Part shown: positions 1-64,000 of the stretch, piece after piece
Layout of the letters: every line of letters starts with the position of its first letter
Position numbering within the stretch: position 1 is the stretch's first letter
Virus record (IMG/VR): IMGVR_UViG_3300009184_005291
Coordinates: 1 to 64,000 of that record
Direction: 5' to 3' (one strand)
Length of the DNA stretch: 64,000 nt
Source: a virus
The notes under the pieces: generated by a model
What the model was told of the DNA's origin: nothing
Seen by the model: only the letters and a program-made list of their open reading frames with translations
Databases searched by the model: none
Position numbers and translations under genes: made by a program

Positions 1-33
1 TGAGTAGTTGTTGATATTGTCTTTCTATATTAA

Positions 34-321
34 TCATTTTTCAAAATCACTAAATTTTAATCCCCACATTAACGAAACCATTCCCATTTCTCTTTCGCAT
101 AAGGTTTTATTCCAACGAAATACTCGTTTCATATAATCCATACCCCACTTTTTCCATTCCTCATTTTGTTCCATGGTCATTGTCCATTGGGCATACCAAT
201 CATCTTTTCTATCCTTTACATCATCGTAGGTTACTTGGTACCCTGCGATTTCAAACATTTTGTTGATTACATCTACAACAAATTGTTCTTGTTTCTGTTT
301 TGTAGTCAATCGTTTTGTCAT
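34..321 (-). CDS. hypothetical phage protein
   Basis: ORF in minus-strand operon; start moved to ATG at 321. Confidence 0.6.
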   Translation of the reverse strand: MTKRLTTKQKQEQFVVDVINKMFEIAGYQVTYDDVKDRKDDWYAQWTMTMEQNEEWKKWGMDYMKRVFRWNKTLCEREMGMVSLMWGLKFSDFEK

Positions 322-407
322 AATTTTATAGTTTACCAAATTGTTGGTGATTTTGTTGAATATAATTGGAAATGGAGAATCCTAACCAAATCTCTTTTAG
401 AATAACC

Positions 408-581
408 TTAATCTTTTGAATCATCTTTTTCATCTTCGTCTTCATCGAATAAATCATATCCTTTGTAATCAGGATGATTTTTATGCATGTAATCTATACC
501 TCTTACCCACAGAAAAGAAATAACGATGGGAGTTATAAGTAAAAAGAAAATCGCTACTAATATTTCAACTGATATAGTCAT
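408..581 (-). CDS. small membrane protein (57 aa, not in ORF track)
   Basis: Manual translation MTISVEILVAIFFLLITPIVISFLWVRGIDYMHKNHPDYKGYDLFDEDEDEKDDSKD; one TM helix, acidic tail; overlaps stop of upstream gene. Confidence 0.6.
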   Translation of the reverse strand: MTISVEILVAIFFLLITPIVISFLWVRGIDYMHKNHPDYKGYDLFDEDEDEKDDSKD

Positions 582-1215
582 AAACATCTTCGTTTGTTTT
601 ATCCATCAAATCATTATACTGTTTTACAAGTCGGTTTACATCTCCCCAAATAATATTGGCATTTGGGTCAAGTTCCTTGATTTGTTCCGCCAATTCCTTT
701 TGTCTTCCTTGAGAAAAATATTCTCCTTCTATTGCGTTTGCCAGATTATGAAGATGTTCAGGAGCACTTATTGAAATTCTCAAATCATAATCCGCCCACT
801 TTGTTTTATAATCATTCATCATGATACCTTTGGTCAGTTTCACTTTCAAATTATGTAAAGTTAGGTTACGAACTCTGATAATAGAATTATCTGACCCAAA
901 CAAGTGCAAGAAACGAAGAAACCATCTTGGGCAACCTTTAGGTTTCGCTTCGTAATCCATTGCTAGTACCAAAGGGTACATTGCTTTGAATACAGTTCCG
1001 AGTTCTATGTAAGGTACAGAACCCAAATATTTATACTTCTCGTAAAAATTTTCTGGAAAAAATACTGCACGAATATCGTCCAAAGTAATATCTCTGGTAT
1101 AAATCATTCCTTTTTTTCTACCTCTCCAAAATAGAAGGCTTTGTAGAAAATTCAAAGCTTTCTCATCAAAAGGTCTATTGTCCTTGAATGGACCGAATTT
1201 ACTAGTTGTTTTCAT
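565..1215 (-). CDS. hypothetical protein
   Basis: 216 aa ORF tightly packed in operon. Confidence 0.7.
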   Translation of the reverse strand: MKTTSKFGPFKDNRPFDEKALNFLQSLLFWRGRKKGMIYTRDITLDDIRAVFFPENFYEKYKYLGSVPYIELGTVFKAMYPLVLAMDYEAKPKGCPRWFLRFLHLFGSDNSIIRVRNLTLHNLKVKLTKGIMMNDYKTKWADYDLRISISAPEHLHNLANAIEGEYFSQGRQKELAEQIKELDPNANIIWGDVNRLVKQYNDLMDKTNEDVYDYIS

Positions 1216-1534
1216 TTTGTTTAGATAGTTTATTTTCTAATTTACTTATTTTTTTCCCAAAAAGTTTGAATATTTTATATCTGATGTTTTCTACGTGTCT
1301 CATCGCAATCCACTTTCCAATAACACTACCACCAACGTAAAATGGAATAACCCACCAATCACCTTCAAACAGAAGGTCCAATGACCAATAAACTGTTGCT
1401 AAGGAGACTAAGTTAATGTAAACAGAATTATATAACAATAGAGTCAACCTGTTCTCGTACGTGTATTTTATCTCCAACACCTTAAAGATATTGAACATAA
1501 TTTGAAACACCAAAACCAAAAGATAATATTTCAT
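1202..1534 (-). CDS. small multi-pass membrane protein
   Basis: Three hydrophobic segments, basic C-tail. Confidence 0.65.
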   Translation of the reverse strand: MKYYLLVLVFQIMFNIFKVLEIKYTYENRLTLLLYNSVYINLVSLATVYWSLDLLFEGDWWVIPFYVGGSVIGKWIAMRHVENIRYKIFKLFGKKISKLENKLSKQNENN

Positions 1535-1731
1535 AATTTATTTTGGTTCTCCCATTCTTCGATGATGTAGTTTATGTTGTCGGATAGATAATCTTGTTTT
1601 GATAACCATTCAATGAATTCTTTAGTCCCCAAATCATAAGATTGTTCCATACATTTTTCAACTGAATTTCTATCAAAAAATCCAGTATGCACAATGTGAT
1701 TATTTAATATTTTTTCTAAACTCGGTTTCAT
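1531..1731 (-). CDS. hypothetical protein
   Basis: ATGA overlaps with both neighbours when started at 1731. Confidence 0.6.
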   Translation of the reverse strand: MKPSLEKILNNHIVHTGFFDRNSVEKCMEQSYDLGTKEFIEWLSKQDYLSDNINYIIEEWENQNKL

Positions 1732-2783
1732 GATTCGATTTCTTTTTGCCAAAATGGTCTACTGTACTCCGGTTTTATTAATTTCCAAATAAATGGAGAA
1801 ACGTCTTTCCCGTTCAACATACTGAATAATATTGATGGATGGTCATATCCTTTCGCATTCTCAGCAAAATCCTTTTGTTCTAAATTATTTGATTTCAGTT
1901 CATTGAAGATTTCAGTGTAATCTTTGAGTATATTTTCATATCTGGCAACCAAATCTTTAACCGTAGTTTTCACCCAAGAATCAAATTCATCAGGGACTCT
2001 GTCCAACAATACATTCAAGTCCTTATTGTCTTTCAAATATTCCCAAATGTCCACATTTGAAAACTCGGTCAATAATCTGTGAAGATAAACGTAATCTTCA
2101 CCCTTTATCTTCATTCTAAGACCACTTCTGAATTTAACAACATAACCCTCCCTTTCTTTGGAGATAGAGGATTTGAGGTTCTTATAATCTTGAATTCCGT
2201 CGTATTTTTTGATTACAGGTAATCCCGTTTCTTTATTTATCAATAATAATGAATCATGTTCGAGTTCTTTGCCATTAGCATTACTAATCATCGACAAAAC
2301 AACCAAAGATTCATCACTACCGTAATCACATACAATTCTATTCTGAGGGTAGATTATTTCGACTAAAGTAGTATATCCTTTCGGGATAGGCTCCACATTA
2401 TACTTCTCATCTAATATTTGTCTTGCTCTTATTGATTGTGAAGAAGTAAATGACCCTTTACTAGCGATAATCCATTTACCTTGATACCAAAACAAAATAC
2501 CTAAAGATCCATCAAGTTTTTCATATACTTCGAAATCTTCGTTGGGAATTTCTTGAGGGGAATGTTCTTCCAAATTGAAAAACTTATCAAATGATTTTGC
2601 TATCACATTACCTTGATTGTCCAAAATTAATCCTCTACAACTTTTGGTGATATTATCCCACAATTTTTCGTATTGGGTTTTTCTGGTGTAGTTGTATATA
2701 GATAAAGAAAGGGTTGGATGGTCATTTTTGACCACCAAACCCTTTTCAATGTAATCATTCAATATGTTTAAGTCGAAGTTCAT
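1728..2783 (-). CDS. T4 Rnl1-family RNA ligase
   Basis: Motif I EKLDGSLG, CRGLILD, KFFN, EGYVV and MKIK motifs. Confidence 0.88.
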   Translation of the reverse strand: MNFDLNILNDYIEKGLVVKNDHPTLSLSIYNYTRKTQYEKLWDNITKSCRGLILDNQGNVIAKSFDKFFNLEEHSPQEIPNEDFEVYEKLDGSLGILFWYQGKWIIASKGSFTSSQSIRARQILDEKYNVEPIPKGYTTLVEIIYPQNRIVCDYGSDESLVVLSMISNANGKELEHDSLLLINKETGLPVIKKYDGIQDYKNLKSSISKEREGYVVKFRSGLRMKIKGEDYVYLHRLLTEFSNVDIWEYLKDNKDLNVLLDRVPDEFDSWVKTTVKDLVARYENILKDYTEIFNELKSNNLEQKDFAENAKGYDHPSILFSMLNGKDVSPFIWKLIKPEYSRPFWQKEIES

Positions 2784-2983
2784 TTTTTTTCAGTACCCCT
2801 AAAGATACGAAAAAAAAGTAGATAAAACACAAGTGAAATTAAAATTCCTCCCAAAATTGTCGAGATTGTCGAAACAAAAAAATTTGTAGATTCCGTCAAT
2901 GGTATAAGAGAAAAAACTAAAAAGATTCCCAACAAAAGTGGTGGCAAAAATCTTTTGATTAAAATTACAATTTTTTTCGTCAT
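2780..2983 (-). CDS. small two-TM membrane protein
   Basis: Two hydrophobic helices; ATGA overlap with ligase. Confidence 0.55.
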   Translation of the reverse strand: MTKKIVILIKRFLPPLLLGIFLVFSLIPLTESTNFFVSTISTILGGILISLVFYLLFFRIFRGTEKK

Positions 2984-2986
2984 AAT

Positions 2987-3211
2987 TTAATTTTGGATTA
3001 GCATGTTTGTATTAGAGACTGGAAATCTACCTACAGGTACTCTTATCTCTCCTTCTTCACTTGCTTGTTTAACCATGACTTCGTAGTATGTGTCCAAAAC
3101 TTTTACGGTTGGAACGTCTTGGAAAGTATAAAGAATTTTTGAATGATGTTCTCCTTCGTAAACTACGACGGATTTTGTTTTTGTGTTGAAAATTAGTGTT
3201 TGTAGTGCCAT
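2987..3211 (-). CDS. hypothetical protein
   Basis: 74 aa ORF in operon. Confidence 0.6.
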   Translation of the reverse strand: MALQTLIFNTKTKSVVVYEGEHHSKILYTFQDVPTVKVLDTYYEVMVKQASEEGEIRVPVGRFPVSNTNMLIQN

Positions 3212-3222
3212 ATTTTTTTATT

Positions 3223-3411
3223 TTAGTAATATTGTTTTTGTATAACTATTCCGTAAGCAAAATTATAAAAAGAAACATTAAGACCAAAGGCCGGAGTGTT
3301 TACTCCTGATTCCAAGAAGTAATATTGATCATACCAAATAGATATACAGGGAATTAACCAATATTTTCCTATAACTTTTCTAAGTTTACTGTGATTTACT
3401 TTCCATTTCAT
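3223..3411 (-). CDS. hypothetical protein
   Basis: 62 aa ORF in operon. Confidence 0.5.
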   Translation of the reverse strand: MKWKVNHSKLRKVIGKYWLIPCISIWYDQYYFLESGVNTPAFGLNVSFYNFAYGIVIQKQYY

Positions 3412-3441
3412 ATTGTTCTTTTTTATAAAGATAAGAAAAAA

Positions 3442-3696
3442 TTACTCAGAAACCAAAAATACTGGATTTTGTTCACCAGCATAAAGCCCGATGATGTTAT
3501 AATCAAAAAATTCCATCGCTTCAGTCATAGTCATTAAATCTCTTTCACATAAAATGTTAAGGATTTTGTTTTTGGAATAAAGGATGCGAGGTCCGTTTCC
3601 GAACTCCTCAACAATCCCAATGATTGCCTCGTCAAGTCCATCAAGGATGATGGCACCTTCAGCGTATTCGTGGATGTCGTAGTCGTTGATTGTCAT
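3442..3696 (-). CDS. conserved phage hypothetical protein
   Basis: DGLDEAIIG...EAMEFFDYNIIGLYAGEQNPVF pattern recalled from many phages. Confidence 0.7.
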   Translation of the reverse strand: MTINDYDIHEYAEGAIILDGLDEAIIGIVEEFGNGPRILYSKNKILNILCERDLMTMTEAMEFFDYNIIGLYAGEQNPVFLVSE

Positions 3697-3708
3697 AGTA
3701 GTTAAATA

Positions 3709-3783
3709 ACAAGTGAGCCCGTAAACTGAGGCGATAAATAAATTACCAAGATACTATCGGATGAAAATACGGAACTCACTTGT
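3709..3783 (-). promoter_or_regulatory. 75-nt stem-loop in 5' leader of minus-strand operon
   Basis: ACAAGTGAG/CTCACTTGT, CCGTA/TACGG and CGATA/TATCG nested inverted repeats. Confidence 0.55.
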
Positions 3784-3868
3784 ATATTACAATAATAGAT
3801 TTTCCACTTAAAATTGTCAAATGAAAAAAATGAAAAAATAAAAGTATTTATAAATAAAACTATTAGTT

Positions 3869-5572
3869 ATGAGAGGATACTTTGGATTAGGACAGTTGTC
3901 TGCTGCTGAGAAGTCAGATATTTTAGACCAACACAAAAGTTTGTATAATGGATACCAAACCATGCAACCACAGGTCTCAAACACTCAACCATTATATACT
4001 TACGATTTCGCTGGTGATAAAGACGGATTGGTGGTAAACAACAAAGGTGAAGTAAAGAAATATACAAATATGGGAATTAACGAACAAGTTAACCAATCTA
4101 CAGGTCCGTATGATGAATGTTTCATTTCACAAGGAATACCTAAAGAAAAGATTCCTCAATTTTGTAAATCATGGGAAACTATGGGAAAGTGTGCAAGTGA
4201 AATGATGAAAGGGGAATTTTATAAGACTACCGAATTTATGGATAAAGTTGATGCCGCACTTGATTGTATGTTTAAGAAAATCAGAGAGGAGAAAGACTAT
4301 GGAATTAACGAACAAGTTGAATCCAAAGAAATGTGTGAGCAATGTGGAGGTCGAATGACCGAAGGCATTTGTGAACAATGTGGTGGAGGAGAAATGGAAG
4401 AAGCCACTGGTAAATTGGACGACATCTATGATGAGGAGGATTTGAATCCAAGCGCAGGTTTTGACTACATCGAAGGACCATCCAATAGTATTGATACCTT
4501 TGAAAAAATGCACCACATGAAAAAAATAAAATCAGAAGGTAAATACGAAGACGATGATAATGAAGATGACGCAGTTGTAGGATCAGAAGACATGCAAATC
4601 GATTCAAGTGAAATGTATGAAGATGAGACAGATGACAAACCTTATGAAAAAGGTAAAAGAGGTATGAAAGCATCCCGAGCAAGAGCTTCGTTCACTCCAA
4701 CACCACAAGAAAATGAAATTCTAAATAATTTATTCGGACAATATGGAGAAGATATTCCACCAATTGTAATCAGATACTTAAGAAAATTACCAAGAAAAAC
4801 ATTATTAAACCGTTTAGTTAAAGTAGGTCTTATTGATAAAGATTTATTACAGGGGAAAGAAACTATCGACGAACAAGGATATACAGGTGGTGGAAACGCT
4901 CCCGACATGGATATAAGTAACATCGAACCAGCTTACAACTTTAGAAGTAACGGTCCTGATGAAGTTTATCCAACTGAAGGAGAAATGGAAGAACAAACTC
5001 CTGAGGATAATACGAGGTATAGAAGAAGAGGAATTACTTATGACAACCTATTAAGTTTTATTGATTATGAAAAAACTCAATGGGATGCGTGTCATGATTT
5101 TAGTGATGAATTCGAATACGCTGACAACATTATTTCTTCGGCAATTGATAATTTCTTCGCTGAAACAGGACAAGATTATGAAAATGATGATCTTTTTGAT
5201 GAATTACATGATATTTGTAAAGATTGGTTTGGAGAGGAGTTACTTTCAAGTTATTACGAAGAGTGCGGAGGTCAAGAAGAGGAAGAAGAAGAGGACTTCA
5301 TGTTTATGGAATCAGCATTCGCAGATGAAATAGACGAAGTCGATGTATCAGGTTCTCAAGGTATTTACGGTGAAATGGAACCACCTTATGTTTTTGATCC
5401 CGAAGGACCTGGAAAAGCAGGACCATACCAAAGATCAAGTTATTACGAGGAAGAAGATGAGGATGAAGAATCCGAAGAAGATTTTGAACTTGATGAAGAT
5501 TTGAAAGAATCTTTTATGGAACAAAAAAATAAAGTCATGAAAATGATGAATCGAATGAAAATAATAAAATAA
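3869..5572 (+). CDS. large acidic late protein, probable internal head (poly)protein
   Basis: Very acidic, repeated (I/M)xE-Q sites, CEQCG motifs, TATTTAT upstream, terminator downstream. Confidence 0.6.
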   Translation: MRGYFGLGQLSAAEKSDILDQHKSLYNGYQTMQPQVSNTQPLYTYDFAGDKDGLVVNNKGEVKKYTNMGINEQVNQSTGPYDECFISQGIPKEKIPQFCKSWETMGKCASEMMKGEFYKTTEFMDKVDAALDCMFKKIREEKDYGINEQVESKEMCEQCGGRMTEGICEQCGGGEMEEATGKLDDIYDEEDLNPSAGFDYIEGPSNSIDTFEKMHHMKKIKSEGKYEDDDNEDDAVVGSEDMQIDSSEMYEDETDDKPYEKGKRGMKASRARASFTPTPQENEILNNLFGQYGEDIPPIVIRYLRKLPRKTLLNRLVKVGLIDKDLLQGKETIDEQGYTGGGNAPDMDISNIEPAYNFRSNGPDEVYPTEGEMEEQTPEDNTRYRRRGITYDNLLSFIDYEKTQWDACHDFSDEFEYADNIISSAIDNFFAETGQDYENDDLFDELHDICKDWFGEELLSSYYEECGGQEEEEEEDFMFMESAFADEIDEVDVSGSQGIYGEMEPPYVFDPEGPGKAGPYQRSSYYEEEDEDEESEEDFELDEDLKESFMEQKNKVMKMMNRMKIIK

Positions 5573-5603
5573 AAAAAACCCCTCCGAAACGAGGGGTTTT
5601 TTT
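5571..5603 (+). terminator. intrinsic terminator (bidirectional type)
   Basis: AAAAAAAACCCCTC-CGAAAC-GAGGGGTTTTTTT. Confidence 0.8.
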
Positions 5604-5670
5604 ATTAAATTATATGAAAAATATGACTTTTCATATATTTTTTAATATTTGTTTATAAATTGATATTGTT

Positions 5671-5970
5671 ATGGAAATCAAGGAAATCGTATCTTATTAT
5701 TTTAATAATGAGACCAATTTAGTAGATGTATCATTTAGAACCATCGAAGATGATGAAGATGTTGTAAGAATCGATACAATAGATTATAGTGTAATAGAAA
5801 GTTATGGGTTTGACTTAATCACAGAATCTTTCGATTTTTTTGATGATGACATTGAGGATGATTTATTTGAAGAAACAATAATTGAATTAGATGAAGATAT
5901 ACTAATAACTTTTCTAAACGAATATTATATCATTAATCCATCGTCAATACCTAACCCTGAATTTTATTAA
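5671..5970 (+). CDS. acidic hypothetical protein
   Basis: 99 aa ORF. Confidence 0.65.
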   Translation: MEIKEIVSYYFNNETNLVDVSFRTIEDDEDVVRIDTIDYSVIESYGFDLITESFDFFDDDIEDDLFEETIIELDEDILITFLNEYYIINPSSIPNPEFY

Positions 5971-6497
5971 GGACCGACTCGAGTTAATGACATGGTCATA
6001 ACTTGTTTCTCACCTAATTTACCAGCAAACCAAGCTCCCGACGATTTCAATTGGATAGTTTCCAATCCGTCATCTTCAATGATAAATTTCATTGGGACAT
6101 AACTACCGTTTTTGGTGGTGTAATGATATTGAATGTATCCCGAATGAAATGGAGTTGTTCCTGTTATTGTATAAAAAATATAATTGGGATTTGTACCATA
6201 AAACCAAATGTCTTCACCTGAAGGAGTAACCCCTTGAAATTTCATTCTTACAGTTGAATAGTCAAAATGAATGTAAAAATTATTTATTTTAATTTCGTTA
6301 AACGGGTCAGGTAATTTGGAATTTTTGTACGTTGACCCTAACAAATACGACTCATCTCTAGTCTGATTTTGGTCAACATTCGTTATCTCCAACTTGGATA
6401 CAACATACTTCCCACTCAACGTGACATCTTTGATTTCGGTCACGTAAAGTTGGCATGAAGTAAAAAATAGAAGAGTTATTAGTATAATCTTTTTCAT
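5967..6497 (-). CDS. putative lipoprotein
   Basis: MKKIILITLLFFTSC signal peptide with lipobox Cys. Confidence 0.65.
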   Translation of the reverse strand: MKKIILITLLFFTSCQLYVTEIKDVTLSGKYVVSKLEITNVDQNQTRDESYLLGSTYKNSKLPDPFNEIKINNFYIHFDYSTVRMKFQGVTPSGEDIWFYGTNPNYIFYTITGTTPFHSGYIQYHYTTKNGSYVPMKFIIEDDGLETIQLKSSGAWFAGKLGEKQVMTMSLTRVGP

Positions 6498-6545
6498 CCG
6501 CCAAATATAAAAAAAATTTTTTGATAACACAAAATATTTATTGAT

Positions 6546-6782
6546 ATGATATTAGACATCGACTTCCTTATTGATTTTTTTAATAAAAATTCCTTTACAG
6601 GAACCAAAGATGAAATGGGGGAACAAGAAGCCGCAGCAGCACCTACAGGAGGCGGAGGAGGTAAAGTTCCAAAATGGGCTGATTCATATCCAATAACAAG
6701 AGGTAAAGCAAATCGATTGGGAGCTTCGGGAGAAAAGTGGAATACCGACCTTAAAAGAGGATCCGCCAATCAGATTTGGTAA
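6546..6782 (+). CDS. hypothetical late protein
   Basis: TATTTAT 5 nt upstream; internal repeat TRGKAN/KRGSAN. Confidence 0.6.
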   Translation: MILDIDFLIDFFNKNSFTGTKDEMGEQEAAAAPTGGGGGKVPKWADSYPITRGKANRLGASGEKWNTDLKRGSANQIW

Positions 6783-6816
6783 TTAACGTATATTTATAAA
6801 ATAAAATATTAAAACT

Positions 6817-7728
6817 ATGGTACAACCAAAGTATAGCCCAGAGGAAGCACTAGAACGAGTGAAACTGATGATGAAGTATGATACTTCAAAAACTTTGAAT
6901 GAGAACAGAGAAATAATTTTTGAACAAAGTTATATTGATCCGTCCGCTGTTGGGGCGGGAGCCGTAACCGCTGCTGCTGGAGCATATGCTGGCGCCGCTA
7001 TCGGAACTGGCATATTTCCAATAGCCGGAACTGCCATAGGTGCCTTAGTTGGACTTGGTTTGGGGGCCTTAGGAAATTGGGCAACTAGTGCTGATAAAGG
7101 TGAAGATGGGTTCAGAAAAGTGATGGAGGCATGTAATGCCTCGGGTGCCTCTAAATTAGTTCCTAAATTATCTAAAACTGAGGTTAGAAATATTGCGTAC
7201 AAAATTGAAGACGCTAAAGGCGCTTGGAACGATGATGAAGATGCGATCGTAAGTGCTTTGATGGAAATACCAACAATTGCCGATTTATGTGCTGTTGATA
7301 AGAAAATCGCTGGCGGTCTTGCGGAGTTTTTGGATAATTTGACAGATGATCCTGAGGAGTGGAAGATGTTTACTCGGCCTTTGGAAGGAATAATTGAAGA
7401 TTCTGAGATTGTCTTAACACCTGAAGATCAAGAACAAGCCGATGGTGTATCAAATAGTGGAGGTTCTACTACAAGTGGATATAAATCTTGTTCAGGTACA
7501 TATAGTTACGGATGTAAATCAGATGCAATTAAAACTGTACAGGGATGTTTGAGTTTAGTTACGGACGGTAAGTTTGGCCCAAAAACACAGGCAGCTCTCA
7601 AAGCTAAGGGTTTCGATTCATTCACAGATGCTGACGTAAATAAAATTTGCAGTAAAACTACAGAAGAAGAACCTGAAGTTTCAGGAGAGTCGCCTTCGGA
7701 CGCTGACCAAAACAATCTTGAATTCTAA
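6817..7728 (+). CDS. glycine-zipper protein with C-terminal peptidoglycan-binding-like motif
   Basis: GAxxGAAIG hydrophobic zipper; VQGCL...DGKFGPKTQAAL PG-binding-like motif. Confidence 0.65.
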   Translation: MVQPKYSPEEALERVKLMMKYDTSKTLNENREIIFEQSYIDPSAVGAGAVTAAAGAYAGAAIGTGIFPIAGTAIGALVGLGLGALGNWATSADKGEDGFRKVMEACNASGASKLVPKLSKTEVRNIAYKIEDAKGAWNDDEDAIVSALMEIPTIADLCAVDKKIAGGLAEFLDNLTDDPEEWKMFTRPLEGIIEDSEIVLTPEDQEQADGVSNSGGSTTSGYKSCSGTYSYGCKSDAIKTVQGCLSLVTDGKFGPKTQAALKAKGFDSFTDADVNKICSKTTEEEPEVSGESPSDADQNNLEF

Positions 7729-7740
7729 ATTCATACATAT

Positions 7741-8730
7741 ATGAAAAATTCTAATTATAAAATAAAAAAATCTTTGATTTCAGAACAAACAACCCCCAAC
7801 GTAAGACAACAATTGGAGAAATTTTTGTCAGACGGTTGTGTAAAAGTTGGTAAAATTGTTTCTATGCAATCAAAAAATCCGTTATTACAATTTGCAATCA
7901 AACAAGAAAGTACAAAAACACCTGGTAAATTTAGATATTTATTCGCAGATAATAGGATTGGATCTTTTAATGAAAACGGGAAATTCGAGTTTAATCCTTC
8001 TAAATTTTCTTGCCAAGGAGTACTACAATCTGCGGCTGCGGCAGTGACAGCATCACAACAAGCAGAAATAGATTCTAAAATTGCAACTGAAATGAAAAAA
8101 GGTTGGAAAAAATTAGAAACTTTGAAGTCGGAAGGTGTTGATTTGACAACTTTAGATAAAGTTTTCGACAAAATAGTAATAGGTAATGTGGCTCTTTTCA
8201 GACCAAAAGGGTCTTCAACAACTTTTACTCCAGGAACTTCAACTGTTGATTTTAATAATGACCAACAATCTTTTGTCGATACATTTATCGCTAAAGGATA
8301 TAAATTAAATCCAACAAGGTTAGAACAAAATTCTTTAGTTAAAGTTACTGGTGAACAACTAGGAGCACCGGCAGACCTTTTCCCTAATGGATTAGTTATG
8401 TGGTATGATCCAAATCAACAATCTACAATCAGAGGTGGAGAAAATAGTATTTTAAGTGATATCTTGGATAATCAATCTATCAATAGAACCACTTGTAGAA
8501 AAAATGTTAAGGATTTCTTCGAATTGTATCGAAGAAGAAATAGTGCTCAAGTCGATCCAGCAACAGTTGACAGAGCAAAAAGAATTGTACAAGCGTGTAG
8601 AGATGAGCATTATGGTAAATGGGGTGTTACAGGTGGCAAAAACGTTGATGACATGTTAGATGTTTTATCAGGACGTAAAGAAGGTGGACCATTATCAACA
8701 GGACCAACCGCAATTTTCAGAATTAAGTAA
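7741..8730 (+). CDS. hypothetical (probable virion) protein
   Basis: 329 aa; N-terminal IKKSLISEQ leader. Confidence 0.6.
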   Translation: MKNSNYKIKKSLISEQTTPNVRQQLEKFLSDGCVKVGKIVSMQSKNPLLQFAIKQESTKTPGKFRYLFADNRIGSFNENGKFEFNPSKFSCQGVLQSAAAAVTASQQAEIDSKIATEMKKGWKKLETLKSEGVDLTTLDKVFDKIVIGNVALFRPKGSSTTFTPGTSTVDFNNDQQSFVDTFIAKGYKLNPTRLEQNSLVKVTGEQLGAPADLFPNGLVMWYDPNQQSTIRGGENSILSDILDNQSINRTTCRKNVKDFFELYRRRNSAQVDPATVDRAKRIVQACRDEHYGKWGVTGGKNVDDMLDVLSGRKEGGPLSTGPTAIFRIK

Positions 8731-8738
8731 TTATAGAT

Positions 8739-9446
8739 ATGTTACAGAAAAAAATTAAAAAAAGTCTGATCGAGACCAAAAACAAAAAAGAATCTATTTT
8801 GATTGAACAAAAATTAATCAAAAGCAGAATCATGATGATTGTTGAAAATGAAGATAATATCAAAAATTTCAAATCATTACCCAAGTCAAAACAAGAAAAA
8901 ATTGCCTACAAACTTTTTGAAGAAATAAATTATCTTCAAGAAACCAATATATTAAACGAGCAATTAATGGACTTCTTGAGTAAAATTTTTGGAAATGCTT
9001 TCGGTGGTATCGCTCAAACAATAGTTGAACCTATGGTTAACTCTCTTTTGAGTGGAATAGGTCTTGAAGGATATTTCAAAGATTTTCTAGTTTCATTTAT
9101 TACTTCCAACCCTGCGAGACTGGCAAAGGCTCTCAAAAGTTGTGACGAACTAACAAAGTTAGTCGCAGAATCTTTGTCAGAAGCGGTGTTTATGATGATT
9201 CAAAGACAACAAGGATTGGAAGGTCAAGGATATACATTCTTGAGGAATGCTTTAGGTGGAGCAGTAAAAGATACTGCGTTTATCAAAAGCATAGAAACCC
9301 AAATAAGTGGTATTGTTTGTCAGTTGTTCGGTAAAATGAACGACAAAGCATCAGGTGTATATGACAAACTTAAAACCGATGTTGGGACACAGGGTCTTGG
9401 AGGTATATTACCTTCATTATCTTCATTAACGGGCCAAAGTAAGTAA
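8739..9446 (+). CDS. hypothetical helical (probable virion) protein
   Basis: 235 aa; IKKSLIE, LIEQ and LNEQ motifs. Confidence 0.6.
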   Translation: MLQKKIKKSLIETKNKKESILIEQKLIKSRIMMIVENEDNIKNFKSLPKSKQEKIAYKLFEEINYLQETNILNEQLMDFLSKIFGNAFGGIAQTIVEPMVNSLLSGIGLEGYFKDFLVSFITSNPARLAKALKSCDELTKLVAESLSEAVFMMIQRQQGLEGQGYTFLRNALGGAVKDTAFIKSIETQISGIVCQLFGKMNDKASGVYDKLKTDVGTQGLGGILPSLSSLTGQSK

Positions 9447-9514
9447 AATTATTTTGTGATAAACTGACGAGCAAAAAGTAAAGGGGGTGTTCTAAAGTCT
9501 AAGAAAAAGAAGGG

Positions 9515-10195
9515 TTATTTACCCTTCTTTTTTGATTTTACGACCTCGTCAATGATACCGTATTCGAGAGCTTGGTTACTATCCAACCACAAATCTCTAC
9601 TAGCATCAATTTTAACTTGTTCAGGGTCTTTCCCACAGAACTCACCAAGTAAACCAAATAGAATATCATTCAATTTAGCCCACTCTCTCATTGTGATTTC
9701 CGCATCTTGGATGTTACCCACAGCACCACCCGAAGATTGGTGTAGCATTGTTCTAGAGTACTTCAAAGAACTTCTTTTTCCTTTGGTACCTGCTCCCAAC
9801 AATACAGACCCCATAGATGCCGCCATTCCTGTGTTCACAGTTCTAATGTCACAAGCAATGTAGTTCATTACATCAACCATAGATAGTCCTGATTTCACAC
9901 TTCCACCTGGACTGTCAATGTGCATCGTGATATCGGTTTTATCAACATTGTCCATGAACATCAATTGTGCCTGTACAATAGTTGACATTCTATCATCGAC
10001 AGGGCCAGCAACCCAAATGATTCTGTCTCTCATCAATCTTGAGAAGATGTCAATCTGAGTAGCTCTCATCTCTCTTTCTTCAAGAATGTAAGGAGTCATA
10101 GACGACTGAATTTGATTTGAGAAGTTGTGAAGATCCAATGATCCTTTACCCAAATGGTTTACGTAATAATTTTGAAATTCTTGTCCGATGTTCAT
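9515..10195 (-). CDS. clpP: ATP-dependent Clp protease proteolytic subunit
   Basis: DIFSRLMRDRII, IDSPGGSV, AASMGS (Ser), MLHQ (His), RD motifs. Confidence 0.95.
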   Translation of the reverse strand: MNIGQEFQNYYVNHLGKGSLDLHNFSNQIQSSMTPYILEEREMRATQIDIFSRLMRDRIIWVAGPVDDRMSTIVQAQLMFMDNVDKTDITMHIDSPGGSVKSGLSMVDVMNYIACDIRTVNTGMAASMGSVLLGAGTKGKRSSLKYSRTMLHQSSGGAVGNIQDAEITMREWAKLNDILFGLLGEFCGKDPEQVKIDASRDLWLDSNQALEYGIIDEVVKSKKKGK

Positions 10196-10234
10196 ATCTG
10201 TTTTATTTTTTACAAAGTTAATACATTTTTTAGT

Positions 10235-10720
10235 TTATCCAAAAGATTTTTGAAATTCTGTCCAAACGTTTAATAAGACCACGTCATCGTACATTATAGG
10301 TGGTTCATATGCTGACCTACTCATTGACATTTTAGCCTCCTCAGGGGTCTTATTATCCTTCTGTCGATTACATTTGGAACAACAAGTTACCAAGTTTGTC
10401 CATTCGTTTGTTCCTCCTCTAGATTTTGGTAATACGTGGTCTAAGGTTAAATGTTTTTTTGACCCACAATAAACACATTCATATCCATCTCTTTTGTAGA
10501 TTCTGCTACGGTTTGGTTTATTCAATCTTGTCCTATGTTTGATATATTTCAAAAGACGTATGATAACTGGTCGTACGTATTTGTTATACCCAGTAATGAT
10601 TGGATTTTCCCCAGATCTTACAATTTCTGCCTTACCTTTGGTGACCAACACAAATCCTCTATGAACACTTGTCACGTTCAAGGGTGTGTAGTCAGAATTC
10701 AAAACTAATACTCTACTCAT
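10235..10720 (-). CDS. HNH endonuclease
   Basis: RDGYECVYCG...LTLDHVLPKSRGG...NLVTCCSKCNRQK. Confidence 0.9.
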   Translation of the reverse strand: MSRVLVLNSDYTPLNVTSVHRGFVLVTKGKAEIVRSGENPIITGYNKYVRPVIIRLLKYIKHRTRLNKPNRSRIYKRDGYECVYCGSKKHLTLDHVLPKSRGGTNEWTNLVTCCSKCNRQKDNKTPEEAKMSMSRSAYEPPIMYDDVVLLNVWTEFQKSFG

Positions 10721-10791
10721 TTATCAAATGTTTCAACAAAAGTAATTTATTTTTTTTAGAAACGAAAGTTGTTGTGAATGAAAAATTTTAT

Positions 10792-10799
10792 TACCTTTG
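10792..10799 (+). promoter_or_regulatory. Bacteroidota-type -7 promoter element (TAnnTTTG)
   Basis: TACCTTTG upstream of first tRNA; same motif at 13919, 14838, 15203, 17078, 18338 (+) and 23620-23627 (-). Confidence 0.6.
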
Positions 10800-10873
10800 T
10801 CATGTTGATTTGATGGAAGTACATCGTTGATTTTTACGATAAAGAATATTATCATTGAAAACGAAGATAATAT

Positions 10874-10945
10874 GGACCCGTAGCTCAGAGGAAGAGCAGC
10901 GCTCTCATAAAGCGAAGGTCGGGATATCATGATTCCCCGGGTCCA
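10874..10945 (+). tRNA. tRNA with CAU anticodon (Ile2 or elongator Met), atypical T-loop
   Basis: GGACCCG/CGGGTCC acceptor, loop CTCATAA, T-arm GGGAT-ATCATGA-TTCCC. Confidence 0.8.
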
Positions 10946-10972
10946 CAAACAATTAAACTAAAACAAACTACA

Positions 10973-11704
10973 ATGAAAATCAAAAAATTAATCCTATCAG
11001 TTGTAACCCTATCCGTATTTTTAATTTCTTGTTCTAAAGAAGAAATTAATGGTAGTGAAATCACTCCTATCAATAATATGGAACATGCGACCATGTCAAC
11101 ATCAAGTATTGGTGGAGAACAAACACCTTTGAGAGCATATATTTTTGTGGAACCAATGTCGAAACATGTGATGATTAAAAACCATTTGAATAAGTTACCA
11201 TTTATTGGAAGACTCCCATTTGTTGGATTTCATGGTGTTAATGCAGGTGCATGGAAAGATAACTTACCAAATTATATTAATATGACTCATTGGATTGATG
11301 GTAGATTACCACAAATTATGCAAGTTGACATTCCCCAAACAAGTGGAGGAATCGATACATTTGGTAATCCTGTTCAAGCTTTCAATTTCAAAACTGTTAA
11401 AATAACAAAAAATACAGTAAATGATAAATTTTCTTGGATTATAGTTCTTATACCAATTAATGCGATGAGTAACGATACAAAAAGACAAAGAAGGATACGT
11501 ATTGATGAAAAGGCGGGTAATATAACAAAATCTTCAACAATTTTTACAACTGATAATGTTATGTCAGAAACTGTGATTAACTATAATGGTAATCGTATTC
11601 CGGCAGGTCAATATAGGGTTTATTCAACTTATCCATCAAGTGGTATGAGACTGAATTTGAACTCAACAAATGATGTTTATATTAGAGGTTTTAGTAACCA
11701 ATAA
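10973..11704 (+). CDS. putative lipoprotein
   Basis: Signal peptide ending LISC-SKEE, Bacteroidota style. Confidence 0.7.
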   Translation: MKIKKLILSVVTLSVFLISCSKEEINGSEITPINNMEHATMSTSSIGGEQTPLRAYIFVEPMSKHVMIKNHLNKLPFIGRLPFVGFHGVNAGAWKDNLPNYINMTHWIDGRLPQIMQVDIPQTSGGIDTFGNPVQAFNFKTVKITKNTVNDKFSWIIVLIPINAMSNDTKRQRRIRIDEKAGNITKSSTIFTTDNVMSETVINYNGNRIPAGQYRVYSTYPSSGMRLNLNSTNDVYIRGFSNQ

Positions 11705-11711
11705 TTAATAC

Positions 11712-11786
11712 GCTCCTAAAGCATTGCTGGCGATGCACATGACTTGTAATCATGATAACTTGGTTCGATTCCGAGTGGGAGCTCCA
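11712..11786 (+). tRNA. tRNA-Thr(UGU)
   Basis: Cloverleaf; CATGA-CTTGTAA-TCATG; encoded CCA. Confidence 0.9.
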
Positions 11787-11791
11787 ACAGT

Positions 11792-11965
11792 ACTTACTAC
11801 GCTACCCATAAGAACAGCGTCCCAGGGTAAGTCGTGTACCTCGATGTTAACCGTAAGAACAACACAGAGGTTGTATCGTGATATAAGTGAATAGCCCAAG
11901 GTATAAGCTAAAATCACACCCCTAACCTCTATTCAAATGACGATTTGATTATGTTAGGTTTTTTT
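11792..11965 (+). ncRNA. putative structured RNA, four hairpins, two with near-identical loops
   Basis: Manual fold; loops ACCCATAAGAAC and AACCGTAAGAAC. Confidence 0.5.
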
Positions 11966-12053
11966 GGAGAGATGGCAGAGTTGGCCGATTGCACCTGACT
12001 TGAAATCAGGAGTACCTGTGAGGGTACCGTGGGTTCGAATCCTACTCTCTCCT
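11966..12053 (+). tRNA. tRNA-Ser(UGA)
   Basis: CCTGA-CTTGAAA-TCAGG, long variable arm, GTTCGAATC. Confidence 0.92.
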
Positions 12054-12060
12054 CATCATA

Positions 12061-12155
12061 ATTGTGACGATTCGAAAGAATGACGGAACGGACGCTAAGA
12101 ATGAAATGGAAACTGAAGGATTATCCTTGGAAACAAACCGTACAGACGTTACAAT
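12061..12155 (+). ncRNA. putative structured RNA with ANGGA repeats
   Basis: Closing stem ATTGTGACG/CGTTACAAT, GAAA-capped hairpin, ACGG/CCGT inner stem. Confidence 0.45.
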
Positions 12156-12177
12156 CTTTTTCACAAATTAAATCATA

Positions 12178-12531
12178 ATGGCACATCCAAACTTACATGC
12201 AAAATCATCCGCCAAAAAGTTTGGTGGAAAACCTGAGGACTACATTCATTTACATGAATGGTTAGACGAAACCAAGTCATGGTTTGGTGATTCCTTACAT
12301 AGAATGTTTCGGCACCATAGTGAGGGGATATTCGAAATGGAAAAAAGGTTTGGTACCGAATTCAAAAACTCAGATGGAAAAACGGTTTATACTCGTTATG
12401 TTGGAGAACAACATATCAAGGAAGATTGTAATAACTACATTCCATCAGCCAAAGAATGGGTTAACAACATGATGTCCAATCAAAGACCACAGTGGATGTT
12501 GAAGACCATTAAATTAGAATTCGAAGACTGA
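12178..12531 (+). CDS. DUF6915-like protein
   Basis: MAHPxxHAKSSAKKFGGKPEDY...HRxxRHHSEGI...GEQHxxED signature (recalled). Confidence 0.75.
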   Translation: MAHPNLHAKSSAKKFGGKPEDYIHLHEWLDETKSWFGDSLHRMFRHHSEGIFEMEKRFGTEFKNSDGKTVYTRYVGEQHIKEDCNNYIPSAKEWVNNMMSNQRPQWMLKTIKLEFED

Positions 12532-12542
12532 TATTTATTTGT

Positions 12543-13241
12543 ATGTCACAAAATATATTAACACCAGAAGAAAAAAAATATTTAGGAAAAATATCAAGGT
12601 TTCTTAGATCGATGGGAATGAGATATGGAGAAATTCAATTTGAAATGGAACCGGACCAAGAGGGAATTGCGTACAGTCCAAACGATTTTCCAACTCATTT
12701 TGAAAATAATTATACCGCAGAAATACCGGACGGCCTTGTACCAATATTGAAAAAAATTATTGACTATGTTGATGATGATGGGTTATATAGCGAGGTACCT
12801 TATGATGGTTACCTCATTTATCAAAGATTTGACATTACAATTAATGCTATGTCAGGAGAAATATCTTTAACACACTCCTATAGTTATCAAATTGAGGGAG
12901 GTTCACAAGGTATCGAATACGATGATATGATTGAAGAGTGGGAAGAAAAAGGAGTTTTCAATGATACCGAAATTCCTGAAGACAATTATTTGGTCTTGAA
13001 GTATAATGGAGGTGGAGATAGTGGATACATCGAATCGAATTTTGAGAATGGAGAACCTGTACCAACCGAAGTAGAAGAATGGTGTTATCAACAATTGGAA
13101 GATAACTTCGCAGGCTGGGAGATAAATGAAGGATCTCAAGGTGAATTCCAATTTGATTTTAATGAAAAAACAGTTATATTATCACACGCATACAACATTG
13201 AAGAATCTAGATCCAACACACTGTGGGAAGAAGAATTTTAG
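12543..13241 (+). CDS. acidic protein with DUF6878-like C-terminal domain
   Basis: YNGGGDSG...GWEINEGSQGEF signature (recalled). Confidence 0.65.
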   Translation: MSQNILTPEEKKYLGKISRFLRSMGMRYGEIQFEMEPDQEGIAYSPNDFPTHFENNYTAEIPDGLVPILKKIIDYVDDDGLYSEVPYDGYLIYQRFDITINAMSGEISLTHSYSYQIEGGSQGIEYDDMIEEWEEKGVFNDTEIPEDNYLVLKYNGGGDSGYIESNFENGEPVPTEVEEWCYQQLEDNFAGWEINEGSQGEFQFDFNEKTVILSHAYNIEESRSNTLWEEEF

Positions 13242-13258
13242 AATGATTTATTAAATTT

Positions 13259-13909
13259 ATGGTGGAAACAACAATTATCAACGAAGATTTTAGAAACTGC
13301 GACATACCAACAGGATTAACAATAACCGACCCACCTTATAATCAAGAATATTCATACAACGAATACAAAGACAAGTTAACTGAACAGGATTATATTGAGT
13401 TATTATCCAAAATCCCAACTCCTTGTGTCATTATTCATTACCCAGAAGAAACAATCAACTTGTTACCAAAGGCAATAAATGATAAATGTGAACAGGTTGT
13501 TTGTTGGGTGTATAACTCCAACACAGGGAAACAAAGTCGATTGATATCATGGTGGGGTTGTAAGCCGGACTTCAGGAAAGTCAGACAGGAATATAAAAAT
13601 CTCAAAGACAAACGTATTCAAAAAAGAATTGCTGAAGGAAAGACTGGTGCCAAACTTTATGATTGGTGGGAAATTAATCAGGTAAAGAATGTCAGCAAAG
13701 AAAAAACCGAACACCCTTGTCAAATTCCTGAGGAAGTAATCCGAAGAATTATTTTGACAACCGCACAACCAAATCAAACAATTATTGATGTGTTCGGTGG
13801 AAGTGGGACGACAAGTAAGGTAGCTCAAGAGTTGGGATTCAACTCAATTAGTTATGAAATCGATGAGAAGTATTGTGAAATTATGAAACATCGGGTTGAA
13901 AGTATCTGA
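13259..13909 (+). CDS. DNA amino-methyltransferase (N6A/N4C, beta class)
   Basis: DPPY precedes HPCQ and DVFGGSGTT motif I. Confidence 0.88.
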   Translation: MVETTIINEDFRNCDIPTGLTITDPPYNQEYSYNEYKDKLTEQDYIELLSKIPTPCVIIHYPEETINLLPKAINDKCEQVVCWVYNSNTGKQSRLISWWGCKPDFRKVRQEYKNLKDKRIQKRIAEGKTGAKLYDWWEINQVKNVSKEKTEHPCQIPEEVIRRIILTTAQPNQTIIDVFGGSGTTSKVAQELGFNSISYEIDEKYCEIMKHRVESI

Positions 13910-13935
13910 AACTTTCATTATATTTGTAGAATAAT

Positions 13936-14256
13936 GTCCGGGTGATGAAATCGGTAGACATGCAAGACTTTAGAGGTAGACATGAATACTTTTATTAAAG
14001 TATTAAAGTTTACAAAATTGAGTGCCTGAGGGGAAACCTTCAGAGTAGAATTCCTCAAATTCGGTGAACCTTTTGAAATGGGAATACCGAGCGAAGCCCG
14101 AGAGGGAACGTGTAGAGACTAGACGGGGAACACCTAAATCGAGAGATATGGTGAAGGTATAGTCCAGACCACAAACCGTGAGGGTAGTGAAAACTATAGT
14201 GGTAAGAAAATCTTGTGGCTTAGGCCGTGCGGGTTCAAGTCCCGCCCCGGATACCA
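13936..14256 (+). tRNA. tRNA-Leu(UAA), exons 13936-13970 and 14207-14256, split by intron
   Basis: Joined exons give CAAGA-CTTAAAA-TCTTG, class II variable arm, encoded CCA. Confidence 0.9.
13971..14206 (+). ncRNA. group I intron (IC3-like) in anticodon of tRNA-Leu(UAA)
   Basis: Follows exon U34 and ends in G; P AATTCGGTGAA, Q AATACCGAGC, R GTGTAGAGACTAGACG, S AAGGTATAGTCC; no ORF. Confidence 0.88.
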
Positions 14257-14292
14257 AACACTATCGTTCTTTGGAATAAAGGAGAAAATTAT

Positions 14293-14544
14293 ATGGATTT
14301 AGTATCATTTATTTTAGGAATGTCTATAGTTGTGGTCATTGCTGTGGCAGTGGTTGCGGTTATTGCTTTTGTTAGAGTGAATAAACAGAAGGAAGAAATT
14401 AAACAAATAAATCAGTTTCTCGCAAGAGAAATTGAAAATCAAATGAGAGATCGTGATAGAATTATTGACGATATTTATCGAACAATCGATTCACGACTTG
14501 ATAAACTTGAAAGTAGATTGAACGCCGCAAGGCATAAAGATTAA
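14293..14544 (+). CDS. single-TM coiled-coil protein
   Basis: GGAG upstream of ATG 14293; hydrophobic N-terminus, coiled-coil tail. Confidence 0.65.
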   Translation: MDLVSFILGMSIVVVIAVAVVAVIAFVRVNKQKEEIKQINQFLAREIENQMRDRDRIIDDIYRTIDSRLDKLESRLNAARHKD

Positions 14545-14582
14545 ATAAAAACTTTCAAAGACGATAGTGTTATTCACATATT

Positions 14583-14744
14583 ATGTTCGGATTATTCAAG
14601 AAAAAAACAGAAAAAGAAAAATTACAGGAAACTTATGAGAAAATGATGGCAGATGCTTATAAATTATCTCATACAAACAGAACCGCATCTGACAAACTTC
14701 TGGCTGAAGCCGAAGAACTTGCGAAAAAAATATACGGTCAGTAA
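14583..14744 (+). CDS. Lacal_2735-family-like small protein (53 aa, not in ORF track)
   Basis: MFGLFKKKTEKEKLQETYEKMMADAYKLSHTNRTASDKLLAEAEELAKKIYGQ resembles this Bacteroidota family (recalled). Confidence 0.7.
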   Translation: MFGLFKKKTEKEKLQETYEKMMADAYKLSHTNRTASDKLLAEAEELAKKIYGQ

Positions 14745-14749
14745 TATTT

Positions 14750-14824
14750 GTCCCCGTAGCTCAGCTGGATAGTAGCGATTGCCTTCTAAGCAATAGGTCA
14801 CACGTTCGAATCGTGTCGGGGATA
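14750..14824 (+). tRNA. tRNA-Arg(UCU)
   Basis: ATTGC-CTTCTAA-GCAAT; canonical D and T arms. Confidence 0.92.
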
Positions 14825-14847
14825 CAAAATATTTCAGTATATTTGTA

Positions 14848-14938
14848 TTGTGATTGAGGAGCACGATTTAGATACACAAGCTCAATTACAAACTGGGTGA
14901 CACGGGAACGATTCAGATACTAGTGTTACCCTTTTTTT
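14848..14938 (+). ncRNA. putative twin-hairpin sRNA
   Basis: Own TATATTTG promoter, two hairpins sharing loop ACGATTYAGATAC, poly-T end. Confidence 0.6.
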
Positions 14939-15007
14939 ATTAGATATCAGAATAAATAATTTTACAAAATAAAAATATTTCATACATTAGAAGTACTTAT
15001 CAATACA

Positions 15008-15097
15008 ATGAGAACTACAAGTCAACATATTAACAGTAATAGTCAACAAGAGAATTGTTGTTATGAAAGTATTTGCCCTGTAGTTCGGATGTCATAG
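15008..15097 (+). CDS. putative leader peptide (29 aa)
   Basis: MRTTSQHINSNSQQENCCYESICPVVRMS followed by terminator hairpin. Confidence 0.4.
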   Translation: MRTTSQHINSNSQQENCCYESICPVVRMS

Positions 15098-15133
15098 AAA
15101 GTAATTTTTTAATTTAAGTTAAATTAAATTTTT

Positions 15134-15170
15134 AGACCCCGAACTCTTAAAAAAAGTTTGGGGTTTTTTT
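15134..15170 (+). terminator. intrinsic terminator
   Basis: AGACCCCGAACT...AGTTTGGGGTTTTTTT. Confidence 0.75.
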
Positions 15171-15222
15171 ATGACATGTTTTTGTTCTTTGAAATATTGT
15201 AGTATCTTTGTAAGACAAACAT

Positions 15223-15296
15223 GCTCCGGTCGTCTAATTGGTTAGGACATCCCCCTTTCACGGGGAAGCTTACGGGTTCGAGTCCCGTCCGGAGTA
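15223..15296 (+). tRNA. tRNA-Glu(UUC)
   Basis: TCCCC-CTTTCAC-GGGGA; canonical cloverleaf. Confidence 0.92.
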
Positions 15297-15420
15297 CTGA
15301 CACGAGAGGCAACCGAAGGCATACTAGACACTGTTTAGGCAATGGGAACGATCACACAGAATACCTCTCTCTCGTAGGTAAGTTTCAAGTTCTGTTGACT
15401 GTGGGGAAAGTCCCACTCTA

Positions 15421-15510
15421 TAGTCAGGTGGTGTAATGGTAGCACTCGGTGAAGTAGACGCAGTAATGTAGTCCCAATCCGTAGTACAGGTTCGAATCCT
15501 GTTCTTACTA
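15421..15510 (+). ncRNA. tRNA-like RNA 1 (acceptor, D and T arms; anticodon arm replaced)
   Basis: AGTCAGG-TG-GTGT AATGGTA GCAC ... ACAGG TTCGAAT CCTGT TCTTACT A. Confidence 0.7.
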
Positions 15511-15524
15511 CAAATAAAAAATAT

Positions 15525-15659
15525 ATGAAATGGATTATTAGACAATTTGGAAACGTATGGTGTTTATTTGTACATGGCTTTGTTTTAGATAAACACAAAA
15601 TGCATAAAGCATATGGACCACAAGAATGTCAAAAATGTGGTAGGTGGTGGGATTTATAA
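15525..15659 (+). CDS. small Cys/His (zinc-finger-like) protein, 44 aa, not in ORF track
   Basis: MKWIIRQFGNVWCLFVHGFVLDKHKMHKAYGPQECQKCGRWWDL. Confidence 0.55.
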   Translation: MKWIIRQFGNVWCLFVHGFVLDKHKMHKAYGPQECQKCGRWWDL

Positions 15660-15666
15660 TAGTCAG

Positions 15667-15891
15667 GTGAAAAAATTAAAAGTTGTGGAAAAAGAAATAA
15701 GTAAAGAAACTGATGAGTTTATTGATAAATTAGACCATCTGTGTTGGGAACATGGCTTTGAAATTTGGCCAACTGACACTATTAACAAAAGAAATGAAGA
15801 CGGCTCATATCCCACCTTTACTATTCATAATATAGGTAGTGGTGAAACAGTAAGATTGATATATGTCGATGGTGACGGAAGAGGTAAATAA
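15667..15891 (+). CDS. hypothetical protein
   Basis: 3' part of tracked ORF 15613-15891; GTG start chosen to avoid overlap. Confidence 0.5.
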   Translation: MKKLKVVEKEISKETDEFIDKLDHLCWEHGFEIWPTDTINKRNEDGSYPTFTIHNIGSGETVRLIYVDGDGRGK

Positions 15892-15897
15892 TTAGGC

Positions 15898-16006
15898 TAG
15901 TCAGGTGGCGGAATTGGTAGACGCTAGGGAGTTGGTACAAAAACTCTATCAGATGCATTGATAATGTACCTCATACATCATACAGGTTCGAATCCGGTTC
16001 TAACTA
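15898..16006 (+). ncRNA. tRNA-like RNA 2 (Leu-type D arm, multi-hairpin insert, T arm)
   Basis: AGTCAGG-TG-GCG GAATTGGTAGA CGC ... ACAGG TTCGAAT CCGGT TCTAACT A. Confidence 0.7.
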
Positions 16007-16077
16007 CGCAAAAAACAAATAAGATGGAGTTTCTTTACCCTTTCGAGGATGAGTTTTAGAAATCTAAATTATTATAT

Positions 16078-16149
16078 GGTGGCCGTAGCCTAGTGGGAGG
16101 GCGGAAGTTTGTGGCACTTCAGGTAAGAGTTCGATTCTCTTCGGTCACA
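16078..16149 (+). tRNA. tRNA-His(GUG)
   Basis: GAAGT-TTGTGGC-ACTTC; encoded G-1; A rather than C at discriminator. Confidence 0.85.
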
Positions 16150-16153
16150 CAAC

Positions 16154-16221
16154 AGTCAGGTGGTGTAAATGGCAGCACACAGTAGTTAACTGAGGAGCGG
16201 GTTAGAAACCCGTCCTGACAC
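16154..16221 (+). ncRNA. tRNA-like RNA 3 (shortened anticodon arm; degenerate Asn-like)
   Basis: GTCAGG/CCTGAC acceptor, D arm, CAGT-AGTTA-ACTG, T-loop TTAGAAA. Confidence 0.6.
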
Positions 16222-16230
16222 CTTATCAAT

Positions 16231-16304
16231 GGTCAGATACCCAAGTGGCTTAAGGGGCTTGTCTGCAAAACAAGTATCCATCGGTTCGAATCCGATTCTG
16301 ACCT
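16231..16304 (+). tRNA. tRNA-Cys(GCA)
   Basis: CTTGT-CTGCAAA-ACAAG; U73. Confidence 0.92.
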
Positions 16305-16322
16305 CATTTAATTAATTAAAAT

Positions 16323-16739
16323 ATGAAAATTGTAATTGTAAGCGGTTATTTTAATCCTGTTCATAAGGGACATATTGAATATTTCAATAAGTCCAAAGAA
16401 CATGGTGATAAACTCTATGTTATCGTCAATAACGACAAACAGAGAGAGTTGAAAGGTAGTAAAGAATTCCAAGATGAAGATGAAAGAATGTTCATCATCC
16501 AAAACCTTAAAATGGTTGATAGAGTATTTCTTTCAGTTGACACAGATCGAACTGTGTGTAAGACAATCGAATTGATCCATTCTTTTGGGGATAGGGACGA
16601 CGAATTCTTATTTGCCAATGGTGGGGACCAAAACAATAATAGCATCCCTGAGACACCTATTTGTGATTGGTTGGGGGTTAAATTGATTGATGGACTTGGA
16701 GATAAAATCCAATCTTCATCTTGGTTGTTGAAGAAGTAA
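16323..16739 (+). CDS. cytidylyltransferase-family (HIGH) protein
   Basis: SGYFNPVHKGH, FANGGD, KIQSSS motifs. Confidence 0.88.
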   Translation: MKIVIVSGYFNPVHKGHIEYFNKSKEHGDKLYVIVNNDKQRELKGSKEFQDEDERMFIIQNLKMVDRVFLSVDTDRTVCKTIELIHSFGDRDDEFLFANGGDQNNNSIPETPICDWLGVKLIDGLGDKIQSSSWLLKK

Positions 16740-16810
16740 ACATCTATGGTGAAATGGCATCATACCGGATTCCAAACCCGTTGTTCCAAGTTCGAGTCTT
16801 GGTGGGTGTG
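16740..16810 (+). tRNA. tRNA-Trp(CCA), weak anticodon stem
   Basis: Loop TTCCAAA, T arm CCAAG-TTCGAGT-CTTGG; two mismatches in anticodon stem. Confidence 0.7.
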
Positions 16811-16812
16811 CA

Positions 16813-16903
16813 AAATGTAAACTTCAGTACCCACACAGCAGTGGAGATGGGCTAAGTTAGATACGATTCCTCGTAGCTGGGAGTAGAATGCTGAAGAACA
16901 TTT
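16813..16903 (+). ncRNA. putative multibranch structured RNA
   Basis: AAATGT/ACATTT and CTTCAGTA/TGCTGAAG closing stems; CCCA/TGGG and TACGA/TCGTA arms. Confidence 0.45.
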
Positions 16904-16910
16904 ATAGGTT

Positions 16911-17033
16911 GATTGGGGAAGGAATGTATGTTAACCTGATGATGGAGGTGGTACATTTGGAGTTTGGAATCATCGTAGTAATGCCAATCGTAAAAGGAGA
17001 TGTCCACTGAACCATCTTCTCCTTTTCCTAATC
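16911..17033 (+). ncRNA. putative four-way-junction RNA
   Basis: GATTGGGGAAGG/CCTTTTCCTAATC closing stem with three internal hairpins. Confidence 0.5.
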
Positions 17034-17101
17034 TTTCAAAAAAAAATAAATAATTTTTTATTTTGATAGAAAAGTTTTATCTTTGTCTAAAATAATAAAT
17101 T

Positions 17102-17530
17102 ATGACCATTTCTGAGACACAAAAAAATAAATTTTATGAGTTAGGGAATACATTACCAAAATGTGTAAATCCTGGATGTGAAAATGATGTTGCAGTCAGA
17201 AACTGGGGAAATTGGTCATTCAAATCAGAATGTTCTCGGTGTCAATCAGACAGAAAAAAGGGATTAATAAGGGAGGGTATCACAATTCATAAAAAAGAAT
17301 ATTGTGAAAATATTGACGGTCATTTAGGATTCAAATGCCCTGTTCCCACAAAAGAAAGTTGGAAAGGGTTTGAAATAGGATGTTTAGATTTGGACCACAT
17401 AAATGGAGACCATAATAATAATTCAATTGAAAATGTTAAAACATATTGTAAATTGTGCCATAATAAAAAGAGCGTCGAAAGCGGCGATTGTTCTAATAAA
17501 AAAAAATCCGCAAGAATTTTTAATCACTAA
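17102..17530 (+). CDS. Cys-rich HNH-type endonuclease
   Basis: CVNPGC, CSRC, LDLDHINGDHNNNSIENVKTYCKLCH. Confidence 0.75.
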   Translation: MTISETQKNKFYELGNTLPKCVNPGCENDVAVRNWGNWSFKSECSRCQSDRKKGLIREGITIHKKEYCENIDGHLGFKCPVPTKESWKGFEIGCLDLDHINGDHNNNSIENVKTYCKLCHNKKSVESGDCSNKKKSARIFNH

Positions 17531-18327
17531 TGGAACAAAAAATTATTCATGAAGATTGTATTCAGGGGCTTAAAAAAATAAAAAATGAGATTATAAATCT
17601 AACATGGACATCACCACCATATTATAACGCTAAATCATATAGTGAATGGCCAACATATCAAGACTATCTTGATTTCTTAAAAGATGTTTTCTCTGAAGTT
17701 TTTAGAGTTACTTTGCCAGGTAGAATGTGTATTGTGAATCTTTCACCTGTAATTGTTCAAAGAGAATCTAGATCACATGAAAGTAAAAGATTGGCAATCC
17801 CTTTTCATTTTTTCACAATTATGGAATCTTTGGGTTGGAAATATATTGATGATATTGTTTGGGTTAAACCCGAAGGTTCTGCCATAAATAGAAACGGGGG
17901 GTTTTATCAACATCGTAAACCTGTTGCGTATAAACCTAATTTAGTATCTGAAACTATTTTTGTATTTCAAAAACCAGCGAATTTTTTGATAGACAAAATT
18001 GTTAGGTCATATAATGGTGAAGATTTGGAAAAATCATTAGTTAAAGGTCACTATGAAAGGAGTAATGTTTGGTTAATCAACCCTGAAACAAAATCAAAAC
18101 ATTTAGCTCCATACCCTGAAAAACTATCGGATAATATAATCCAATATTATTCTTTCTACGGAGATATTGTTTTAGACCCTTTTTTGGGATCAGGAACAAC
18201 TTTACTTTCCTGTGAAAAATATGGTAGGAATGGTATTGGTTATGAAATTCATAAGGAATATGTGGAAATGTCTGAAAAAAGAATAGAAGAATATAGAAAG
18301 AACAATAATCAACAAGAATTATTTTAA
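17530..18327 (+). CDS. DNA methyltransferase (SPPY, likely N4-cytosine, beta class)
   Basis: TSPPY, HLAPYP, DPFLGSGTT. Confidence 0.9.
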   Translation: MEQKIIHEDCIQGLKKIKNEIINLTWTSPPYYNAKSYSEWPTYQDYLDFLKDVFSEVFRVTLPGRMCIVNLSPVIVQRESRSHESKRLAIPFHFFTIMESLGWKYIDDIVWVKPEGSAINRNGGFYQHRKPVAYKPNLVSETIFVFQKPANFLIDKIVRSYNGEDLEKSLVKGHYERSNVWLINPETKSKHLAPYPEKLSDNIIQYYSFYGDIVLDPFLGSGTTLLSCEKYGRNGIGYEIHKEYVEMSEKRIEEYRKNNNQQELF

Positions 18328-18364
18328 GAAAACTTACTATCTTTGTCGCGATTTGGACTCTACA

Positions 18365-18389
18365 GCAGGTTCGAGTCCTATCGGTCCCA
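18365..18389 (+). pseudogene. orphan tRNA 3' fragment (T arm plus acceptor 3' strand)
   Basis: GCAGGTTCGAGTCCTATCGGTCCCA with no matching 5' half upstream. Confidence 0.6.
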
Positions 18390-18390
18390 C

Positions 18391-18471
18391 AAGACAGACA
18401 CACGCTTCCCACGGTGTTAAAGTACAAGGATAATGAAGAGAATAATACGTCTCCTAAGGTCTGTCTAAACT
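18391..18471 (+). repeat. 81-nt structured direct repeat, copy 1
   Basis: Identical to 19644-19724; AGACAGAC/GTCTGTCT terminal stem. Confidence 0.9.
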
Positions 18472-18541
18472 GTCTCATGGTGTAACGGTAGCACAAGTCA
18501 CTTTGGTTGACTTAGTTCAGGTTCGAATCCTGATGAGATAT
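18471..18541 (+). tRNA. tRNA-Gln(UUG)
   Basis: AGTCA-CTTTGGT-TGACT; U1-A72. Confidence 0.9.
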
Positions 18542-18594
18542 CAAGTTATTCATGTTCCAAAACATGAAAAAACAGTAAGTTTTGGAACATGAAT

Positions 18595-18679
18595 AGAGAA
18601 TTGCCTGAGTGGTTAAAGGAGCAGATTGCTAATCTGTCATCTCGAAAGGGATGCATTGGTTCGAATCCAATATTCTCTG
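18595..18679 (+). tRNA. tRNA-Ser(GCU)
   Basis: GCAGA-TTGCTAA-TCTGT; long variable arm; G73. Confidence 0.92.
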
Positions 18680-18684
18680 CATTT

Positions 18685-18827
18685 TGTAAGGTGTTGAAAT
18701 TGGCAGACAATCCCCGCCTGTCTCGTGGGGGAGGATCATCTGATAAACGAAGGATAATGGGTTGACCACAATCATGTAATGTCCTTTGGCTAAAGACCTC
18801 GTGGTGGTTCGAATCCATCTCTTACAG
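18685..18827 (+). tRNA. atypical 143-nt tRNA with GUC anticodon and ~70-nt variable arm
   Basis: TGTAAGG/TCTTACA acceptor, CCCGC-CTGTCTC-GTGGG, GGTGG-TTCGAAT-CCATC. Confidence 0.7.
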
Positions 18828-18836
18828 CATAAAAAA

Positions 18837-18910
18837 GCGGGTATAGCTCAATTGGCTAGAGTGCCGTCCTTCCAAGTCGGAAGTTGTGAGTTCGAATCTC
18901 ACTACCCGCT
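18837..18910 (+). tRNA. tRNA-Gly(UCC)
   Basis: Loop CTTCCAA; GCGGGTA/TACCCGC; U73. Confidence 0.9.
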
Positions 18911-18926
18911 CTTTTACTTACAATAA

Positions 18927-19000
18927 TGGAATATAGCTCAGTTGGTTAGAGCGCTATCCTGATACGGTAGATGTCGGTGGTTCGAGTCCACCTATTCCAA
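18927..19000 (+). tRNA. tRNA-Ile(GAU)
   Basis: CTATC-CTGATAC-GGTAG; canonical arms. Confidence 0.9.
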
Positions 19001-19001
19001 C

Positions 19002-19337
19002 ATGGAAAATGTAATCAAGAAAAATAAAAACAAGGTAAAACTTGAGAAGATTGTAAAGGAGTATAATGATGCAAGTTCTTATGAAATTTGGGAGGGTGTC
19101 CGAGATAATTTTATCTTTGGATTCATCGCGGCAACCTTGGTTGTTTTTATCGCAACTCAGACTGATTTGGCGGTTTTAATAGGTTATTTGACTTATTATT
19201 TCTTTATGGGTAAAATTGTTAATAGACCTAAATATGTTACAGATTTGGGTAAGTTAATTGTATTTCCAATACCCTCGGCTCTCGGTGCTTTTGCGGGGTA
19301 TAAACTTTCATATTACTTTTTACAATATTTAAGTTAA
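19002..19337 (+). CDS. membrane protein
   Basis: Three hydrophobic segments. Confidence 0.65.
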   Translation: MENVIKKNKNKVKLEKIVKEYNDASSYEIWEGVRDNFIFGFIAATLVVFIATQTDLAVLIGYLTYYFFMGKIVNRPKYVTDLGKLIVFPIPSALGAFAGYKLSYYFLQYLS

Positions 19338-19435
19338 AAAAAAGGTTTGAAAAAAAACTAAATTATTTGACTCTTCCGTGAAAATTCAATATATTTATAG
19401 TTCGTAAATTAAATTAAAAACAAAAAACAAAAAAA

Positions 19436-19627
19436 ATGAAAAAAATTTTAGTAGTATTCACAATCCTTTCTACAATCGTTCTTGCTTCTTGTGGAGGTAA
19501 GGGTGTTTCAACTGAAGGAACTGATTCTGTATCAGTAGATTCAACTGAAGTAGCTGTTGACACAGTTGCTGTTGAAGTTGTAGATAGCGTTGAGGTTGAA
19601 GCCGATCTAGTTGAGGCTGTAAAGTAA
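19436..19627 (+). CDS. small acidic lipoprotein
   Basis: LASC lipobox followed by DS/DT-rich repeats typical of Bacteroidota. Confidence 0.7.
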   Translation: MKKILVVFTILSTIVLASCGGKGVSTEGTDSVSVDSTEVAVDTVAVEVVDSVEVEADLVEAVK

Positions 19628-19643
19628 TTTTACCACAACAAAA

Positions 19644-19724
19644 AAGACAGACACACGCTTCCCACGGTGTTAAAGTACAAGGATAATGAAGAGAATAATA
19701 CGTCTCCTAAGGTCTGTCTAAACT
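19644..19724 (+). repeat. 81-nt structured direct repeat, copy 2
   Basis: Identical to 18391-18471. Confidence 0.9.
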
Positions 19725-19765
19725 ATCCTATGGTGTAACGGTAGCACAAGAGATTTTGGTTCTCT
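19724..19765 (+). pseudogene. truncated tRNA-Gln(UUG), 5' half only
   Basis: TATCCTA-TG-GTGT AACGGTA GCAC-A-AGAGA TTTTGGT TCTCT, then terminator; no T arm. Confidence 0.7.
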
Positions 19766-19766
19766 T

Positions 19767-19798
19767 AAAAAAAAACCCACCTTTCGGTGGGTTTTTTT
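19767..19798. terminator. bidirectional intrinsic terminator
   Basis: A-run, CCCACC-TTTC-GGTGGG, T-run between convergent units. Confidence 0.8.
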
Positions 19799-21038
19799 AT
19801 AACATCTTTTTTATTTTTTCTATATTCTCGTTTACTTTTTTTCGATTGAATGGGTCTTTCAAAAAGTTTAATACGAATGGGTCAACTTGTTTTTTATCTG
19901 CGACACCACCAAATCGTTTTTCAGTTCTATCACCTTCTTTGTTATATTTATCTTGGAATATGCTGAGAGGAGCCTTCATTAATGCTGCCATTAATGGATC
20001 CCAATATTCAGGTTCTGACGAACCTTTCTTTTTTTCAGTGTCTTTTTCAACTTCTTTTCCTATTGTTTTTACATTCTCATATGTAATAGGTATTCTAGAC
20101 CATTTATGATCATACAATGTAACCTCAACATCAGAATCTGTGTTACCTAATACACTACCGGCACTTACAACATCTCCAGTTGAAAGGGAAGGATTTGATA
20201 TTCCACAATATTGTAGATATTTGGTCCCATTATTATCATATTCAATTGTTGTCTGATTTACACAACCTGAAAAAAATTTTCTATTATTAATTTTTCCCGA
20301 AATAGGAGATTTAATTTTTGGATTGTCATCTTTTGGAATTATAATTCTACCATATCTGTCCGAGGTATTTTTCCCAAAATTTCTATTTTCAAATATCCCT
20401 AGTTTTTCATAATTTACGTTACCGACTAATGGTGCGTATTCTGTTGGGCCACTTGGTCCAAATGAAATAACATCTGACACGTCGCTCGATGATGTACTCG
20501 AACTTGTTGTTGTTCCTGATTTTTTTTCTGGAGTTGTGATAGGGCCTGTCAAATTTATCCCTTCTTTGTTTAAGTAGTCCATCGGATTAATCGGTTGACC
20601 ATCTTTTTCCAATCCAAAGTGCAAATGTGGCCCATCACTTCTGCCTCGTCCAACATCATTCGGGCCTCCTCCGCTTATACCTATAATGTCGCCTTGTCTT
20701 ACTTGTTGACCAGGAGAAACATTAATTTTTTTCAAATGACAATATTTAGTTTTGAACCCGCTAGAGTGATTGATTTTTACAGTACCTCCACAATCATCAT
20801 CCAATATTGCTCCAACTTCTACAATACCGTCGGCTGCGGATTTGACATTTGCATTATTCGCAGTCAAATCTACTCCACGATGAAGTCTTCCCCACCTCGG
20901 GCCAAATGGTGAGGTTACGGATGTATTATCCACAGGAGAAATAAACGCAGCCTCATTAATTGATGAAACTTCTTTGATAGAATTTTTTAACAATTCAAGT
21001 TCCTCAAATATTCTTGAAATATTTTTTTCGATACTCAT
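19797..21038 (-). CDS. M23-family peptidoglycan peptidase domain protein
   Basis: HRGVDL, YCHL, GPHLHF motifs; second degenerate M23-like domain; start moved to 21038. Confidence 0.85.
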   Translation of the reverse strand: MSIEKNISRIFEELELLKNSIKEVSSINEAAFISPVDNTSVTSPFGPRWGRLHRGVDLTANNANVKSAADGIVEVGAILDDDCGGTVKINHSSGFKTKYCHLKKINVSPGQQVRQGDIIGISGGGPNDVGRGRSDGPHLHFGLEKDGQPINPMDYLNKEGINLTGPITTPEKKSGTTTSSSTSSSDVSDVISFGPSGPTEYAPLVGNVNYEKLGIFENRNFGKNTSDRYGRIIIPKDDNPKIKSPISGKINNRKFFSGCVNQTTIEYDNNGTKYLQYCGISNPSLSTGDVVSAGSVLGNTDSDVEVTLYDHKWSRIPITYENVKTIGKEVEKDTEKKKGSSEPEYWDPLMAALMKAPLSIFQDKYNKEGDRTEKRFGGVADKKQVDPFVLNFLKDPFNRKKVNENIEKIKKML

Positions 21039-21077
21039 ATTAATAAATACCCGAGTTAAATAAAAAAAGACCAACTA

Positions 21078-21404
21078 TTAGTCGGCCTTCTTTGTATACG
21101 TAAGTCTTTTAATTTTAACTTGAGTCGGTTCAGGTAATCCTGTTAATAAGGTTGATTCCTCTTCCTTAACTGGTTTTGGGTTTTCATCCGGTTTAACCTC
21201 GGTCAATCCAAATCTAATATGTTTGTACCAAACTCGTTCATGTATGTAATATTGAATTGGTTTCCATACTAATTCAATTATACTAAAGGCGGCTCCTATT
21301 TCTATGGAGTCGGTTACTAACCACATAGTAATAAATCCAATACTCGTACTCAAAATACGATATGATATGGTTTTTGCTAAGTGTCTTTTTGGTGAAACGG
21401 TCAT
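21078..21404 (-). CDS. DUF2061-like membrane protein
   Basis: RHLAKTISYR...YYIHERVW signature (recalled). Confidence 0.75.
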   Translation of the reverse strand: MTVSPKRHLAKTISYRILSTSIGFITMWLVTDSIEIGAAFSIIELVWKPIQYYIHERVWYKHIRFGLTEVKPDENPKPVKEEESTLLTGLPEPTQVKIKRLTYTKKAD

Positions 21405-21445
21405 GGAATTTGTATTAAAATTTATTATAAAATAATAGTATATTA

Positions 21446-21640
21446 TTAACTATTATCAAAGTTAGTTTTGTTTAATTCTTTTATAGTAATTTCATTATGT
21501 TTCCACATTTTCCATGTGTTAAATTCTTTGAGAGATTCTAAAGTTTTTTCATGAACCAAAACAAAACCTTCGGGAGCAACTCCACCAAACTTACGAACTT
21601 CACCTTCTTCTTCCAATATTTTTTTTATGTTAACTAGCAT
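21446..21640 (-). CDS. hypothetical protein
   Basis: 64 aa ORF in operon. Confidence 0.55.
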   Translation of the reverse strand: MLVNIKKILEEEGEVRKFGGVAPEGFVLVHEKTLESLKEFNTWKMWKHNEITIKELNKTNFDNS

Positions 21641-22239
21641 GATAAATATTTTATTATTTTTTCTTTTATTCCACTTTGTTTGATTCCTTCATCACATTGA
21701 GGAGTCCAAACAAAGTTCTCCAATCCCCAATCTCTGTCGTATGGCCCATAATAACTCGCATCAACATGAGTACCCATATGAAGGTCATCAACTGCAACCC
21801 AATGTGTAACTTCGGGATGTGATTTTAACCATTCTTTAATCTCAAAGTGTCTTTCTTGTTCTTGACCATCGGTCCTATTCCAATCAAAATCAGACGGAAC
21901 ACGACCTTCATCTAACCAATTTGTGTAATGAAACACTTCGGTGAATCCGATTGGTTTTTTGATGATACCTTGAGATGTGTAGTATTCTCCCAACTCTTCC
22001 AATGTACCATGTAATCTCCAATCGGAACTTACCACGATTTCAGCACCAGTGGTTTCCAATATTTGATTTAGGATTTTAACCGCCTTTACGTCAAAGTTAT
22101 CGAAACGATACTCAACTGGTAATTGGTTATTATGGTCAAAGACTGGATTTTCACCTAATTTTTTTTGTTTTTTATGTCGGGAACCCCAGTTATTACTGAG
22201 ACAAATTACCCCATCATTATCTAAGAATATTACTTTCAT
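21634..22239 (-). CDS. HAD-family phosphatase (Swiss Army Knife RNA-repair type)
   Basis: IFLDNDGV, IVVSSDWR, WVAVDD motifs. Confidence 0.8.
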   Translation of the reverse strand: MKVIFLDNDGVICLSNNWGSRHKKQKKLGENPVFDHNNQLPVEYRFDNFDVKAVKILNQILETTGAEIVVSSDWRLHGTLEELGEYYTSQGIIKKPIGFTEVFHYTNWLDEGRVPSDFDWNRTDGQEQERHFEIKEWLKSHPEVTHWVAVDDLHMGTHVDASYYGPYDRDWGLENFVWTPQCDEGIKQSGIKEKIIKYLSC

Positions 22240-22240
22240 T

Positions 22241-22588
22241 TTATTTCCAAAATACTTGTACTGAAACAATTATGAATGCTAAAATTAAACAGATTATTGT
22301 CTTCGGAGTCATATTTTCTTGAAACAAGGTAGATGACAAAATTGTGAATATGACAACACCTAAAGCAAATCCAATCAATCTGCTAGGCCAAATCTGACCT
22401 CCAAATCCTTGTACATAAAGATTAACGGATTTGATGTAAAGGTAACTGATTGGAATACCTGATAGTAAGAGTAACCAAAGGTATTTCTCTGACCAACCAT
22501 ATTTGATTGACCCTTGTAGCTGTATAAATGATCCTATTTGACCTAAAATCATTAACAGTGTCGCTAGTATTATTTTTGTGATATCCAT
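22241..22588 (-). CDS. four-TM membrane protein (DMT/SMR-like size)
   Basis: Four hydrophobic helices in 115 aa. Confidence 0.6.
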   Translation of the reverse strand: MDITKIILATLLMILGQIGSFIQLQGSIKYGWSEKYLWLLLLSGIPISYLYIKSVNLYVQGFGGQIWPSRLIGFALGVVIFTILSSTLFQENMTPKTIICLILAFIIVSVQVFWK

Positions 22589-22630
22589 TTTGTAAAGATA
22601 AAAAAAATCCCTTGAATATTCGAGGGATTT

Positions 22631-23077
22631 TTAATTTTTGATAAGGTTTATGATTTTTTTTATTTTCGTTTTATTTTCTCTGACACCTGCTTTGAGAGAA
22701 AGAATTTTTTCTACTTCGAATCGTAAAAGTTCTTTGGAATTTGTTGAGGACACTCCATGTTTGAGAACCTCTTCCACCCCATGGGATCTGTGATACGCAT
22801 CCAAGTGAGTTGAGGACACTCCATGTTTGAGAACCTCTTCCACCCATTCCTCTATAACAGGTTCATATTCTTTCCGTTCCATGCCAAACAACGGAAAAAA
22901 ATCATTGAAGAATGAGTATCTCCACCATAGAACTCCCACACTTTTTAGTTCCAAATACCAATACTTATTTGCACGATCGATGAACCAAATCGAGTTATTA
23001 TCATCCACAATGATTTCAGCCTGACCTAAATCTTGGTCTAACTTTTTGAAAATGATTTTTTTAAGCCTTTCGTGCAT
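22631..23077 (-). CDS. hypothetical protein with internal duplication
   Basis: VEEVLKHGVSST twice (37-nt repeat at 22743 and 22809). Confidence 0.6.
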   Translation of the reverse strand: MHERLKKIIFKKLDQDLGQAEIIVDDNNSIWFIDRANKYWYLELKSVGVLWWRYSFFNDFFPLFGMERKEYEPVIEEWVEEVLKHGVSSTHLDAYHRSHGVEEVLKHGVSSTNSKELLRFEVEKILSLKAGVRENKTKIKKIINLIKN

Positions 23078-23160
23078 ATTGGTTGATGTCTATGTGATAC
23101 AAAAATACTAATATTTTACGTAATTCAAAAATTAAGGTTTCCTTCGAAAGGGAATTAAAA

Positions 23161-23189
23161 AAAAAAGGGAGTCATTGACTCCCTTTTTT
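23161..23189 (-). terminator. terminator downstream of tmRNA
   Basis: AAAAAAGGGAGTCA-T-TGACTCCCTTTTTT. Confidence 0.75.
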
Positions 23190-23197
23190 ATTGATTG

Positions 23198-23610
23198 TGG
23201 AGGTGCAGGTTACCGCCACCTGGTCTTACCCGCCATATCAAAAATGGACTACACGTTTAGGTCAAGGTTTGTGATACCTTCCGAAATAGATGGTTCCTAT
23301 TTTGACATCGTTACCAACAACTGTGTCGAGTTCACTTGTAATAAGGTAGCCCTCTGAACGTGACCTTTGATACGCTTCGGGTGGTATCGCACCTTGGAGG
23401 GCTTCTGTTCCTAGGTTATATGCCCATTCGACCTGACGTTGTATCTACTTATCAAGCAGTTACAACAGATGCTTCTCTAGTTAAACCTAAAGCAGACATC
23501 TTAGCAAGAGTATTGCCGTTTACTTTCTTCACCGTGGATTTAAGTCATAGATGAATTCTGACTACGTGCCCATTGATTATACAAACGTTAATCAATTCTA
23601 TTTCACCCCC
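23198..23610 (-). ncRNA. ssrA: tmRNA
   Basis: 5' GGGGGTGAAATAGAATTGA; 3' GACCAGGT-GGCGGTA-ACCTG-CACCTCC-A; G3:U70 pair; internal tag ORF 23517-23452 with tandem stops. Confidence 0.88.
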
Positions 23611-23671
23611 ATTGTTGTACAAATGTAAGTATAAATATCTCCAAATCCAACCGAATTGATATTTATTTCAT

Positions 23672-24718
23672 ATGATAAGTTTAGAAACATTTGTTGCTCT
23701 GAGAAATTACGTCAAAGGAAAAATTGACGCTCATCAACTTATGGATGCAGACAAATTGTTTGATTCGATTAAAGAGAATTATAGATATCCTGCTGAAAGT
23801 ATTATTCGTATTGACTTCAGAAACAAAGAAGATCTTCTCAAAACCTTGGGATTAGCGGATGACGATATATATTTTTATTTTGATGTGACAAGTCCTTATA
23901 ATAGTTATGAGTTCATAGATCATTACTCCGCTATAGAAGAGTTCAAAGATGGGTATGGATTTTACAATTATTTAGATGAAGAAAATAAATATACCTTGTC
24001 TCAAATATCTCGTGCGATTTTACCAAAAAAAGTTGACTTTGGAGATGATGAATTTTTACAAGAATTATCCGCAGTTTTATTACAAAACTTCAAACAAGAA
24101 ACTGAAGATATAATTGATGAATACGCGGCCGAGAAAAATTATCAAATGAACCGAGAGGCATATAAAGTTGTAGAAAAGGAATTACAGGATTACACTGATT
24201 CATTAGCATTTGAGGTCACCGATTCGGGATTAAGAATTAGTGTTGGTCAACTAATACAACTTTATTTGATGGAGAATGCAATTCATATACCATTAAAAAA
24301 ATTGCTTGAAAAAGTTTTTGAATCTAACAAACAATATTTTGGATGGTCTGATGATATCTACGAATACGCCAATGATGACGATTTTGATTCGGTAAGTTTT
24401 AATAAATATGCTGGAAGAATATTAGATAATATTTTAGACAGAATCGTAGACGCTGGAGAAGAATTGGGAGTAGACATAAATGACTTTACCTCCATGACGG
24501 CAAGAATCGAAAAAAAGTTCAAAGCTGGAGAATGGTATTTTTTACCAAAAGACAAGACCAAACAGACTAGATTCAAAGTGGAGGGATTTGAATTTCCTAA
24601 TATGAAAATATCGGTATTATTACAAAAAGGATTGAAAGAAAAAAAAGTATCATTATCAGAACAAAATTTTTATAATTTATTATATCAACCATCATTATTC
24701 AGTTTGGATGAAATCTAA
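23672..24718 (+). CDS. acidic hypothetical protein
   Basis: 348 aa ORF with TATTTAT upstream. Confidence 0.7.
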   Translation: MISLETFVALRNYVKGKIDAHQLMDADKLFDSIKENYRYPAESIIRIDFRNKEDLLKTLGLADDDIYFYFDVTSPYNSYEFIDHYSAIEEFKDGYGFYNYLDEENKYTLSQISRAILPKKVDFGDDEFLQELSAVLLQNFKQETEDIIDEYAAEKNYQMNREAYKVVEKELQDYTDSLAFEVTDSGLRISVGQLIQLYLMENAIHIPLKKLLEKVFESNKQYFGWSDDIYEYANDDDFDSVSFNKYAGRILDNILDRIVDAGEELGVDINDFTSMTARIEKKFKAGEWYFLPKDKTKQTRFKVEGFEFPNMKISVLLQKGLKEKKVSLSEQNFYNLLYQPSLFSLDEI

Positions 24719-24738
24719 TTTATTTGTATCTTTATAAG

Positions 24739-25572
24739 ATGAACGATATAAATTTGCTCAAAGAAGTTTTGAGCGTACCTACAAAAACTAATCAAGAACA
24801 TCGGATGGTTGAATTTTTGGTTAATTGGTTAACTGAAAACAACATTGAACATTATGTCGATGACAAAATGAATGTCTATGCTACCAAGCAAGAGACATCT
24901 GATATTCCTGAAGATTTTTATTTTCCTTGTGTAATTTCACACACTGATACTGTCCACCACATAGATACAATTAACATCAGAGAAATGATGTTGGAAAATG
25001 CTCAAGGAGAACTTAAACCTTCTTTGAAAGCATTCAACGATATAGATTTGCCTACAGGTATTGGAGGAGATGATAAATGTGGTGTATTTGCTTGTTTAAC
25101 TTTATTAAAGGAATTACCAAATCTTAAAGCAGCATTCTTTGTTTCAGAAGAAACTGGATGTCACGGATCTCGTGCTGCAGATTCTAAATTTTTCGAAAAT
25201 GTTGGATATGGTATTCAGTTTGATGCTCCTGAAAATTGGATGATTACTGAAAAATGTTTTGGACAAGTATTATTCGACAGAGAAACAGAATTTTTTGAAA
25301 AAATTGATAAGGTTTTGACTGAGGGTATGGATAATGATAGAATGCAATATATGGTTCATCCGTACACAGATGTTTATGCTTTGAGAAGTAAATTTGACTT
25401 TTCTTGTATCAATTTTTCTATTGGTTATTATGATTACCATACTCCGAACGAATACGTAGTAATCGAAGATGTATTCAACGGAATAGAAATGGGTAGAAAA
25501 ATGATTGAAGAATTAGGATATAAGTTACATTTCAAAAAATCAGTCCCTAAAGGACAGTGGCATCCATTTTAA
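24739..25572 (+). CDS. M20/M28-like zinc peptidase
   Basis: SHTDTV, GGDDKCG, SEETG, YYDYH motifs. Confidence 0.8.
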   Translation: MNDINLLKEVLSVPTKTNQEHRMVEFLVNWLTENNIEHYVDDKMNVYATKQETSDIPEDFYFPCVISHTDTVHHIDTINIREMMLENAQGELKPSLKAFNDIDLPTGIGGDDKCGVFACLTLLKELPNLKAAFFVSEETGCHGSRAADSKFFENVGYGIQFDAPENWMITEKCFGQVLFDRETEFFEKIDKVLTEGMDNDRMQYMVHPYTDVYALRSKFDFSCINFSIGYYDYHTPNEYVVIEDVFNGIEMGRKMIEELGYKLHFKKSVPKGQWHPF

Positions 25573-26181
25573 TTAGATAAAATCCTCTAACTTATCTATG
25601 TGTCTTTTAACAATCGGGTGGTCTTGAATATCTTCATATTGACCTCCCGATTTTTTTATTTGTTTAATGTCGTTTATAATTTGTTGGATACCTCCACGAA
25701 CCATTTTGGACATCGAAGGATATTGTTGTACGTAAGGAGAAAGAGAAAATAATTTTTTCGCGATTTCTATTGGTATATTTAACTCGATTACGATTTTTGC
25801 CACCATATTTTTAGCAAACGCATCCGCATCCAATTCCATTTCCCAATATTGTTTATATAGTGCCTCAAAATCTTCTAAGTCGAAATCAGTTAGTGGATTG
25901 AGCATTTTCAAATCTCTCATTTGTTCTTCGTGCCTGAGTTCGTGAAATATGGTATACAGGAAATCTCCGATAGTCTCCATTTGTATTGGAGAACATATAA
26001 TTACTTGGTCACGAGTTCTCACTCCTTTGAATCCCGACGAACAAGAGTTCAAAAATTTTACGTTAATCTCATTATCTCGAATATAGTTTACGACAAAGTT
26101 TTCGATTGCATCAACTTTGGATTCTAATTCTGATGGGAAAGAATTTTTGAACTTTTCTAATAGTCTGGAAAAATTACTCAT
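25573..26181 (-). CDS. HExxH zincin-like protein
   Basis: IFHELRHEEQ plus downstream MELDADAFA. Confidence 0.65.
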   Translation of the reverse strand: MSNFSRLLEKFKNSFPSELESKVDAIENFVVNYIRDNEINVKFLNSCSSGFKGVRTRDQVIICSPIQMETIGDFLYTIFHELRHEEQMRDLKMLNPLTDFDLEDFEALYKQYWEMELDADAFAKNMVAKIVIELNIPIEIAKKLFSLSPYVQQYPSMSKMVRGGIQQIINDIKQIKKSGGQYEDIQDHPIVKRHIDKLEDFI

Positions 26182-26224
26182 AATTATAAATATAAAAAAA
26201 GGGGGAATTATCCCCCTTTTTAAT

Positions 26225-28240
26225 TTACCGTCCTTTCTTGACTACTTTGACTACTTCATCTTCGACTTTAATCACATAGGTTTTACCTGGTATGATTTTG
26301 TCGGTCAGAACTTCTTCAGATAATAAGTCTTCAACCTTATCTTGAATCGCTCTCTTGAGTGGTCTAGCACCGTATACCTCATCATATCCGATTTTTGATA
26401 GGTAATTCAAAAGTGATTCATCGTAAGTAATCTTATACTTCATTTCTTCAAGACGCTTCATCAACTTTTTAAGTTCGATGTCGGTGATTTTCTTAATGTC
26501 ATCTTGTGATAGAGAATTGAAAACGATAGTATCATCGATACGATTGATGAATTCAGGAGAGAAGAAATTTTTCATTTCTTTCATCAAGATTTCCTTCTTC
26601 GCTTCTTCGTTACTATAGGTATTGTTGGAGAATCCAATACCAGTTCCAAAGTCTTGTAATTTCTTCACACCAAGATTTGAGGTCAAGATGATAAGGGTAT
26701 TCTTGAAGTTAATCTTTCTACCCAAACTATCTGTAACGTGACCATCGTCCAAGATTTGAAGTAATACTGTAAACACATCTTTGTGAGCTTTTTCAACCTC
26801 ATCAAACAAGATGACAGAGTAAGGTTTATTCTTAACCTTTTCGGTCAACAATCCACCTTCTTCGTATCCAACATAGCCTGGAGGTGCCCCAACCAATTTG
26901 GATACGGTGTGTTTTTCTTGATATTCGGACATATCAACACGGATTAACGAATCTTCACTACCGAACATTTCTTTCGCTAGTTGTTTCGCTAAGTGAGTTT
27001 TACCAACACCTGTGGAACCCAAGAATACGAACGAACCAATTGGACGATTTGGATCTTTGATACCAAGTCGATTTCTCTTGATGGATTTTGCGACCTTGAT
27101 TACCGCAGCATCTTGACCAATTACGGTTCCAACAATATGTTTGTCCAAATTGATAAGTGCTTTAGTATCGTCAACCGACATTCTGCTCACAGGGATTTTA
27201 GTCATGTTTGATACCACATCATAAACATCCTCCAAGGTAATCTTTTGTTTGTCTTTGGACATTTGTTCTTCAAACTTTTGTTTTTCTTGTTCCAATTTGT
27301 CCAACAACTTTTTCTCTTTGTCTCTTAGATGTGCCGCTTGTTCGTAATTCTGTTTCTTAACAACATCCATTTTCTGTTGTTTAAGTTCTGCAGCTTTACG
27401 TTTCAAGTCTTCAATCGCTTCAGGAACTTTAAGTTCAGTCTGCATCTTAGCTCCAACTTCATCCAAAATGTCGAATGCTTTGTCAGGAAATTCACGGTCG
27501 GTAATATATCTGTCCGCCAACTTCACACAAGTTTCGATTACTTCATTTGAATAAATTACCTTGTGGTATGTTTCGTATTTATCTCGAACGTTATTCAAAA
27601 TTTGAATTGTTTCTGCTACGGTAGAAGGTTCCACAATCACTTTCTGAAATCTACGCTCCAACGCTCCATCTTTTTCAATGTGTTTTCTGAACTCATCCAA
27701 AGTTGTTGCACCGATTACTTGAATTTCACCACGAGATAATGCCGGTTTGAAGATGTTGGAACCATCCATAGTTCCTGATGAATTACCTGAACCAACTAAA
27801 GTATGAATTTCATCGATGAACACGATAATGTTCGGGTTCGCCTGAAGTTCTTCAATGATTACTTTCATTCTTTCCTCGAATTGACCACGGTATTTTGTAC
27901 CGGCAACAACTGAAGTCAAGTCCAAATTCACAAGTCGTTTATCCAACAAATTACGTGGACATTCACCATTCACAATTTTCATTGCTAAACCTTCAGCAAT
28001 AGCGGTCTTACCACAACCAGGTTCTCCGATAATGATTGGGTTATTCTTTTTTCTTCGTGAAAGAATCTGAGCAATTCTTAGGATTTCTCTATCCCTTCCG
28101 ATTACGGGATCTAGCTTACCTTCTTCGGCAAGTTTATTCAAATCTCTACTGAAATTGTCTAGTACAGGAGTCGAGCTGTCCGCAGCGGACTTCTGTTTTT
28201 TACTCATCATTTTGTCTTCGTCGTCCATTAAGTCGTTCAT
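26225..28240 (-). CDS. clpC: ClpC-like AAA+ ATPase lacking the N-terminal Clp repeat domain
   Basis: Walker A GEPGCGKT and GSTGVGKT, UVR-type middle domain, GIGF ClpP-docking loop, GARPLKR. Confidence 0.88.
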   Translation of the reverse strand: MNDLMDDEDKMMSKKQKSAADSSTPVLDNFSRDLNKLAEEGKLDPVIGRDREILRIAQILSRRKKNNPIIIGEPGCGKTAIAEGLAMKIVNGECPRNLLDKRLVNLDLTSVVAGTKYRGQFEERMKVIIEELQANPNIIVFIDEIHTLVGSGNSSGTMDGSNIFKPALSRGEIQVIGATTLDEFRKHIEKDGALERRFQKVIVEPSTVAETIQILNNVRDKYETYHKVIYSNEVIETCVKLADRYITDREFPDKAFDILDEVGAKMQTELKVPEAIEDLKRKAAELKQQKMDVVKKQNYEQAAHLRDKEKKLLDKLEQEKQKFEEQMSKDKQKITLEDVYDVVSNMTKIPVSRMSVDDTKALINLDKHIVGTVIGQDAAVIKVAKSIKRNRLGIKDPNRPIGSFVFLGSTGVGKTHLAKQLAKEMFGSEDSLIRVDMSEYQEKHTVSKLVGAPPGYVGYEEGGLLTEKVKNKPYSVILFDEVEKAHKDVFTVLLQILDDGHVTDSLGRKINFKNTLIILTSNLGVKKLQDFGTGIGFSNNTYSNEEAKKEILMKEMKNFFSPEFINRIDDTIVFNSLSQDDIKKITDIELKKLMKRLEEMKYKITYDESLLNYLSKIGYDEVYGARPLKRAIQDKVEDLLSEEVLTDKIIPGKTYVIKVEDEVVKVVKKGR

Positions 28241-28418
28241 AATGTTTTTTAGTTTTTACAAAGTAATAACAAATTTAGTTCTTATCCAAATGATTTGACA
28301 AATTGTCAGAAATATTTATTTTTATTAAATCTTTTTCTGACATAATGTCATATAAAAACCATCGGCATAAATCTTGAAACAAAGATAACAAATAAACTTA
28401 AAATAAAAAACTAAAATT

Positions 28419-28790
28419 ATGTTTGGTAACAGAAGATCGTATAACGACATTTTTAGAGCATTCGATGAAATGTTCACACAATTAACCCCAAATAACGGTG
28501 AGTGGAAAACTCAAAGTAAAGTTTCAGAAGATGGAACAATGAAAATAACTACGTATTACTACGACAACGCTAAAACAAACCCAACTTCAAAAAATCTGAA
28601 ACAACAACTTGAAATCGCAATTGAAAATGAAGATTTTGAAAAAGCGGTTGAACTAAGAGACCAAATCAAGAAATTGGATATCAATCAAAAGGAAATCAAC
28701 AAACTTGAAGAGGAACTCAAAAAATCAATCGAACAACAAAACTTTGAAAAATCAATTGAGATTCGAGACCAACTCAAAAAACTAAAGTAA
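28419..28790 (+). CDS. tandem UVR (UvrB/UvrC motif) protein
   Basis: AIENEDFEKAVELRDQIK and SIEQQNFEKSIEIRDQLK. Confidence 0.8.
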   Translation: MFGNRRSYNDIFRAFDEMFTQLTPNNGEWKTQSKVSEDGTMKITTYYYDNAKTNPTSKNLKQQLEIAIENEDFEKAVELRDQIKKLDINQKEINKLEEELKKSIEQQNFEKSIEIRDQLKKLK

Positions 28791-28869
28791 AATAATCCCC
28801 ACTCAAAAGGTGGGGATTTTTATTTTATATTGATTATCATACATAAAAAGTTTTATAATATTTATATTT

Positions 28870-29202
28870 ATGAAACCATTCGAAAGATATCTAACTCACT
28901 TAACCGACTTAAGAAAATTTTTGGACACATATTTGGAAATGAGACAATATTTCCAAGAATTAGATTTTTCTGAAAAGGACATGGAAAGTCCTCCAATGTA
29001 TACTGAAAAAATGTTTTTATATCATGAGAGATTAAATCGGCTCCATACTGACGTATTAAAACAAGTTAATGATTTTGGGTTTGATGTTTCTGAAGAAGAA
29101 TTTGATGATTTTATAGTACCACGACTGAAAAAGATAAACGAACTAATACCCCTTAAAGATGGCAATAGTAAAAGAACAGATATTGGGAACGAAGATTATT
29201 AA
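28870..29202 (+). CDS. hypothetical protein
   Basis: 110 aa ORF. Confidence 0.6.
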   Translation: MKPFERYLTHLTDLRKFLDTYLEMRQYFQELDFSEKDMESPPMYTEKMFLYHERLNRLHTDVLKQVNDFGFDVSEEEFDDFIVPRLKKINELIPLKDGNSKRTDIGNEDY

Positions 29203-29401
29203 TGAAATTAAATCTTCCAATATAAAAAAAACTGAATACGACACCGAAACCAAAAAACTCGTTATAGAATTTAATAATGGATTCAAATATGAGTACGATG
29301 ATGTTCCACATCAGATTTACACTAAATTTAGAATGTCAGAGTCTCAAGGGAAGTTTTTTACCACTGACATATCCAAGGCCTACAAGTACAAGAAGTTGTA
29401 G
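29159..29401 (+). CDS. KTSC domain protein
   Basis: SSNI..YD....LVIEFNNG..YEY.DVP......SESQGKFF. Confidence 0.85.
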   Translation: MAIVKEQILGTKIINEIKSSNIKKTEYDTETKKLVIEFNNGFKYEYDDVPHQIYTKFRMSESQGKFFTTDISKAYKYKKL

Positions 29402-29412
29402 TATTTATATAA

Positions 29413-30156
29413 ATGAATAACTTCCAAAAAATTCTTAATAGTTTTTCAGTACAGGAAACTCTCAACCCAAAAATTTGGCAGAATCCTGATGACCCTCAGA
29501 AATCAAAAATGATTCCTAAGGTGAAAAACGCATTGATGAGAATTGCGGAAGAATTTATTGAATATCTTGGAGAAGAAGTCTTTGTTGAAGATATTGTTTT
29601 GACTGGTTCATTAGCAAATTTTAATTGGTCTGAGTATTCAGATTTTGATTTACACATTATTGTTGATTTTCAACAATTCGAAGATGAGTCACCATTATAT
29701 AAAGAACTATATAATCTAAAGAAACAAGTATTCAACGACAAACACGATATCAAAATATTTGGATATGATGTTGAACTCTATGCTCAAGATAACGAGGAAC
29801 CACATTTTGCAACAGGTGTCTATTCTGTGATGAACGATGAATGGGTGACAAAACCTAAAAAGTTAGAAAATGAAATCGACAAAGCAGTTTTGGAGAAGAA
29901 AATCAAAAACTGGACAGAAAAAATAGACAAAGTAATTGAGACCGATGAACCTGAAGATGATAAAAAGTTAATCGATTCAATTAAAGATAAATTGAAAGAT
30001 TATAGAAAATCTGGATTAGAAAAGGAGGGGGAGCTCTCATATGAAAACTTGGTTTTTAAGTTTTTAAGAAGGTCAGGGCATATTCAAAAATTATTTGATA
30101 TTTCGAATAAAGCTCTCGATAAAGAGCTTTCTATCGAGAGAAAAATAGAAGACTGA
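29413..30156 (+). CDS. Pol-beta-superfamily nucleotidyltransferase
   Basis: LTGSLANFNWSEYSDFDLH (GS...DxD) and VELY. Confidence 0.75.
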   Translation: MNNFQKILNSFSVQETLNPKIWQNPDDPQKSKMIPKVKNALMRIAEEFIEYLGEEVFVEDIVLTGSLANFNWSEYSDFDLHIIVDFQQFEDESPLYKELYNLKKQVFNDKHDIKIFGYDVELYAQDNEEPHFATGVYSVMNDEWVTKPKKLENEIDKAVLEKKIKNWTEKIDKVIETDEPEDDKKLIDSIKDKLKDYRKSGLEKEGELSYENLVFKFLRRSGHIQKLFDISNKALDKELSIERKIED

Positions 30157-30209
30157 TACTTAGAACTTAATAATTGTGAATAATCATATATTTATAAAGA
30201 AAAACTTAA

Positions 30210-31619
30210 ATGGCTTTTAATTATTATATTGCGTCTTCTTGTAACTCTTCCACAAATTTATATGTAAAGTCGGAGGAAAATCTTATTGTGGGTAAAATCT
30301 ACGACTTAATCATCGAAGGTGGTGGGAACGGATGTTATTCAATTGATCCTGGTGTTGAAACACCATTGGCATTGACCGCAACAATTTTTAATGGACCATG
30401 GAATAATTGTCCTGAATGTTTGGGAGATATAACCCCAACCCCAACGGCATCAAATACTCCAACACCAACTGTTACTACAACTAATACTCAAACTCCAACT
30501 AACACTGCAACAAAAACTCCAACACCTACGCCAACTAATACACAAACTGCGACACAAACTTCTACTCCTACAGTAACTCCAACTAATACTACAACTCCGA
30601 CTGTAACTCCAACAAAAACAACAACTCCAACTAATACTACAACTCCGACTGTAACTCCAACAAAAACAACAACTCCGACTGTTACTACAACTAATACTCA
30701 AACTCCAACTAACACTGCAACAAAAACTCCAACACCTACGCCAACTAATACTACAACTCCGACTGTAACTCCAACAAAAACAACAACTCCGACTGTAACA
30801 CCAACTAATACCTCTACTCCAACAGTTACTCCAACAAATACTGTCACACCAACAAAATCTCCTTTACCTTTCACTTATTATATTATAACTCCGTGTGCGG
30901 GTGGAGAAGCGTTCTATGCCAAATTTATAGGTAACCTCATAAATAATAAAATTTATGATTTATCATTCGAAGACGCAAGTCATCAATGTTATACTGTTGT
31001 TGATGGATTTGAAACTCCATTAGCCCTAACAGTGACAATTTTTAACGGTCCTTGGAATACTTGTGTCGAGTGTCTTGATGATATAACTCCAACACCAACG
31101 GCATCAAATACTCCAACACCAACTCTTACTCCAACTAATACTCAAACACCAACTAACACTGCTACAAAAACTCCAACACCTACGCCAACTAACACACAAA
31201 CGCCAACTAATACTTCAACACAAACTCAAACACCAACTAACACATCGTCGGCAACAAGAACACCGACACCAAGTGTAACGTCAACTCAAACACAGACACC
31301 AACAAATACCGCAACAAGAACTCCGACTCCGAGCATCACTTCATCACCTACAGGAACAGCTGGACTGACACCTACACCAACAGGAACACCGGCATCGACT
31401 CCAACATCGACTCCAACACCAAGTGTAACTCCGTATCTTGTTATTGAAGTGAACCAACAATATGAATATACTCTTGGTATGTTGGGTTCATTTAGCGGAG
31501 GAACTGCACCGTCAGGTTCAACAGTTCCATATCAAGTCATGACTAGTGAAGATGGGGATGAAGTAATTGTACAACTAAACGCAATTTCTTTAGGAGGATT
31601 TCAAGGATTAAATAATTAA
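30210..31619 (+). CDS. Thr/Pro-rich mucin-like virion protein with duplicated Cys domain
   Basis: Two IFNGPWNxCxECLxDITPTPT domains each followed by long TPT repeats. Confidence 0.75.
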   Translation: MAFNYYIASSCNSSTNLYVKSEENLIVGKIYDLIIEGGGNGCYSIDPGVETPLALTATIFNGPWNNCPECLGDITPTPTASNTPTPTVTTTNTQTPTNTATKTPTPTPTNTQTATQTSTPTVTPTNTTTPTVTPTKTTTPTNTTTPTVTPTKTTTPTVTTTNTQTPTNTATKTPTPTPTNTTTPTVTPTKTTTPTVTPTNTSTPTVTPTNTVTPTKSPLPFTYYIITPCAGGEAFYAKFIGNLINNKIYDLSFEDASHQCYTVVDGFETPLALTVTIFNGPWNTCVECLDDITPTPTASNTPTPTLTPTNTQTPTNTATKTPTPTPTNTQTPTNTSTQTQTPTNTSSATRTPTPSVTSTQTQTPTNTATRTPTPSITSSPTGTAGLTPTPTGTPASTPTSTPTPSVTPYLVIEVNQQYEYTLGMLGSFSGGTAPSGSTVPYQVMTSEDGDEVIVQLNAISLGGFQGLNN

Positions 31620-31649
31620 AAAAAACAAAAAATATAAATAAATCATAAT

Positions 31650-32879
31650 ATGGGAGATTTGAAACCACTTGGCAGTGAAAAATTGACTGGACAAGACAAA
31701 ATAAAAAGAATCATGGAAATTGCTCGTTTCAATGAAGTGATACCAACAAATATTAATGAAACCGCAAGATCTGAATATTCAATTTCTTTAGCCGATGGTA
31801 ATCGGTATGAAATCGTTAAGGAAAGACAGGGTTATATTATTAAAAAAACCATTTCGGAATCTGAGACTGATTATATTGAGCCAATGAAAAATAGAAAATA
31901 CTATTCTTCATATTCTCAAGCATTCAAAAGATTAAATTTAGTTGCCGGAGAGTTGAACAGAATAAACGAAAACGAAGAAGGAGTTTCTTTATACGGAGAA
32001 CAAAAAAAGTTCACGTTAAAAACTCCTAAACCTGCTGAAGCTCCAGCGCCAGCGGCTGAAGTACCTGCAACTCCACCACCAGTTCCCGCTCCAGCATTAC
32101 CTCCATCCCCAAGTGCAGAAATGCCTGCAGGTGATGATATGGGTATGGGAGATATGGGTATGGAAGATATGGGTATGGCCCCTGAAGCGGAAGTTGAGGT
32201 TGACGCAACTATGGATGTTGAATCTCCTGAAACTGGTGAAGAAGAGACAGTAAGTTTCAGAACTATCCAAAAACTTACAGGTAAATTGACACAGAAAATC
32301 AGAACTTTGGATACACAAGAAGGAATGACTTCTGAAGATATTAAGTATGTAATCAACATGGTATTATCATCATTAGACCTTAAATCATTGTCTGAAGAGG
32401 ATAAAGAAGACATCATGGGTAAGTTCGATGAAGAATCTGAAGACTTAAGTGGTGATGATATGGGTGGATTGGATATGACTGACGATAGTGAAGTTGAAGA
32501 TATCCAAGCTGACATGGACGTTCCAGTGGAATCCGAAATGGAAGAAGGTGGATATGGAAATGGAGCTATCATCGATAGTATTTTCGGAGAATCTACGGTT
32601 GACAAAGTAATCTCTAAGTATTTCGAAATATCTAAAAAAGAAATTCTTGAAAGTAAGGAAAAAAATTTACAAAAGAAAAAAAGTGTAATTTCTCAATCAA
32701 AAAAACAGATGGAAGAAGTTATTAGACTGAGTGAAACTATTGAACAAGAATTAACGGCTAAAAAATTCTTAAATGAAAACTCCAACGCAAAAATTGTTGG
32801 ACTTACAAATAAGAAAAATTTAGTGTTTGAGAATAAAGGAAAACAGATTAAAATATCACCTGAAGGATTATTAGTATGA
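31650..32879 (+). CDS. acidic Pro-rich probable head-associated protein
   Basis: 409 aa in late operon. Confidence 0.65.
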   Translation: MGDLKPLGSEKLTGQDKIKRIMEIARFNEVIPTNINETARSEYSISLADGNRYEIVKERQGYIIKKTISESETDYIEPMKNRKYYSSYSQAFKRLNLVAGELNRINENEEGVSLYGEQKKFTLKTPKPAEAPAPAAEVPATPPPVPAPALPPSPSAEMPAGDDMGMGDMGMEDMGMAPEAEVEVDATMDVESPETGEEETVSFRTIQKLTGKLTQKIRTLDTQEGMTSEDIKYVINMVLSSLDLKSLSEEDKEDIMGKFDEESEDLSGDDMGGLDMTDDSEVEDIQADMDVPVESEMEEGGYGNGAIIDSIFGESTVDKVISKYFEISKKEILESKEKNLQKKKSVISQSKKQMEEVIRLSETIEQELTAKKFLNENSNAKIVGLTNKKNLVFENKGKQIKISPEGLLV

Positions 32880-33271
32880 GCAATTTGATATACGTAAATG
32901 GTTTAGGACCCAACTATAAGGGAGACAATCTTTACGAATTCATTTTCTCTGATAGTCTTGATGTTTGGGGAGATTCTTGGGAAAGTAGACCGGCTAACGG
33001 TTATCCAAGTCCTCCCGAATTACATCATATTAAAAAAGTAGGAGTTCTGAGAAATACTGATGTAAAATTGGAATTGATTCAGAACTCCGATTTTTTTTCT
33101 ATGGAAGATGCAATTGACGATGTGGTCGCATTAGCCTGGGAAACAGACGAAGATGGAAATCATAAAAGAATGGTTTTTAGATTTGGAATGTCCGAACAAC
33201 AAATAAAAGACAAACTCTACGAAAGAGATTTGATATTAGAATTCGAAAAAAAAGTAGTTTATGAAAGTTAA
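32876..33271 (+). CDS. hypothetical protein
   Basis: 131 aa, ATGA overlap. Confidence 0.7.
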   Translation: MSNLIYVNGLGPNYKGDNLYEFIFSDSLDVWGDSWESRPANGYPSPPELHHIKKVGVLRNTDVKLELIQNSDFFSMEDAIDDVVALAWETDEDGNHKRMVFRFGMSEQQIKDKLYERDLILEFEKKVVYES

Positions 33272-34103
33272 TAAAAAAGCACTTGAATTAATCGATAAAG
33301 GATTATCCGCAAATACTGTTAAAAAATTAACAGAATCTCAAATTAACATTCTTCATTCCAAACTATTCAATGAAGCAGTTACAACTACCACAACTACATC
33401 ATATAACATATCGACTGATGATGTAAAAAAAGGTGTAACATTACCAGAGGTACCTGGGAAAAAAATGACAATTCAACAAACTCAAACAGGAATAAAGGCT
33501 ACTCCAACTGAAGAAGTAAAAGAAACTGATGAGGTTGAAGTAACCTCCGACCCAAACAAGGAAACTGAAACTCAAGACCCAAAACAAGTGGGACCATCAT
33601 CAGATGATGGATTTGGTGATGAAACTGATGGAATGGGTATGTTTGAAAGTGAAGCAGACCTTAAGCCAGGACAACCAAATCCATGGGCAATATGTCATGC
33701 TCAGGTTGGGCCTAAAAAAACAAGAAAATTTGAAAGATGCGTAAAATCAGTAAAAAAACAGTTGGAAGAAGGAAAAAATCCTGTATCTTTGTTTATAGAA
33801 TCTGAAATTACTAAAATCGTGGAAAGAAACATACTACCGAGAATTACGAAAGGTGACTTATTGAAATATCTTTCAGAGGCATCTCATACCAAAATGAAGA
33901 AGGATACTGTAGAAGCAGCGGAACCAACTATTGCTCCGTCTAAACCAATTACTAAACCTGACACAAAACCAAGAACGAGACCATCTCACCCAGGCAAAAA
34001 TCCATTCCCTGGTGAAAAAGAAGCTCCGAGAGCTGGTAAAGTTTCGCCTGATGAAGCTAAGGACAAATTAATTGATGTGATATTAAATTTACTAAAAAAA
34101 TAA
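33261..34103 (+). CDS. hypothetical probable head-associated protein
   Basis: NPWAICHAQ...KFERCVKSVK module, many xxE sites. Confidence 0.65.
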   Translation: MKVNKKALELIDKGLSANTVKKLTESQINILHSKLFNEAVTTTTTTSYNISTDDVKKGVTLPEVPGKKMTIQQTQTGIKATPTEEVKETDEVEVTSDPNKETETQDPKQVGPSSDDGFGDETDGMGMFESEADLKPGQPNPWAICHAQVGPKKTRKFERCVKSVKKQLEEGKNPVSLFIESEITKIVERNILPRITKGDLLKYLSEASHTKMKKDTVEAAEPTIAPSKPITKPDTKPRTRPSHPGKNPFPGEKEAPRAGKVSPDEAKDKLIDVILNLLKK

Positions 34104-34105
34104 TC

Positions 34106-35437
34106 ATGGCTAAGAAATTAAAAGAACAAATAGATTACGGAAATACTCCTGAAAGAATGGACCCTAATCTTGAAAGAAAATTAGGAGATCCTGAAAGTCT
34201 ATATGCTCAGAACCCTGCAATGAAAAAAGGAGCTGAAGATGTTCAGAGGTTAGTTAGCCAAAGATTTCAGAAAGTTGCGGACAAACTGAGACAAGTTACC
34301 GGAATTGGAAATCTTAACTCCAAACAAGTTCAAGGAATGATTTATCAGGAAATGATGAGTAAACTTCCAAGAATTATGTCAATCGAAGCCCGCCATAAAG
34401 ATGAATTAATTCAATTAGCAATTGACGCTAGTTTGGAGGAGGGTGAGGTTCCTGAAAACACCTATCAGATTGAAGGATTTTTAGGTGAAAGTATTGACGC
34501 TTCGAATTTTAGATATCAACCTGACGAAGAAGAGGACGAAGAAGAAGAGGATGACGAAGATGAAAAAATGAGTATCCCTTCTTTTGATGTCGAAGATTTA
34601 ACCGATGAAGAAGAATTAGAATTAGAAAAACACAAAAGAAATATAATTAACGCTATCATTCAAGGAGCGGCAAAAAAAGGACATTACCTTTTTCAGAAGC
34701 CCAATGTGAAGGCAAGATTAGATGCAATTGACCCATCACTATATCCAAGTTATTTGGGTATAATGGCAATAAACGACTTTATGTACTTCACCATGGAACA
34801 GATGATTGAAATGATGAGTCAGACCGGTCAAGGTGTCGCAGGTAAAATGTCATTAGAAGATGCTGATGATGAAGGTGGAGAAGGTGATGATGATGCCCCC
34901 GACACAAAAATTGTTGCAGAAGGAATGATTTTTCCAATTTTGTGCCATGAGATTATCAAAGGATTAGAGGCGGTTAAAGGTAGATACGGACAATCACAAA
35001 ATCCAAGTATCAGACAAAAAGTGAAAGGTGCCGTGGATTTGTTATCAAACGAACCAATGCAACTTAGAATCGGTCCTGAAATTGTAGAAAAAATTAGACT
35101 TGCATTACCTGATGAGATGTTCTCTGAGTCAAATAAGGGATTAATCAATTGGTTTCATATTTCATTATATCAGTTAGCCGCTCAAGAATTTTTACAACTT
35201 ATGGGAGATGTTATCTCTGCAGATGGATCTAAAGTCAAAAGAGCGACTTCAAGATTTAGGGAAATTATGAAAGAAGCGATGCAACTTAAGGCGGAATATG
35301 ACGAGTATGTTGCCAGCAAAGAAGAGGAAGAAATGGGAGATTTCTTAGGAAGTTTAGGGCCTAATGAACCTGATGATGACGATGACGATTTTCTCGATGA
35401 TTTCTTAGGTAGTATGAACATATCAAGACCTAAATAA
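34106..35437 (+). CDS. acidic hypothetical protein upstream of terminase
   Basis: 443 aa ORF. Confidence 0.7.
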   Translation: MAKKLKEQIDYGNTPERMDPNLERKLGDPESLYAQNPAMKKGAEDVQRLVSQRFQKVADKLRQVTGIGNLNSKQVQGMIYQEMMSKLPRIMSIEARHKDELIQLAIDASLEEGEVPENTYQIEGFLGESIDASNFRYQPDEEEDEEEEDDEDEKMSIPSFDVEDLTDEEELELEKHKRNIINAIIQGAAKKGHYLFQKPNVKARLDAIDPSLYPSYLGIMAINDFMYFTMEQMIEMMSQTGQGVAGKMSLEDADDEGGEGDDDAPDTKIVAEGMIFPILCHEIIKGLEAVKGRYGQSQNPSIRQKVKGAVDLLSNEPMQLRIGPEIVEKIRLALPDEMFSESNKGLINWFHISLYQLAAQEFLQLMGDVISADGSKVKRATSRFREIMKEAMQLKAEYDEYVASKEEEEMGDFLGSLGPNEPDDDDDDFLDDFLGSMNISRPK

Positions 35438-35445
35438 TTCAGTGT

Positions 35446-37206
35446 GTGAACAAAGAACAATTAATTATAGAATATACGAAGTGTATGAGGAGTACTCCTT
35501 ATGCACTTCGTTCTTATTTACAGACATACGATAATACAGTATCAAAGTATGTCCCATTAGAACTTTTTCCTGACCAAGTTTCACTACTTGAAGATTACGA
35601 AAGCTACAACGAAAACATTGCATTAAAATACAGACAAGCGGGGGTTTCAACTGTAACCGCGGCTTGGGCGTCAAAAAAACTTGCGTTTGCAAGAAAGGAA
35701 AAACCTGAAAAAGTTCTAATCATCGCCAACAAGTTGGATACTTCTGTGGAAATGGCCAACAAAATAAGGGCATTTATTGAACAATGGCCTGATTGGGTTG
35801 ATATAAGATTCTCTGTGGAAAAAAACTCCCAAAGACATTTCAAACTAAATAATGGATGTGAAGTTAAAGCGGTGGCAACATCCAAAGATGCTCTTAGAGG
35901 TTATACACCAACAATTCTTATTTTTGACGAAGCCGCCTTTATCGAGGCAGATGGAGACTTTTGGTCTGCTTGTATGGCTTCACTATCCACGGGTGGTAAA
36001 GTTATTGTAGTTTCCACACCAAACGGTTACGACCCAATCTATTATGAAATATATGACCAAGCATTAAGAGGAATGAATGATTTCAAAATCTCTGAAATGT
36101 TTTGGTATCGAGACCCTCGTTATACCAAAGATTTGTACATGGTAAAGACAAATGATTTGGTTCATTATCTTTTGAATCGAGAAGATTATCCAATAGATAC
36201 CGTAATTAACTTATCCAATAATAATCCTTATGATAGAGACCATACTATTGTAACAGATTATATTTCCCAAGGATATAAACCTTGTTCTGCATGGTTTGAG
36301 GGAATGGTAAAAAAGCTCAAGTACGATAGACGTAAAGTTGCTCAAGAACTTGAATGTAACTTCTTAGGATCGGGTGATAACGTATTCGATTCAGATCTAA
36401 TGCAGAACATTTCCAAAAACCAATTAAGACCTCCACAAGCTAAACTTATGGGTAACGCTCTGTGGATTTTTAAGGAACCTGTAAATGGACATAAATATGT
36501 TATGGGGGTTGACGTTTCTCGTGGTGACTCTGAGGATTTTTCATCAATCCAAATTATTGATTTTGATGAACGGGAACAAGTATTAGAATATGTTGGTAAA
36601 ATCCCTCCCGATGTTTTAGCAGAAATTGCTTATAAGTGGGGGACAATGTACAATGCATTCTGTGTAATTGATATTACAGGAGGTATGGGAGTTTCAACCG
36701 CCAGAAAAATGCAAGAATTACAATATCAACCCGGATTGTATGTTGATGGAGTCGATACTTCTAACAAATGGAAGTGGGACCCGAAAATAAATGAAAAAAT
36801 TCCTGGTATCAACTTCAACACAAAAAGAGTTCAAATTATAGCCGCATTTGAAGAGGGGGTTAGACACGGATTTAAGATATATTCACATAGAACGTATAAT
36901 GAGATGAATACCTTTGTATATATTCATGGAAGACCTGATCACCAAAAAGGACAACATGATGATTGTATCATGGGTCTTTCCATGGCAATTTATGTTGCAG
37001 AGAAGTCATTTCAGTCATTAACAAAAGTTGTTAACCACACAAAAGCCATGTTGAATTCGTGGTCTACTGTGATGAATGAAAATAAAAATACTTCAGATTT
37101 TTTTAATCCATTGGTACCTCAGATGGGAAGAGACTCCAACTTGAGTAATAATGGGGCATCCAAAGCGGATTACCAAAAATATGGTTGGTTATTTGGTGCT
37201 AAATAA
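35446..37206 (+). CDS. terminase large subunit (T4 gp17-like)
   Basis: KYRQAGVST Walker A, LIFDEAAF Walker B, VSTPNG, GVDVSRG and HDDCIM nuclease motifs. Confidence 0.95.
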   Translation: MNKEQLIIEYTKCMRSTPYALRSYLQTYDNTVSKYVPLELFPDQVSLLEDYESYNENIALKYRQAGVSTVTAAWASKKLAFARKEKPEKVLIIANKLDTSVEMANKIRAFIEQWPDWVDIRFSVEKNSQRHFKLNNGCEVKAVATSKDALRGYTPTILIFDEAAFIEADGDFWSACMASLSTGGKVIVVSTPNGYDPIYYEIYDQALRGMNDFKISEMFWYRDPRYTKDLYMVKTNDLVHYLLNREDYPIDTVINLSNNNPYDRDHTIVTDYISQGYKPCSAWFEGMVKKLKYDRRKVAQELECNFLGSGDNVFDSDLMQNISKNQLRPPQAKLMGNALWIFKEPVNGHKYVMGVDVSRGDSEDFSSIQIIDFDEREQVLEYVGKIPPDVLAEIAYKWGTMYNAFCVIDITGGMGVSTARKMQELQYQPGLYVDGVDTSNKWKWDPKINEKIPGINFNTKRVQIIAAFEEGVRHGFKIYSHRTYNEMNTFVYIHGRPDHQKGQHDDCIMGLSMAIYVAEKSFQSLTKVVNHTKAMLNSWSTVMNENKNTSDFFNPLVPQMGRDSNLSNNGASKADYQKYGWLFGAK

Positions 37207-37242
37207 CTATTTATATTACTGAGGTAAAGAGTAAATTAGATT

Positions 37243-39087
37243 ATGGCAGAACAAAATATGACGGTTTGGCAAAGACTGTCACAAACATTTGGACCTAACT
37301 CATTATTAAATCAAGACTATCCAACATTCAAGTTTGATAAAAAGGAACTCCTACGCACAAAAAGTAGAGAGGAGTATGAGAAAGAAAAACTTCAAGCACA
37401 ACAAACATATTATCTTACCAATCAGTGGTCTAAGGTTGAAAATAACCTTTATTCTCAGGCGATTTATTATGAACCTACAAGGTTATCTGCTCAGTATGAC
37501 TACGAATCAATGGAATACACTCCTGAGATTTCCGCAGCATTAGACATTTATGCCGAAGAGTCAACTACAACAAATGAGGACGGTTTCATATTACAAATTT
37601 ATTCAGAATCTAAAAGAATTAAGGGAGTTCTTGCCGATTTATTTAACAATGCTTTAGACATCAACACCAATTTACCTATGTGGACAAGAAACACATGTAA
37701 ATATGGTGATAACTTTGTATATCTGAAATTAGACCCTGAAAAAGGAATTGTTGGGGTACAACAATTACCGACTATTGAAATTGAAAGACATGAGGTTGGA
37801 GCAAGTGGTAAAATATCTGTCGATGTAAAAAATGAAGTAGATAAAGATAAAAAGGCGTTACACTTCACATGGAAAAATAAAAATATGGAATTCCAATCTT
37901 GGGAAATTGCTCACTTCAGATTATTAGGTGATGACAGAAAACTTCCATATGGAACTTCCATGTTAGAAAAAGCAAGACGTATTTGGAAACAACTTTTACT
38001 ATCAGAAGATGCGATGTTAATTTATCGTACATCAAGAGCCCCTGAGAGAAGAATGTTCAAAGTATTCGTTGGAAACATGAATGATGACGATGTTGAGGCT
38101 TATGTACAACGTGTTGCCAACAAGTTCAAAAGAGAACAAATTGTTGATAGTAAAACAGGTAACGTAGATATGAGATTCAATCAAATGGCGGTTGACCAAG
38201 ATTATTTTATTCCTGTAAGAGACCCCGCAGCGCCAGACCCAATCTCAACATTACCTGGAGCAACTAACTTATCTGAAATTGCCGATATTGAATATATCCA
38301 AAAGAAATTGTTAACCGCCCTCCGAGTACCAAAGGCTTTCTTAGGATTTGAAGAAGTTGTTGGTGATGGTAAAAATTTGGCGTTACAAGATATACGATTT
38401 GCTCGTACCATCAACAGAATTCAAAAGAGTATGATTGCCGAATTGAATAAAATTGCAATTGTACATTTATTTTTATTAGGATTTGAAGACGAACTTTCAA
38501 ATTTCACAATTGGATTAACAAATCCATCTACTCAAGCGGATTTACTTAAAATTGATGTTTGGAAAGAGAAAGTATTATTGTATAAAGATTTGGTTTCTGA
38601 TCCAGGAAATGGAATTCAGGCAACTTCATCTACATGGGCTAAGAAGCATATTTTTGGATGGTCAGATGACGAAGTTCGTTTGGACTTACAACAACAAAGA
38701 ATTGAAAGAGCCGTTGGAGAAGAATTAAAAGCGACTCCAACTGTTATAACAAAAACTGGATTGTTTGATAATATTGACAAATTATATGGTAGCCAAACAG
38801 GGTCAACACCAACGGCAGGAGCTTCTACGACAATGGACGGAGGAGAGGAATTAGGATCTCCACCATCATTTGGAGGAGGTGGTGGTGAGATACCTGGAGG
38901 AGAACCCGAGTTACCTCCAGCAGGTGAAGCTCCTCCCGCCGAAATAACACCAGAATCAAGGAAAAAAGATCTAAATATTTTAGTGGAAAATAATTTAATT
39001 GAAGGGTCTCGAATAATAAATTTGGGTCAGGGACAAGATTCTTTAGGAGAAATTTCAAAACACTTAGATAAGTTATTAAATTCATAA
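37243..39087 (+). CDS. portal protein (T4 gp20-like)
   Basis: EDAMLIYRTSRAPERRMF, DYFIPVR, TLPGATNL, ALRVPK. Confidence 0.95.
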   Translation: MAEQNMTVWQRLSQTFGPNSLLNQDYPTFKFDKKELLRTKSREEYEKEKLQAQQTYYLTNQWSKVENNLYSQAIYYEPTRLSAQYDYESMEYTPEISAALDIYAEESTTTNEDGFILQIYSESKRIKGVLADLFNNALDINTNLPMWTRNTCKYGDNFVYLKLDPEKGIVGVQQLPTIEIERHEVGASGKISVDVKNEVDKDKKALHFTWKNKNMEFQSWEIAHFRLLGDDRKLPYGTSMLEKARRIWKQLLLSEDAMLIYRTSRAPERRMFKVFVGNMNDDDVEAYVQRVANKFKREQIVDSKTGNVDMRFNQMAVDQDYFIPVRDPAAPDPISTLPGATNLSEIADIEYIQKKLLTALRVPKAFLGFEEVVGDGKNLALQDIRFARTINRIQKSMIAELNKIAIVHLFLLGFEDELSNFTIGLTNPSTQADLLKIDVWKEKVLLYKDLVSDPGNGIQATSSTWAKKHIFGWSDDEVRLDLQQQRIERAVGEELKATPTVITKTGLFDNIDKLYGSQTGSTPTAGASTTMDGGEELGSPPSFGGGGGEIPGGEPELPPAGEAPPAEITPESRKKDLNILVENNLIEGSRIINLGQGQDSLGEISKHLDKLLNS

Positions 39088-39108
39088 TATTTATTTGAAA
39101 AAGACACA

Positions 39109-39807
39109 ATGACCTTCGGAATAGTAAAATCCCTAATAGAAAAAAATCTCTTGGAATCATACAAAAATGAAATGGAATTCAAGAAGACTTTACGAGAATT
39201 CAAACACAACGTTTTGAATAATAAAGCTATGTCTAAAGCGTACGACATTTATAGTCAACTGAGTTCACCTCAAGGTTTAGGTGAACAAGATGCAAAAGAT
39301 TTTATTGAAGAAGGGATTTCTTTATTAAACAAAATTTTACCAAGTATTAAACTTCCAATTACTCTTTCCGAAAAAACTGAAAACAATTATACCGAAATTG
39401 ATACATTAGTTTATAACCAAGGTGTTAATTTACTTGAAAGATTAAATGCGAAGAAAAATATTTTGAAGGTGGTTACATCAACTAAAGAAACAATTAAAGA
39501 AAATATTAATATTCCGATTAGTTCTATGGTTACCATAGCAAACCAAACAGTTAATAACTACATACTTAGTTTAGATGAAAATTCTAAAAAAGAATTTTTT
39601 CAAATAGTTTCTGAAGATGTCAAAACTTTGGAAGCAAAATTTGAAACAATTAAGGAAAGTGCAATATCTAAATTGACGGAACTCCAAAATAGTGAAGATT
39701 CGCAAGATATTAAAACAAAAATTTCAGAAACAATCGATAAAGTTAAGTCTGAAAAGTTTGACCAATTGAATTTTTTGAAATTAAAAAATTTGGAAGAATC
39801 AATTTGA
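39109..39807 (+). CDS. hypothetical head-module protein
   Basis: 232 aa helical ORF after portal. Confidence 0.7.
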   Translation: MTFGIVKSLIEKNLLESYKNEMEFKKTLREFKHNVLNNKAMSKAYDIYSQLSSPQGLGEQDAKDFIEEGISLLNKILPSIKLPITLSEKTENNYTEIDTLVYNQGVNLLERLNAKKNILKVVTSTKETIKENINIPISSMVTIANQTVNNYILSLDENSKKEFFQIVSEDVKTLEAKFETIKESAISKLTELQNSEDSQDIKTKISETIDKVKSEKFDQLNFLKLKNLEESI

Positions 39808-39990
39808 TTGGTCTTTAATACTTTGAATATATTTCGCTTTTAGAATCTGTGCTCTTCTAAGTACAGATTTTTTTGTATATTCTCTTTTCTCGAATAAAAT
39901 CTGATTTTGCTTTGTTTTGATTACTTTTGACTTTAGGGTTTTGAGGGCTTTCTCAATATTGTTACCCTGATTAATTTTAATTATTATCAT
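39799..39990 (-). CDS. rpsU: ribosomal protein bS21
   Basis: 63 aa basic; NIEKALKTLKSKV...EKREYTKKSVLRR matches bS21 pattern. Confidence 0.85.
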   Translation of the reverse strand: MIIIKINQGNNIEKALKTLKSKVIKTKQNQILFEKREYTKKSVLRRAQILKAKYIQSIKDQSN

Positions 39991-40089
39991 ATATTAGAAA
40001 TATCTTCAAGTATAAAAAAATTTTGACATTTATGTATATATTGTATATTTTTTCATTAACAAAAATAAACATACGTAATATCATTATTA

Positions 40090-40527
40090 ATGAAAAAAGG
40101 AAAAAGTGTTAAACTTAACCTATTCAATCCTATTAAGTCCCAATACGGGACAGTAGATTCCAAAAACTTAAAATCGGTTTATATAAATATTCAATCATGG
40201 GTTACACCAAAAGATGAGTTAGATAATTGGAACCGAATTGTATCTGGTTTAGGAAGAGAAATAAAAAATTCAGTTTTTGAATCAATTGATTCAAAAATTT
40301 TTCAAGAAAAAAATATTGTTGATTTGGACCTAAGAACAAGTGGAATTTCTAAAGGGAAAAAATCATTTTTCAACTTAGAAATTAATCTATACACTCTCCG
40401 AGAGATGGATTTCAAATCTGATGAAATAAAAGAATCCATAAAAAACATTGTCAAATCAATCTATAAAAATAACGTAGTTCAGAACAAATACTTCGAATTT
40501 TCAATTTCTAAAAAAGACGAAATTTAG
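40090..40527 (+). CDS. hypothetical protein
   Basis: 145 aa ORF. Confidence 0.7.
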   Translation: MKKGKSVKLNLFNPIKSQYGTVDSKNLKSVYINIQSWVTPKDELDNWNRIVSGLGREIKNSVFESIDSKIFQEKNIVDLDLRTSGISKGKKSFFNLEINLYTLREMDFKSDEIKESIKNIVKSIYKNNVVQNKYFEFSISKKDEI

Positions 40528-40566
40528 CAAACTATCTGAATCCGTATATTTATCTTAAAAGATTAG

Positions 40567-41283
40567 ATGAAAAATTTAAGAATTTTAGAAGCGAGCGAGC
40601 TTGGCCACGGTATATTAATTGAAATGGACGCTGGTTGGGTTTCTCCGAAAGATGCTCAGAATATTGACATTATAAAAGAAGCATCCAATTTAGATTATAG
40701 AAATCCATTTGAATTTTACGCAGTACTTCAAAAATATGATACTCCAAATAGAAATGGTAGAACATATCCTGAGAGGATTCTAAAAAGAGAGGCAGATAGA
40801 TATAAACAATCTATTTCTAAGGGGTTGTCAACATCTGAATTAAATCACCCTGAATCATCATTAATTGACTTGGACAGAGTATCTCACATCATTACCGATA
40901 TATGGTGGGATAAAAATATACTCATGGGAAAACTCAAATTATTGACATCTCCAGGGTTTCACGAAAGAGGGATTGTTTCGACTAAAGGAGACCAAGCCGC
41001 CAACCTAATGAGACAAGGGGTAACTTTAGGTATTTCTTCAAGAGGTGTTGGGTCGTTGAAGAAAGTAGGAGAAAGAAATGAAGTACAAGATGACTTTGAA
41101 CTAATCTGTTTTGATTTGGTATCTTCACCTTCAACTCCAGGAGCATATCTTTTTACTAATCCTGATGAACGAAGTAAATATGAAGAAAATTTAGAGGAGG
41201 AAATAAAATCTAAACAAAATAATGAGTACGCTGAAAAGTCAGTTGACTTAATGAAAAAATTAGACGATTTTTTAAGAAAATAA
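40567..41283 (+). CDS. prohead core protease (T4 gp21-like)
   Basis: NRNGRTYP, ELNHP, GISSRGVGS, FDLVSSPS. Confidence 0.93.
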   Translation: MKNLRILEASELGHGILIEMDAGWVSPKDAQNIDIIKEASNLDYRNPFEFYAVLQKYDTPNRNGRTYPERILKREADRYKQSISKGLSTSELNHPESSLIDLDRVSHIITDIWWDKNILMGKLKLLTSPGFHERGIVSTKGDQAANLMRQGVTLGISSRGVGSLKKVGERNEVQDDFELICFDLVSSPSTPGAYLFTNPDERSKYEENLEEEIKSKQNNEYAEKSVDLMKKLDDFLRK

Positions 41284-41287
41284 AATT

Positions 41288-41497
41288 ATGGAAGAAAAAT
41301 ATTTTGTAGCAAAAATTCAGTACGATTTTCCTGATGAAAACACAGGTAAGATTAAAAAAGTTAGAGAAGAGAAACTAGTAAAAGGTTACTCTGTCACAGA
41401 CGTTGAAGCAAAAGTAACCAAGAAATATGAGGGGTTCACTCATGATTGGAGAATCACTGCTGTGTCTGAAAGTAAAATCGACGAGGTAATTGAGTAA
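41288..41497 (+). CDS. small conserved protein (DUF4494-like)
   Basis: GKIKKVREEKLVKGYSVTDVEAKV...SESKIDEV (recalled). Confidence 0.6.
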   Translation: MEEKYFVAKIQYDFPDENTGKIKKVREEKLVKGYSVTDVEAKVTKKYEGFTHDWRITAVSESKIDEVIE

Positions 41498-41622
41498 TCA
41501 ACATTATTAAACTGAAACAAATGAAGTGGTCTATTGACCACTTTTTTTATTTTAGGGATATCGTGAAATGACTTTTTTTCATTTTGGTACTATTTATATG
41601 ATAAATTAAACAATTTTTTTCT

Positions 41623-43161
41623 ATGCAAGAAAATAAAAACTTAGTACAGGAGGCGTTAATTCAAATGAAAAATGTTGAAGAAGCTATCGCCCAGAACGCA
41701 AAAGGAATACTTGCTTCTACTATGAAGGAAGAAATCAACCAATTAGTAAAAGAATCTCTATCAGAACAAGACATGGAAGATGAGGTTGAATTAGATACAG
41801 ACATCGAAATGGATGAACCTGTTGATAATGAAGATGATATGGAAATGGACATGGAATTTGACATGGACATGGATATGGATTCAGAAGAAAGTCCAATAGA
41901 TTTGACTGACGCTTCTGACGAAGAAATTCTGAAGGTGTTCAAGGCCATGGGTGAAGAAGATGGCATCATCGTAAAAAAAGATGGTGAAGATATTCACTTA
42001 ACCGATAATGACACCGATTCTGAATACTTAGTTAAGCTTGGTGAGTCTGAAGAAGACGAAGAAGAATTAGACGAAACAATGCACATGGATGAAATGGATG
42101 ACATGGATCTTGACACAGAAGATGTTATCAATGCAATTTTCTCTAAAGATGGCGATGTTGAAGACATCGACATGGAGGATGAAGAAGTTATGTACGAAAT
42201 TGAATTTAACGAAGAAGATGATGACATGATGGAACAAGAAGATGATGACATGATGGAAGAAGAAGATGACGACATGATGGAAGAAGAAGATTTGGACGAA
42301 TCTTACAACCACAGAAGATCTGTTAGAGAAGGTAAATCGACAGTAAAACCTAAGGGTGTTGGAATTGGGTCTGGACCAAAATTCACTTACAAAGATAAAG
42401 CTAAAGGCGGATTCGATGAAAAGAAGAAAGAAGGACCAAAATCAGTTGGTACTGGTAAACCAAAATTCGAATACAAGAAAGGTGAAAATATGGAACAAAA
42501 ATCCAAAGTTGTTAAGGCAGAAACAAAAGAAGGTCAAGGATACAAAGACAAAGAGGATGAAAGATTGGCAATGAAACATGGTAAAATTGCTTCAAAAGAT
42601 CTTAAAACTACTAAGGCTCGTAGAGATGACGCAGGTTTTGAAAAAAGAGAAACCAAAGAGGCGGCTAGAACTTATGGAATGGGTTCAAAAGAAGGACGAG
42701 GACTAAGAAAAGGTATTACTAATAACAGAAATTATGTTTATGGTAAAAACGGAGTAAAAGTTGAATCCACAGAATCAGAAGTTAATGTGTTGAGAGAAAA
42801 GAATGAAGAGTACAGAAAAGCATTAAATATTTTCAGAGAAAAACTTAATGAAGTTGCTATCTTCAACTCAAACTTGGCATATGCTACAAGATTGTTCACT
42901 GAACATTCGACCACTAAAAAAGAGAAAATTAATATTCTTAGAAGATTCGATAATGTAGATACTTTGAAAGAATCTAAAAATCTTTATAGGTCAATTAAAG
43001 ATGAATTGTCTAAAACTGAAAGTACACCAATTAACGAATCAGTAGAAGCTAAATTAAACAAGAATGTTTCTACAGGTTCATCAACTACCCTAATTGAATC
43101 AAAAACTTATGAGAATCCTCAATTCTTAAGAATGAAAGATTTGATGAGTAAAATTGGGTAA
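41623..43161 (+). CDS. prohead scaffold/core protein
   Basis: Very acidic with coiled-coil C-terminus; between protease and MCP. Confidence 0.75.
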   Translation: MQENKNLVQEALIQMKNVEEAIAQNAKGILASTMKEEINQLVKESLSEQDMEDEVELDTDIEMDEPVDNEDDMEMDMEFDMDMDMDSEESPIDLTDASDEEILKVFKAMGEEDGIIVKKDGEDIHLTDNDTDSEYLVKLGESEEDEEELDETMHMDEMDDMDLDTEDVINAIFSKDGDVEDIDMEDEEVMYEIEFNEEDDDMMEQEDDDMMEEEDDDMMEEEDLDESYNHRRSVREGKSTVKPKGVGIGSGPKFTYKDKAKGGFDEKKKEGPKSVGTGKPKFEYKKGENMEQKSKVVKAETKEGQGYKDKEDERLAMKHGKIASKDLKTTKARRDDAGFEKRETKEAARTYGMGSKEGRGLRKGITNNRNYVYGKNGVKVESTESEVNVLREKNEEYRKALNIFREKLNEVAIFNSNLAYATRLFTEHSTTKKEKINILRRFDNVDTLKESKNLYRSIKDELSKTESTPINESVEAKLNKNVSTGSSTTLIESKTYENPQFLRMKDLMSKIG

Positions 43162-43203
43162 TCAAAATTAAATAAACAAATAAAACAAAACAAAATACTA
43201 AAA

Positions 43204-44997
43204 ATGGGAGCATTATTAGAATCAGGTCTTGTAGGTAACATCGGTCTTAAGCACCTTAAAGTTATCAAAGAAGACACAATCAACAAATGGGACAAATTAG
43301 GATTCTTAGAGGGTCTTAAGGGTCACATGAGAGAGAACGTAGCTCAACTTTATGAAAACCAAGCTTCTCACTTAATCAACGAAGCATCATCTACATCTGA
43401 TACAGGTGCATTTGAGACAGTGGTTTTCCCTATCGTTAGAAGAGTTTTCTCTAAATTATTAGCAAACGATATCGTTTCAGTACAAGCAATGAACTTACCA
43501 ATCGGTAAATTATTCTACTTCGTACCTAACATCCAATCTTATGAGAATGGACAGAATCAACACTGGGCTCCTTACGGATCACCAAACGCTGCGGCTGACC
43601 AAACTCCTAATTCAGGATATGATTACAACTTAACTAAAGACCTTTACGATAGATTCTACGAAGGTAACGAACCAGCGTTGGATCCACCAGGTTTATTCGA
43701 CTATTCAAAAGGACAGTTTTCAGCGATTACTGCTGACGTTACAACTGTAGCATGGGCTGGAAGCAACTTGATTCCTTCAGCGTATACTCTTTCTGATTAC
43801 AGAAAAGTATTGATAGTTATGTCAGGTTTTGCTTCTGATGGAGCAGGTAAGTTAATTGGTCCTGATGGTCAACCAATGGATAACGAAGCATTCTTATCTG
43901 ATTTGACTGTTTATGGTTCAGCTGGTAACGTTTACACTTCAGCTAACACATCAAACCCTTACTTATTCAGAGTTGTAACTCAGAGATATGGTAAAGGTAT
44001 TGTAGAATATGGTAATAACAACCAAACGTTGGTATTCCCTAACAGTAAGACAGATGGTGGTCAGTTTGACAACGTTTGTGACGCTGAAGGTAAAATCTAC
44101 TTAGAAGTTGATTTACAAGTACCAGTATGTATCACTTGCGGTGGTTCATTAGATGGTTACACTGGTTCAACATTCGCGTCAACAATCGCAACTAACTCTC
44201 AAGCATTCTCAGCAACTTATAGAATCTATAAGAACTTGGAATTCGAAGACAGAATTGGTGAAGTTTCTTTTGACCTTATGTCAGTAACAGTTTCTGTAAC
44301 TGAAAGAAAATTAAGAGCTCAGTGGTCTCCAGAAATGGCTCAGGACGTTGCGGCATTCCACAACATCGACGCTGAAGCTGAATTAACAGCATTGTTATCT
44401 GAGCAAGTTGCTGCTGAAATCGATAGAGAAATCTTGAGAGACCTTAGAAAAGCTGCAGCTTGGAACTTAAGATGGGATTACAATGGATGGAAGAGATTAG
44501 GTTCTTCTGCAGTACCTTATACTCAGAAAGACTGGAACCAAACTCTTATCACAGCAATCAACCAAATTTCTGCACAAATCCACAAGTCAACATTGAGAGG
44601 TGGAGCTAACTGGATCGTTGTTTCTTCTGAAATCAGTGCTATCTTTGATGACTTGGAATACTTCCACGTATCAAACGCAGCTCCTGAGCAGGATCAGTAC
44701 AACATGGGTATTGAAAGAGTTGGTACATTAGCAGGTCGTTACCAAGTGTATAGAGACCCTTACTTCCCACCTAACCAAGTGTTGATGGGTCACAAAGGAA
44801 CTTCTCTATTGGACACAGGTTACATCTACGCACCGTATGTACCTCTACAATTAACTCCTACAATGTACAATCCGTTTAACTTTACTCCGATTAAGGGTAT
44901 TATGACGAGATACGCTAAGAAAGTTGTCAACAATCGCTTTTACGGACGAATTACAGTTGATGGTGTTAGAACATTTGACTTGAGAGAATTGAGATAA
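43204..44997 (+). CDS. major capsid protein (T4 gp23-like)
   Basis: PIVRRVF, RKLRAQWSPEMAQD, EIDREI, YAPYVPL, GIMTRY. Confidence 0.96.
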   Translation: MGALLESGLVGNIGLKHLKVIKEDTINKWDKLGFLEGLKGHMRENVAQLYENQASHLINEASSTSDTGAFETVVFPIVRRVFSKLLANDIVSVQAMNLPIGKLFYFVPNIQSYENGQNQHWAPYGSPNAAADQTPNSGYDYNLTKDLYDRFYEGNEPALDPPGLFDYSKGQFSAITADVTTVAWAGSNLIPSAYTLSDYRKVLIVMSGFASDGAGKLIGPDGQPMDNEAFLSDLTVYGSAGNVYTSANTSNPYLFRVVTQRYGKGIVEYGNNNQTLVFPNSKTDGGQFDNVCDAEGKIYLEVDLQVPVCITCGGSLDGYTGSTFASTIATNSQAFSATYRIYKNLEFEDRIGEVSFDLMSVTVSVTERKLRAQWSPEMAQDVAAFHNIDAEAELTALLSEQVAAEIDREILRDLRKAAAWNLRWDYNGWKRLGSSAVPYTQKDWNQTLITAINQISAQIHKSTLRGGANWIVVSSEISAIFDDLEYFHVSNAAPEQDQYNMGIERVGTLAGRYQVYRDPYFPPNQVLMGHKGTSLLDTGYIYAPYVPLQLTPTMYNPFNFTPIKGIMTRYAKKVVNNRFYGRITVDGVRTFDLRELR

Positions 44998-45076
44998 TCG
45001 AAATTTCGATATGGTAAAAAGGGACAAGAAATTGTCCCTTTTTTTATGTTCTGATATTTATAATAAATTGTATATT

Positions 45077-46255
45077 ATGATTAAGCAAACTTGGGAAATA
45101 TCACAAGAAGAACGAAATAGAATTATTTCACTTCACGAATCCGCAACAAAGAATCTTTATTTAGTGTCTGAACAAAATACTGCCGAACCTGAAAAAGATT
45201 CAATTAGTTTGACCAAACGGGTTGAATTTCCAAGTGGATTTCATAGTTCATCTGCAGTAAATCTTGAAACCCTCATAGATTTGTCCAAAATTGAAGAATT
45301 CTTAAAAAAATATAAAGATAAAAAGATAGTTATTAAACTAAAGTCAAGTGAATCACAGGTTCCAAATAATGATAACGAGGTTACTCCAAAGAAAAGACTT
45401 AACCCTGGAGACCTTAGTAAAATGAGATATCAAACTATTCAAACTTTTATGACTGAATGGTTAAATGGTCTTGTTTCTAAAGGTATTATTTCTCAAGTTC
45501 CTAAATTTATAAACACTGAACCTCATATTGACACAACTACGCCTTGGGATCCAAAATCATCTCCTAAAGATCCAAAATATACTAAACATCAGTTTGTTGA
45601 GATTGAGGTAAACGCGGAAGGTCAGATAGAGCCGAAAAAAACTTTAACACCTGAGTTTCAGAAGGTCGAAACTTCGAGAACAGAATATTCAACGACAAAC
45701 AATTATAATACTGCTTTATTTTATAACTATAGTTATGCACCAGGTGCTGTCCTTGGTATGAGTCAGTCGGAAGCTGAGTCTTTGCCTGGAGCTTTATTAA
45801 CTATGAATAGGGAATTTGTACTTGATACTCCAGCACCAAAATTAAATCTACCATCATTCCCAATAAAAATAACCCCAAATGGTGGACAAACTGTACCCGT
45901 AATAGTTTTGAAACAAAAGAAAGGTAATGAAGTACCCGATTCACCAAATTATTGGATAAAATGGAACGCATATGTTTCAGACTCATATACCCTTGAAATT
46001 CCATTTCCGAAAGATAGTAAAGAATTTCAATCTGCTTGGCTATTCATGTATTTTTATATTAATTCACCAAATTCATTCCCTCAAGATTGGAAATTTATTG
46101 CAAACAAACCTGAAAATGTAGATTGGAATTTAGTTGATGTTGAATTACAAAGTGGCGGGGAACAAAAATACAGTAAGACTATCGCAACCCAAAAAGATGT
46201 ATGGAGTAAATATCCTATGGATTGGTATGCTAATATGGTAAAGAAAGTTTATTGA
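45077..46255 (+). CDS. hypothetical late protein
   Basis: Start moved to 45077 after TATTTAT; N-terminal ISQEERNRIISLHE leader. Confidence 0.7.
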   Translation: MIKQTWEISQEERNRIISLHESATKNLYLVSEQNTAEPEKDSISLTKRVEFPSGFHSSSAVNLETLIDLSKIEEFLKKYKDKKIVIKLKSSESQVPNNDNEVTPKKRLNPGDLSKMRYQTIQTFMTEWLNGLVSKGIISQVPKFINTEPHIDTTTPWDPKSSPKDPKYTKHQFVEIEVNAEGQIEPKKTLTPEFQKVETSRTEYSTTNNYNTALFYNYSYAPGAVLGMSQSEAESLPGALLTMNREFVLDTPAPKLNLPSFPIKITPNGGQTVPVIVLKQKKGNEVPDSPNYWIKWNAYVSDSYTLEIPFPKDSKEFQSAWLFMYFYINSPNSFPQDWKFIANKPENVDWNLVDVELQSGGEQKYSKTIATQKDVWSKYPMDWYANMVKKVY

Positions 46256-46260
46256 ATTCA

Positions 46261-46782
46261 TCAATTCAACGCAATAAAAGAGAAATAATAATGATTTTCA
46301 GTTTTTTGATAAGAAAGGTAAAATCTTTTTGTTTTCTCATCGAGAAGAAGTTCGTTGTGTGATTCGGAATGTTTCCATTTTAAGAAACAATATTTTACAA
46401 CATCGTATTCTGTCGAAGTTTCCATTGACATCTTGTTCAAGATTTCTTCGATTTCTTTTACGTTTGAAAACCAATTTCCTATTCCGTCTTTTTTAGGGAT
46501 ATTTATTTTCATAATATTTTCCCCCCCGTATGTAAAATCAGAAATATACGAATGTATATTTTCATTAAATCCATTGTGACTGTAATCTTCCACTATACTT
46601 TTACTACGTAAATCGGCAAATTCTTTCATAGAGTAATCGATTTTAACTGGATTCAATCCATTTGAACATCTATACTCATTTAAGATTTGTTCAAAATTAA
46701 TAATAATGGGAGTACTGTCATTATTTGGATTCTTGAACCCAAATAATAAAAATGAAAGCAATAGAATAACAATTTTTTTCAC
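46261..46782 (-). CDS. secreted CAP/SCP domain protein
   Basis: Signal peptide, NEYR..NGLNP, YSH, GEN, WKHSESHNELLL. Confidence 0.75.
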   Translation of the reverse strand: MKKIVILLLSFLLFGFKNPNNDSTPIIINFEQILNEYRCSNGLNPVKIDYSMKEFADLRSKSIVEDYSHNGFNENIHSYISDFTYGGENIMKINIPKKDGIGNWFSNVKEIEEILNKMSMETSTEYDVVKYCFLKWKHSESHNELLLDEKTKRFYLSYQKTENHYYFSFIALN

Positions 46783-46787
46783 AAAGA

Positions 46788-47012
46788 TTATTTTTTTTCA
46801 GTAAAGTGGTTATTCATTATTCTTAATGATTTAGAAACAATTTCAGATTCTTGTAATGAGAAAATTCTTGAATTGTGAGAGTATTCTAATGCTTTGATAA
46901 TCATGTAATATGCCTGTTCCAAGTTCATGTCATCACACAGGGTGTTTACATCGTTTGGAGTGTAATACGCGATACTATCGAATAGTAATCCTATTGGTTG
47001 TTTTTGTTCCAT
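46788..47012 (-). CDS. hypothetical protein
   Basis: 74 aa ORF. Confidence 0.6.
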   Translation of the reverse strand: MEQKQPIGLLFDSIAYYTPNDVNTLCDDMNLEQAYYMIIKALEYSHNSRIFSLQESEIVSKSLRIMNNHFTEKK

Positions 47013-47049
47013 TATTTTGAATTGACGGTATATTTATTGTTACAAAGTT

Positions 47050-47736
47050 ATGAAAAAAAATTCAATAAAAGAAGCGACAGGTTCTGGTAGTTCCGGAAAA
47101 TTTAAGGTACCTATTGTTCTTGCCCCACAGCCATGGGAAAAGAATCAATTAGCACCATTCACAGACCCTTTATATTCGTATACAAATGCCGAATTAGCCT
47201 ACGAAGAAGCGGACGGAGACTTCATAGAATCTCCTGAAAAAAGGGCTCAAATTGAAAAAAGAACTAAAAAATTATCTAAAATGACTGATTATTTGAAACA
47301 ATTTTATACTGGACAAAATGACGAAGAGGGATCGGCACTTAATCCAACTATGAGTGGTGACCCATTAAAAGAATCATTATTGAAAGAAGATTTGGCGGTT
47401 TGGTTCGGTACTAAGAAAAAACCTAAAGGATCGAAACAGCCTTCAGGACCATGGGTTAATATTTGTAGAAAAAAGGAAGGAGGAGGGCATCCTCCTTGTG
47501 GTAGACCTGAAGCAGATAGTAAGGGATATCCTAAATGTCGTGCTAAAGGAGTCGCCGCAAACATGACCGACGCCCAAAAGAAATCAGCATGTTCACAGAA
47601 AAGACGTGCCGAGAAAAAAGACCCCAAAGTTGGAACTGGAAACAAACCAACTATGACATCTTATAAACCAAAAAAATCCCAAAATGAATCATTAAGGGAT
47701 TTAATTCTTAAAATTTTGAAAGAAAACATTAGATAA
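47050..47736 (+). CDS. basic Cys-containing late protein
   Basis: LAVWF...WVNIC...PCGR...YPKCR module after LKE sites. Confidence 0.7.
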   Translation: MKKNSIKEATGSGSSGKFKVPIVLAPQPWEKNQLAPFTDPLYSYTNAELAYEEADGDFIESPEKRAQIEKRTKKLSKMTDYLKQFYTGQNDEEGSALNPTMSGDPLKESLLKEDLAVWFGTKKKPKGSKQPSGPWVNICRKKEGGGHPPCGRPEADSKGYPKCRAKGVAANMTDAQKKSACSQKRRAEKKDPKVGTGNKPTMTSYKPKKSQNESLRDLILKILKENIR

Positions 47737-48124
47737 GCTTTTCTAAAATTTTCTTCAGTGAGTGTTGTACTTGGCTATGCATTTCCTTTTCAAATTTCAT
47801 TCTTGCTTCTTCTACTTTGTTATCAAACATTCTGTTTAATTTCTCAGACATCAAATCAGAAACTACAATGTCGTAGTTATACACGTGATTTGTTATATTT
47901 ATCCTGTTTTCGTGAAGAACCACAAACATTTGTAGAAACTCATTTTTGATATATCTTTTTTGTGAGAGAGGGGCAATTAAAAATTTAGAACTTTCATGAT
48001 TGATTAACTTACGGCAAATTGAAGATGCAGTTTTTTCATTCTCATCAAGTTCTACTTGTGGTACAAGTTTTCTTTTGAATCTAATAAAAAATCTAGTCCA
48101 AATTTTTTTGAAGAATTTTTTCAT
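47729..48124 (-). CDS. hypothetical protein
   Basis: 131 aa ORF. Confidence 0.6.
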   Translation of the reverse strand: MKKFFKKIWTRFFIRFKRKLVPQVELDENEKTASSICRKLINHESSKFLIAPLSQKRYIKNEFLQMFVVLHENRINITNHVYNYDIVVSDLMSEKLNRMFDNKVEEARMKFEKEMHSQVQHSLKKILEKLI

Positions 48125-48209
48125 GATGATGGGTATGATTTGATAGTCTTACAAAAGTAATAAAATTCTTCGACAAAAAAAAGAAGAACCTAAATTCTTC
48201 TTTTTATTT

Positions 48210-48677
48210 TTAACAATAAGCCCCTGAGCAATGTTTTTTACCGTCTAAACCCGGCATCTTACCTTTACATACTTGGACTCCATAACCGTTCGAATAAGCG
48301 GAAGGAAAAACTTTGAATTTCCCTTTCGCAGCCGCGAGTCCTCTAGCACAAAGTTTGGTTCCAGTTTTCTTTCTACCTTCAGTCATTTCTTCATAATCAA
48401 CATATTGGTCCATTTTTCTTTTCTCATTCATTATGAAATCAAAAACTTGGTCCATGTTTGTCTTTGCTTCTGAAACGTGGTCGTCAGCCCAATCATGTCC
48501 ATCTTGTATAATTTGGTCAATCATTTCTTCATCCATTTCTAATAACATTTTACACTGTCTGGCAATTTGTTTTAGGTTACTGAAGAACATATAATTTTCA
48601 GTTTCTTGTTGTTCACTCAAAACTCGTTTAACTAAATGTGATAAATCCTTTTCTGTTAATTTCACTATTTTACTCAT
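48210..48677 (-). CDS. probable head-associated protein
   Basis: N-terminal IVKLTEKDLSHLVKRVLSEQ; C-terminal basic LCARG...FPSAYSNG module. Confidence 0.65.
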   Translation of the reverse strand: MSKIVKLTEKDLSHLVKRVLSEQQETENYMFFSNLKQIARQCKMLLEMDEEMIDQIIQDGHDWADDHVSEAKTNMDQVFDFIMNEKRKMDQYVDYEEMTEGRKKTGTKLCARGLAAAKGKFKVFPSAYSNGYGVQVCKGKMPGLDGKKHCSGAYC

Positions 48678-50182
48678 GATTGTTTTGTATTTACGATTGA
48701 AAATGTTAATTGTCTCTTATAAGTATCTTTTTCTCCTGAAGTGTTCACTTGAATATCAACAAAATATTGATTTGGAATTTTGTCTCTCATATCAAATATG
48801 AAGTAATATTCATTTGGTGTTCTGTTCAATGGAGTCCAATCTTGTACTAATACTTCAGTTGTTCCTTCCATTACATAAACTCTGTAGAACCCTGAAACAT
48901 CCAATAGAAGTACCTGTCCTGTGTATGCCTTTTTGATTGTTACTCCAACTTTTCTGATATCAGTATTAAGTATCTTTTCGTTTTGTAAGATACCATAGAA
49001 ATCAAATCCAAATATTTCAGGTTCTTTAGACACTGAACCGATTTGGATACCTGAGGTATATGGTTGTAATGTAAATTGATTAGTCACATTAGGGATAGAT
49101 TGTCCATTGATTGTAAGACCTGACCATACATCATAAAAAATACATGGTGTTGGATAGTTGGAAAACCCATTTGGAACGGTTACTTCATAAACACCTTTGG
49201 TTTTTAGACAGGTGGTTAAGGAACCCATACCCGCCACTGCGGTACCATTTCTATCTTCAATTCTTACAAAAGGGTCTGAATCAAGATTCGCGAAATCCCC
49301 ATTTTGATAAACGTATAAGAATAACTTATTTTCCTGATTTTTTAAGAATAGATTTCTATCATCCGTAATTAAGTCATTGTAATTTGTTAATAGATATGGT
49401 TGATAAAATGTTTGAGTGTGTCTTGAAAAGAACGCCACACTATAACTTTCTGTTAGGCCTGTAATATTTTCTATTTGAGGGAGATATGATATACCCCAAC
49501 CTGTGACTCCAGTTATTGACCCATTTAATATACCGTTGATTTCATTGGTCATATCCATATTCAAATCTTCGTTTCCGAGTTCGAAATGTTGTCTTGCGAC
49601 GATGGTCAAACCTGAATAGTTTACAGCCCCTTCATTCTTATTGTTGTAGATACCATTTTGAGACCATCCAGAGAGAGTTGTCGTTTGATACCAGTTAGAT
49701 GGTCGTGTAGAATATGCTCGACTGTCAACGTACGTTAAAGGGGAAATTCCACCGTTCGCACTATTTTGTGCAATATTGAAATCATTGTAATCATACCCTA
49801 CACCTTCATCCCACAATTGTGGATTACCTGTTGCTCCTGAAAATTTGGGGATTCTCCATAATATTAAGTCGAACGAGGTCGATCTTCTTCTTTCGTTTGA
49901 CATGAATGAATTTAATAATTCATTATCAAATGATGACGTGTTTGTCATTTGGAGAGTGTGTGTCATTGCTGAAGTACACCCTGTAGATATAACACCTGAA
50001 CTTATGTTTTCTTCTAATAAAGATAAATCTAAATCAAAGATAAATCTTGTGTAACCAAAGTTTGGGACAATTAAATCCGAAGCACCAAAATTCAACTCAA
50101 TTACAGGGTTTCTACCCGTATTTACGTATGAGTTTGAAATGATGGTATTGTTTTTATTTATATAAGACCTTAAGATTGACAT
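48674..50182 (-). CDS. probable virion structural protein (beta-rich)
   Basis: 502 aa, Thr/Gly/Asn-rich, late motif upstream. Confidence 0.6.
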   Translation of the reverse strand: MSILRSYINKNNTIISNSYVNTGRNPVIELNFGASDLIVPNFGYTRFIFDLDLSLLEENISSGVISTGCTSAMTHTLQMTNTSSFDNELLNSFMSNERRRSTSFDLILWRIPKFSGATGNPQLWDEGVGYDYNDFNIAQNSANGGISPLTYVDSRAYSTRPSNWYQTTTLSGWSQNGIYNNKNEGAVNYSGLTIVARQHFELGNEDLNMDMTNEINGILNGSITGVTGWGISYLPQIENITGLTESYSVAFFSRHTQTFYQPYLLTNYNDLITDDRNLFLKNQENKLFLYVYQNGDFANLDSDPFVRIEDRNGTAVAGMGSLTTCLKTKGVYEVTVPNGFSNYPTPCIFYDVWSGLTINGQSIPNVTNQFTLQPYTSGIQIGSVSKEPEIFGFDFYGILQNEKILNTDIRKVGVTIKKAYTGQVLLLDVSGFYRVYVMEGTTEVLVQDWTPLNRTPNEYYFIFDMRDKIPNQYFVDIQVNTSGEKDTYKRQLTFSIVNTKQS

Positions 50183-50203
50183 TTATCTTTTAACTAATAA
50201 ATA

Positions 50204-51739
50204 TCAATTAAGTCTAATATTTTTACTTAGAATTTTGTTAACCGCATTATTGAGTTCGGTTAGAATTGTTTGTGTGTTTGTTCCTTCTTGAGTTACGGGT
50301 ACTGGCGGAAGACCTGGATATGCGTGAGTGTGAGTTACCAAGAATTTTACAATCAAATTAATTAATTCCAAAAGTTCCTCCCCCCTAACCATACTTGAAG
50401 TTTTTGGTAATAATTCTTTTGTAAATTTTTCAGGACTTATACCATATAAAGTATCATCAAAGTTTATCTTACCCTTACCCGGAATTTGCGAGTTGTGAGA
50501 TACCAAGAATAAAACATCACTTCCCAAAGCACCATATGAAGATTCTTGATTAACATACTTTTGTTGGGGGACTACAAATTTTTTCGGAGTTCTTGGAGTT
50601 CCAACTTTTCCTTTTGCATAAATTAAACCATAACCACCTTTCAGAGCGGGATCCAATTTAATCCCTTTGTAAATGTCACTAATGTTACTAACTTCTATTG
50701 GTGTTGCAGATGAACCTAACGGTGTTGATGGGTTCAACTTTGAATACATAAGTGGACTTGGTCTGTAATAAATCGGAAATTTATTACTTGCGTTATTATC
50801 GTTGAATAACCTCACACCACTTTTAGTTACGTCTGTTTCATTACAAGTTTTTATAAAGTTATTAATAAATTTGATAGTTTCTGATTTGGACAACATTGCG
50901 AACGATTCAATTGCGACCAATTTTTTAAGGTTTTCAGAAATTTCGCTGTCCACTGAAATAAATTTGGAATTGATTAAAGGGTTTGGTTTTAATTGATATA
51001 AATAAACCGAACCTGAAAATTTGTCCTGAGTGTTCTCTGGGTTTGTAACTACCCATTCAATTAAATATTTGGTTAATAAAACATCTTCTTGTAATTCAAA
51101 ATAAACTTTCGGATCTAAATTTTGTAAGGTACTTTGAAACTTTGAAAGTTGTAAAAACCCTCTTTGTTGATTTGCAACAGGTATTACATTTGGTTGTAAT
51201 TGTTCCCCTTTGAATTTACCGGCTCTGATTAAAATTTCATCTTGTTTAACAATTACGTCAGCACTTCCCCGTCCCAAAAGAGCGTTGTCCCCTGGTTGTG
51301 GAAACACACCTTTATGGACTGACTGATCAGTAAATGTTCCATCTTGATTTTTTAATGGCTTAGGGTTTTTGATTTGCATACCTGTACCTGTGAATTTATT
51401 TCCTCCGAAATAATATTCGTTGAAGGTCGCGGTTGGGCTTGAAAACGTATTTTGAACGTAATACTGATTTTGGTACTGGAAATCTTTGTTTACATAAATT
51501 ACTTGGACTAATTCGTTAACTTTTGGAACTGAATATACAAAGTATGGTAGTAGAGCGTTAAATACTAAAGGGTCTCTTGAGGTCCATATATCTTTTTCTT
51601 CGTTCCATGGTGGATCAGAAATGCCTTTCAATATGTCATCATAGTTGTCAATAAGTCTAATACCTCTGATACGACCCAACATCATAGGGTCTTCAGTATT
51701 TAATACTCTACATTGAAAAAATATTGAGTTATCTTTCAT
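50204..51739 (-). CDS. baseplate hub/spike-like protein (gp5/VgrG-like)
   Basis: N-terminal DPMMLGRIR...PKVNELV OB-fold pattern; C-terminal HTHAYPG. Confidence 0.6.
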   Translation of the reverse strand: MKDNSIFFQCRVLNTEDPMMLGRIRGIRLIDNYDDILKGISDPPWNEEKDIWTSRDPLVFNALLPYFVYSVPKVNELVQVIYVNKDFQYQNQYYVQNTFSSPTATFNEYYFGGNKFTGTGMQIKNPKPLKNQDGTFTDQSVHKGVFPQPGDNALLGRGSADVIVKQDEILIRAGKFKGEQLQPNVIPVANQQRGFLQLSKFQSTLQNLDPKVYFELQEDVLLTKYLIEWVVTNPENTQDKFSGSVYLYQLKPNPLINSKFISVDSEISENLKKLVAIESFAMLSKSETIKFINNFIKTCNETDVTKSGVRLFNDNNASNKFPIYYRPSPLMYSKLNPSTPLGSSATPIEVSNISDIYKGIKLDPALKGGYGLIYAKGKVGTPRTPKKFVVPQQKYVNQESSYGALGSDVLFLVSHNSQIPGKGKINFDDTLYGISPEKFTKELLPKTSSMVRGEELLELINLIVKFLVTHTHAYPGLPPVPVTQEGTNTQTILTELNNAVNKILSKNIRLN

Positions 51740-51938
51740 TTCTATCTTGATAAACTTTTAATACTTTATTATACAATTCTTCAACACTATCTAAATAGAA
51801 AGTACTTTTAATTATAGATTCTTTTGTAGAATCAAAATCTGAAGATAACAAATCTAAATATTCCACCAATTTTGTGTTTGGTAAATCTTTTAGGCTTGAT
51901 TGGCTATCCAATATTTCCTTAAATTTTTCGTCTTTCAT
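51729..51938 (-). CDS. hypothetical protein
   Basis: 69 aa ORF in operon. Confidence 0.6.
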   Translation of the reverse strand: MKDEKFKEILDSQSSLKDLPNTKLVEYLDLLSSDFDSTKESIIKSTFYLDSVEELYNKVLKVYQDRNER

Positions 51939-51940
51939 AT

Positions 51941-54049
51941 TTATAATTTTTTTCCAAAACCGAGTAAACCTACATTAGCAATTTCAATTTTTCCATTTTC
52001 AGATTCCTCTTGGTCAACAGCTTTATTTGTCGCTAAATTGTATAGTAACATTAAATTAGGTGAACCATCTGGTAAAGTTCCGGTTGGAACACCTAGTCCT
52101 TGTAAAAGTTGAATAGCATTTATTGTTGCCCTTTCAGGTGAATAACCTGGTAATACACTAGATAATAATAAGAGTGGTAGTGGGATTTCATTTCGTAGAG
52201 GAGTATTTGCATTCAAACCTTGACCCACTAAGTTCAATAGAAGTAATATATTATCCAAAAGACTTTTACATTTTCTATAATCATTTACTAATTGTGATAC
52301 TATCAAAGCAAGTTGTGCCAATCTTAAAATTATTGCGTATTTTTTCAATAATTTAGATCTCGAAATATCAGATATTATTATGGAAACTAAATTAACAATA
52401 TCTTTTTTTAATATTTCATAAAGAACTTGTAAAAACTCAGCGTTTATTTGAGAAATGACCTGAATAGAAAACGCTTTATATTTTTTCAAAAAATCCTCCC
52501 CACTGTTAACAATATTACTACCTTGTTTTCCAACATCCGATCCATCGTTTCCTATTGTTGATAAGGATTCATTAGCATCAGTTGTAGTTTCATTAACTTC
52601 AGTCACCGCTTGATTATACGTAAAGGTTGCACCTGATTGTATTACGGATAATAAAGTATAAAGTGGTAGTAAATTTTTTGGAGTTAATACTGCCGAAGCA
52701 ACTGCTAAAGGTATTTTCTTGATGACATTTTTATCTATCGATACTTTCACATTCAAGTTTGCTGGCGCGGTAATGGACCAATCAGGATTATCTGAAATAG
52801 AATCAATAATTTGACCAAGAATTTCAACTTGTTGTTCTACGGTATTTCCACTTTCAGTATTTCTAAAATTAATTAATTCATCAATCAAAACTTCAGAATT
52901 CACAGGAAGTTTTATGTTATCACAATCCTCAAATTCAATAATACCATTTTGAACATTTGAAATTTCGATGTCGATATTTCTTAAATCAATTTCATTAAGT
53001 TCAAAAAATGAATCATCAACACCATCTAATTCGGCGACTTTGGCAACTCCACTAACATCTATTTCCCTTCTGTCATCAAAACATAACCCTAAAATTCTCT
53101 GTACTATTAGAGAAAATCTGGATTGGTTATTTATTTCTCCAAATCCAACTTGGGCGTTATAATTAATTGCCCCCGAAATAATATTGACAATTTGAGCACC
53201 AATATCAACCGAATCCACCAATTTAATTGTACTGTAATAATCGGAAATAAACTCTCCAACATTATTTGTTATATTACCAGAATTATCTTCTCTATCAATT
53301 AAAAATACTCTGTAATAATCACCAGTTACACCAAAACTATTGGTGTTAGTATATTGTAAATCAAAAAGGTCTTGTCCTGATTTCCCTAAATAATTTTTCC
53401 CATTTATTTGATTAAACGACCTTCCAGCATTATCGGAAGTCATCATATTGAATAATTGTTTATTCATTGGGAATGGTTCAGGCCCACCATACGGTCGAAA
53501 TATTGGATCGGCAGACGGGTCTGGTTTTTCATAATATATTTTACCAAAATTAGTTTCTGGAGACTGCTTTAGATTTGAAAAAAAATCTAAAGAATTGACT
53601 GGTATATATATTCCTTCTTGTTGTGGTCTTAAAGGGATTGGTTGTAATGATAAACTTTCCGAAGATACTCCGTTATAAGTTTGTTCAATAGAGCATCCAA
53701 GAGCTTTGATTGTTTCTGTTTTAAGAATACCTGAAACTTTTGGTTCTATTTTAGCTGCGGCCTCTAATATTTTTGTTCTAAGATATCTTAGTGTGGCATT
53801 TCCATTCCCTTGAGTTTGCCCTAAAAATCCCAATAGTTGATCCATAGAATTTGGTGGGTTTCTTTGGAATCGTTTTTGGAATTCACTTACTTTGTCGAGT
53901 TGACTCGAAATTTGAGAAGTTGCATCAGACGCAGAATTTCCCAATTTACCTAATAAACCTTTTTCAGAAGTAGATACCTCTCTATAGGTTTTATAGGCAT
54001 CAATTTTACTTTGAATTGATTGTTGAGTTGAATTTATATCTAATGGCAT
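51941..54049 (-). CDS. large hypothetical (probable structural) protein
   Basis: 702 aa ORF. Confidence 0.7.
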   Translation of the reverse strand: MPLDINSTQQSIQSKIDAYKTYREVSTSEKGLLGKLGNSASDATSQISSQLDKVSEFQKRFQRNPPNSMDQLLGFLGQTQGNGNATLRYLRTKILEAAAKIEPKVSGILKTETIKALGCSIEQTYNGVSSESLSLQPIPLRPQQEGIYIPVNSLDFFSNLKQSPETNFGKIYYEKPDPSADPIFRPYGGPEPFPMNKQLFNMMTSDNAGRSFNQINGKNYLGKSGQDLFDLQYTNTNSFGVTGDYYRVFLIDREDNSGNITNNVGEFISDYYSTIKLVDSVDIGAQIVNIISGAINYNAQVGFGEINNQSRFSLIVQRILGLCFDDRREIDVSGVAKVAELDGVDDSFFELNEIDLRNIDIEISNVQNGIIEFEDCDNIKLPVNSEVLIDELINFRNTESGNTVEQQVEILGQIIDSISDNPDWSITAPANLNVKVSIDKNVIKKIPLAVASAVLTPKNLLPLYTLLSVIQSGATFTYNQAVTEVNETTTDANESLSTIGNDGSDVGKQGSNIVNSGEDFLKKYKAFSIQVISQINAEFLQVLYEILKKDIVNLVSIIISDISRSKLLKKYAIILRLAQLALIVSQLVNDYRKCKSLLDNILLLLNLVGQGLNANTPLRNEIPLPLLLLSSVLPGYSPERATINAIQLLQGLGVPTGTLPDGSPNLMLLYNLATNKAVDQEESENGKIEIANVGLLGFGKKL

Positions 54050-54052
54050 AGT

Positions 54053-54421
54053 TTATCTCATTTTGTATGATTCCTCATCTTTGGAAACATCTTTTTCAAT
54101 GAGATTCTGTATTAAATCATCGTCTAAGTCTGCAAGAGAGAATGATTCCTCTTTGTTGTTATTTGATTTCTCCCAAATACTTGACTGTAGTTTTGATAAA
54201 CTAATTTTTTTCTCTACACAATCGTTTACAATTTTTTGTTGTTTTTCGATTACAGGACCAATAGTAGTCATGTCGGAAGGTTCTTTCAATAACGCCAACA
54301 TTTTATTTTGAATTCTAATGGCAGTCTGTCTTTGCTCAACAAGTTCATTATAGATTTCTTGCATGAGTGATAATATAGAATCTTTAGTGAAATTGATTTC
54401 TTTTCTTTGAGGTCTCGGCAT
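54053..54421 (-). CDS. hypothetical coiled-coil protein
   Basis: 122 aa ORF with late motif upstream. Confidence 0.65.
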   Translation of the reverse strand: MPRPQRKEINFTKDSILSLMQEIYNELVEQRQTAIRIQNKMLALLKEPSDMTTIGPVIEKQQKIVNDCVEKKISLSKLQSSIWEKSNNNKEESFSLADLDDDLIQNLIEKDVSKDEESYKMR

Positions 54422-54440
54422 ATCTATAAATACTTTTTTA

Positions 54441-55187
54441 TCAGTTTTTAATTTTTGACTGAATTACTATATATAATTTTTTGAATCTTTTAATAGAACT
54501 ACGTATTTCTTTGGTGCTCAAATTAGTCATTTCTCTTAAGGATAAAAGAATAACATTTTTGTTGAATTTATTATTATCCGCACCTGAGAATATTGATTCG
54601 TAATTATCAAACAAATCAATTAGAGCATATCCTAATTTCTTTTCATTATCGTTTAGTTGTTCTGATTCGATATAATCTTTTAGCTCCTCCAAATATTTAT
54701 TGATAACATAATCAGTTTCAATAATATCATCATCTATTCGATAAGACATATCAGGTCTTTCTTCAAGACTTGATGAAATATCTTCATATGATATTTTTCT
54801 ATTAGTTTCTTTTTGGTCTTTTATAATCTGTCCCATCAGATAATTTTTACAGATAGTACCAAAATAAGAATAAGCCTTTTTGTTTTTATCAGGCTTAAAC
54901 TTGTCGACTTTAGTCATCAGAAATGAATGAGTATCTGTATGAATTTCCTCAAAATCCATATCTTTACGATATAACTTGTATCGTCGTATGATTGAGGAAA
55001 TCATTTTATCTAAAGGTAACCTTAAAAATTGATTATATATTTTATTCTTTTCGTATGAAGTTTCGGCGATTAGAAAGTTTCTAACCGCCTCTTCTTCTCT
55101 TACATCAAAATAATTTTCTTTAACCGCCTTTCTACCTCTTTTTTTTGATAAAACATCCTCTGTGGTAGCAGAGAGTGAATTTAGCAT
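54441..55187 (-). CDS. sigma-factor-like protein (gp55-type late sigma candidate)
   Basis: Region-2-like KFKPDKNKKAYSYFGTICKNYL; C-terminal HTH-like segment. Confidence 0.7.
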   Translation of the reverse strand: MLNSLSATTEDVLSKKRGRKAVKENYFDVREEEAVRNFLIAETSYEKNKIYNQFLRLPLDKMISSIIRRYKLYRKDMDFEEIHTDTHSFLMTKVDKFKPDKNKKAYSYFGTICKNYLMGQIIKDQKETNRKISYEDISSSLEERPDMSYRIDDDIIETDYVINKYLEELKDYIESEQLNDNEKKLGYALIDLFDNYESIFSGADNNKFNKNVILLSLREMTNLSTKEIRSSIKRFKKLYIVIQSKIKN

Positions 55188-55993
55188 TAAATATTATCAG
55201 ATTGATATTTTATGGATCTGTCGTCCGTGAAAAAATATTCTCTTTTGGCGGTTTGAATCCAAAACTTAACCTCGTCCTCAACCATTTTATTATCACCAAA
55301 CTTATAGTTCCAGAAAACAGAACCTTCTCTTAGATTTACGTGTTTGTACCCTAGTCTTGGAATTGTCATTATTGATACTGAGTTATAAGTTAATCTTAAA
55401 AGAAATTCATAAATAAAAGTTAATTTTATAGATGGTTTGAAGCCACCAAAATCTTCTACGATTGTTTTTTTGAATACAGAACCAGCAGTTTGAAAATTTT
55501 GATATTCTTGTAATGTATCATTAGTCAAAATTCCCATTTCTTGTGAGAAATTGGCTGCGAATGTTGCTTCATTTGTAAAACCTGCGAATAATCCCTTTTC
55601 ATCTGTCTCAACGACTACGGGTAAAAACATCTGAACATCAGGAAATGATTCAACATATTGTTTTACATTTTTGAACCAAATGGAGGAATATTCGTCGTCG
55701 AATTCAAAAAGAGATACCCATGTTCCTTTAGCGTTTTTTATTCCGAAGTTTACTTGGTTAGCATAACTAGGGTCTTTATCCCACAATAATTTTGTGACAT
55801 TCAAATCACCAAAATCATAAGAATTCAAATGGTCGATTAGAGATTGCTCTTGTGTATGTACTATTACTAATTCTTCAAAACTAACTGTTTGATTTTTTAG
55901 AGAAGTTATTGCTTTTTCAAAGTATTCATCAAAATCTTTCGCTTTGGAAGATTTGATAGGAAGTATTACTGATAGTGATAATGTATTGTTCAT
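55187..55993 (-). CDS. glycosyltransferase, GT-A/family 2-like
   Basis: LSVILP, NFGIKNAKGTWVSLFEFDD; start moved to 55993. Confidence 0.8.
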   Translation of the reverse strand: MNNTLSLSVILPIKSSKAKDFDEYFEKAITSLKNQTVSFEELVIVHTQEQSLIDHLNSYDFGDLNVTKLLWDKDPSYANQVNFGIKNAKGTWVSLFEFDDEYSSIWFKNVKQYVESFPDVQMFLPVVVETDEKGLFAGFTNEATFAANFSQEMGILTNDTLQEYQNFQTAGSVFKKTIVEDFGGFKPSIKLTFIYEFLLRLTYNSVSIMTIPRLGYKHVNLREGSVFWNYKFGDNKMVEDEVKFWIQTAKREYFFTDDRSIKYQSDNI

Positions 55994-55994
55994 G

Positions 55995-57047
55995 TTATTC
56001 TTCTGTTTTGGAAATTTGATTTTCAAAGGCGTCCGCTCTATTTGACAAATAACCGTCAAATAATGAAACTATAGATGATTCAAACTTTTGTTTATCCGTA
56101 TATCTCTCAACGGTCTCCTTCATTTTTTCAAATATTTGTGGGTCAATATTATCTTCTAACCAATTTTGTGCGTAATCTGCTACCAAATCAGGTAATAAAG
56201 TTTGGTCTGTAACCCAAATACCATTTTCTTCACTCATCCAATCAGGAGACAAATTTGGAACTTTACCTATAACTGGAACGTTTGATTTCATAGATTCTAA
56301 TGGGAAGGTTCCAAATGCACTGTGGTCATCTATCCAAACACTTAGAAAACAGTCTCTCAAAGAATTAGCAAATTCTTTTTCTGACAATCCTCTCAAATCT
56401 CTGAAAGTAAACCATCTGTATTGAGGAAATTTTAGATAAAATGTTTTGATTAGGTTAATAGCATCACTTTGGTCTTTAGAATGAACCCCAATTATTGGCA
56501 TTGCCGGTGTTGACTTAGGTGTAAATTCTTCACCGATTAATGGGTCAATAATATCAAATGAAATTTGTCTCATAACTCTCTCAATGTATTCTTTTTGCTT
56601 ACTTGAAGTTGTGATACATTTCAAGAATCCAAATTGATTCCATGTTTGACCAGGTTGTAAAGTTTCTAACATATGAGAGTATTGTTGAGTAAGAACAATT
56701 TTAGCACATGGAAGTTGTTTTACTTGTTCCATAATGAATCCGAACACTTCAGGAATAACTAAGAAATCTTCTGGAGATATTTCTAAATTTTGACCTTCAA
56801 TTGCTTTATGAGGTAATGACATGTATTCTTCGTCTAACCACGCCACAACACCCGCATAATCAGATTTTTCGTGAAGTATGATTGGGTTGAACCCATTATC
56901 TTTTAATGTTTTTGCCATTTGATATATGAGTCTCACTGATGCCTTAGCGTTACCTTTAGTGTCTTGAACTAAAAAATAAATTCTGGCTTGTTTTCCTCTT
57001 AATATCTCAATGGACTGTTTTACTTTTTCTTGAAGTTGGTTTTCCAT
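55995..57047 (-). CDS. glycosyltransferase, GT-B-like
   Basis: FGTFPLESMKSNVPVIG donor-binding motif. Confidence 0.7.
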   Translation of the reverse strand: MENQLQEKVKQSIEILRGKQARIYFLVQDTKGNAKASVRLIYQMAKTLKDNGFNPIILHEKSDYAGVVAWLDEEYMSLPHKAIEGQNLEISPEDFLVIPEVFGFIMEQVKQLPCAKIVLTQQYSHMLETLQPGQTWNQFGFLKCITTSSKQKEYIERVMRQISFDIIDPLIGEEFTPKSTPAMPIIGVHSKDQSDAINLIKTFYLKFPQYRWFTFRDLRGLSEKEFANSLRDCFLSVWIDDHSAFGTFPLESMKSNVPVIGKVPNLSPDWMSEENGIWVTDQTLLPDLVADYAQNWLEDNIDPQIFEKMKETVERYTDKQKFESSIVSLFDGYLSNRADAFENQISKTEE

Positions 57048-57048
57048 A

Positions 57049-57333
57049 TTAATAATGATTGATAAGTTTTTTATTTAATAAACTATTAAATGCGATTCTG
57101 AATGGAATACTAACGTTCGAAGTTCCCTTCATTCCTAGTTTTTCATCCACTATTTCTTGCTCAGTGAGAACTGTATCTAACAACATTTTCACCATCTCGT
57201 ATTTAATAATGTTAATTTTTGTTTCCGTAAATCCTGATTCTGAGTCATCTGAGTCATCATTCTGGCTCATATCAAGATAAGTTTCAATTTCATCTAAGTC
57301 GATAAAATAATTTTCACCTAATACTTGTATCAT
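57049..57333 (-). CDS. hypothetical protein
   Basis: 94 aa ORF. Confidence 0.6.
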   Translation of the reverse strand: MIQVLGENYFIDLDEIETYLDMSQNDDSDDSESGFTETKINIIKYEMVKMLLDTVLTEQEIVDEKLGMKGTSNVSIPFRIAFNSLLNKKLINHY

Positions 57334-57929
57334 GTTATTTCTTGTATTTTTAGTTTTAACTCCTTAAGACTTGAAATATGAAAATCAGATTCAACATTTT
57401 GATTATATAATGTGTTGAATTTAATTACAATTTTGTTTTTTGGATGATTCAATAATAGTTTAGGATTAGCAGTAAGTAAAATGTCTACAGAATCCCACAA
57501 TGAATTAATCGTGCTTTCACTATAAAATTTTACGGATTCTACTAAACATCCAAACTTAGAAATAAAAAATAATGATGCTGGTTTAGATTTACCAATTTCA
57601 TCAGATACAACAATAATGTCGTGTAATTCTCTCATATCTAAATAAAATTCATTCAATTCCAAAAGACCTGAGGGTTCTACAGATCCGGCATGTCCAAAAA
57701 TTTCCATAGTATGCTCCTTATAAAGAAAATCGTACAATTCATCTTCATTCTTGAACTTCAGATGTTTACTAATGTCTAAAGAAGTTAAATCGGATATAAC
57801 TTCATATTCGAAATCTTCTTCTCCGGTTTCTTCTTTGAATGGATTATTTAGATACCACTTTTCATACTCTTGTTGTATTTTTTTTAGAGTATCCCTTAGA
57901 ACCCCATTCAATTCTACACCTATTCTCAT
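57330..57929 (-). CDS. 5'(3')-nucleotidase-like HAD-fold protein, degenerate motif I
   Basis: MRIGVELNGVLRD resembles IGIDxDGVL; YNQ near C-terminus. Confidence 0.55.
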   Translation of the reverse strand: MRIGVELNGVLRDTLKKIQQEYEKWYLNNPFKEETGEEDFEYEVISDLTSLDISKHLKFKNEDELYDFLYKEHTMEIFGHAGSVEPSGLLELNEFYLDMRELHDIIVVSDEIGKSKPASLFFISKFGCLVESVKFYSESTINSLWDSVDILLTANPKLLLNHPKNKIVIKFNTLYNQNVESDFHISSLKELKLKIQEIT

Positions 57930-58660
57930 TCTTCGTATTTTTCTAATATTTTAGATATTAAAGGATTTCTTACAATATCTGTGGATTTGAATTCAAAAAC
58001 TCCAATATCATTCATATTTTGAAATTTTTTGAGAGCATCCCATAATCCAGTTTGTGTTTTATCTTTGTGTCTATCAAATTGTTCCAAATCACCTGATATG
58101 AAAAATTTGGAATTAAATCCAATTCTTGTTAATAATAATTTCATTTGACTCGGAGTTGAATTTTGAGCCTCTTCGAAAATTAAGATAGAGTTGTCAATAT
58201 TCATTCCCCTCATATAAGCCAAGGCGAAAACTTCTATTGCTTCAATCTCTTTTAATTTTTCTCTTACATCTTTACCAATTATTTTATTCAAAAGGTAATA
58301 TGATGGGAAAATGTATGGGTCAAGTTTTTCTTCAACACCACCCGGTAAACTACCCAACTTTTCTTCAGCTTCAACTGCGGGTCTAACAATTATGATTTTC
58401 TCATAAGGAGTATTAGGGTCAGACAACAAATCAACAGCACATTTCATTGCGATATAACTTTTACCAACACCCGCTGGTCCTGAGCATATACATATTTGAT
58501 TATTTACCAGTTTTTCATAATATTCTTTTTGACTTTCAGATAAAAATTTTTCTTTTGTTTTTCGTTTGATTATTGAACAAATTTGTTGTTTTTTATTTTT
58601 AATCGGAGCATCTTCACTTGGTAAAGTTGCAGTTGGTTTTGGTTTTGTTAGTCTACCCAT
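57926..58660 (-). CDS. phoH: PhoH-family ATPase
   Basis: GPAGVGKS, RPAVE, LGSLPG, YMRG, EEAQN, GDLEQ, VRNP. Confidence 0.93.
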   Translation of the reverse strand: MGRLTKPKPTATLPSEDAPIKNKKQQICSIIKRKTKEKFLSESQKEYYEKLVNNQICICSGPAGVGKSYIAMKCAVDLLSDPNTPYEKIIIVRPAVEAEEKLGSLPGGVEEKLDPYIFPSYYLLNKIIGKDVREKLKEIEAIEVFALAYMRGMNIDNSILIFEEAQNSTPSQMKLLLTRIGFNSKFFISGDLEQFDRHKDKTQTGLWDALKKFQNMNDIGVFEFKSTDIVRNPLISKILEKYEE

Positions 58661-58665
58661 TTTTT

Positions 58666-59760
58666 TTATTTAACTTTATGTCTTTTAGAATTCATAATTT
58701 CTCTTTTGTAAATTGTTTCTCCCCCATCAGGACTTTCATAAATCCATTTAGTTTCTAGTTTTTTTTTATCAACTTGAGATTTAATCCATTGATAAGTTTT
58801 TTTCAATCCAACTGATAGTGGTTCACTTACTTCCCATCCGATTTTTTCTCTGTAAAGTTTGTTATCGGAATTTCTTCCTTTAACTCCTAATGGACACTTG
58901 AATCCATATTTTTGAATAAACTCTTCTCCTTCGATATTTGTAATTTTAATATCTTTTTCTGATATTGAAATTGCCATACTTGCTAACTGATTGATTGTTA
59001 CCATTTCTTCACTACCAATATTAACAGGACCTTCGAAATCTGAATCCATTAATCTAAGAACCGCTTCAACACATTCATCCACATATAAGAATGAACGGGT
59101 TTGAAGTCCATTTCCCCAAACTTCAATTTCTCCACCATTTTCTGTTTCAGCAGCTTTTCTACACATTGCTGCTGGTGATTTTTCTCTACCACCTATCCAT
59201 GTACCTTGCGGCCCAAAAATATTGTGAAACCTTGCCACTCTTACGTTCAATCCATAGTTTCTACTGAATGCCAAAAACAATCTTTCAGAGAACAATTTTT
59301 CCCATCCATACTCCGAGTCTGGATTTGCAGGATATGCGGAAGATTCTTCACAGTTTGGATTTTCAGGATCTAACTGATTGTGTTCGGGATACATACAAGC
59401 TGATGATGAATAGAATAGTTTTCCAACTTTTTTCTTAACTGCCTCATGAGCAACGTTAAGGTTGATAGTCGCGGAATTGTACATAACGTCAGCATCATGT
59501 TCACCAGTAAAGATGTACAATGCTCCACCCATATCTGCCGCAAGTTGATAAACCTCATCAACACCTTCTTCTATTACTAGTTCAACTACTTTTGGGTCAG
59601 TCAAGTCACCTAGAATGAACTCATGACAAATTTCATCATGGAAGAAATATTCATGTTTTTTTATATCACATATTCTGACGTGATTACCTTCTTCTTTTAA
59701 TCTTTTGGCGAGATGTCCACCTATGAACCCTCCTCCACCTAATACTACGATTTTTTTCAT
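58666..59760 (-). CDS. NAD-dependent epimerase, GDP-mannose 3,5-epimerase-like
   Basis: GGGGFIG, LAADMGG, YSSSACMYP, YGWEK, GREKSPAAMCRK, GVKGRNSDN. Confidence 0.88.
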   Translation of the reverse strand: MKKIVVLGGGGFIGGHLAKRLKEEGNHVRICDIKKHEYFFHDEICHEFILGDLTDPKVVELVIEEGVDEVYQLAADMGGALYIFTGEHDADVMYNSATINLNVAHEAVKKKVGKLFYSSSACMYPEHNQLDPENPNCEESSAYPANPDSEYGWEKLFSERLFLAFSRNYGLNVRVARFHNIFGPQGTWIGGREKSPAAMCRKAAETENGGEIEVWGNGLQTRSFLYVDECVEAVLRLMDSDFEGPVNIGSEEMVTINQLASMAISISEKDIKITNIEGEEFIQKYGFKCPLGVKGRNSDNKLYREKIGWEVSEPLSVGLKKTYQWIKSQVDKKKLETKWIYESPDGGETIYKREIMNSKRHKVK

Positions 59761-59773
59761 TTTATTAATTAAT

Positions 59774-60676
59774 TTAATTCATTTGATATTGTAAGTATAA
59801 ATTCTTTCCCTGAAAAATAACCTTTTTATCTACACATTCTACATTAGATTTGGCGTACCAGTTTGTATTTTTTGGTATATCAAGGTCATTAGAAAAAACA
59901 ATTTTTTTACCACAACATATTTTAAGTTTGATTGGTAATATGTTATCAGTAACATTAATGAAATCAACTCTGTCTTCAGATATATCCAAAATCTTCAACT
60001 TAGTTTCATTGTAATTATTAAATCTAACATATTGAAGATTTATTGGGATTTTTTTCACTGAGACATTATTATTATCTAAGTGATTTTTTAGATTAGTTTC
60101 ATTGTGAGTTGTAAAATTATTATCATCACTTTTTGATAACCAATAATTTAATCTTGTCATGTATATCTCCATCAAATGTCTTGGACCAACGGCAAACCTA
60201 TCATTGTATCCTCCGAAAGAGTCTTCTGATGGTAATAGAATTTCATTTCCTAATAACTCCCAATTGAAATGAGACTTTATTTCTAAATCAGGTCTCAATC
60301 TCATTATATAGTCAAAAACCATATTATTATTCACTTCATATTCTTTAACTAAATTGTAAACCGAAGAAATTTGATTTAACTGATAATAGATTAATTTAGG
60401 GTCGATTTCACTATTAAGAATGAAACTTTCGTGAACATATTTTTTTTTCTGAAAACTTAAGTCAGGCAAAATTGGGTCTTCCTCAATCTTTATTGTGGAA
60501 GACATCTCAAAAAATTCTACAGGGATAGTAATAGGGGTTTTATCTTCTTTTACAAAAGATGTAAAAAATTTTAATTCAAATTTTGTATTTGTGAGAATTA
60601 AATTATCGAATATGGAAGGTAAACACCTATCAAAAGTTCTAAATTGACCTGATATACAAACCGCGACTTTTTTCAT
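59774..60676 (-). CDS. putative glycosyltransferase
   Basis: VAVCISGQFR, DYIMRLRPD, NDRFAVG motifs. Confidence 0.65.
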   Translation of the reverse strand: MKKVAVCISGQFRTFDRCLPSIFDNLILTNTKFELKFFTSFVKEDKTPITIPVEFFEMSSTIKIEEDPILPDLSFQKKKYVHESFILNSEIDPKLIYYQLNQISSVYNLVKEYEVNNNMVFDYIMRLRPDLEIKSHFNWELLGNEILLPSEDSFGGYNDRFAVGPRHLMEIYMTRLNYWLSKSDDNNFTTHNETNLKNHLDNNNVSVKKIPINLQYVRFNNYNETKLKILDISEDRVDFINVTDNILPIKLKICCGKKIVFSNDLDIPKNTNWYAKSNVECVDKKVIFQGKNLYLQYQMN

Positions 60677-61611
60677 TAATCAAAGTATTTTTGATATATG
60701 TCAAAATATTCGACAGTTTTTGATGGAAGCAAATCCCTAAAATCTTTTATGTTATCTATTAGATTCAACGTACCTCTATATCCGATTACTTCATTTTCTA
60801 AATTCCTAACTAGGTCTTGTGGATTTCTTGCTTGATAAACAGATGCTTTTGCGAAAATTACTGAATTAGGAAAGTAATGTTGCATCACATACGCTCCCCA
60901 AATATCATCCATTCTTCCTGTATATGGAAATACCGAGTAATATTTCAGAATACTTCTGTGTAAAAATGTATTTTGTGAGTTGAATGGAGTTAGTTGTTTT
61001 GTGGTGAATGGTTCAAATGGTTTGAATTTTACTATTGGTTTTTTACTTAATCTACAGATGGCATCGATGTCTGGATCACCATCCCAAAATTCAGCTTGAA
61101 CTAAAGGTGTTATTTTAATTTTACCTTTGTATTCAATATTGTTTTTAACTTGTAGATATTCAATTGGGAATCCTCTATGCCACAAATCATTGTGTTCGGT
61201 TGTAGAAATTGCATCAAAATAAGGACATGATAAGTTTTCGAATTCGTCAACTTCAATTTCTTGATTCAATAAAATATTATCTCCCCATGATTCATATGGA
61301 ATATTATCATCATCAACAGTTGCCACAATGTCCGCACCATTTTGGTAAGCATATACAAATCCGATGTTACGTCTTTGAATTGTTTTCCATCCGATTATTT
61401 CTGATAATTCAGGATATAACTCCGTTTGATATTCAGGAGTTAGATATACAACATTTTGAAAATCGGATACTAATTGTTGATACATTTCATGAGGAGTTTT
61501 AGTATCTCCGACAATTACGAAAGTAAAATCTTTTTTATCTGCTATTGTTGCGAACTTAAGAGTTGCCTCAGTTGGTTCATTGATTGTTGTTGTAATTATA
61601 AATTTTTTCAT
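60676..61611 (-). CDS. STELLO/RGP-like GT-A protein
   Basis: ITTTIN, VGDTKTP, RRNIG, VDDDN, DPDIDAI, PFNSQNT, RMDDIW. Confidence 0.75.
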   Translation of the reverse strand: MKKFIITTTINEPTEATLKFATIADKKDFTFVIVGDTKTPHEMYQQLVSDFQNVVYLTPEYQTELYPELSEIIGWKTIQRRNIGFVYAYQNGADIVATVDDDNIPYESWGDNILLNQEIEVDEFENLSCPYFDAISTTEHNDLWHRGFPIEYLQVKNNIEYKGKIKITPLVQAEFWDGDPDIDAICRLSKKPIVKFKPFEPFTTKQLTPFNSQNTFLHRSILKYYSVFPYTGRMDDIWGAYVMQHYFPNSVIFAKASVYQARNPQDLVRNLENEVIGYRGTLNLIDNIKDFRDLLPSKTVEYFDIYQKYFD

Positions 61612-61612
61612 G

Positions 61613-62221
61613 TTAATAGATTAAGTAAATATGGTTACCTTCTTTTGTGTTTATGATATTATAGTTTGGATTTATATCTCGAAGTAATGTTTCAAATTCA
61701 GATAAGGTAGGGAAATTACCTTGTCCAAGGTCTCTACAATCGTCAATTAACATCACGTGGTCGTTACGGTTACTTGCAGATTTGATGGACTTTAATTCTT
61801 CAGTCAAAGGACCGTCTAACATGCTATGGGCATCTAAGAGAATAAAAAATCTTTCGTCAGGTAATTCTTCTAATGCAGATTTCAAAGTATCTTCTGAGGT
61901 TCCAAAAAGGAAGGTTAAGTTTTCATATTTTTGCCCGAGTTCTTGATAAAGTTCTCGATAACTTCTACCATCATATGGGTTTCTATCCGGAAATAATTCA
62001 ACCGTGAAAGCAACATCAAAATGTTCGGCAAGAAAAATTGATGTTCTAGCATCGTGTGTACCAGTTTCAATCGCAAAATTTATATCACTTAGGTTTGGTA
62101 TTTCATTTTGATATTGATATAATAATGAAATAAATAAGTTTGGGATTGGTAGACTTTTTTTATGTGTTTCTGACATCTGTTCCCATCTCGGGTCACCAGA
62201 ATAATCTAAATTAAGTTTCAT
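61613..62221 (-). CDS. SAM-dependent methyltransferase-like protein
   Basis: IETGT, LDAH, LIDD motifs. Confidence 0.65.
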   Translation of the reverse strand: MKLNLDYSGDPRWEQMSETHKKSLPIPNLFISLLYQYQNEIPNLSDINFAIETGTHDARTSIFLAEHFDVAFTVELFPDRNPYDGRSYRELYQELGQKYENLTFLFGTSEDTLKSALEELPDERFFILLDAHSMLDGPLTEELKSIKSASNRNDHVMLIDDCRDLGQGNFPTLSEFETLLRDINPNYNIINTKEGNHIYLIY

Positions 62222-62222
62222 A

Positions 62223-63257
62223 TTAGTTATTTTTTATAATACATTTTAATATTTCATCTTTGTAGTCTGCTACGGTGTCAAAAGCTTTTTGAATGTTTTC
62301 AAAATCAAATTCGTGAGATATAATTTTTTCAATTTCTTCATCTCCTGTGTAATTCAAAACACAATCGTCTAATGTTTGATTAGACCTACGTACATTCTTA
62401 ATAGTTAATTCTTTAGTCCTCATTCTGTGAGGATTGTAAGAAACAAAATCTGCCTCAGGAATTCCTATCAATGCCACCCTACCATTTACTGCCGCAACAT
62501 TTATACATCCATCAATAGATTCTGTTGACCCACCGGTATCGATAGTCAAAGTCGCCCCCATACCGTGAGTTAATTCTTTAATTTTTTTAGAGTAATCCTC
62601 GGCCAATAAAAATGATTCTTTAGCACCGAATTTTTTAGCGAAATCCACTCTATAGGGTAGTTTATCAATCATGTATATATCTTTAAGACCCATTTTTTTT
62701 AGAATGGAAAACATACATAAACCAATTGGACCTGCTCCAAATATTGCAGCCGATTCAGTGAATTTTGGTTCAATTAAATTCGCGGTATGAAGACAAACCC
62801 CGAGTGGTTCGAGTAAACTTGCCAAATTAAAAGACATTGAGTCTGGAATTTTTACTAACTGTAATTCTTCAACAACAACATAGTCAGAAAACGCACCTTG
62901 GGAATTCGCCCCCATGAAAGTTCCTTTTTCACATAGATTGTGTTTACCTTTCAATGACCAGTAAGAAGTTATACAAGGCATACCTGGTTCAACCGCAACT
63001 CTATCTCCGTCTTTGAACTTACTTGATCCGTTGGCATCTACAACAACACCTGAGGGTTCATGTCCAATATACATCGGTAATGGATTTTTGAAAGAACCAA
63101 GTCCTCCCTCTTTGAAGTAGTGCATATCGGACCCACAAATTCCAACGGATTTCATGGCAACTAATAATTGTCCTTCTTTTAATTTTGGAATTTCTTCCTC
63201 GAAAATTTCAATTTTTCGAATTTGAGTTAGTTTTGCGACTCTGTTCTTCATAATCAA
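62223..63257 (-). CDS. zinc-dependent (sorbitol/threonine-type) dehydrogenase
   Basis: GICGSDMH, GHE, GDRVAVEP, GAGPIG. Confidence 0.88.
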   Translation of the reverse strand: MIMKNRVAKLTQIRKIEIFEEEIPKLKEGQLLVAMKSVGICGSDMHYFKEGGLGSFKNPLPMYIGHEPSGVVVDANGSSKFKDGDRVAVEPGMPCITSYWSLKGKHNLCEKGTFMGANSQGAFSDYVVVEELQLVKIPDSMSFNLASLLEPLGVCLHTANLIEPKFTESAAIFGAGPIGLCMFSILKKMGLKDIYMIDKLPYRVDFAKKFGAKESFLLAEDYSKKIKELTHGMGATLTIDTGGSTESIDGCINVAAVNGRVALIGIPEADFVSYNPHRMRTKELTIKNVRRSNQTLDDCVLNYTGDEEIEKIISHEFDFENIQKAFDTVADYKDEILKCIIKNN

Positions 63258-64000
63258 TATATGCTTTTTTTAAGACATCACATATGTAATTAACTTCATC
63301 TAATCTTAATTCAGGATAAAGTGGTGGGCATATGTGATGTTTACAATAGTAATCAGTATTTGGTAAATTTACAGAGGTAAATTGTTTTTTGTATAAAGGT
63401 TGGTGGTGAACAGGTATTTTATATACTTCACCAGTCAGAGTTATGTTCCTCTCTTTACAATACTTTTTCAACCAATCCCCTTCTATTGGAGTTATAACAA
63501 TTGCTTTATAGTTGGCACAAACTCCTTCACCATCTTGTCTAATTACCTTGTAATTTGTGTTTTCCAAATTTTTTTGGTATCTCTCAAGTAGTAGGGTTCT
63601 CCTTTCTATTCTACTGATGACTCTATCCAATTCGATACATCCTAAGAGTGAAGTGAATTCATTAATCTTAAAATTATTTCCTTCGGGATTAGCGATTATT
63701 CCGCCATCATTAATATCTCTTCCGAAATTTTTTAATGACTTCATTTTTTCATAATATTTTTTGTTGTTGGTAGTAATCATACCACCTTCACCAGTAGTCA
63801 TAACTTTGGTTGGAAAAAAAGAAAAGGTTCCAATATCTCCAATAGTTCCTGCTTTCAAATTTCCTTTAGATGAAAAATGTGCGTGAGCCGCGTCTTCTAT
63901 CAATGGAACTCGGTTTTTCTTACAAACATTTAATATTTTTTTTATGTCGTGACTTATAATACCTCCGATATGAACAATAATTACTGCTCCGACTTCAGGT
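63208..64000 (-). CDS. DegT/DnrJ/EryC1/StrS aminotransferase (5' end outside window)
   Basis: VIIVHIGG, IEDAAHAH, FSFFPTKVMTTGEGGM. Confidence 0.9.
   Translation of the reverse strand, partial: PEVGAVIIVHIGGIISHDIKKILNVCKKNRVPLIEDAAHAHFSSKGNLKAGTIGDIGTFSFFPTKVMTTGEGGMITTNNKKYYEKMKSLKNFGRDINDGGIIANPEGNNFKINEFTSLLGCIELDRVISRIERRTLLLERYQKNLENTNYKVIRQDGEGVCANYKAIVITPIEGDWLKKYCKERNITLTGEVYKIPVHHQPLYKKQFTSVNLPNTDYYCKHHICPPLYPELRLDEVNYICDVLKKAYIDYEEQSRKTNSNSKN

Follow-up and report, generated by a model that had tools for sequence, protein, structure and literature searches.

In bacteria, the ssrA tag is read by ClpXP/ClpAP, aided by SspB. As an earlier note on this locus had proposed that a phage tmRNA with an atypical tag may act together with a phage ClpP and a phage ClpC, we asked whether these genes form a tagging-and-degradation pathway of the phage's own. 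The window (the whole 64,000-nucleotide stretch of viral DNA analyzed) is a fragment of a T4-like freshwater jumbo phage of approx. 300 kb, and the source record of 85,125 bp has an estimated completeness of 28%; the host probably belongs to the Bacteroidota. ARAGORN called 12 tRNAs in the entire window, and ClpP is separated from the ClpC-tmRNA cluster by a tRNA array (Table 1), with HNH endonuclease and methylase genes interspersed among its 13 tRNAs. The window further encodes PhoH, an RNA ligase and an RNA-repair-type HAD protein. Judged by sequence, all genes of the module are real and intact, and the earlier reading appears partly supported, in that conservation of the tag frame and co-occurrence of the genes hold.

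Table 1. Features of the window, with strand and basis of assignment
Feature	Position	Strand	Basis or remark
ClpP serine peptidase, 226 aa	9515..10195	-	Pfam CLP_protease, 188.6 bits
tRNA array, 13 genes	10874..19001	+	ARAGORN, Rfam and annotation
Terminator-like hairpin and T-run	23157..23190	-	sequence; directly 3' of tmRNA
tmRNA gene, one-piece	23195..23610	-	Rfam RF00023 below gathering; direct reading; covariation
Tag frame, encoding GNTLAKMSALGLTREASVVTA	23449..23517	-	Rfam register and direct reading
TACATTTG motif upstream of tmRNA	23627-23620	-	sequence
TATTTATA motif upstream of tmRNA	23637-23630	-	phage motif also before structural genes
348-aa protein, fast-evolving	23672..24718	+	between peptidase and tmRNA
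M20/M42-like (peptidase T-like) peptidase, 282 aa	24724..25572	+	Pfam M20 and M42; phrog_4191
HELRH (HExxH) protein, 202 aa	25573..26181	-	sequence; weak Pfam matches, E 0.05-0.06
ClpC-type double-ring AAA+ unfoldase, 671 aa	26225..28240	-	AAA, AAA_lid_9, AAA_2, ClpB_D2-small
Tandem-UVR small protein, 123 aa	28419..28790	+	Pfam UVR, 56.9 bits, two stretches
KTSC-domain protein	29159-29401	+	conserved neighbor; in 74/80 loci
Pol-beta-type nucleotidyltransferase	29413-30156	+	conserved neighbor; in 72/80 loci

The tmRNA gene and its tag

ARAGORN did not call the tmRNA in either the entire window or positions 22900-23900 alone, and Rfam did not report it at gathering thresholds. With E-value reporting on positions 22900-23900, RF00023 matched the gene over model positions 1-374 (37.6 bits, E = 2.5e-13), below its gathering cut-off of 47 bits. 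This match agrees with the tmRNA previously read there, whose proposed end at 23198 is the discriminator A. The 5' strand of the acceptor (23610-23604, GGGGGTG) pairs with the 3' strand (23205-23199, CACCTCC), with the G3:U70 pair kept; the T arm has a 5-bp stem and a non-consensus loop (GGCGGTA), and the 3' end reads ACAA rather than the expected ACCA, i.e., CCA is not encoded. Despite the ARAGORN miss and the sub-threshold Rfam score, the gene is, on sequence evidence, a real one, because its core is 93-96% identical to copies in relatives that pass the Rfam cut-off (50.6-130.3 bits; 7 of 7 tested), its pairs covary and G3:U70 is kept. Compensatory changes were found at 29 of 36 predicted consensus base pairs, acceptor stems covary among relatives, and the identity-pair G:U is retained in 49 of 50 sequences. 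The T-stem, which is never broken across relatives, reads CAGGT/ACCTG in the window, TGGGA/TCCCA in locus L002 and TAGGA/TCCTA in locus L020. The RNA structure is thus under selection; given its odd T-loop, missing CCA and sub-cut-off score, the window copy could work less well than those of relatives. Matches to sRNA families of Rfam near the tmRNA were dismissed as chance, driven by the hairpin and T-run.

Both motifs that had been reported upstream of the tmRNA are present (Table 1); TACATTTG is what we take to be a Bacteroidota-type -7 box. In 55 of 62 related loci, TAnnTTTG occurs in the 60 nt that precede the tmRNA (background, 5.2%). Such boxes also precede clpP (by 18 nt) and clpC (by 30 nt) in the window; across related loci the box precedes clpC in just 18 of 74, so shared control of clpC and tmRNA is at most a possibility. 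Metatranscriptome contigs covered positions 23249-23574 in all four runs examined (from four studies), which speaks for the presence of the tmRNA rather than for its level, ends or strand. One of these contigs (405 nt, word depth 125) has loose ends that match the tRNA-like domain of relatives.

The Rfam register places the resume codon at GGC (23517-23515), and the last codon of the tag, GCT (23457-23455), is followed by the stops TGA (23454-23452) and TAA (23451-23449), which reproduces the 21-residue tag frame read before. Among the 80 related loci, ARAGORN called a tmRNA in 11; its tag began at the same GN codon in 7 and later in the same frame in 3 of these, and was placed elsewhere in locus L040, at odds with direct reading. 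The tag ORF is kept in all 63 copies, with 21 (n = 53) or 22 codons (n = 10) and 44 distinct peptides. Its pN/pS is 0.60, compared to 0.95 in each shifted frame, and the shifted frames contain stops in 39 and 38 of 42 sequences (approx. 90%). The frame is thus conserved, and the tag is under peptide-level selection. Residues 1-14 are more conserved than the C-terminus, and conservation peaks mid-tag, around an invariant core K-M-x-x-L-G-L: among 38 distinct 21-mers, G11 and L12 are invariant, K6 is found in 36 and a C-terminal Ala in 35, and all 6 distinct 22-mers end in Ala. C-termini mostly follow a hydrophobic-small-Ala pattern (TVA in 18, VTA in 9, VAA in 6 and VVA in 6 of 63 copies); non-Ala ends were VTI and TVS, each in 2 of 63. 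Judging from E. coli tag variants, hydrophobic-small-Ala ends are not obviously invisible to ClpX.

Host-type tags from 8 genomes of Bacteroidota and allied phyla have 9-10 residues (GENNYALAA, GEGNYALAA, GNTQYAMAA, DNTSYRLAA, ANDYSYAMAA (twice), ADYNYALAA and AEDYSYAMAA), and the phage tag is more hydrophobic (mean hydropathy 0.43 vs. -0.23 to -0.77). As a peptide, it is clearly unlike the tags of likely hosts; its first three residues are those of the Chitinophagaceae tag GNTQYAMAA.

Clp proteins and neighboring genes

The ClpC-like ATPase with a GIGF loop is present as had been described: GIGF, the ClpP-docking loop, occupies residues 534-537, and G534, G536 and F537 do not vary among 38 sequences. 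Walker A motifs (residues 72-79 and 408-415), pore motifs (KYRG, 116-119; GYVG, 455-458) and an M-domain motif (297-312) were also found. The N-domain is absent from this protein and from all complete phage ClpC copies (75 of 75), and the ClpC is therefore probably adaptor-independent or differently regulated. The ClpP is likewise intact, with Ser (GMAASMG, 123-129), His (MLHQS, 150-154) and Asp (SRD, 199-201) motifs kept, and is distinct from the T4-type prohead protease (40567-41283). By motif content, both proteins are predicted to be competent. As searches of the window's record and of 4 relatives gave no ClpX, ClpS or SspB, ClpC is the sole phage Clp ATPase found in these sequences. That SmpB is not visible in the window extends to the entire record of 85,125 bp (28% complete), in which PF01668 had no match. 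In 5 of 80 loci, SmpB is encoded at a distance of 100-1100 bp from the tmRNA; one complete relative encodes it and another (G002) does not.

The gene most tightly linked to ClpC (76 of 80 loci) encodes the M20/M42-like peptidase, which matches peptidase T (PDB 3gb0) with an E-value of 1e-6. The HELRH protein, found in 25 of 80 loci, is possibly a small metallopeptidase, judging by its motif. The UVR protein has two C-terminal UVR motifs and is encoded divergently from clpC; it lies on the same side in 39 of 80 loci, its Atlas clusters contain viruses only, and its AF2 model is weak (pLDDT 66). It may be a partner of the ClpC M-domain or regulate it. The 348-aa protein has no match in Pfam, PHROG or NCBIfam, and in relatives with a ClpC identity of 93-97% its own identity is only 46-54%; no PDB neighbor was found for its AF2 model (pLDDT 91).

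Linkage across relatives and competing explanations

In 64 of 80 related loci, the tmRNA follows ClpC on the same strand at a distance of 1.9-5.1 kb; the other 16 end too early (no more than 3.3 kb is left beyond ClpC in 15 of them, and 5.6 kb in one), i.e., every locus long enough to judge keeps the tmRNA near ClpC. ClpP does not share an operon with ClpC; it lies 16 kb from ClpC and 16-27 kb from the tmRNA. Of 10 related records >100 kb, 8 encode ClpP, among them both complete genomes; the two records in which it is missing are fragments (38% and 51% complete). Co-occurrence of ssrA, clpP and clpC, which had been named as a check on the proposed circuit, is therefore seen within the clade, although these counts are not independent events since linked genes of one clade share ancestry. 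Beyond the clade, the genes are not always linked: in the huge phage LR756502, ClpC and three ClpP matches were found, and no tmRNA above the cut-off.

The reading that we tentatively prefer, at slightly less than an even chance, is that the phage runs a private tag-and-destroy pathway, in which its own tmRNA tag is read mainly by phage ClpC-ClpP. The tmRNA would be transcribed from a host-type promoter, be charged with alanine by the host synthetase and enter stalled ribosomes with SmpB of the host or, in some relatives, of the phage itself, and the phage-specific 21-residue tag (Ala plus GNTLAKMSALGLTREASVVTA) would be appended to stalled products. These would pass mainly to the N-domain-less ClpC ring docked on phage ClpP, with the tag acting as a degron that may be orthogonal to host ClpXP; the UVR protein may serve as regulator or adaptor via the M-domain, and the two adjacent peptidases may trim the resulting peptides to amino acids. 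If true, ribosomes would stay free and amino acids would be recycled through a long jumbo-phage infection. We found no paper linking these genes.

It is also quite possible, and only somewhat less likely, that the phage tmRNA simply raises trans-translation capacity during phage damage to host mRNA or RNA cleavage by the host, with host ClpXP, Lon or FtsH receiving the tagged products. A separate job would then fall to phage ClpC-ClpP and the peptidases (e.g., bulk turnover of host proteins to supply amino acids, or removal of specific host factors), and synteny would reflect a shared proteostasis neighborhood rather than a single pathway. The ordinary ssrA-like pattern of the tag ends is consistent with such generic rescue, as are the start shared with GNTQYAMAA, which makes the tag look derived from a host tag, the occurrence of ClpC and ClpP without tmRNA in LR756502, and the distance of ClpP from the tmRNA. 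The RNA ligase, RNA-repair-type HAD protein and PhoH point to RNA damage in infection, and maintenance of hijacked ribosomes or recycling of amino acids by phage tmRNAs is a published idea (PMC9004378, available sections). Generic rescue leaves unexplained why the first 14 residues are better conserved than the C-terminus, why a length of 21-22 residues is constant over 44 variants although 9-10 suffice in hosts, and why the tmRNA adjoins ClpC wherever the locus is long enough.

The mid-tag conservation peak, the Ile and Ser ends of some variants and the high hydropathy would also suit a tag that is not primarily a degron, with the core serving as a binding epitope by which rescued polypeptides are sequestered, marked or protected, or titrating a host protease or adaptor while ribosome release is the chief benefit. 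We regard this as unlikely, as nearly all distinct tags end in Ala, the gene is placed among an unfoldase and peptidases, and a candidate binding partner was not identified. Decay of a captured host gene or attachment-site remnant, which the poor detection and odd T-loop and 3' end of the window copy might suggest, is very improbable: the tmRNA is full length rather than a 3' fragment, its stems show covariation that extends to the T-stem of the odd variant, its promoter box is conserved and RNA-library contigs contain it. A search for a tyrosine integrase in the record and in two complete relatives was negative, and matches to bacterial tmRNAs (in 185 of 401 genomes searched) cover only the 3' 28-32 nt, so the gene was not captured recently.

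Comparison with known systems

The system resembles bacterial trans-translation in its one-piece tmRNA, G3:U70 acceptor, T arm, long helix 2, tag ORF and tandem stop, and in combining a ClpP-family peptidase and a ClpP-docking AAA+ unfoldase in one genome. It differs in the length of its tag (21-22 residues, compared to 9-10 in Bacteroidota and allies), in conservation centered on K-M-x-x-L-G-L rather than a C-terminal ALAA, in an unfoldase of ClpC type without N-domain rather than ClpX/ClpA, and in being all virus-encoded, with sporadic SmpB and no SspB, ClpS or ClpX found.

Among phages, the 'Moraphages' (PMC12619734, available text) are similar by description, as freshwater jumbo phages with predicted Bacteroidota hosts and T4-like structural genes; their core genes include a ClpA-type ATPase, a putative peptidase and PhoH, as well as a VOG labelled 'lysine-tRNA ligase' that may correspond to the KTSC protein of the window phage. 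The word 'tmRNA' is absent from the available text of that paper. According to the accessible portions of three other papers, huge phages encode tmRNAs (PMC7162821), Bacillus megaphage G has a tmRNA plus ClpP and ClpX (PMC12484599), and OM43 phage Melnitz has a two-piece tmRNA for which amino-acid recycling by tagging was suggested (PMC9004378). These are likewise large phages that carry tRNA arrays, in some cases together with SmpB and Clp genes; neither a conserved phage-specific tag tied to phage ClpC-ClpP, nor an N-domain-less ClpC or clade-wide tmRNA-ClpC synteny, was found in those portions.

The Mycoplasma ssrA tag (Gur and Sauer 2008, as cited in PMC8403727, sections available), which has 27 residues and is recognized by Lon rather than ClpXP, has co-evolved with a non-ClpXP protease and so sets a precedent for a tag whose length and sequence follow its reader. 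There, the switch came after a reduced cellular genome had lost ClpXP, whereas here a second tag and a second protease come from the phage, on top of a system that the host presumably retains. Mycobacterial ClpC1-ClpP1P2, which degrades ssrA-tagged GFP (PMC4416901, in the part accessible), is similar in that a ClpC-type double ring and ClpP act on tmRNA-tagged protein, but has the N-domain and a conventional YALAA-ending tag and involves no phage. Finally, SPO1 Gp53, an adaptor-like protein for host ClpCP (PMC6873191, available excerpt), shows a phage redirecting a ClpC-ClpP protease; SPO1 reprograms host ClpC via a small protein, whereas the window phage brings its own ClpC and ClpP.

The phage fragment and its tmRNA gene

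The record from which the window was taken is 85,125 bp long (G+C 33%), with an estimated completeness of 28%, and the window, its first 64 kb, codes for a large terminase, a portal protein, a T4-type prohead protease and a major capsid protein; the closest isolates for the capsid protein were Flavobacterium phage immuto (38%), huge phage LR756508, Microcystis phage Mel-JY01 and Rhodothermus phage RM378. The two complete genomes among the relatives measure 309 and 321 kb, and the window is therefore a fragment of a jumbo phage of approx. 300 kb. Of the words sampled from the tmRNA stretch, half or more were present in each of fourteen DNA runs, mostly freshwater by label. Moraphages, i.e., freshwater phages with Bacteroidota hosts, are described as having core genes that include a ClpA-type ATPase, a peptidase and PhoH, and the word "tmRNA" is absent from the text of that article (PMC12619734); the window phage may belong to the moraphage lineage. 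Twelve tRNAs were called in the window by ARAGORN and 13 by Rfam; the thirteenth (47.5 bits) was missed by ARAGORN and is overlapped by a mechanical ORF on the opposite strand (10733-10948). The tRNA array and the tmRNA, together with the RNA ligase, HAD and PhoH genes, make up a broad RNA-maintenance toolkit.

Coordinates of the features discussed, with the strand and remarks on each
Feature	Coordinates	Strand	Remarks
RNA ligase	1728-2783	-	
ClpP	9515-10195	-	
Thirteenth tRNA	10874-10945	+	
HAD domain protein	21634-22269	-	RNA-repair "Swiss army knife" type
orf148	22631-23077		directly after the tmRNA
tmRNA	23195-23610	-	RF00023
Tag frame, resume codon GGC	23517-23515	-	from the Rfam alignment register
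orf348	23672-24718	+	348 aa; between clpC and tmRNA, next to the tmRNA; no known family
Peptidase T-like M20/M42 peptidase	24724-25572	+	between clpC and tmRNA; in 76/80 best loci
HExxH protein			202 aa; between clpC and tmRNA
ClpC-like ATPase	26225-28240	-	
UVR protein	28419-28790	+	123 aa; two UVR motifs (Pfam); divergent from clpC
KTSC-domain protein	29159-29401	+	
Prohead protease	40567-41283		
PhoH	57926-58660	-	

No tmRNA was called by ARAGORN in the window or in positions 22900-23900, or by Rfam at gathering thresholds in the window. A sensitive Rfam scan of 22900-23900 matched the full RF00023 model (positions 1-374; E 2.5e-13) with 37.6 bits, short of the gathering score of 47, which was exceeded by all seven relatives scored by Rfam (82.5, 130.3, 112.5, 98.6, 97.1, 76.4 and 50.6 bits). 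As the core of the window copy is 93-96% identical to those of seven related viral loci (L001-L006 and L035), it was assigned to RF00023 because of its homology to members of the family and not by its own score. The low score can be attributed to the T-loop (GGCGGTA as compared to the usual TTCGAAT or TTCGACT; L002, L019, L020 and L041 have this loop or one like it) and to the 3' end of the gene, which is ACAA rather than ACCA, despite a normal acceptor stem. ACCA is encoded by 23 of 51 registered relatives, and the CCA of copies without it is presumably added post-transcriptionally. The acceptor stem, as read from the sequence, is GGGGGTG/CACCTCC and includes the G3:U70 alanine identity pair; this pair is G:U in 49 of the 50 aligned sequences, and the adjacent pairs covary. 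Across the same alignment, compensatory double changes were observed for 29 of 36 consensus pairs, and the five pairs of the T-stem are unbroken throughout, with covariation in the T-arm (CAGGT/ACCTG in the window, TGGGA/TCCCA in L002 and TAGGA/TCCTA in L020). The full-length match, the homology to relatives that pass the threshold and the covariation all bear out the tmRNA that the earlier note had placed in this interval.

Six of these relatives (L001, L003-L006 and L035) have at either end a tRNA-like domain wholly unlike that of the window; theirs has a consensus T-loop and encodes CCA. The core of these six (positions 41-362) is 93-96% identical to the window's; L002 has the odd form found in the window. 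The tRNA-like domain seems to have been swapped as a unit between near-identical tmRNAs. In another related locus (L061), a GOLLD RNA (RF02032, 311.9 bits; 14898-15311, minus strand) adjoins the tmRNA; no GOLLD RNA was found in the window at Rfam gathering thresholds.

A ClpC protein search returned at least 599 viral stretches, of which the best 80 loci were kept, and a tmRNA profile built from 17 copies was run on these loci. A tmRNA homologue was found in 64/80, always on the strand of ClpC and starting 1.9-5.1 kb past it (62 homologues were full length and two were cut by the end of the locus). Among the 16 loci that yielded no tmRNA match, 15 have no more than 3.3 kb of sequence after ClpC and one has 5.6 kb, so that none represents a clear negative. 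A blastn search of the tmRNA region against INPHARED phages gave no match, and a search with a relative's tmRNA against 401 genomes from the phylum of one compared genome record (G008) matched only the 3' 28-32 nt; therefore, no donor lineage can be named.

Both motifs that had been noticed upstream of the tmRNA proved real. In the window, TAnnTTTG, the Bacteroidota -7 promoter box, precedes the 5' end of the tmRNA by 9 nt and the starts of clpP and clpC by 18 and 30 nt, respectively. In the related loci, it was found no more than 60 nt ahead of the tmRNA in 55/62, as compared to 5.2% of random 63-nt windows, and before clpC in only 18/74. The second motif, TATTTATA, precedes the tmRNA in the window and in 29/62 loci, and 10 of its 19 sites in the window (e.g., 37208-37215, 41591-41598, 30189-30196 and 54425-54432 among the sites) are placed 4-37 nt upstream of a start on the same strand, that of the portal gene being one of them. 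The motif is probably a phage promoter element of late type. The 10-mer ATATTTATAC, with one mismatch allowed, was not clearly enriched (19 matches as compared to 11.8 expected; 4 of 100 shuffles reached 19).

Contigs from four metatranscriptome runs, representing four studies, align on 23249-23574. One of them has 405 nt, a word depth of 125 and loose ends that agree with the tRNA-like domain of consensus type in the relatives. Outside this interval, within the 2.2 kb examined, a single 185-nt contig aligned on orf348 (17 differences), and the gap in cover is uninformative on transcription of the flanks. These data show the presence of the tmRNA family in RNA libraries, i.e., presence alone and not level, ends or strand.

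The tag peptide

The resume codon is located five bases past a UAA, the spacing also found in the E. coli tmRNA, and is the first of 21 codons followed by TGA TAA. The encoded tag, GNTLAKMSALGLTREASVVTA, is exactly the one that the earlier note had read, reproduced here from the Rfam register and the sequence. The ARAGORN prediction that had been proposed as a check bore this reading out in part: among the best 80 loci ARAGORN called 11 tmRNAs, with tags starting at the same GN codon in 7 and later, but in the same frame, in 3; however, it left the window uncalled, and for L040 it placed the tag elsewhere, in conflict with our own reading. The ARAGORN tags of L169, L307 and L040 were oddly placed, and those of L169 and L040 were left out; no tag was assigned to the tmRNA of LR756508.

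The tag frame, whose conservation had been put forward as a further check, is kept in all 63 copies (i.e., the window and 62 relatives), with 21 codons in 53 and 22 in 10; the resume codon is GGC in 58 copies, GGA in 3 and GAC in 2, and the copies encode 44 distinct peptides. Substitutions are of the coding type, with the greatest variation at third codon positions and a pN/pS of 0.60 in frame as compared to 0.95 in each shifted frame, and stops interrupt the shifted frames in 39/42 and 38/42 distinct sequences. In the set of 38 distinct 21-mers, G11 and L12 never vary; K6 is kept in 36, as is G1, M7 in 30 (the remainder having Leu), R14 in 31 and the C-terminal Ala in 35, while position 20 is unconstrained (V, A, T, G, E, K or I). 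Therefore, the strongest constraint on the tag is on its middle, K-M-x-x-L-G-L, and not on its C-terminus. Overall, the phage tag is long and clade-specific, and its substitution patterns indicate selection at the peptide level.

The nearest cellular ClpC homologues are 55-62% identical to the phage protein and are Bacteroidota in 73 of the best 80, with lineages read from record-title labels and assigned by us. The tmRNAs from the genomes of these homologues, or from a phylum sample, encode GENNYALAA, GEGNYALAA, GNTQYAMAA and DNTSYRLAA; further host-type tags are ANDYSYAMAA (twice), ADYNYALAA and AEDYSYAMAA. These host-type tags have 9-10 residues in 8/8 cases; the phage tag has twice this length and a higher hydrophobicity. 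The Sediminibacterium tag opens with GGC AAT AC., as the phage tag does, and the tag of L020 reads GNTFAKMAA followed by LGLTREAVVVAA, as compared to GNTQYAMAA in Sediminibacterium, i.e., a host-type 9-mer with a 12-residue extension. An origin of the phage tag from a host tag plus an extension would fit one tag subclass only and is offered as a lead.

ClpC, ClpP and their neighbors

The ClpC-like ATPase aligns to residues 147-794 of the 818 residues of S. aureus ClpC (6em8) with 728 bits. Its two AAA+ modules keep both Walker A/B pairs and the pore loops, and the M-domain is located at approx. residues 270-335, where QNYEQAAHLRDKEKKL (297-312) aligns to the M-domain of ClpC, a short coiled coil that carries a UVR-like motif and lies between D1 and D2. 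The GIGF loop on which the earlier note had relied is present in D2 at 534-537 as a ClpP-docking loop, with G534, G536 and F537 invariant among 38 phage sequences. Clp_N, the repeat domain that binds adaptors and phospho-arginine, gave no Pfam match in the phage protein, the alignments of which begin at ClpC residue 147 and at position 156 of phrog_4871; the protein was therefore classified as ClpC-like and N-domain-less rather than as a canonical ClpC. All 75 complete phage ClpC ORFs have 664-741 aa, as compared to 836-910 aa in Bacteroidota homologues, each with at least 152 extra N-terminal residues, in 62 of 70 evaluable cases (the other 8 were mis-registered by the script). Absence of the N-domain is thus a trait of the phage clade.

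The gene that had been read as an intact clpP codes for a full PF00574 domain (188.6 bits; cut-off 20.2), with Ser-His-Asp triad motifs that align with solved ClpPs, and is distinct from the prohead protease. As the protein stays under the NCBIfam equivalog cut-off (235.7 vs 361), it is considered a diverged ClpP; the closest named bacterial ClpPs are 46-47% identical, and so are named Bacteroidota ones. ClpPs 59-71% identical to that of the phage occur in eight further loci (L331-L338), in MAGs or single-cell assemblies labeled Saprospirales, Flavobacteriaceae, Methanobacterium, Prochlorococcus and Gammaproteobacteria; the contigs concerned, which reach 254 kb, probably come from phages and were binned together with cells. 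Searches for ClpX, ClpS and SspB in the window's record and in four relatives, the two complete genomes among them, were negative.

ClpP and ClpC are 16 kb apart in the window and approx. 19-27 kb apart in the relatives common to both match lists. ClpP is present in 8 of the 10 ClpC-bearing records larger than 100 kb, among them both complete genomes; the negative records are two fragments (51% and 38% complete). These frequencies, together with the 64/80 for the tmRNA, agree with the co-occurrence of ssrA, clpP and clpC that had been named as a check. Outside the clade the link loosens: in huge phage LR756508, ClpC is accompanied by a tmRNA (72 bits) and by a weak ClpP-like match, and in huge phage LR756502 by three ClpP matches and by no tmRNA above the cut-off.

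No SmpB had been seen in the window, and none was found in the whole 85-kb record, itself 28% complete. SmpB occurs in one of the two complete relatives, approx. 190 kb from the tmRNA, and at 100-1100 bp from it in 5/80 best loci (L015, L048, L052, L062 and L063), forming a tmRNA-SmpB-ClpC cluster; SmpB relatives were found in 54 viral loci. The SmpB partner of the window tmRNA is presumed to be that of the host. orf148, which is approx. the size of SmpB, showed no family match and no relative in the best 80 loci and hence is no recognizable SmpB.

The UVR protein is conserved on the same side of clpC in 39/80 best loci, and its Atlas clusters are virus-only. Its identification as McsA was rejected (46.7 bits vs an NCBIfam cut-off of 210, over model positions 126-174, i.e., the UVR part, only); the sequence has no cysteine and thus none of the zinc-finger cysteines of McsA, the likeness being limited to the UVR motifs. 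The AF2 model (pLDDT 66) was too low for a fold search. orf348 evolves fast, with 46-54% identity in phages with ClpCs that are 93-97% identical; its AF2 model (pLDDT 91) had no match at E <= 0.001 in the PDB by Foldseek, and a wide VIA-align search gave helical bundles with a best Z of 6.0, within the uninformative range of the tool, which is no proof of a new fold. The KTSC-domain protein (64 bits) is found beside the ClpC cluster in 74/80 best loci and may be the "lysine-tRNA ligase" VOG of a published core-gene table.

A proposed rescue-and-degrade module and known systems

Overall, these data support a functional phage tmRNA that has a tag peptide under selection and is inherited with the phage ClpC-ClpP and peptidases. 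The reading we prefer, with a little less than even confidence, is a rescue-and-degrade module run by the phage. It is favored because of the tight synteny, because the conserved mid-tag motif would be needless for a plain C-terminal degron, because no other phage Clp ATPase was found, and because there are precedents, i.e., mycobacterial ClpC1, which is reported to act on ssrA tags (PMC4416901), and a long Mycoplasma tag described as matched to Lon (PMC8403727). Arguments against it are the conventional-looking tag ends, the 16 kb that separate ClpP, the weak evidence for co-regulation and the occurrence of ClpC-ClpP without a tmRNA in another huge phage. The main rival explanation, for which we would allow a somewhat lower probability, is that the tmRNA rescues ribosomes only, while host proteases take the tags and the phage ClpC-ClpP has another purpose. 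An origin of the tmRNA as a relic or an attachment site is unlikely, as the gene has its full length, covarying base pairs and a promoter box, and as a search of the record and of two complete relatives yielded no tyrosine integrase.

We also considered a private orthogonal degron system, a proposal that we regard as speculative and rather improbable. The K-M-x-x-L-G-L core would dock a phage factor (leading candidate, the tandem-UVR protein), which would hand the products of trans-translation to the N-domain-less ClpC-ClpP beyond the control of host adaptors; the short ALAA-type tags of the host and ClpXP would be bypassed, and the two adjacent peptidases would finish the conversion to amino acids for phage protein synthesis.

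To our knowledge, phage tmRNAs have long been listed in genome papers without a demonstrated role, and the full-text literature searches made here found no paper on a phage-specific tag tied to a phage ClpC-ClpP. A clade-specific tag that travels with the sole Clp unfoldase found in the phage, with ClpP and with peptidases makes a vague idea directly testable. If the tag were read solely by the phage protease, it would represent the first complete tag-and-degrade pathway encoded by a virus and a natural source of orthogonal degradation tags, comparable to the Mesoplasma Lon system, which is in use in synthetic biology. A ClpC that is naturally without an N-domain could also reveal control of the ring via the M-domain alone. 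Should the tag be read equally well by host proteases, the module would still exemplify protection of the ribosome supply and amino-acid recycling by jumbo phages of abundant lake bacteria. Among known systems, huge phages are reported to carry tmRNAs and SmpB (PMC7162821), tmRNAs are reported for 402 of 18,146 phage genomes in an article that proposes amino-acid recycling for phage Melnitz (PMC9004378), and phage G is described as having a tmRNA with the tag AKLNITNNELQVA in addition to ClpP and ClpX (PMC12484599).

Follow-up and report, generated by a model that had tools for sequence, protein, structure and literature searches.

Conserved, folded small RNA genes between the tRNAs of a mosaic tRNA operon in a large freshwater phage

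The tRNA cluster of phage T4 encodes two small stable RNAs that are not tRNAs, species 1 (rnaC, 139 nt) and species 2 (rnaD, 119 nt), which measure one to two tRNA lengths, lie on the strand of the tRNAs and have, to our knowledge, a function that is still unknown. T4 Rnl1-type RNA ligase, for its part, is known for tRNA repair. A homing endonuclease gene lies within the T4 cluster according to its annotation (NC_000866). Beyond T4, theta ribozymes, which are HDV-like and abut tRNA genes in phages including those of Bacteroidota, are proposed in PMC10879173 to cut phage tRNA 3' trailers, and archaeal C/D box sRNAs are described as circularised by Rnl in PMC9014305. On a broader scale, the mining of IMG/VR has yielded 8,495 structured RNA candidates, unnamed motifs of the 'DNAVirus_X' type (PMC10690425).

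The DNA analysed here, a window of 64,000 nt, belongs to an 85-kb fragment of a freshwater phage of about 330 kb sampled from lake water, and its array region forms a mosaic tRNA operon. At least 14 tRNA genes are found in the array, one of them containing an intron, together with three tRNA look-alikes (X, Y and H; Table 1), and a promoter pattern of the Bacteroidota type occurs 15 times against 4.1 expected. From sequence comparison, the gaps of the array house at least five conserved folded small RNA genes, B, D, E1, E2 and F, each belonging to a separate, widespread family of compact structured RNAs. Compensatory changes that keep the helices, and long unpaired stretches that are invariant, show that these five are real at the RNA level. 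The remaining gaps differ in origin: tRNA look-alikes, an intron-bearing tRNA-Leu, a leader-peptide attenuator and an insertion encoding an HNH endonuclease and a methylase.

Table 1. Positions of the features discussed, numbered from the first letter of the window.
Feature	Position	Strand	Description
Rnl1-like ligase	1728..2783	-	T4 Rnl1-like RNA ligase gene, ~9 kb from the array
A	11787..11965	+	spacer, tRNA-Thr to tRNA-Ser
B	12061..12157	+	closing stem, invariant core GAAUGACGGAACGGACGC, variable hairpin
tRNA-Leu	13936..14256	+	with 223-nt intron (ARAGORN, intron option)
C	14838..14938	+	stand-alone sRNA gene, twin hairpins; promoter box and terminator of its own
Leader	15008..15172	+	leader-peptide ORF and terminator, upstream of tRNA-Glu
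D	15298..15421	+	conserved structured RNA between tRNA-Glu and 90-nt tRNA-Tyr
X	15899..16006	+	tRNA-like gene with insertion
Y	16154..16222	+	tRNA-shaped element, aberrant T loop
E1	16812..16905	+	two stacked closing helices around ~59-nt core
E2	16905..17033	+	pseudoknotted RNA: stem Ha, crossing helices Hb and Hc, 3' hairpin Hd (invariant loop)
Insertion	17034..18366	+	HNH endonuclease 17102-17530, DNA methyltransferase 17530-18327 (Pfam matches)
tRNA-Tyr remnant	18367..18392	+	3' remnant of destroyed tRNA-Tyr; point where BLAST matches between the gap and relatives begin
F copy 1	18391..18468	+	three-helix RNA; invariant junction GGAUAAUGA, invariant loop AAUAAUACG
G	18547..18595	+	perfect 17-bp hairpin, tRNA-Gln to tRNA-Ser
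H	18685..18832	+	tRNA-like gene; anticodon-like loop CUGUCUC, ~70-nt insertion
F copy 2	19644..19721	+	within 19644..19767, which adds truncated 5' part of tRNA-Gln

An earlier note on this DNA had described eight units in the gaps as GC-enriched, self-contained folds without tRNA, tmRNA or CRISPR form. All eight coordinate sets are indeed non-coding and on the tRNA strand, their G+C is 0.40-0.48 (0.27 for the 49-nt hairpin) against about 0.27-0.40 in the 1-kb bins of the window, and no Rfam 15 family matched any of the listed units, small slices included; the two 81-nt units (18391-18471 and 19644-19724) are identical. The folding claim stood for only part of the set: against 200 dinucleotide shuffles it held for two of the eight distinct units, 14848-14931 in C (z -4.15, 0/200 shuffles) and 18547-18595, that is G (z -8.26, 0/200 shuffles), and not for the other six, whose z values run from -0.98 to -1.81 with +1.07 for 15302-15416 in D. 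The case for structured RNAs rests on comparative evidence and not on the folding of single sequences.

In this evidence E2 is the richest case. Its core was found in 77 viral contigs, and in an alignment of 51 sequences (A3) 95.0% of the cells pair, against 38-57% in slid controls, with both sides changed in 12 of 29 pairs. An anchored test of the two crossing helices gave 7.51 of 8 pairs for cognate strands of Hb (35 distinct versions) versus 5.12 for non-cognate ones, and a mean duplex energy for Hc of -9.53 kcal/mol (cognate) versus -6.57, while hairpin Hd covaries in E2', a paralogue of E2. The supported fold comprises an inner stem, the two crossing helices and the 3' hairpin, in place of the terminal stem previously drawn for 16911-17033; a closing stem is absent from E2. 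E1 is known from 30 distinct variants; double-sided changes affect 12 of its 14 pairs, and pairing reaches 90.4% of the cells versus 34-47% in slid controls (A4); its core includes the invariant stretch AGAUAC.AUUCCUCG, and covariance model R1 scores the site at 108.7 bits. The half-core of F occurs in 36 contigs, 11 of 19 pairs have changed on both sides, 89.0% of the cells pair compared with 37-52% in slid controls (A7), and model R3 gives 97.7 bits on each copy. The covariation of B and D comes from few independent lineages: in B (A5) both partners have changed in 3 of 17 pairs, with 98.8% of cells paired versus 21-42% for slid controls, and in D compensation is seen for 6 of 26 predicted pairs. 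The 18-mer core of B was found in 21 viral contigs; the 17-mer core of D was found in 13 contigs, leading to 10 related and 5 unrelated coding windows, and its outer stem is lineage-specific in sequence with complementarity kept. In the four pair counts that had a shuffle control (E1, F, E2 and B), none of the 500 shuffles attained the paired fraction of the real alignment, and the slid controls across these four paired in 21-57% of cells. It is also worth considering that E2 is about 94% identical in loci where the neighbouring protein is 86% identical, and F about 90% where it is 76%; judged from these identities, the conservation of E2 and F exceeds neutral expectation.

The number of such units has to be lowered. 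The earlier note had counted at least seven structured RNA cassettes, and compensatory changes bear it out for B, D, E1, E2 and F; the count is too high because A and G are without structural support and C is no spacer but a gene running from promoter to terminator. A is represented by nine distinct variants (folding z -1.55), those measured being about 95-99% identical, and since its homologues are only near-identical the fold is unproven; RNA contigs span 11801-11958 with 0 differences. The hairpin of G shows uncompensated mismatches in relatives and is missing where the Gln-Ser gap is 3 nt. As functional RNAs, both A and G are unproven. In C, a TAnnTTTG box (14838-14845) is followed by hairpin 1, hairpin 2 and a T-run serving as terminator; both loops read ACGAUUYAGAUAC, an exact motif found at only these two sites of the window, and among six variants the one in locus L153 carries the same loop motif on different stems.

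The mosaic character of the array is apparent elsewhere. Among the gaps outside the earlier list, several hold tRNA-like elements (X, Y, H) or the remains of a tRNA. X reaches 21.4 bits with the Rfam tRNA model, under the gathering score of 29, and like H is called by ARAGORN at relaxed settings only; Y is called by no tRNA tool used and is conserved in 10 distinct variants, whereas H has 19, with compensated pairs in the stem of its insertion. Relatives carry an uninterrupted tRNA-Leu(taa) at the place matching the intron-bearing gene. The HNH-plus-methylase insertion is unique to this genome and has replaced the 5' part of tRNA-Tyr(GTA), which is intact in loci L002, L003 and L008; the order in relatives is Trp-[E1]-E2-Tyr-F-Gln, and one RNA-library contig, from a relative, lacks 17026-18366 and has 68 other letters in that place. 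F copy 2 lies in a 124-nt repeat that shares 94% identity with 18391-18514, the nearest allele of the copy being L007/L008 (96.6%), and a bidirectional terminator (about 19771-19797) follows this copy and the truncated tRNA-Gln. The segment 15008-15172 is no further cassette: a conserved short ORF of 29 aa (15008-15097) precedes a terminator hairpin (15135-15172), relatives retain the peptide in 32 distinct versions and the region is conserved in 67 loci. This segment resembles the leader-peptide attenuators of amino-acid operons in its short conserved ORF, its terminator and its downstream genes, but it precedes tRNA genes, and its codons, as we read the sequence, are largely ones read by the phage's own tRNAs.

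The modules are covered by lake metatranscriptome contigs that bridge modules and tRNAs: a 417-nt contig joins the leader, tRNA-Glu and D with 0 differences, and a 333-nt contig of a relative bridges E2, tRNA-Tyr, F and tRNA-Gln. Summed depth in run X1 was 149.8 in the E2 bin versus 7.5-13 in the adjacent protein gene, sums that mix strains; contigs give RNA starts, ends and levels only indirectly, and RNA libraries can contain DNA. Contigs of one RNA run also read head to tail, from 17025 to 16903 for E2 (depth 46.1), from 12157 to 12067 for B (depth 21.8) and from 16222 to 16151 for Y, with one extra A (depth 13.5). The last base of the joined E2 unit directly precedes position +1 of tRNA-Tyr, the joined Y unit begins 1-2 nt past tRNA-His and ends in CC plus the extra A, and the extra letters of the joined B unit match the sequence of a relative from its tRNA-Ser end. 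These RNA ends fall at or next to tRNA processing sites, which is compatible with the proposal that tRNAs act as processing punctuation. The neighbours of the modules nevertheless vary between tRNAs, ORFs and other modules, which speaks for portability: 11 of 30 E1, 7 of 14 F, 4 of 13 B and 5 of 7 D variants have no called tRNA on either side, and in locus L094 F stands alone between ORFs. Since modules are found away from tRNAs, such punctuation is frequent and not obligatory, the exception being largely E2, for which a tRNA starts at most 25 nt downstream in 45 of 53 variants (tRNA-Tyr in 31 of these 45) and no called tRNA follows in the other 8.

The likeliest reading, held with middling confidence, is that the modules are stable trans-acting RNAs freed by tRNA processing in the style of T4 species 1 and 2. 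They would be co-transcribed with the tRNAs from the Bacteroidota-type promoters and freed by host tRNA-end processing, with RNase P cleavage at the start of the following tRNA presumably setting the 3' end of E2 and 3'-end processing of the preceding tRNA the 5' ends of modules. With their ends tucked into closing helices or pseudoknots, they may then survive as stable small RNAs whose invariant cores would act in trans, the most probable mode being the binding of a host or phage protein or RNA; a search of the 85-kb fragment for antisense targets gave none. The part in RNA-based anti-defence or host takeover that the earlier note considered possible is not supported by these results. The placement just ahead of a tRNA, seen for E2 in 45 of 53 variants, is as compatible with a role in cis, in the maturation of that tRNA, as with release by RNase P. 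E2 would then be a 5' leader that aids or controls folding, RNase P cleavage or tRNA stability, and the other modules would insulate tRNAs from misfolding or block exonucleases; the predominance of tRNA-Tyr downstream, the short U-rich tail between E2 and tRNA position +1 in the listed variants and the missing closing stem agree with such a role. We nonetheless consider it unlikely: E2 is intact here despite the destroyed tRNA-Tyr (the insertion may be recent), 8 of 53 E2 variants lack a called downstream tRNA and E1, F, B and D often have no called tRNA on either side, and invariant cores of about 20-60 nt in five unrelated families exceed the needs of an insulator. A reading of the gaps as neutral filler, as scars of mobile elements or as tRNA genes in decay seems very improbable. 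An insertion, a tRNA remnant, optional cassettes and a truncated copy of tRNA-Gln make the array a mosaic, X, Y and H derive from tRNAs, and such an origin would suit the near-identical homologues of A and the uncompensated changes of G, but for B, D, E1, E2 and F covariation and invariant cores over many divergent contigs rule it out.

Release by tRNA processing could be extended by a further step, tentative and somewhat doubtful, in which freed modules are joined head to tail into exonuclease-proof circular RNAs. RNase P and RNase Z leave 5'-phosphate and 3'-hydroxyl ends, which are joined by Rnl1-type ligases, so that the ends of the spacers would suit the Rnl1-like enzyme encoded in this genome (Pfam PF09511, E 1.8e-17; T4 RNA ligase 1 in PDB, E 3.8e-13) and in a complete relative, a possible partner of the modules. 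The contigs of E2, B and Y run back on themselves; that of E2 has 163 letters, a unit of 133 plus 30, as expected of a closed cycle if 31-letter words (an assumed size) were used, and in 364 DNA sources (3.48 Mb in total) we found neither the three joints nor tandems of B or Y. Against circles, template switching by reverse transcriptase on abundant small RNAs is a known artefact that yields the same joints, and all of them come from contigs of a single RNA run; moreover, 12 loci carry divergent E2'-E2 tandems at the DNA level, and an identical tandem in an unsampled strain could therefore produce a cyclic contig. Cutting of the array without host RNases, by at least one module acting as a self-cleaving ribozyme, most plausibly E2, strikes us as distinctly improbable. 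No ribozyme family of Rfam 15 matched, slices of 91 and 238 bases included, the supported helices of E2 do not fit the HDV-like order, and five new ribozyme classes in a single operon would be unprecedented; yet invariant cores sit in covarying, pseudoknotted scaffolds exactly at tRNA borders, and HDV-like ribozymes beside phage tRNAs offer a precedent in phages of Bacteroidota (PMC10879173).

Compared with theta ribozymes as presented in PMC10879173, the modules are likewise structured RNAs abutting phage tRNA genes, for which a tRNA end-processing role has been proposed, but they match no HDV-like or other Rfam ribozyme model and E2 differs in helix order. With the archaeal sRNAs of PMC9014305 they share head-to-tail joints of small structured RNAs and a ligase gene, although the circles are only candidates here, the ligase belongs to the T4 Rnl1 type and the genome is that of a bacterial virus. 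The DNAVirus_X motifs come from the same data source, overlap in length (29-151 bases) and were found by covariation; the main text of PMC10690425 names no families from tRNA-array spacers, and its supplementary motif lists may overlap B, D, E1, E2 or F. The parallel drawn with T4 in the earlier note is apt for placement, a homing endonuclease gene within the cluster included, and does not extend to homology: the five families are not homologous to rnaC or rnaD, and covariance models of E1, E2 and F, searched against the T4 tRNA region with filters off, gave nothing at E up to 10 (E1, E2) or 1 (F). Whereas rnaC and rnaD stand at the end of their cluster, at least five unrelated families are interleaved with the tRNAs here, one of them with a pseudoknot supported by covariation.

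Our comparison of relatives shows that one tRNA operon of this phage carries five unrelated families of conserved structured RNA together with one small-RNA gene. The earlier note had described most of the gaps between the tRNA genes as G+C-enriched units that fold on their own behind a closing stem, and the eight units are indeed non-coding where they had been placed, with a G+C content above that of their surroundings. Set against 200 shuffles, the folding held for 14848-14931 (z -4.15, within cassette C) and 18547-18595 (z -8.26, hairpin G) and failed for the others, five of which lie at z -0.98 to -1.81 and one at +1.07. As most of the units do not fold better than shuffled controls, the decision rests on the relatives, and conservation there, on which the earlier note had also staked its reading, is borne out for the cassettes B, D, E1, E2 and F. 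The further statement that the cassettes lack tRNA form stands as well, none of the eight scoring with the tRNA model RF00005 (>29 bits), and no family of Rfam 15 was matched by the spacers: at gathering score the search returned tRNAs only, at E up to 10 it gave nothing credible over the cassettes beyond weak tRNA-driven or terminator matches, and with slices of 91 and 238 bases it gave chance matches alone (E at least 1.3). Antisense targets of every cassette, sought on the 85-kb fragment, amounted to chance matches of 10-17 nt, and two loop motifs of the cassettes show no enrichment in the window outside them; ACGATTYAGATAC, allowing up to two mismatches, occurs 7 times in the window against 3.48 expected (6 of 100 shuffles reach 7), and CRTAAGAACA 7 times against 11.18 expected.

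The window covers the opening 64 kb of an IMG/VR virus record of 85,125 bases, whose completeness is put at 28% by CheckV, and its G+C content runs from about 0.27 to 0.40 per kb. Some of the relatives found through the cytidylyltransferase gene in the array are records of 326-334 kb, which is why we regard it as a jumbo phage. That search gave 251 candidate stretches, 249 of them coding for the marker protein, and 80 loci were retained; the whole array had no match by megablast among 50,697 deposited phage records. The form TTTG-N17-21-TAnnTTTG, which we take to be that of Bacteroidota promoters, occurs 15 times in the window against 4.1 expected, a number reached by none of 100 shuffles. Between 10.8 and 19.8 kb, ARAGORN finds 12 tRNAs on the + strand and Rfam one more at 10874-10945; among them lie protein genes for DUF6915, DUF6878, two DNA methyltransferases, a cytidylyltransferase-like protein and an HNH endonuclease. 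Clp genes stand on either side of the array region, a ClpP-like protease at 9515-10195 (-) and a ClpB/ClpC-like AAA+ ATPase at 26225-28240 (-). At least four tRNAs are found in 17 sources, the window counted, and the array is shuffled in them, still recognisable. From gap BLAST and tRNA maps, the order in relatives is tRNA-Trp, an optional E1, E2, tRNA-Tyr(GTA), a spacer of 80-81 nt that is F, and tRNA-Gln. The cassettes are optional: the Thr-Ser gap measures 3 nt in one relative's locus (L011), the Gln-Ser gap 3 nt in five loci, and the Trp-Tyr gap 5 nt in another (L026).

Features of the tRNA array and its surroundings
Feature	Position	Strand	Remark
T4 Rnl1-like RNA ligase gene	1728-2783	-	about 9 kb from the array; also in a complete 326-kb relative
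Cassette A	11787-11965	+	
Cassette B	12061-12157	+	
tRNA-Leu with a 223-nt intron	13936-14256	+	ARAGORN, intron option
Cassette C	14838-14938	+	
29-codon ORF, terminator, then tRNA-Glu	within 14946-15222 (15008-15172)	+	peptide kept in 32 versions
Cassette D	15298-15421	+	
tRNA-like gene X	15899-16006	+	tRNA-like at both ends
tRNA-like gene Y	16154-16222	+	tRNA-like at both ends
Cassette E1	16812-16905	+	
Cassette E2	16905-17033	+	
HNH endonuclease + DNA methyltransferase insertion	17034-18366	+	at the exact 5' edge of tRNA-Tyr(GTA); intact tRNA in relatives
Cassette F	18391-18468	+	second copy at 19644-19721
Cassette G	18547-18595	+	17-bp hairpin
tRNA-like gene H	18685-18832	+	tRNA-like at both ends

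The 22-mer core of E2 is present in 77 viral contigs. Two of 60 windows (L135 and L176) proved unrelated, and windows near contig ends were not collected. In the alignment of 51 distinct sequences, 95.0% of the cells are paired against 38-57% in slid controls, a level reached by none of 500 shuffles, and 12 of the 29 pairs change on both sides. The closing stem which the earlier note had drawn for E2 is absent from the supported helices. These are the stem Ha, two helices Hb and Hc, and the 3' hairpin Hd; since Hb and Hc cross, E2 has a pseudoknot. A test of Hb anchored on its invariant flanks gave 7.51 of 8 pairs for cognate strands and 5.12 for non-cognate ones over 35 distinct versions, and the Hc duplex reaches -9.53 kcal/mol with its own partner against -6.57 kcal/mol otherwise. 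Ha and Hd are invariant within E2. A divergent paralogue, E2', lies directly upstream of E2 in 12 loci (L138:5426-5670 and 11 others), in tandem between tRNA-Trp and tRNA-Tyr; it retains both outer stems and the hairpin loop, differs in the middle, and one pair of its Hd goes from G-C to U-A to C-G. Among 185,579 prokaryote genomes, the E2 core has a single match, in a Nanoarchaeota MAG and away from any E2 context, so that judging by its distribution the family looks virus-borne. A 40-codon ORF over E1/E2 (16888-17010) was considered as a coding explanation and rejected, the five variable sites inspected by eye being all non-synonymous or stop-removing.

For F, searching with the exact 19-mer of the core gave 13 stretches in viruses and 38 in metagenomes; of the 27 distinct windows from metagenomes, 5 are unrelated. 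A pattern for half of the core matches 36 viral contigs and brings out a shorter subtype. With 22 distinct sequences aligned, 11 of 19 pairs are changed on both sides, and 89.0% of the cells are paired, a share which slid controls (37-52%) and all of 500 shuffles fail to reach. The closing helix comes in many versions, and both GGAUAAUGA at the junction and AAUAAUACG in the loop are invariant. Two of 34 windows (L354:3168-3271 and L357:982-1085) hold only the 3' half of F, that is GGAUAAUGA and the hairpin with the AAUAAUACG loop, behind an unrelated 5' part; they were filtered out and may represent a further subtype. For E1, the 15-mer scan returned at least 119 stretches, mostly by chance, and 30 distinct windows passed the context filter among the matches listed; 27 of these were aligned, leaving out the near-duplicates L025, L107 and L109. 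They share two stacked closing helices, with 12 of 14 pairs changed on both sides and 90.4% of the cells paired against 34-47% in slid controls, and these helices surround a core of about 59 nt which is largely invariant. The B 18-mer is found in 21 contigs, of which 15 windows were aligned after removal of one coding chance match (L213), one hybrid (L216) and four near-duplicates (L205, L208, L212 and L220). Most of B is invariant: 98.8% of the cells are paired against 21-42% in slid controls, and double-sided changes are limited to 3 of 17 pairs. Of the 15 windows gathered for D, 10 were related and the other 5 lay in unrelated coding sequence; folding of nine windows showed compensation at 6 of 26 predicted pairs. 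Two lineages have different outer stems, each still complementary.

Cassette C is not a spacer RNA. It consists of a TAnnTTTG box, two hairpins with the loop ACGAUUYAGAUAC in both, and a T-run. In a relative (L153), the loop motif is kept on different stems, and the core of E1 contains a string related to this motif. By sequence, the second hairpin of C (14895-14931, followed by T7) and 19771-19797 have the terminator form of a G+C-rich hairpin with a T-run; both were missed by a simple terminator scan, for which we suspect the loop length. Hairpin G has no T-run and does not qualify as an intrinsic terminator; in relatives its changes are uncompensated and it is often absent. The nine versions of cassette A are all near-identical, which leaves its fold putative.

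Other parts of the array have their own history. The insertion of an HNH endonuclease and a DNA methyltransferase removed the 5' part of tRNA-Tyr, of which 18367-18392 is the remnant; a second tRNA-Tyr of 90 nt persists at 15422-15511. A relative's RNA-library contig omits exactly this insertion and has 68 other letters in its place, RNA cover of 17120-18203 is almost nil in the four RNA runs, and the relatives are without the insertion. The stretch 19644-19767, made of an identical second F and a truncated tRNA-Gln, occurs in this genome only, and its nearest likeness is the L007/L008 allele of another strain (96.6%), a sequence similarity that suggests recombination between phages. The tRNA-Gln 5' part behind this second F differs from the first copy in its anticodon stem by compensating changes, and a terminator cuts the tRNA off. 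The tRNA look-alikes X, Y and H escape standard tRNA finders; two of the three begin with AGTCAGGTGG, as does the 90-nt tRNA-Tyr. Against the RF00005 threshold of 29 bits, X reaches 21.4 and the truncated tRNA-Gln 21.6. Y is called by no tRNA tool, and H, called by relaxed ARAGORN alone, combines an anticodon-like loop with an insert of some 70 nt in which a stem covaries. The tRNA-Leu intron matched none of the Rfam intron models. An RNA contig (depth 464.7) omits 13971-14221 with 18 other letters between, and could come from an intron-less relative or another organism. The short ORF ahead of tRNA-Glu, conservation of which is the sole point checked, looks like a leader-peptide attenuator, and its codons are largely those read by the phage's own tRNAs.

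Traces of RNA come from 11 runs of lake or freshwater, ten of them recorded as RNA, in which 0.05-0.10 of the sampled words were found; contigs from four were compared. Contigs of 104-326 letters agree without a difference with 11801-11958 (A), 12067-12172 (B), 15083-15408 (leader, tRNA-Glu and D) and 16903-17006 (E2), which shows that close relatives are present in lake and freshwater samples and nothing more, and a 333-letter contig of a relative bridges E2, tRNA-Tyr, F and tRNA-Gln. Contigs of RNA libraries can show neither ends nor levels, and DNA carry-over is possible. In one lake metatranscriptome (X1), depths add up to 149.8 in the E2 bin and to 7.5-13.1 in the protein gene beside it, sums which mix strains and cannot rank genes. 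In the same run, three contigs return upon themselves. That of E2, 163 letters made of a 133-letter unit and 30 more, joins 17025 to 16903 with 10 letters between, which match the tail found in relatives as far as the nucleotide ahead of position +1 of tRNA-Tyr; that of B joins 12157 to 12067 with 11 letters between; and that of Y leads from 16222 back to 16151, an additional A following the encoded CC. None of these joints is found in 364 DNA sources (3.48 Mb), nor is any tandem of B or Y in the same sources. Circles would place RNA termini at the joints, at sites of tRNA processing, and so would template switching by reverse transcriptase, which possibly gave rise to the joints; tandem copies in an unsampled strain are possible too, and identical ones would not place termini there.

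How these modules are made and what they do can be argued at different strengths. It seems reasonable to propose, with moderate confidence, that the modules would be transcribed together with the tRNAs and released when the tRNA ends are processed. With low confidence, we suggest that they may then act in trans through their invariant cores. For E2, a cis role in the maturation of the following tRNA is a live alternative: among 53 distinct cores that lie clear of contig ends, an ARAGORN tRNA starts within 25 nt downstream in 45 (tRNA-Tyr in 31), a tRNA lies upstream in 24, and seven have one on neither side; F, for its part, stands in one locus (L094) alone amid protein genes, with no ARAGORN tRNA in the locus. 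Catalysis by the modules is another live alternative. The five families have strongly conserved cores on covarying scaffolds, one of them pseudoknotted, each across tens of genomes of uncultured freshwater phages, and such constraint is usual for ribozymes, riboswitches and specific protein-binding RNAs. HDV-like Rfam models matched none of the cassettes. The HDV-like order of helices is a nested double pseudoknot, and a mapping of E2 onto it was rejected, the supported order being Ha around the crossing Hb and Hc, then Hd. Circularisation of the modules is the third live alternative, one which can be tested directly given the head-to-tail joints and an Rnl1-like ligase encoded nearby. It is tempting to go further and picture the operon as a production line for at least five new structured-RNA classes, cut by the host's tRNA-processing enzymes and sealed by the phage's own Rnl1-type ligase into circles that serve as long-lived effectors, a picture we hold to be improbable. 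If true, these circles might act, for example, as decoys or inhibitors of host factors that target RNA or tRNA, and bacterial viruses would gain their first described pathway of circular RNA. The families offer concrete biochemical targets, some 70-130 nt in size, for cleavage assays, for pull-downs with ligands or proteins and for structural work, and they bear on what phage tRNA arrays do besides codon supply.

Apart from the T4 RNAs and two studies, our literature searches gave nothing on families of structured RNA lying between the tRNA genes of phages. One study proposes that theta ribozymes in gut phages trim the 3' trailers of tRNAs (PMC10879173); the other mined IMG/VR for 8,495 unnamed structured-RNA candidates, among which our families may possibly have been listed before (PMC10690425). 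In the annotation of T4, rnaC and rnaD adjoin tRNA-Arg and a homing endonuclease gene. Covariance models of E1 and E2 (E up to 10) and of F (E up to 1), run with filters off on this T4 region (L367:909-1172), gave no match, by which E1, E2 and F are ruled out as homologues of rnaC or rnaD; as far as such searches reach, the five families are uncatalogued in Rfam and these three are no kin of the T4 RNAs. The stable non-tRNA RNAs of the T4 cluster have been known for decades and, to our knowledge, were never assigned a function. By placement they are the closest analogue of the cassettes, which, like them, are non-tRNA RNAs lying inside a phage tRNA cluster and on the strand of the tRNAs.

What the first reader, a model, noticed from the sequence alone, without database searches (positions are those of the whole stretch)
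14838..14938. Stand-alone twin-hairpin sRNA displaying the same 13-nt loop twice
Seen: TATATTTG promoter, then hairpin TTGTGATTGAG/CTCAATTACAA and hairpin GGGTGACAC/GTGTTACCC followed by T7. The stems are unrelated in sequence but both loops contain ACGATT(T/C)AGATAC. A related string, GGGAACGATCACACAGAATAC, recurs at about 15344-15364. Established: different stems with a conserved loop typify protein-titrating sRNAs and aptamer arrays. Inference: a ~90-nt sponge for a dimeric host RNA-binding or defence protein.
Basis: partly seen in the sequence, partly recalled or inferred. Interest (0 to 1): 0.7.

Follow-up and report, generated by a model that had tools for sequence, protein, structure and literature searches.

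The report
Orphan phage twin-loop small RNA
This is a real, uncatalogued small RNA gene of freshwater Bacteroidota phages that shows one fixed 13-20-base sequence on the tips of otherwise unrelated hairpins; in most relatives it sits tail-to-tail with a small RNase-like gene, which this phage has deleted while keeping the RNA.

Summary
Window 14848-14938 is two hairpins with unrelated stems, each with ACGATTYAGATAC in its loop, behind a TAnnTTTG box and before T7. No Rfam family matches at E<=10. The same design recurs in many IMG/VR contigs. Stems covary (8 of 8 pairs compensatory, 90% paired against 53% shuffled) and the loop is fixed.

The string at 15344-15364 is not a member.

In 29 of 35 loci found through the protein alone, the RNA lies convergent to, and within about 20 nt of, a ~139-aa gene of no known family. 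Its likeness to T4 RegB is weak (hhalign probability 15%). In this window that gene is cleanly deleted, leaving its last five codons and stop. The RNA remains the best-conserved stretch nearby.

Partner-less copies also occur in a complete 31-kb phage, in three Bacteroidota MAGs, beside tRNA arrays and just upstream of GOLLD RNA genes.

Best reading (about 0.45): a protein-binding loop-display RNA that binds or restrains that RNase-like protein, here an orphan. Binding and transcription are unproven.

The parts
14838..14845 (+). TATATTTG, a Bacteroidota-type -7 promoter box (TAnnTTTG)
   Evidence: Sequence. A TAnnTTTG box lies within 150 nt upstream in 36 of 40 distinct units, and in 28 it ends exactly 17 nt before the first loop motif. 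TANNTTTGTA occurs 15 times in the window against 6.4 expected; 0 of 100 shuffles reach 15. That this box is the Bacteroidota promoter consensus is recalled, not tested.
14848..14891 (+). Hairpin 1: 11-bp stem, 22-nt loop holding ACGATTTAGATAC (14863-14875)
   Evidence: The covariance model R1 hits 14852-14887 at 15.3 bits, E 0.2.
14895..14931 (+). Hairpin 2: 9-bp stem, 19-nt loop holding ACGATTCAGATAC (14908-14920)
   Evidence: R1 hits 14896-14930 at 21.4 bits, E 0.004.
14932..14938 (+). T7 run; with hairpin 2 a likely intrinsic terminator, the 3' end of an RNA of about 88 nt
   Evidence: A run of at least 4 T follows the last hairpin in 35 of 40 distinct units. The simple scanner does not call it because of its loop-size rule.
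14940..14957 (-). Remnant of the partner gene: stop codon plus last five codons (IYSDI*)
   Evidence: Global alignment with relative L030 and translation. Synteny: window 14825-14959 matches L030 10040-9907, and window 14978-15291 matches L030 9463-9151. About 440 nt that hold the 139-aa gene are missing here.
14750..14825 (+). tRNA-Arg(TCT) directly upstream (context; read-through into the RNA is possible)
   Evidence: ARAGORN and Rfam tRNA, 57.8 bits.

Best explanation
Window 14848-14938 is an orphan copy of an undescribed 'loop-display' small RNA of Bacteroidota phages. It is probably made by host RNA polymerase from its own TAnnTTTG promoter. It folds into two hairpins that hold out the same single-stranded sequence, roughly RGGNAACGAUUYAGAUACAA. 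The loops are most likely the binding site of a phage-encoded ~139-aa protein with an RNase-like motif (T.HA..R). In most relatives that protein's gene ends within about 20 nt of the RNA's terminator on the other strand. On this reading the RNA binds and restrains or titrates the protein, like an RNA antitoxin or pseudo-substrate. In this phage the protein gene has been deleted and the RNA kept. The RNA would then either neutralise the same protein brought in by co-infecting relatives, in the way phage pseudo-ToxI neutralises ToxN, or act on a second target. Shown: the RNA's structure, the conserved loop, the promoter and terminator signals, the gene linkage and the deletion. Inferred: transcription, binding, RNase activity and the direction of control.
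For: Structure and conservation:
- The fold has z = -3.47.
- On an ungapped, loop-anchored alignment, 8 of 8 stem pairs show compensatory change and 93% of cells pair. The best slid control reaches 68% (the 18 rows were picked from 29 for register).
- On 54 distinct model-aligned hairpins, 90% of cells pair against 53% shuffled, with 0 of 500 shuffles as high.
- 11 of the 13 motif positions are invariant in 54 of 54; one is G in 52 of 54 and the Y position varies (T 28, C 22, A 4).
- G-U pairs number 25 against 6 A-C pairs, which names the + strand as the RNA strand.

Own transcription unit: promoter and T-run counts are.

Linkage, found without using the RNA motif:
- Of 35 loci fetched through the protein, 29 have model hits. 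All hits lie on the opposite strand just after the stop codon, and none lies elsewhere in those loci.
- Five distinct further loci of L096-L112 show the same arrangement.

RNase-like partner:
- The family's invariant E15, H38, D41 and R42 align with T4 RegB E19, H48, D51 and R52.
- RegB H48 is reported as catalytic and RegB has a RelE/YoeB-like fold (PMC3014915, section 9, passages read).

Loss pattern:
- The gene is deleted here.
- It is frameshifted in L015 with an intact RNA.
- Only about 12 codons are left in L161 (by eye).

The RNA segment is 92-96% identical to relatives, while flanking matches are 66-85%.

The two genes carry different upstream signals. A TATTTAT-type motif lies before the protein's ATG in 13 of 15, against the host-type box before the RNA.

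Precedent for a phage-borne orphan RNA antitoxin: pseudo-ToxI (PMC3475682, abstract and passages read).
Against: - No binding, cleavage or toxicity has been shown.
- The RegB likeness is weak. hhalign gives probability 15% for the wide alignment, 5% for the narrow one and below 1% for RegB alone.
- Pfam, PHROGs, PADLOC, NCBIfam and the PDB sequence search name nothing.
- The link is not obligatory in either direction. The protein occurs without the RNA in L061, L063, L065 and L067, and with a different RNA in L073.
- A distant branch of the protein family (L077-L095) has no such RNA downstream.
- Among 40 model-confirmed loci anchored on one loop, only 18 have the partner next to them.
- A CheckV-complete 31-kb phage and three MAGs have the RNA and no partner.
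- The convergent layout is unlike any described type III system.
- Transcription evidence is one contig of a relative in one RNA library, with 13 differences. DNA carry-over is not excluded.
Confidence: 0.45

Rival explanations
1. The hairpin loop is a general recognition element for processing or control of the phage's stable RNAs (tRNA arrays, GOLLD). It would be read by the RNase-like protein or by another factor. The free-standing twin-hairpin RNA would then be one use of the element among several, not mainly an antitoxin.
For: Of 22 model-confirmed loci without an adjacent partner, 9 have the hairpin 530-625 nt upstream of, and on the same strand as, an Rfam GOLLD match of 313-327 bits. 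Six lie beside tRNA arrays. In those units the order is promoter, one hairpin, an A-rich run and the next promoter, sometimes in tandem. One contig carries both an RNA-plus-partner locus (L172) and a hairpin-plus-GOLLD locus (L178). The window's copy lies between tRNA-Arg and the next tRNA block.
Against: In the window and in 35 of 40 distinct units the last hairpin is followed by a T run, and usually by a convergent gene. There is then nothing downstream on that strand to process or control. Several of the 9 GOLLD loci are near-duplicates of one another, so independent cases are fewer. No cleavage site or processing intermediate was seen. The own record has no GOLLD match, although that search's control rang nowhere.
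Confidence: 0.2
2. One reading: the RNA is a sponge or decoy for a host RNA-binding or defence protein, independent of the phage RNase-like gene.
For: Partner-less copies with intact loops are common. Examples are this window, a CheckV-complete 31-kb phage (G001), L007 and L014, and three Bacteroidota MAG loci, two of which I saw next to serine-recombinase genes. The loop is nearly invariant while the phage protein falls to 41-45% identity, as would be expected if the target were a slowly evolving host factor.
Against: No host candidate was found. The tight, position-exact linkage to the phage gene in 29 of 35 protein-anchored loci needs a separate explanation. The twin motif is rare in host genomes: 1 of 401 sampled Bacteroidota genomes, and that one was the query's own MAG.
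Confidence: 0.2
3. It is a base-pairing regulator. The loops would be seed regions that pair with an mRNA, or the RNA would act as a cis-antisense partner of the convergent gene's 3' end, as in type I toxin-antitoxin systems.
For: The convergent layout has almost no gap, and I saw no T run for the protein gene on its own strand (by eye). That gene's transcript may therefore run antisense over the RNA gene. Long single-stranded conserved loops can act as seeds.
Against: The loop-to-partner-mRNA duplex is no better than for shuffled loops in 11 of 11 pairs, and the best sites are not at a conserved position. In the window the complement of the motif has no match better than 2 mismatches. Pure antisense action needs no conserved loop. 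Here and in other orphans the antisense target is gone, yet the loops are intact.
Confidence: 0.08
4. It is a DNA-level or chance feature: a repeat, a protein operator, or a mimic of a CRISPR repeat.
For: The motif is a direct repeat 45 nt apart. Six of the nine genome contigs pattern hits were unrelated tandem repeats, which shows that the bare pattern can arise otherwise.
Against: Compensatory stem changes and the G-U over A-C excess (25 to 6) point to an RNA on one strand. Promoter and T-run signals are conserved. At CRISPR-like spacing (41-71 nt) the motif pair is found in 0 of 401 sampled Bacteroidota genomes.
Confidence: 0.03

Closest known systems
Type III toxin-antitoxin RNAs (ToxI, CptI, TenpI) and phage pseudo-ToxI (PMC5086642, search listing only; PMC3475682, abstract and passages read)
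   Same: A repeated RNA element is linked to a small endoribonuclease-like gene on mobile DNA. Copy number of the repeat varies (1-4 here). A phage can carry the RNA alone, as phage TE carries pseudo-ToxI.
   Different: Here the repeats are hairpins with unrelated stems and one shared loop, not near-identical tandem units. The RNA gene converges on the protein gene instead of lying upstream on the same strand. The protein matches no ToxN, AbiQ, CptN or TenpN model (PADLOC 0 of 12; Pfam). Processing and binding are untested.
T4 RegB endoribonuclease and the RelE/YoeB fold (PF10715; PMC3014915; PMC1702504)
   Same: The partner is a small phage protein. Its invariant E, H, D and R align with RegB E19, H48, D51 and R52. 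RegB recognises a single-stranded site that starts with GGA (PMC1702504, abstract), and the loops start with an invariant GG. The review raises the possibility of an anti-RegB partner.
   Different: hhalign probability is only 15%, and there is no Pfam PF10715 hit. The base after GG is variable, so GGA is not conserved. RegB has no known RNA partner. The fold could not be checked here.
Loop-display protein-titrating sRNAs (CsrB/RsmZ type; Rfam motifs with one sequence in two hairpin loops, such as TwoAYGGAY: names recalled)
   Same: Several hairpins of differing stems present the same loop sequence.
   Different: The loops are 19-22 nt with 13-16 fixed bases, not short GGA loops. No Rfam family matches at E<=10. 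The carrier is a phage, and the linked gene is RNase-like.
GOLLD RNA (Rfam RF02032)
   Same: It is a phage-borne structured RNA of lake metagenomes that lies near tRNAs. In 9 loci the same hairpin lies just upstream of it on the same strand.
   Different: GOLLD is a large RNA of a different family. The window and its record have no GOLLD match. The relation is one of neighbourhood only.

Membership tests
Any Rfam 15 family | Covariance-model match at or near the gathering score | tested here: not met
   No match overlaps 14838-14938 at the gathering threshold or at E<=10.
Type III toxin-antitoxin (ToxIN, CptIN, TenpIN) | Antitoxin is a tandem array of near-identical direct repeats upstream of, and on the same strand as, the toxin gene (feature as recalled) | tested here: not met
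   The hairpins have unrelated stems. The RNA gene is convergent with the protein gene in 29 of 29 linked loci.
Type III toxin-antitoxin (ToxIN, CptIN, TenpIN) | Toxin belongs to the ToxN/AbiQ, CptN or TenpN endoribonuclease families | tested here: not met
   PADLOC: 0 families for 12 of 12 members. Pfam: none of these families.
Type III toxin-antitoxin (ToxIN, CptIN, TenpIN) | The RNA binds and inhibits the protein, and the protein processes the RNA | not testable with these tools
   Complex prediction takes no RNA and was not available. This needs bench work.
RegB (Pfam PF10715), for the partner protein | Sequence match to the family model | tested here: not met
   No PF10715 hit among 12 members at E<=10. 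None appears among the 25 families shown for the 47 wider members at E<=1; 44 families matched, each in one member.
RegB / RelE-like fold, for the partner protein | Profile-profile or structural similarity with the catalytic residues in register | tested here: inconclusive
   hhalign gives probability 15.3%, E 0.0017 over 52 columns, with E, H, D and R in register. The narrow alignment gives 5.2%. The ESM Atlas's nearest named cluster is DUF4258 (38% of members), at 0.78 and 0.83, which is a lead only.
CsrB/RsmZ-type sponge | Many short loops with GGA that bind CsrA/RsmA (feature as recalled) | tested here: not met
   The loops are 19-22 nt with a different fixed sequence. No Rfam CsrB or Rsm match.
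RNA anti-CRISPR (CRISPR-repeat mimic) | The sequence matches a host CRISPR repeat | tested here: not met
   The motif pair at 41-71 nt spacing is found in 0 of 401 sampled Bacteroidota genomes. This is a sample, so 'not found in those searched'.
16S rRNA helix-24 (790 loop) mimic | Similarity to rRNA beyond chance | tested here: not met
   The best local match to E. coli rRNA is 8 nt at 16S 788-795. 1299 of 2000 shuffled loops score as well.

The most novel reading that the evidence does not exclude
The fixed loop is the address label of a phage-encoded RegB/RelE-like endoribonuclease that acts on the phage's own stable-RNA island: the leaders of tRNA arrays and of GOLLD RNA. The free-standing multi-hairpin RNAs would be decoys that set how much of the enzyme is free. 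Orphan copies, like the one in this window and those on host mobile elements, would serve as RNA immunity against the enzyme of rival phages. That would be a toxin-antitoxin-like pair with a RelE-fold toxin and an RNA antitoxin, and it would give a first functional handle on GOLLD.
Probability: 0.2. Interest if true: 0.85.

Novelty: new variant of a known kind. Interest (0 to 1): 0.68.

Why it matters
The RNA family is widespread in lake and river phages of Bacteroidota. It has textbook-quality covariation and an almost invariant 13-16-nt loop, yet it is in no RNA catalogue. My text searches for the motif strings found no paper, and the topic searches gave no relevant title.

If the RNA restrains a RelE/RegB-like RNase, it would be a new architecture of RNA-protein toxin control carried by lytic phages. 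Orphan copies such as this one would be natural examples of RNA-based immunity between phages.

Its recurrence in front of GOLLD RNA genes and in tRNA arrays links it to phage structured RNAs whose functions are still open, as far as I recall. All of this is directly testable with a two-plasmid assay and gel shifts.

Tried and rejected
Ideas tested and rejected:
- 16S 790-loop mimicry is not significant: 1299 of 2000 shuffles score as well.
- Loop pairing with the partner mRNA finds nothing: 11 of 11 pairs are no better than shuffles.
- A CRISPR-repeat mimic is not supported: 0 of 401 genomes.
- The string at 15344-15364 is not a third copy.

Searches that named nothing:
- The INPHARED phage search with 14560-15560 found only tRNA matches. 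Of 411 records, none covers 80% of the query.
- The partner protein has no match in Pfam, PHROGs, PADLOC or NCBIfam. The PDB sequence search gave only weak hits, probably spurious (viral phosphoprotein, E 0.005).
- The small ORFs beside orphan or RNA-less loci match no family. These are the 83-aa ORF in L061, the 159- and 102-aa ORFs in L038, the 43-aa ORF in L001 and the 97-aa ORF in L040.
- I fetched DUF4258 proteins from Flavobacteriales. They were six near-identical membrane-anchored forms, so I did not use them for a profile comparison.

RNA libraries:
- 24 runs hold parts of 14400-15400.
- In the four runs laid, no contig covers 14910-15080. One contig (X4) covers 14747-14898 with 13 differences.
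- These are contigs, so they give no ends, no strand and no level.

GOLLD in the own record: no match, but the control rang nowhere, so this shows nothing.

Supplementary files of papers were not opened. They might hold lists of phage sRNAs that I could not see.

Full report
**What is there.**
The window is part of an 85-kb IMG/VR virus record that CheckV rates 28% complete. The finding lies in a tRNA-rich stretch: 12 tRNAs by ARAGORN and 13 by Rfam, all on the + strand between 10874 and 19001. It sits directly after tRNA-Arg(TCT) at 14750-14825.

- TATATTTG at 14838-14845.
- Hairpin 1, with arms 14848-14858 and 14881-14891.
- Hairpin 2, with arms 14895-14903 and 14923-14931.
- T7 at 14932-14938.

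The two loops hold the only exact copies of ACGATTYAGATAC in the window. The fold is better than all 200 shuffles, z = -3.47. No Rfam family matches at the gathering score or at E<=10.

The 'related string' at 15344-15364 exists. The hairpin model does not recognise it, and its spacer folds no better than chance.

**It is a conserved RNA family.**
The double motif with a 15-45-nt gap occurs in 30 IMG/VR stretches. In all of them each motif sits in the loop of a hairpin, and the stems differ widely between lineages.

An ungapped, loop-anchored alignment of 18 hairpins gave these figures:
- 8 of 8 pairs have compensatory change.
- 93% of cells pair, against 57% shuffled and at most 68% when the partner is slid.
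- The 18 rows were chosen from 29 with the same loop geometry because at least 6 of 8 positions paired in register, and that choice inflates the percentage.

A model built from that alignment (R1), run over 43 loci, aligned 74 hairpins, 54 of them distinct. These pair in 90% of cells against 53% shuffled, and 0 of 500 shuffles reach that. This alignment is fitted to the model.

Other points from the same rows:
- 11 of the 13 motif positions are invariant in 54 of 54. One is G in 52 of 54, and the Y position varies (T 28, C 22, A 4). The flanking GG and AA are nearly fixed.
- Retrieval by motif and by model favours conserved loops. The protein-anchored set below does not share that bias.
- G-U pairs outnumber A-C pairs 25 to 6, so the RNA is read from the window's + strand.
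- A TAnnTTTG box lies upstream in 36 of 40 distinct units. In 28 it ends exactly 17 nt before the first motif.
- A T run follows the last hairpin in 35 of 40.
- The box plus TA is enriched in the window: 15 against 6.4 expected.
- Units have 2 hairpins in 30 cases, 1 in 4, 3 in 3 and 4 in 3.

**The usual neighbour.**
Downstream of the terminator, most relatives have the 3' end of a convergent gene for a ~139-aa protein. The stop codon lies within about 20 nt of the T run.

A scan with the protein alignment alone returned 35 loci:
- In 29, the RNA model hits only the opposite strand just after the stop codon.
- L066 is cut off 24 nt after the gene.
- L061 and L065 have an 83-84-aa convergent ORF in the RNA's place.
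- L063 and L067 have neither.
- L073 has a different, longer RNA.

Five distinct loci of L096-L112 also carry the RNA. A distant branch of the protein family (L077-L095) does not.

The protein family has 276 hits in one search and 127 representatives in another. Where a source names them, they are all called hypothetical. Its consensus motif is T.HA..R.

No library names the protein. Against a 19-member alignment of T4 RegB relatives, hhalign gives probability 15%, E 0.0017. It puts E15, H38, D41 and R42 opposite RegB E19, H48, D51 and R52. The narrow alignment gives 5%, and RegB alone gives below 1%.

RegB's H48 is reported as catalytic, its fold is RelE/YoeB-like, and its site starts with GGA (PMC3014915, section 9, passages; PMC1702504, abstract). 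I regard the RNase reading as plausible but unproven here.

Five earlier follow-up reports of this scan reached a RelE/RegB-like call on other genomes. Those are unchecked notes, and I could only partly test them.

**What is special in this window.**
The partner gene is missing. The window aligns with relative L030 through the RNA and on through the gene's stop and last five codons (14940-14957, IYSDI*). It then skips about 440 nt and resumes in front of a short ORF that both share.

Neither the narrow nor the wide protein profile finds a copy in the 85-kb record. A positive control found the protein in 4 of 4 records known to have it. The unsampled part of the genome remains open.

The RNA segment is 92-96% identical to relatives, while neighbouring matches are 66-85%.

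Other losses with the RNA kept:
- A frameshift in L015, which could be an assembly error.
- A stump of about 12 codons in L161 (by eye).

Partner-less copies also occur elsewhere:
- A CheckV-complete 31-kb phage.
- Two further viral fragments.
- Three Bacteroidota MAGs. Two of these loci lie beside serine-recombinase genes.

**A wider context found late.**
Some of these are chance or coding matches.

Of the 70 new loci, the model confirms 40 at E<=0.001. Of those, 18 have the convergent partner and 22 do not.

Among the 22 without a partner:
- 9 have the hairpin 530-625 nt upstream of an Rfam GOLLD match on the same strand. Several of these are near-duplicates.
- About 6 lie beside tRNA arrays.
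- There the unit is a promoter, one hairpin, an A-rich run and the next promoter, sometimes repeated.
- At least two contigs carry both an RNA-plus-partner locus and a hairpin-plus-GOLLD locus.

So the hairpin is a reusable element, not only the partner's neighbour.

**Mechanism.**
The data fit a displayed recognition sequence for a protein. The stems are free to change, the loop is fixed and the copy number varies.

Base-pairing with the partner's mRNA finds no support. Mimicry of the 16S 790 loop is no better than chance. A CRISPR-repeat origin was not found.

The RNA has a host-type promoter box. The protein gene has a different, phage-type upstream motif in 13 of 15 cases. This suggests that the two are made at different times, which is an inference.

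I therefore favour, at about 0.45, an RNA that binds and restrains or titrates the RNase-like protein. The copy here would be an orphan that may protect against the same protein from related phages, as pseudo-ToxI does against ToxN.

The main rivals are a general processing or control element of the stable-RNA island (0.2) and a host-factor sponge (0.2).

**Expression.**
Twenty-four freshwater, lake and river RNA libraries hold parts of 14400-15400. Of the four laid, one contig from a relative spans tRNA-Arg into hairpin 2 (14747-14898). Nothing was laid over 14910-15080. This neither shows nor excludes a transcript.

**Novelty.**
I found no Rfam family. No paper holds the motif strings, and the topic searches gave no relevant title. 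The scan has met this family before on other DNA.

Noticed in passing
L131, L148, L149, L152, L154, L167, L178, L179, L183 (hairpin 530-625 nt upstream of RF02032 matches): The same conserved-loop hairpin, as a single hairpin behind its own TAnnTTTG promoter and sometimes in tandem units, lies just upstream of GOLLD RNA genes on the same strand. A tmRNA gene lies nearby in five of these loci (L148, L149, L152, L154, L178).
   Followed up: partly
window 15008-15097, 15136-15172, 15203-15212: A 29-codon ORF (MRTTSQHINSNSQQENCCYESICPVVRMS) is followed by a GC-rich hairpin with a T run, then TATCTTTGTA and tRNA-Glu. It resembles the 'leader-peptide attenuators before phage tRNA arrays' of scan notes e1-5943195 and e1-5943213. 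The ORF start is shared with relative L030.
   Followed up: no
L061:2908-3159 (-) and L065:2908-3162 (-): Where the RNA would be, two relatives have a conserved 83-84-aa acidic ORF convergent on the RNase-like gene (55% identical to each other, no family match). It may be a protein stand-in for the RNA.
   Followed up: partly
L015 (partner gene, about residue 90): The partner gene is frameshifted while the adjacent twin-loop RNA is identical to that of intact relatives. This could be a pseudogene or an assembly error.
   Followed up: partly
L038:3918-3999 (-), L040:2165-2364 (+), L039:1263-1344 (+): Copies of the hairpins occur in Bacteroidota MAGs without a TAnnTTTG box and without the partner protein in the genome. 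In L038 they lie in the 3' region of a 159-aa ORF. L038 and L040 lie next to serine-recombinase genes, so they are probably on mobile elements.
   Followed up: partly
window 15422-15511, 15898-16006, 16154-16221, 18685-18827: There are odd tRNA-like elements in the array. One is a weak tRNA-Tyr call (38.9 bits) with an irregular anticodon arm. The others are uncalled stretches with D- and T-arm-like ends.
   Followed up: no
partner genes in L002-L065 (upstream 9-22 nt): A TATTTAT-type motif precedes the start codon of 13 of 15 partner genes. The mirrored string TATAAATA lies upstream of the RNA in several loci, beside divergent neighbouring genes (by eye). It is probably a phage-specific promoter, distinct from the host-type box in front of the RNA.
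   Followed up: partly
L001:4456-4587 (+) and the same place in L014: In a complete 31-kb phage the orphan twin-loop RNA is followed on the same strand by a 43-aa ORF with a hydrophobic tail. It has no family match.
   Followed up: no
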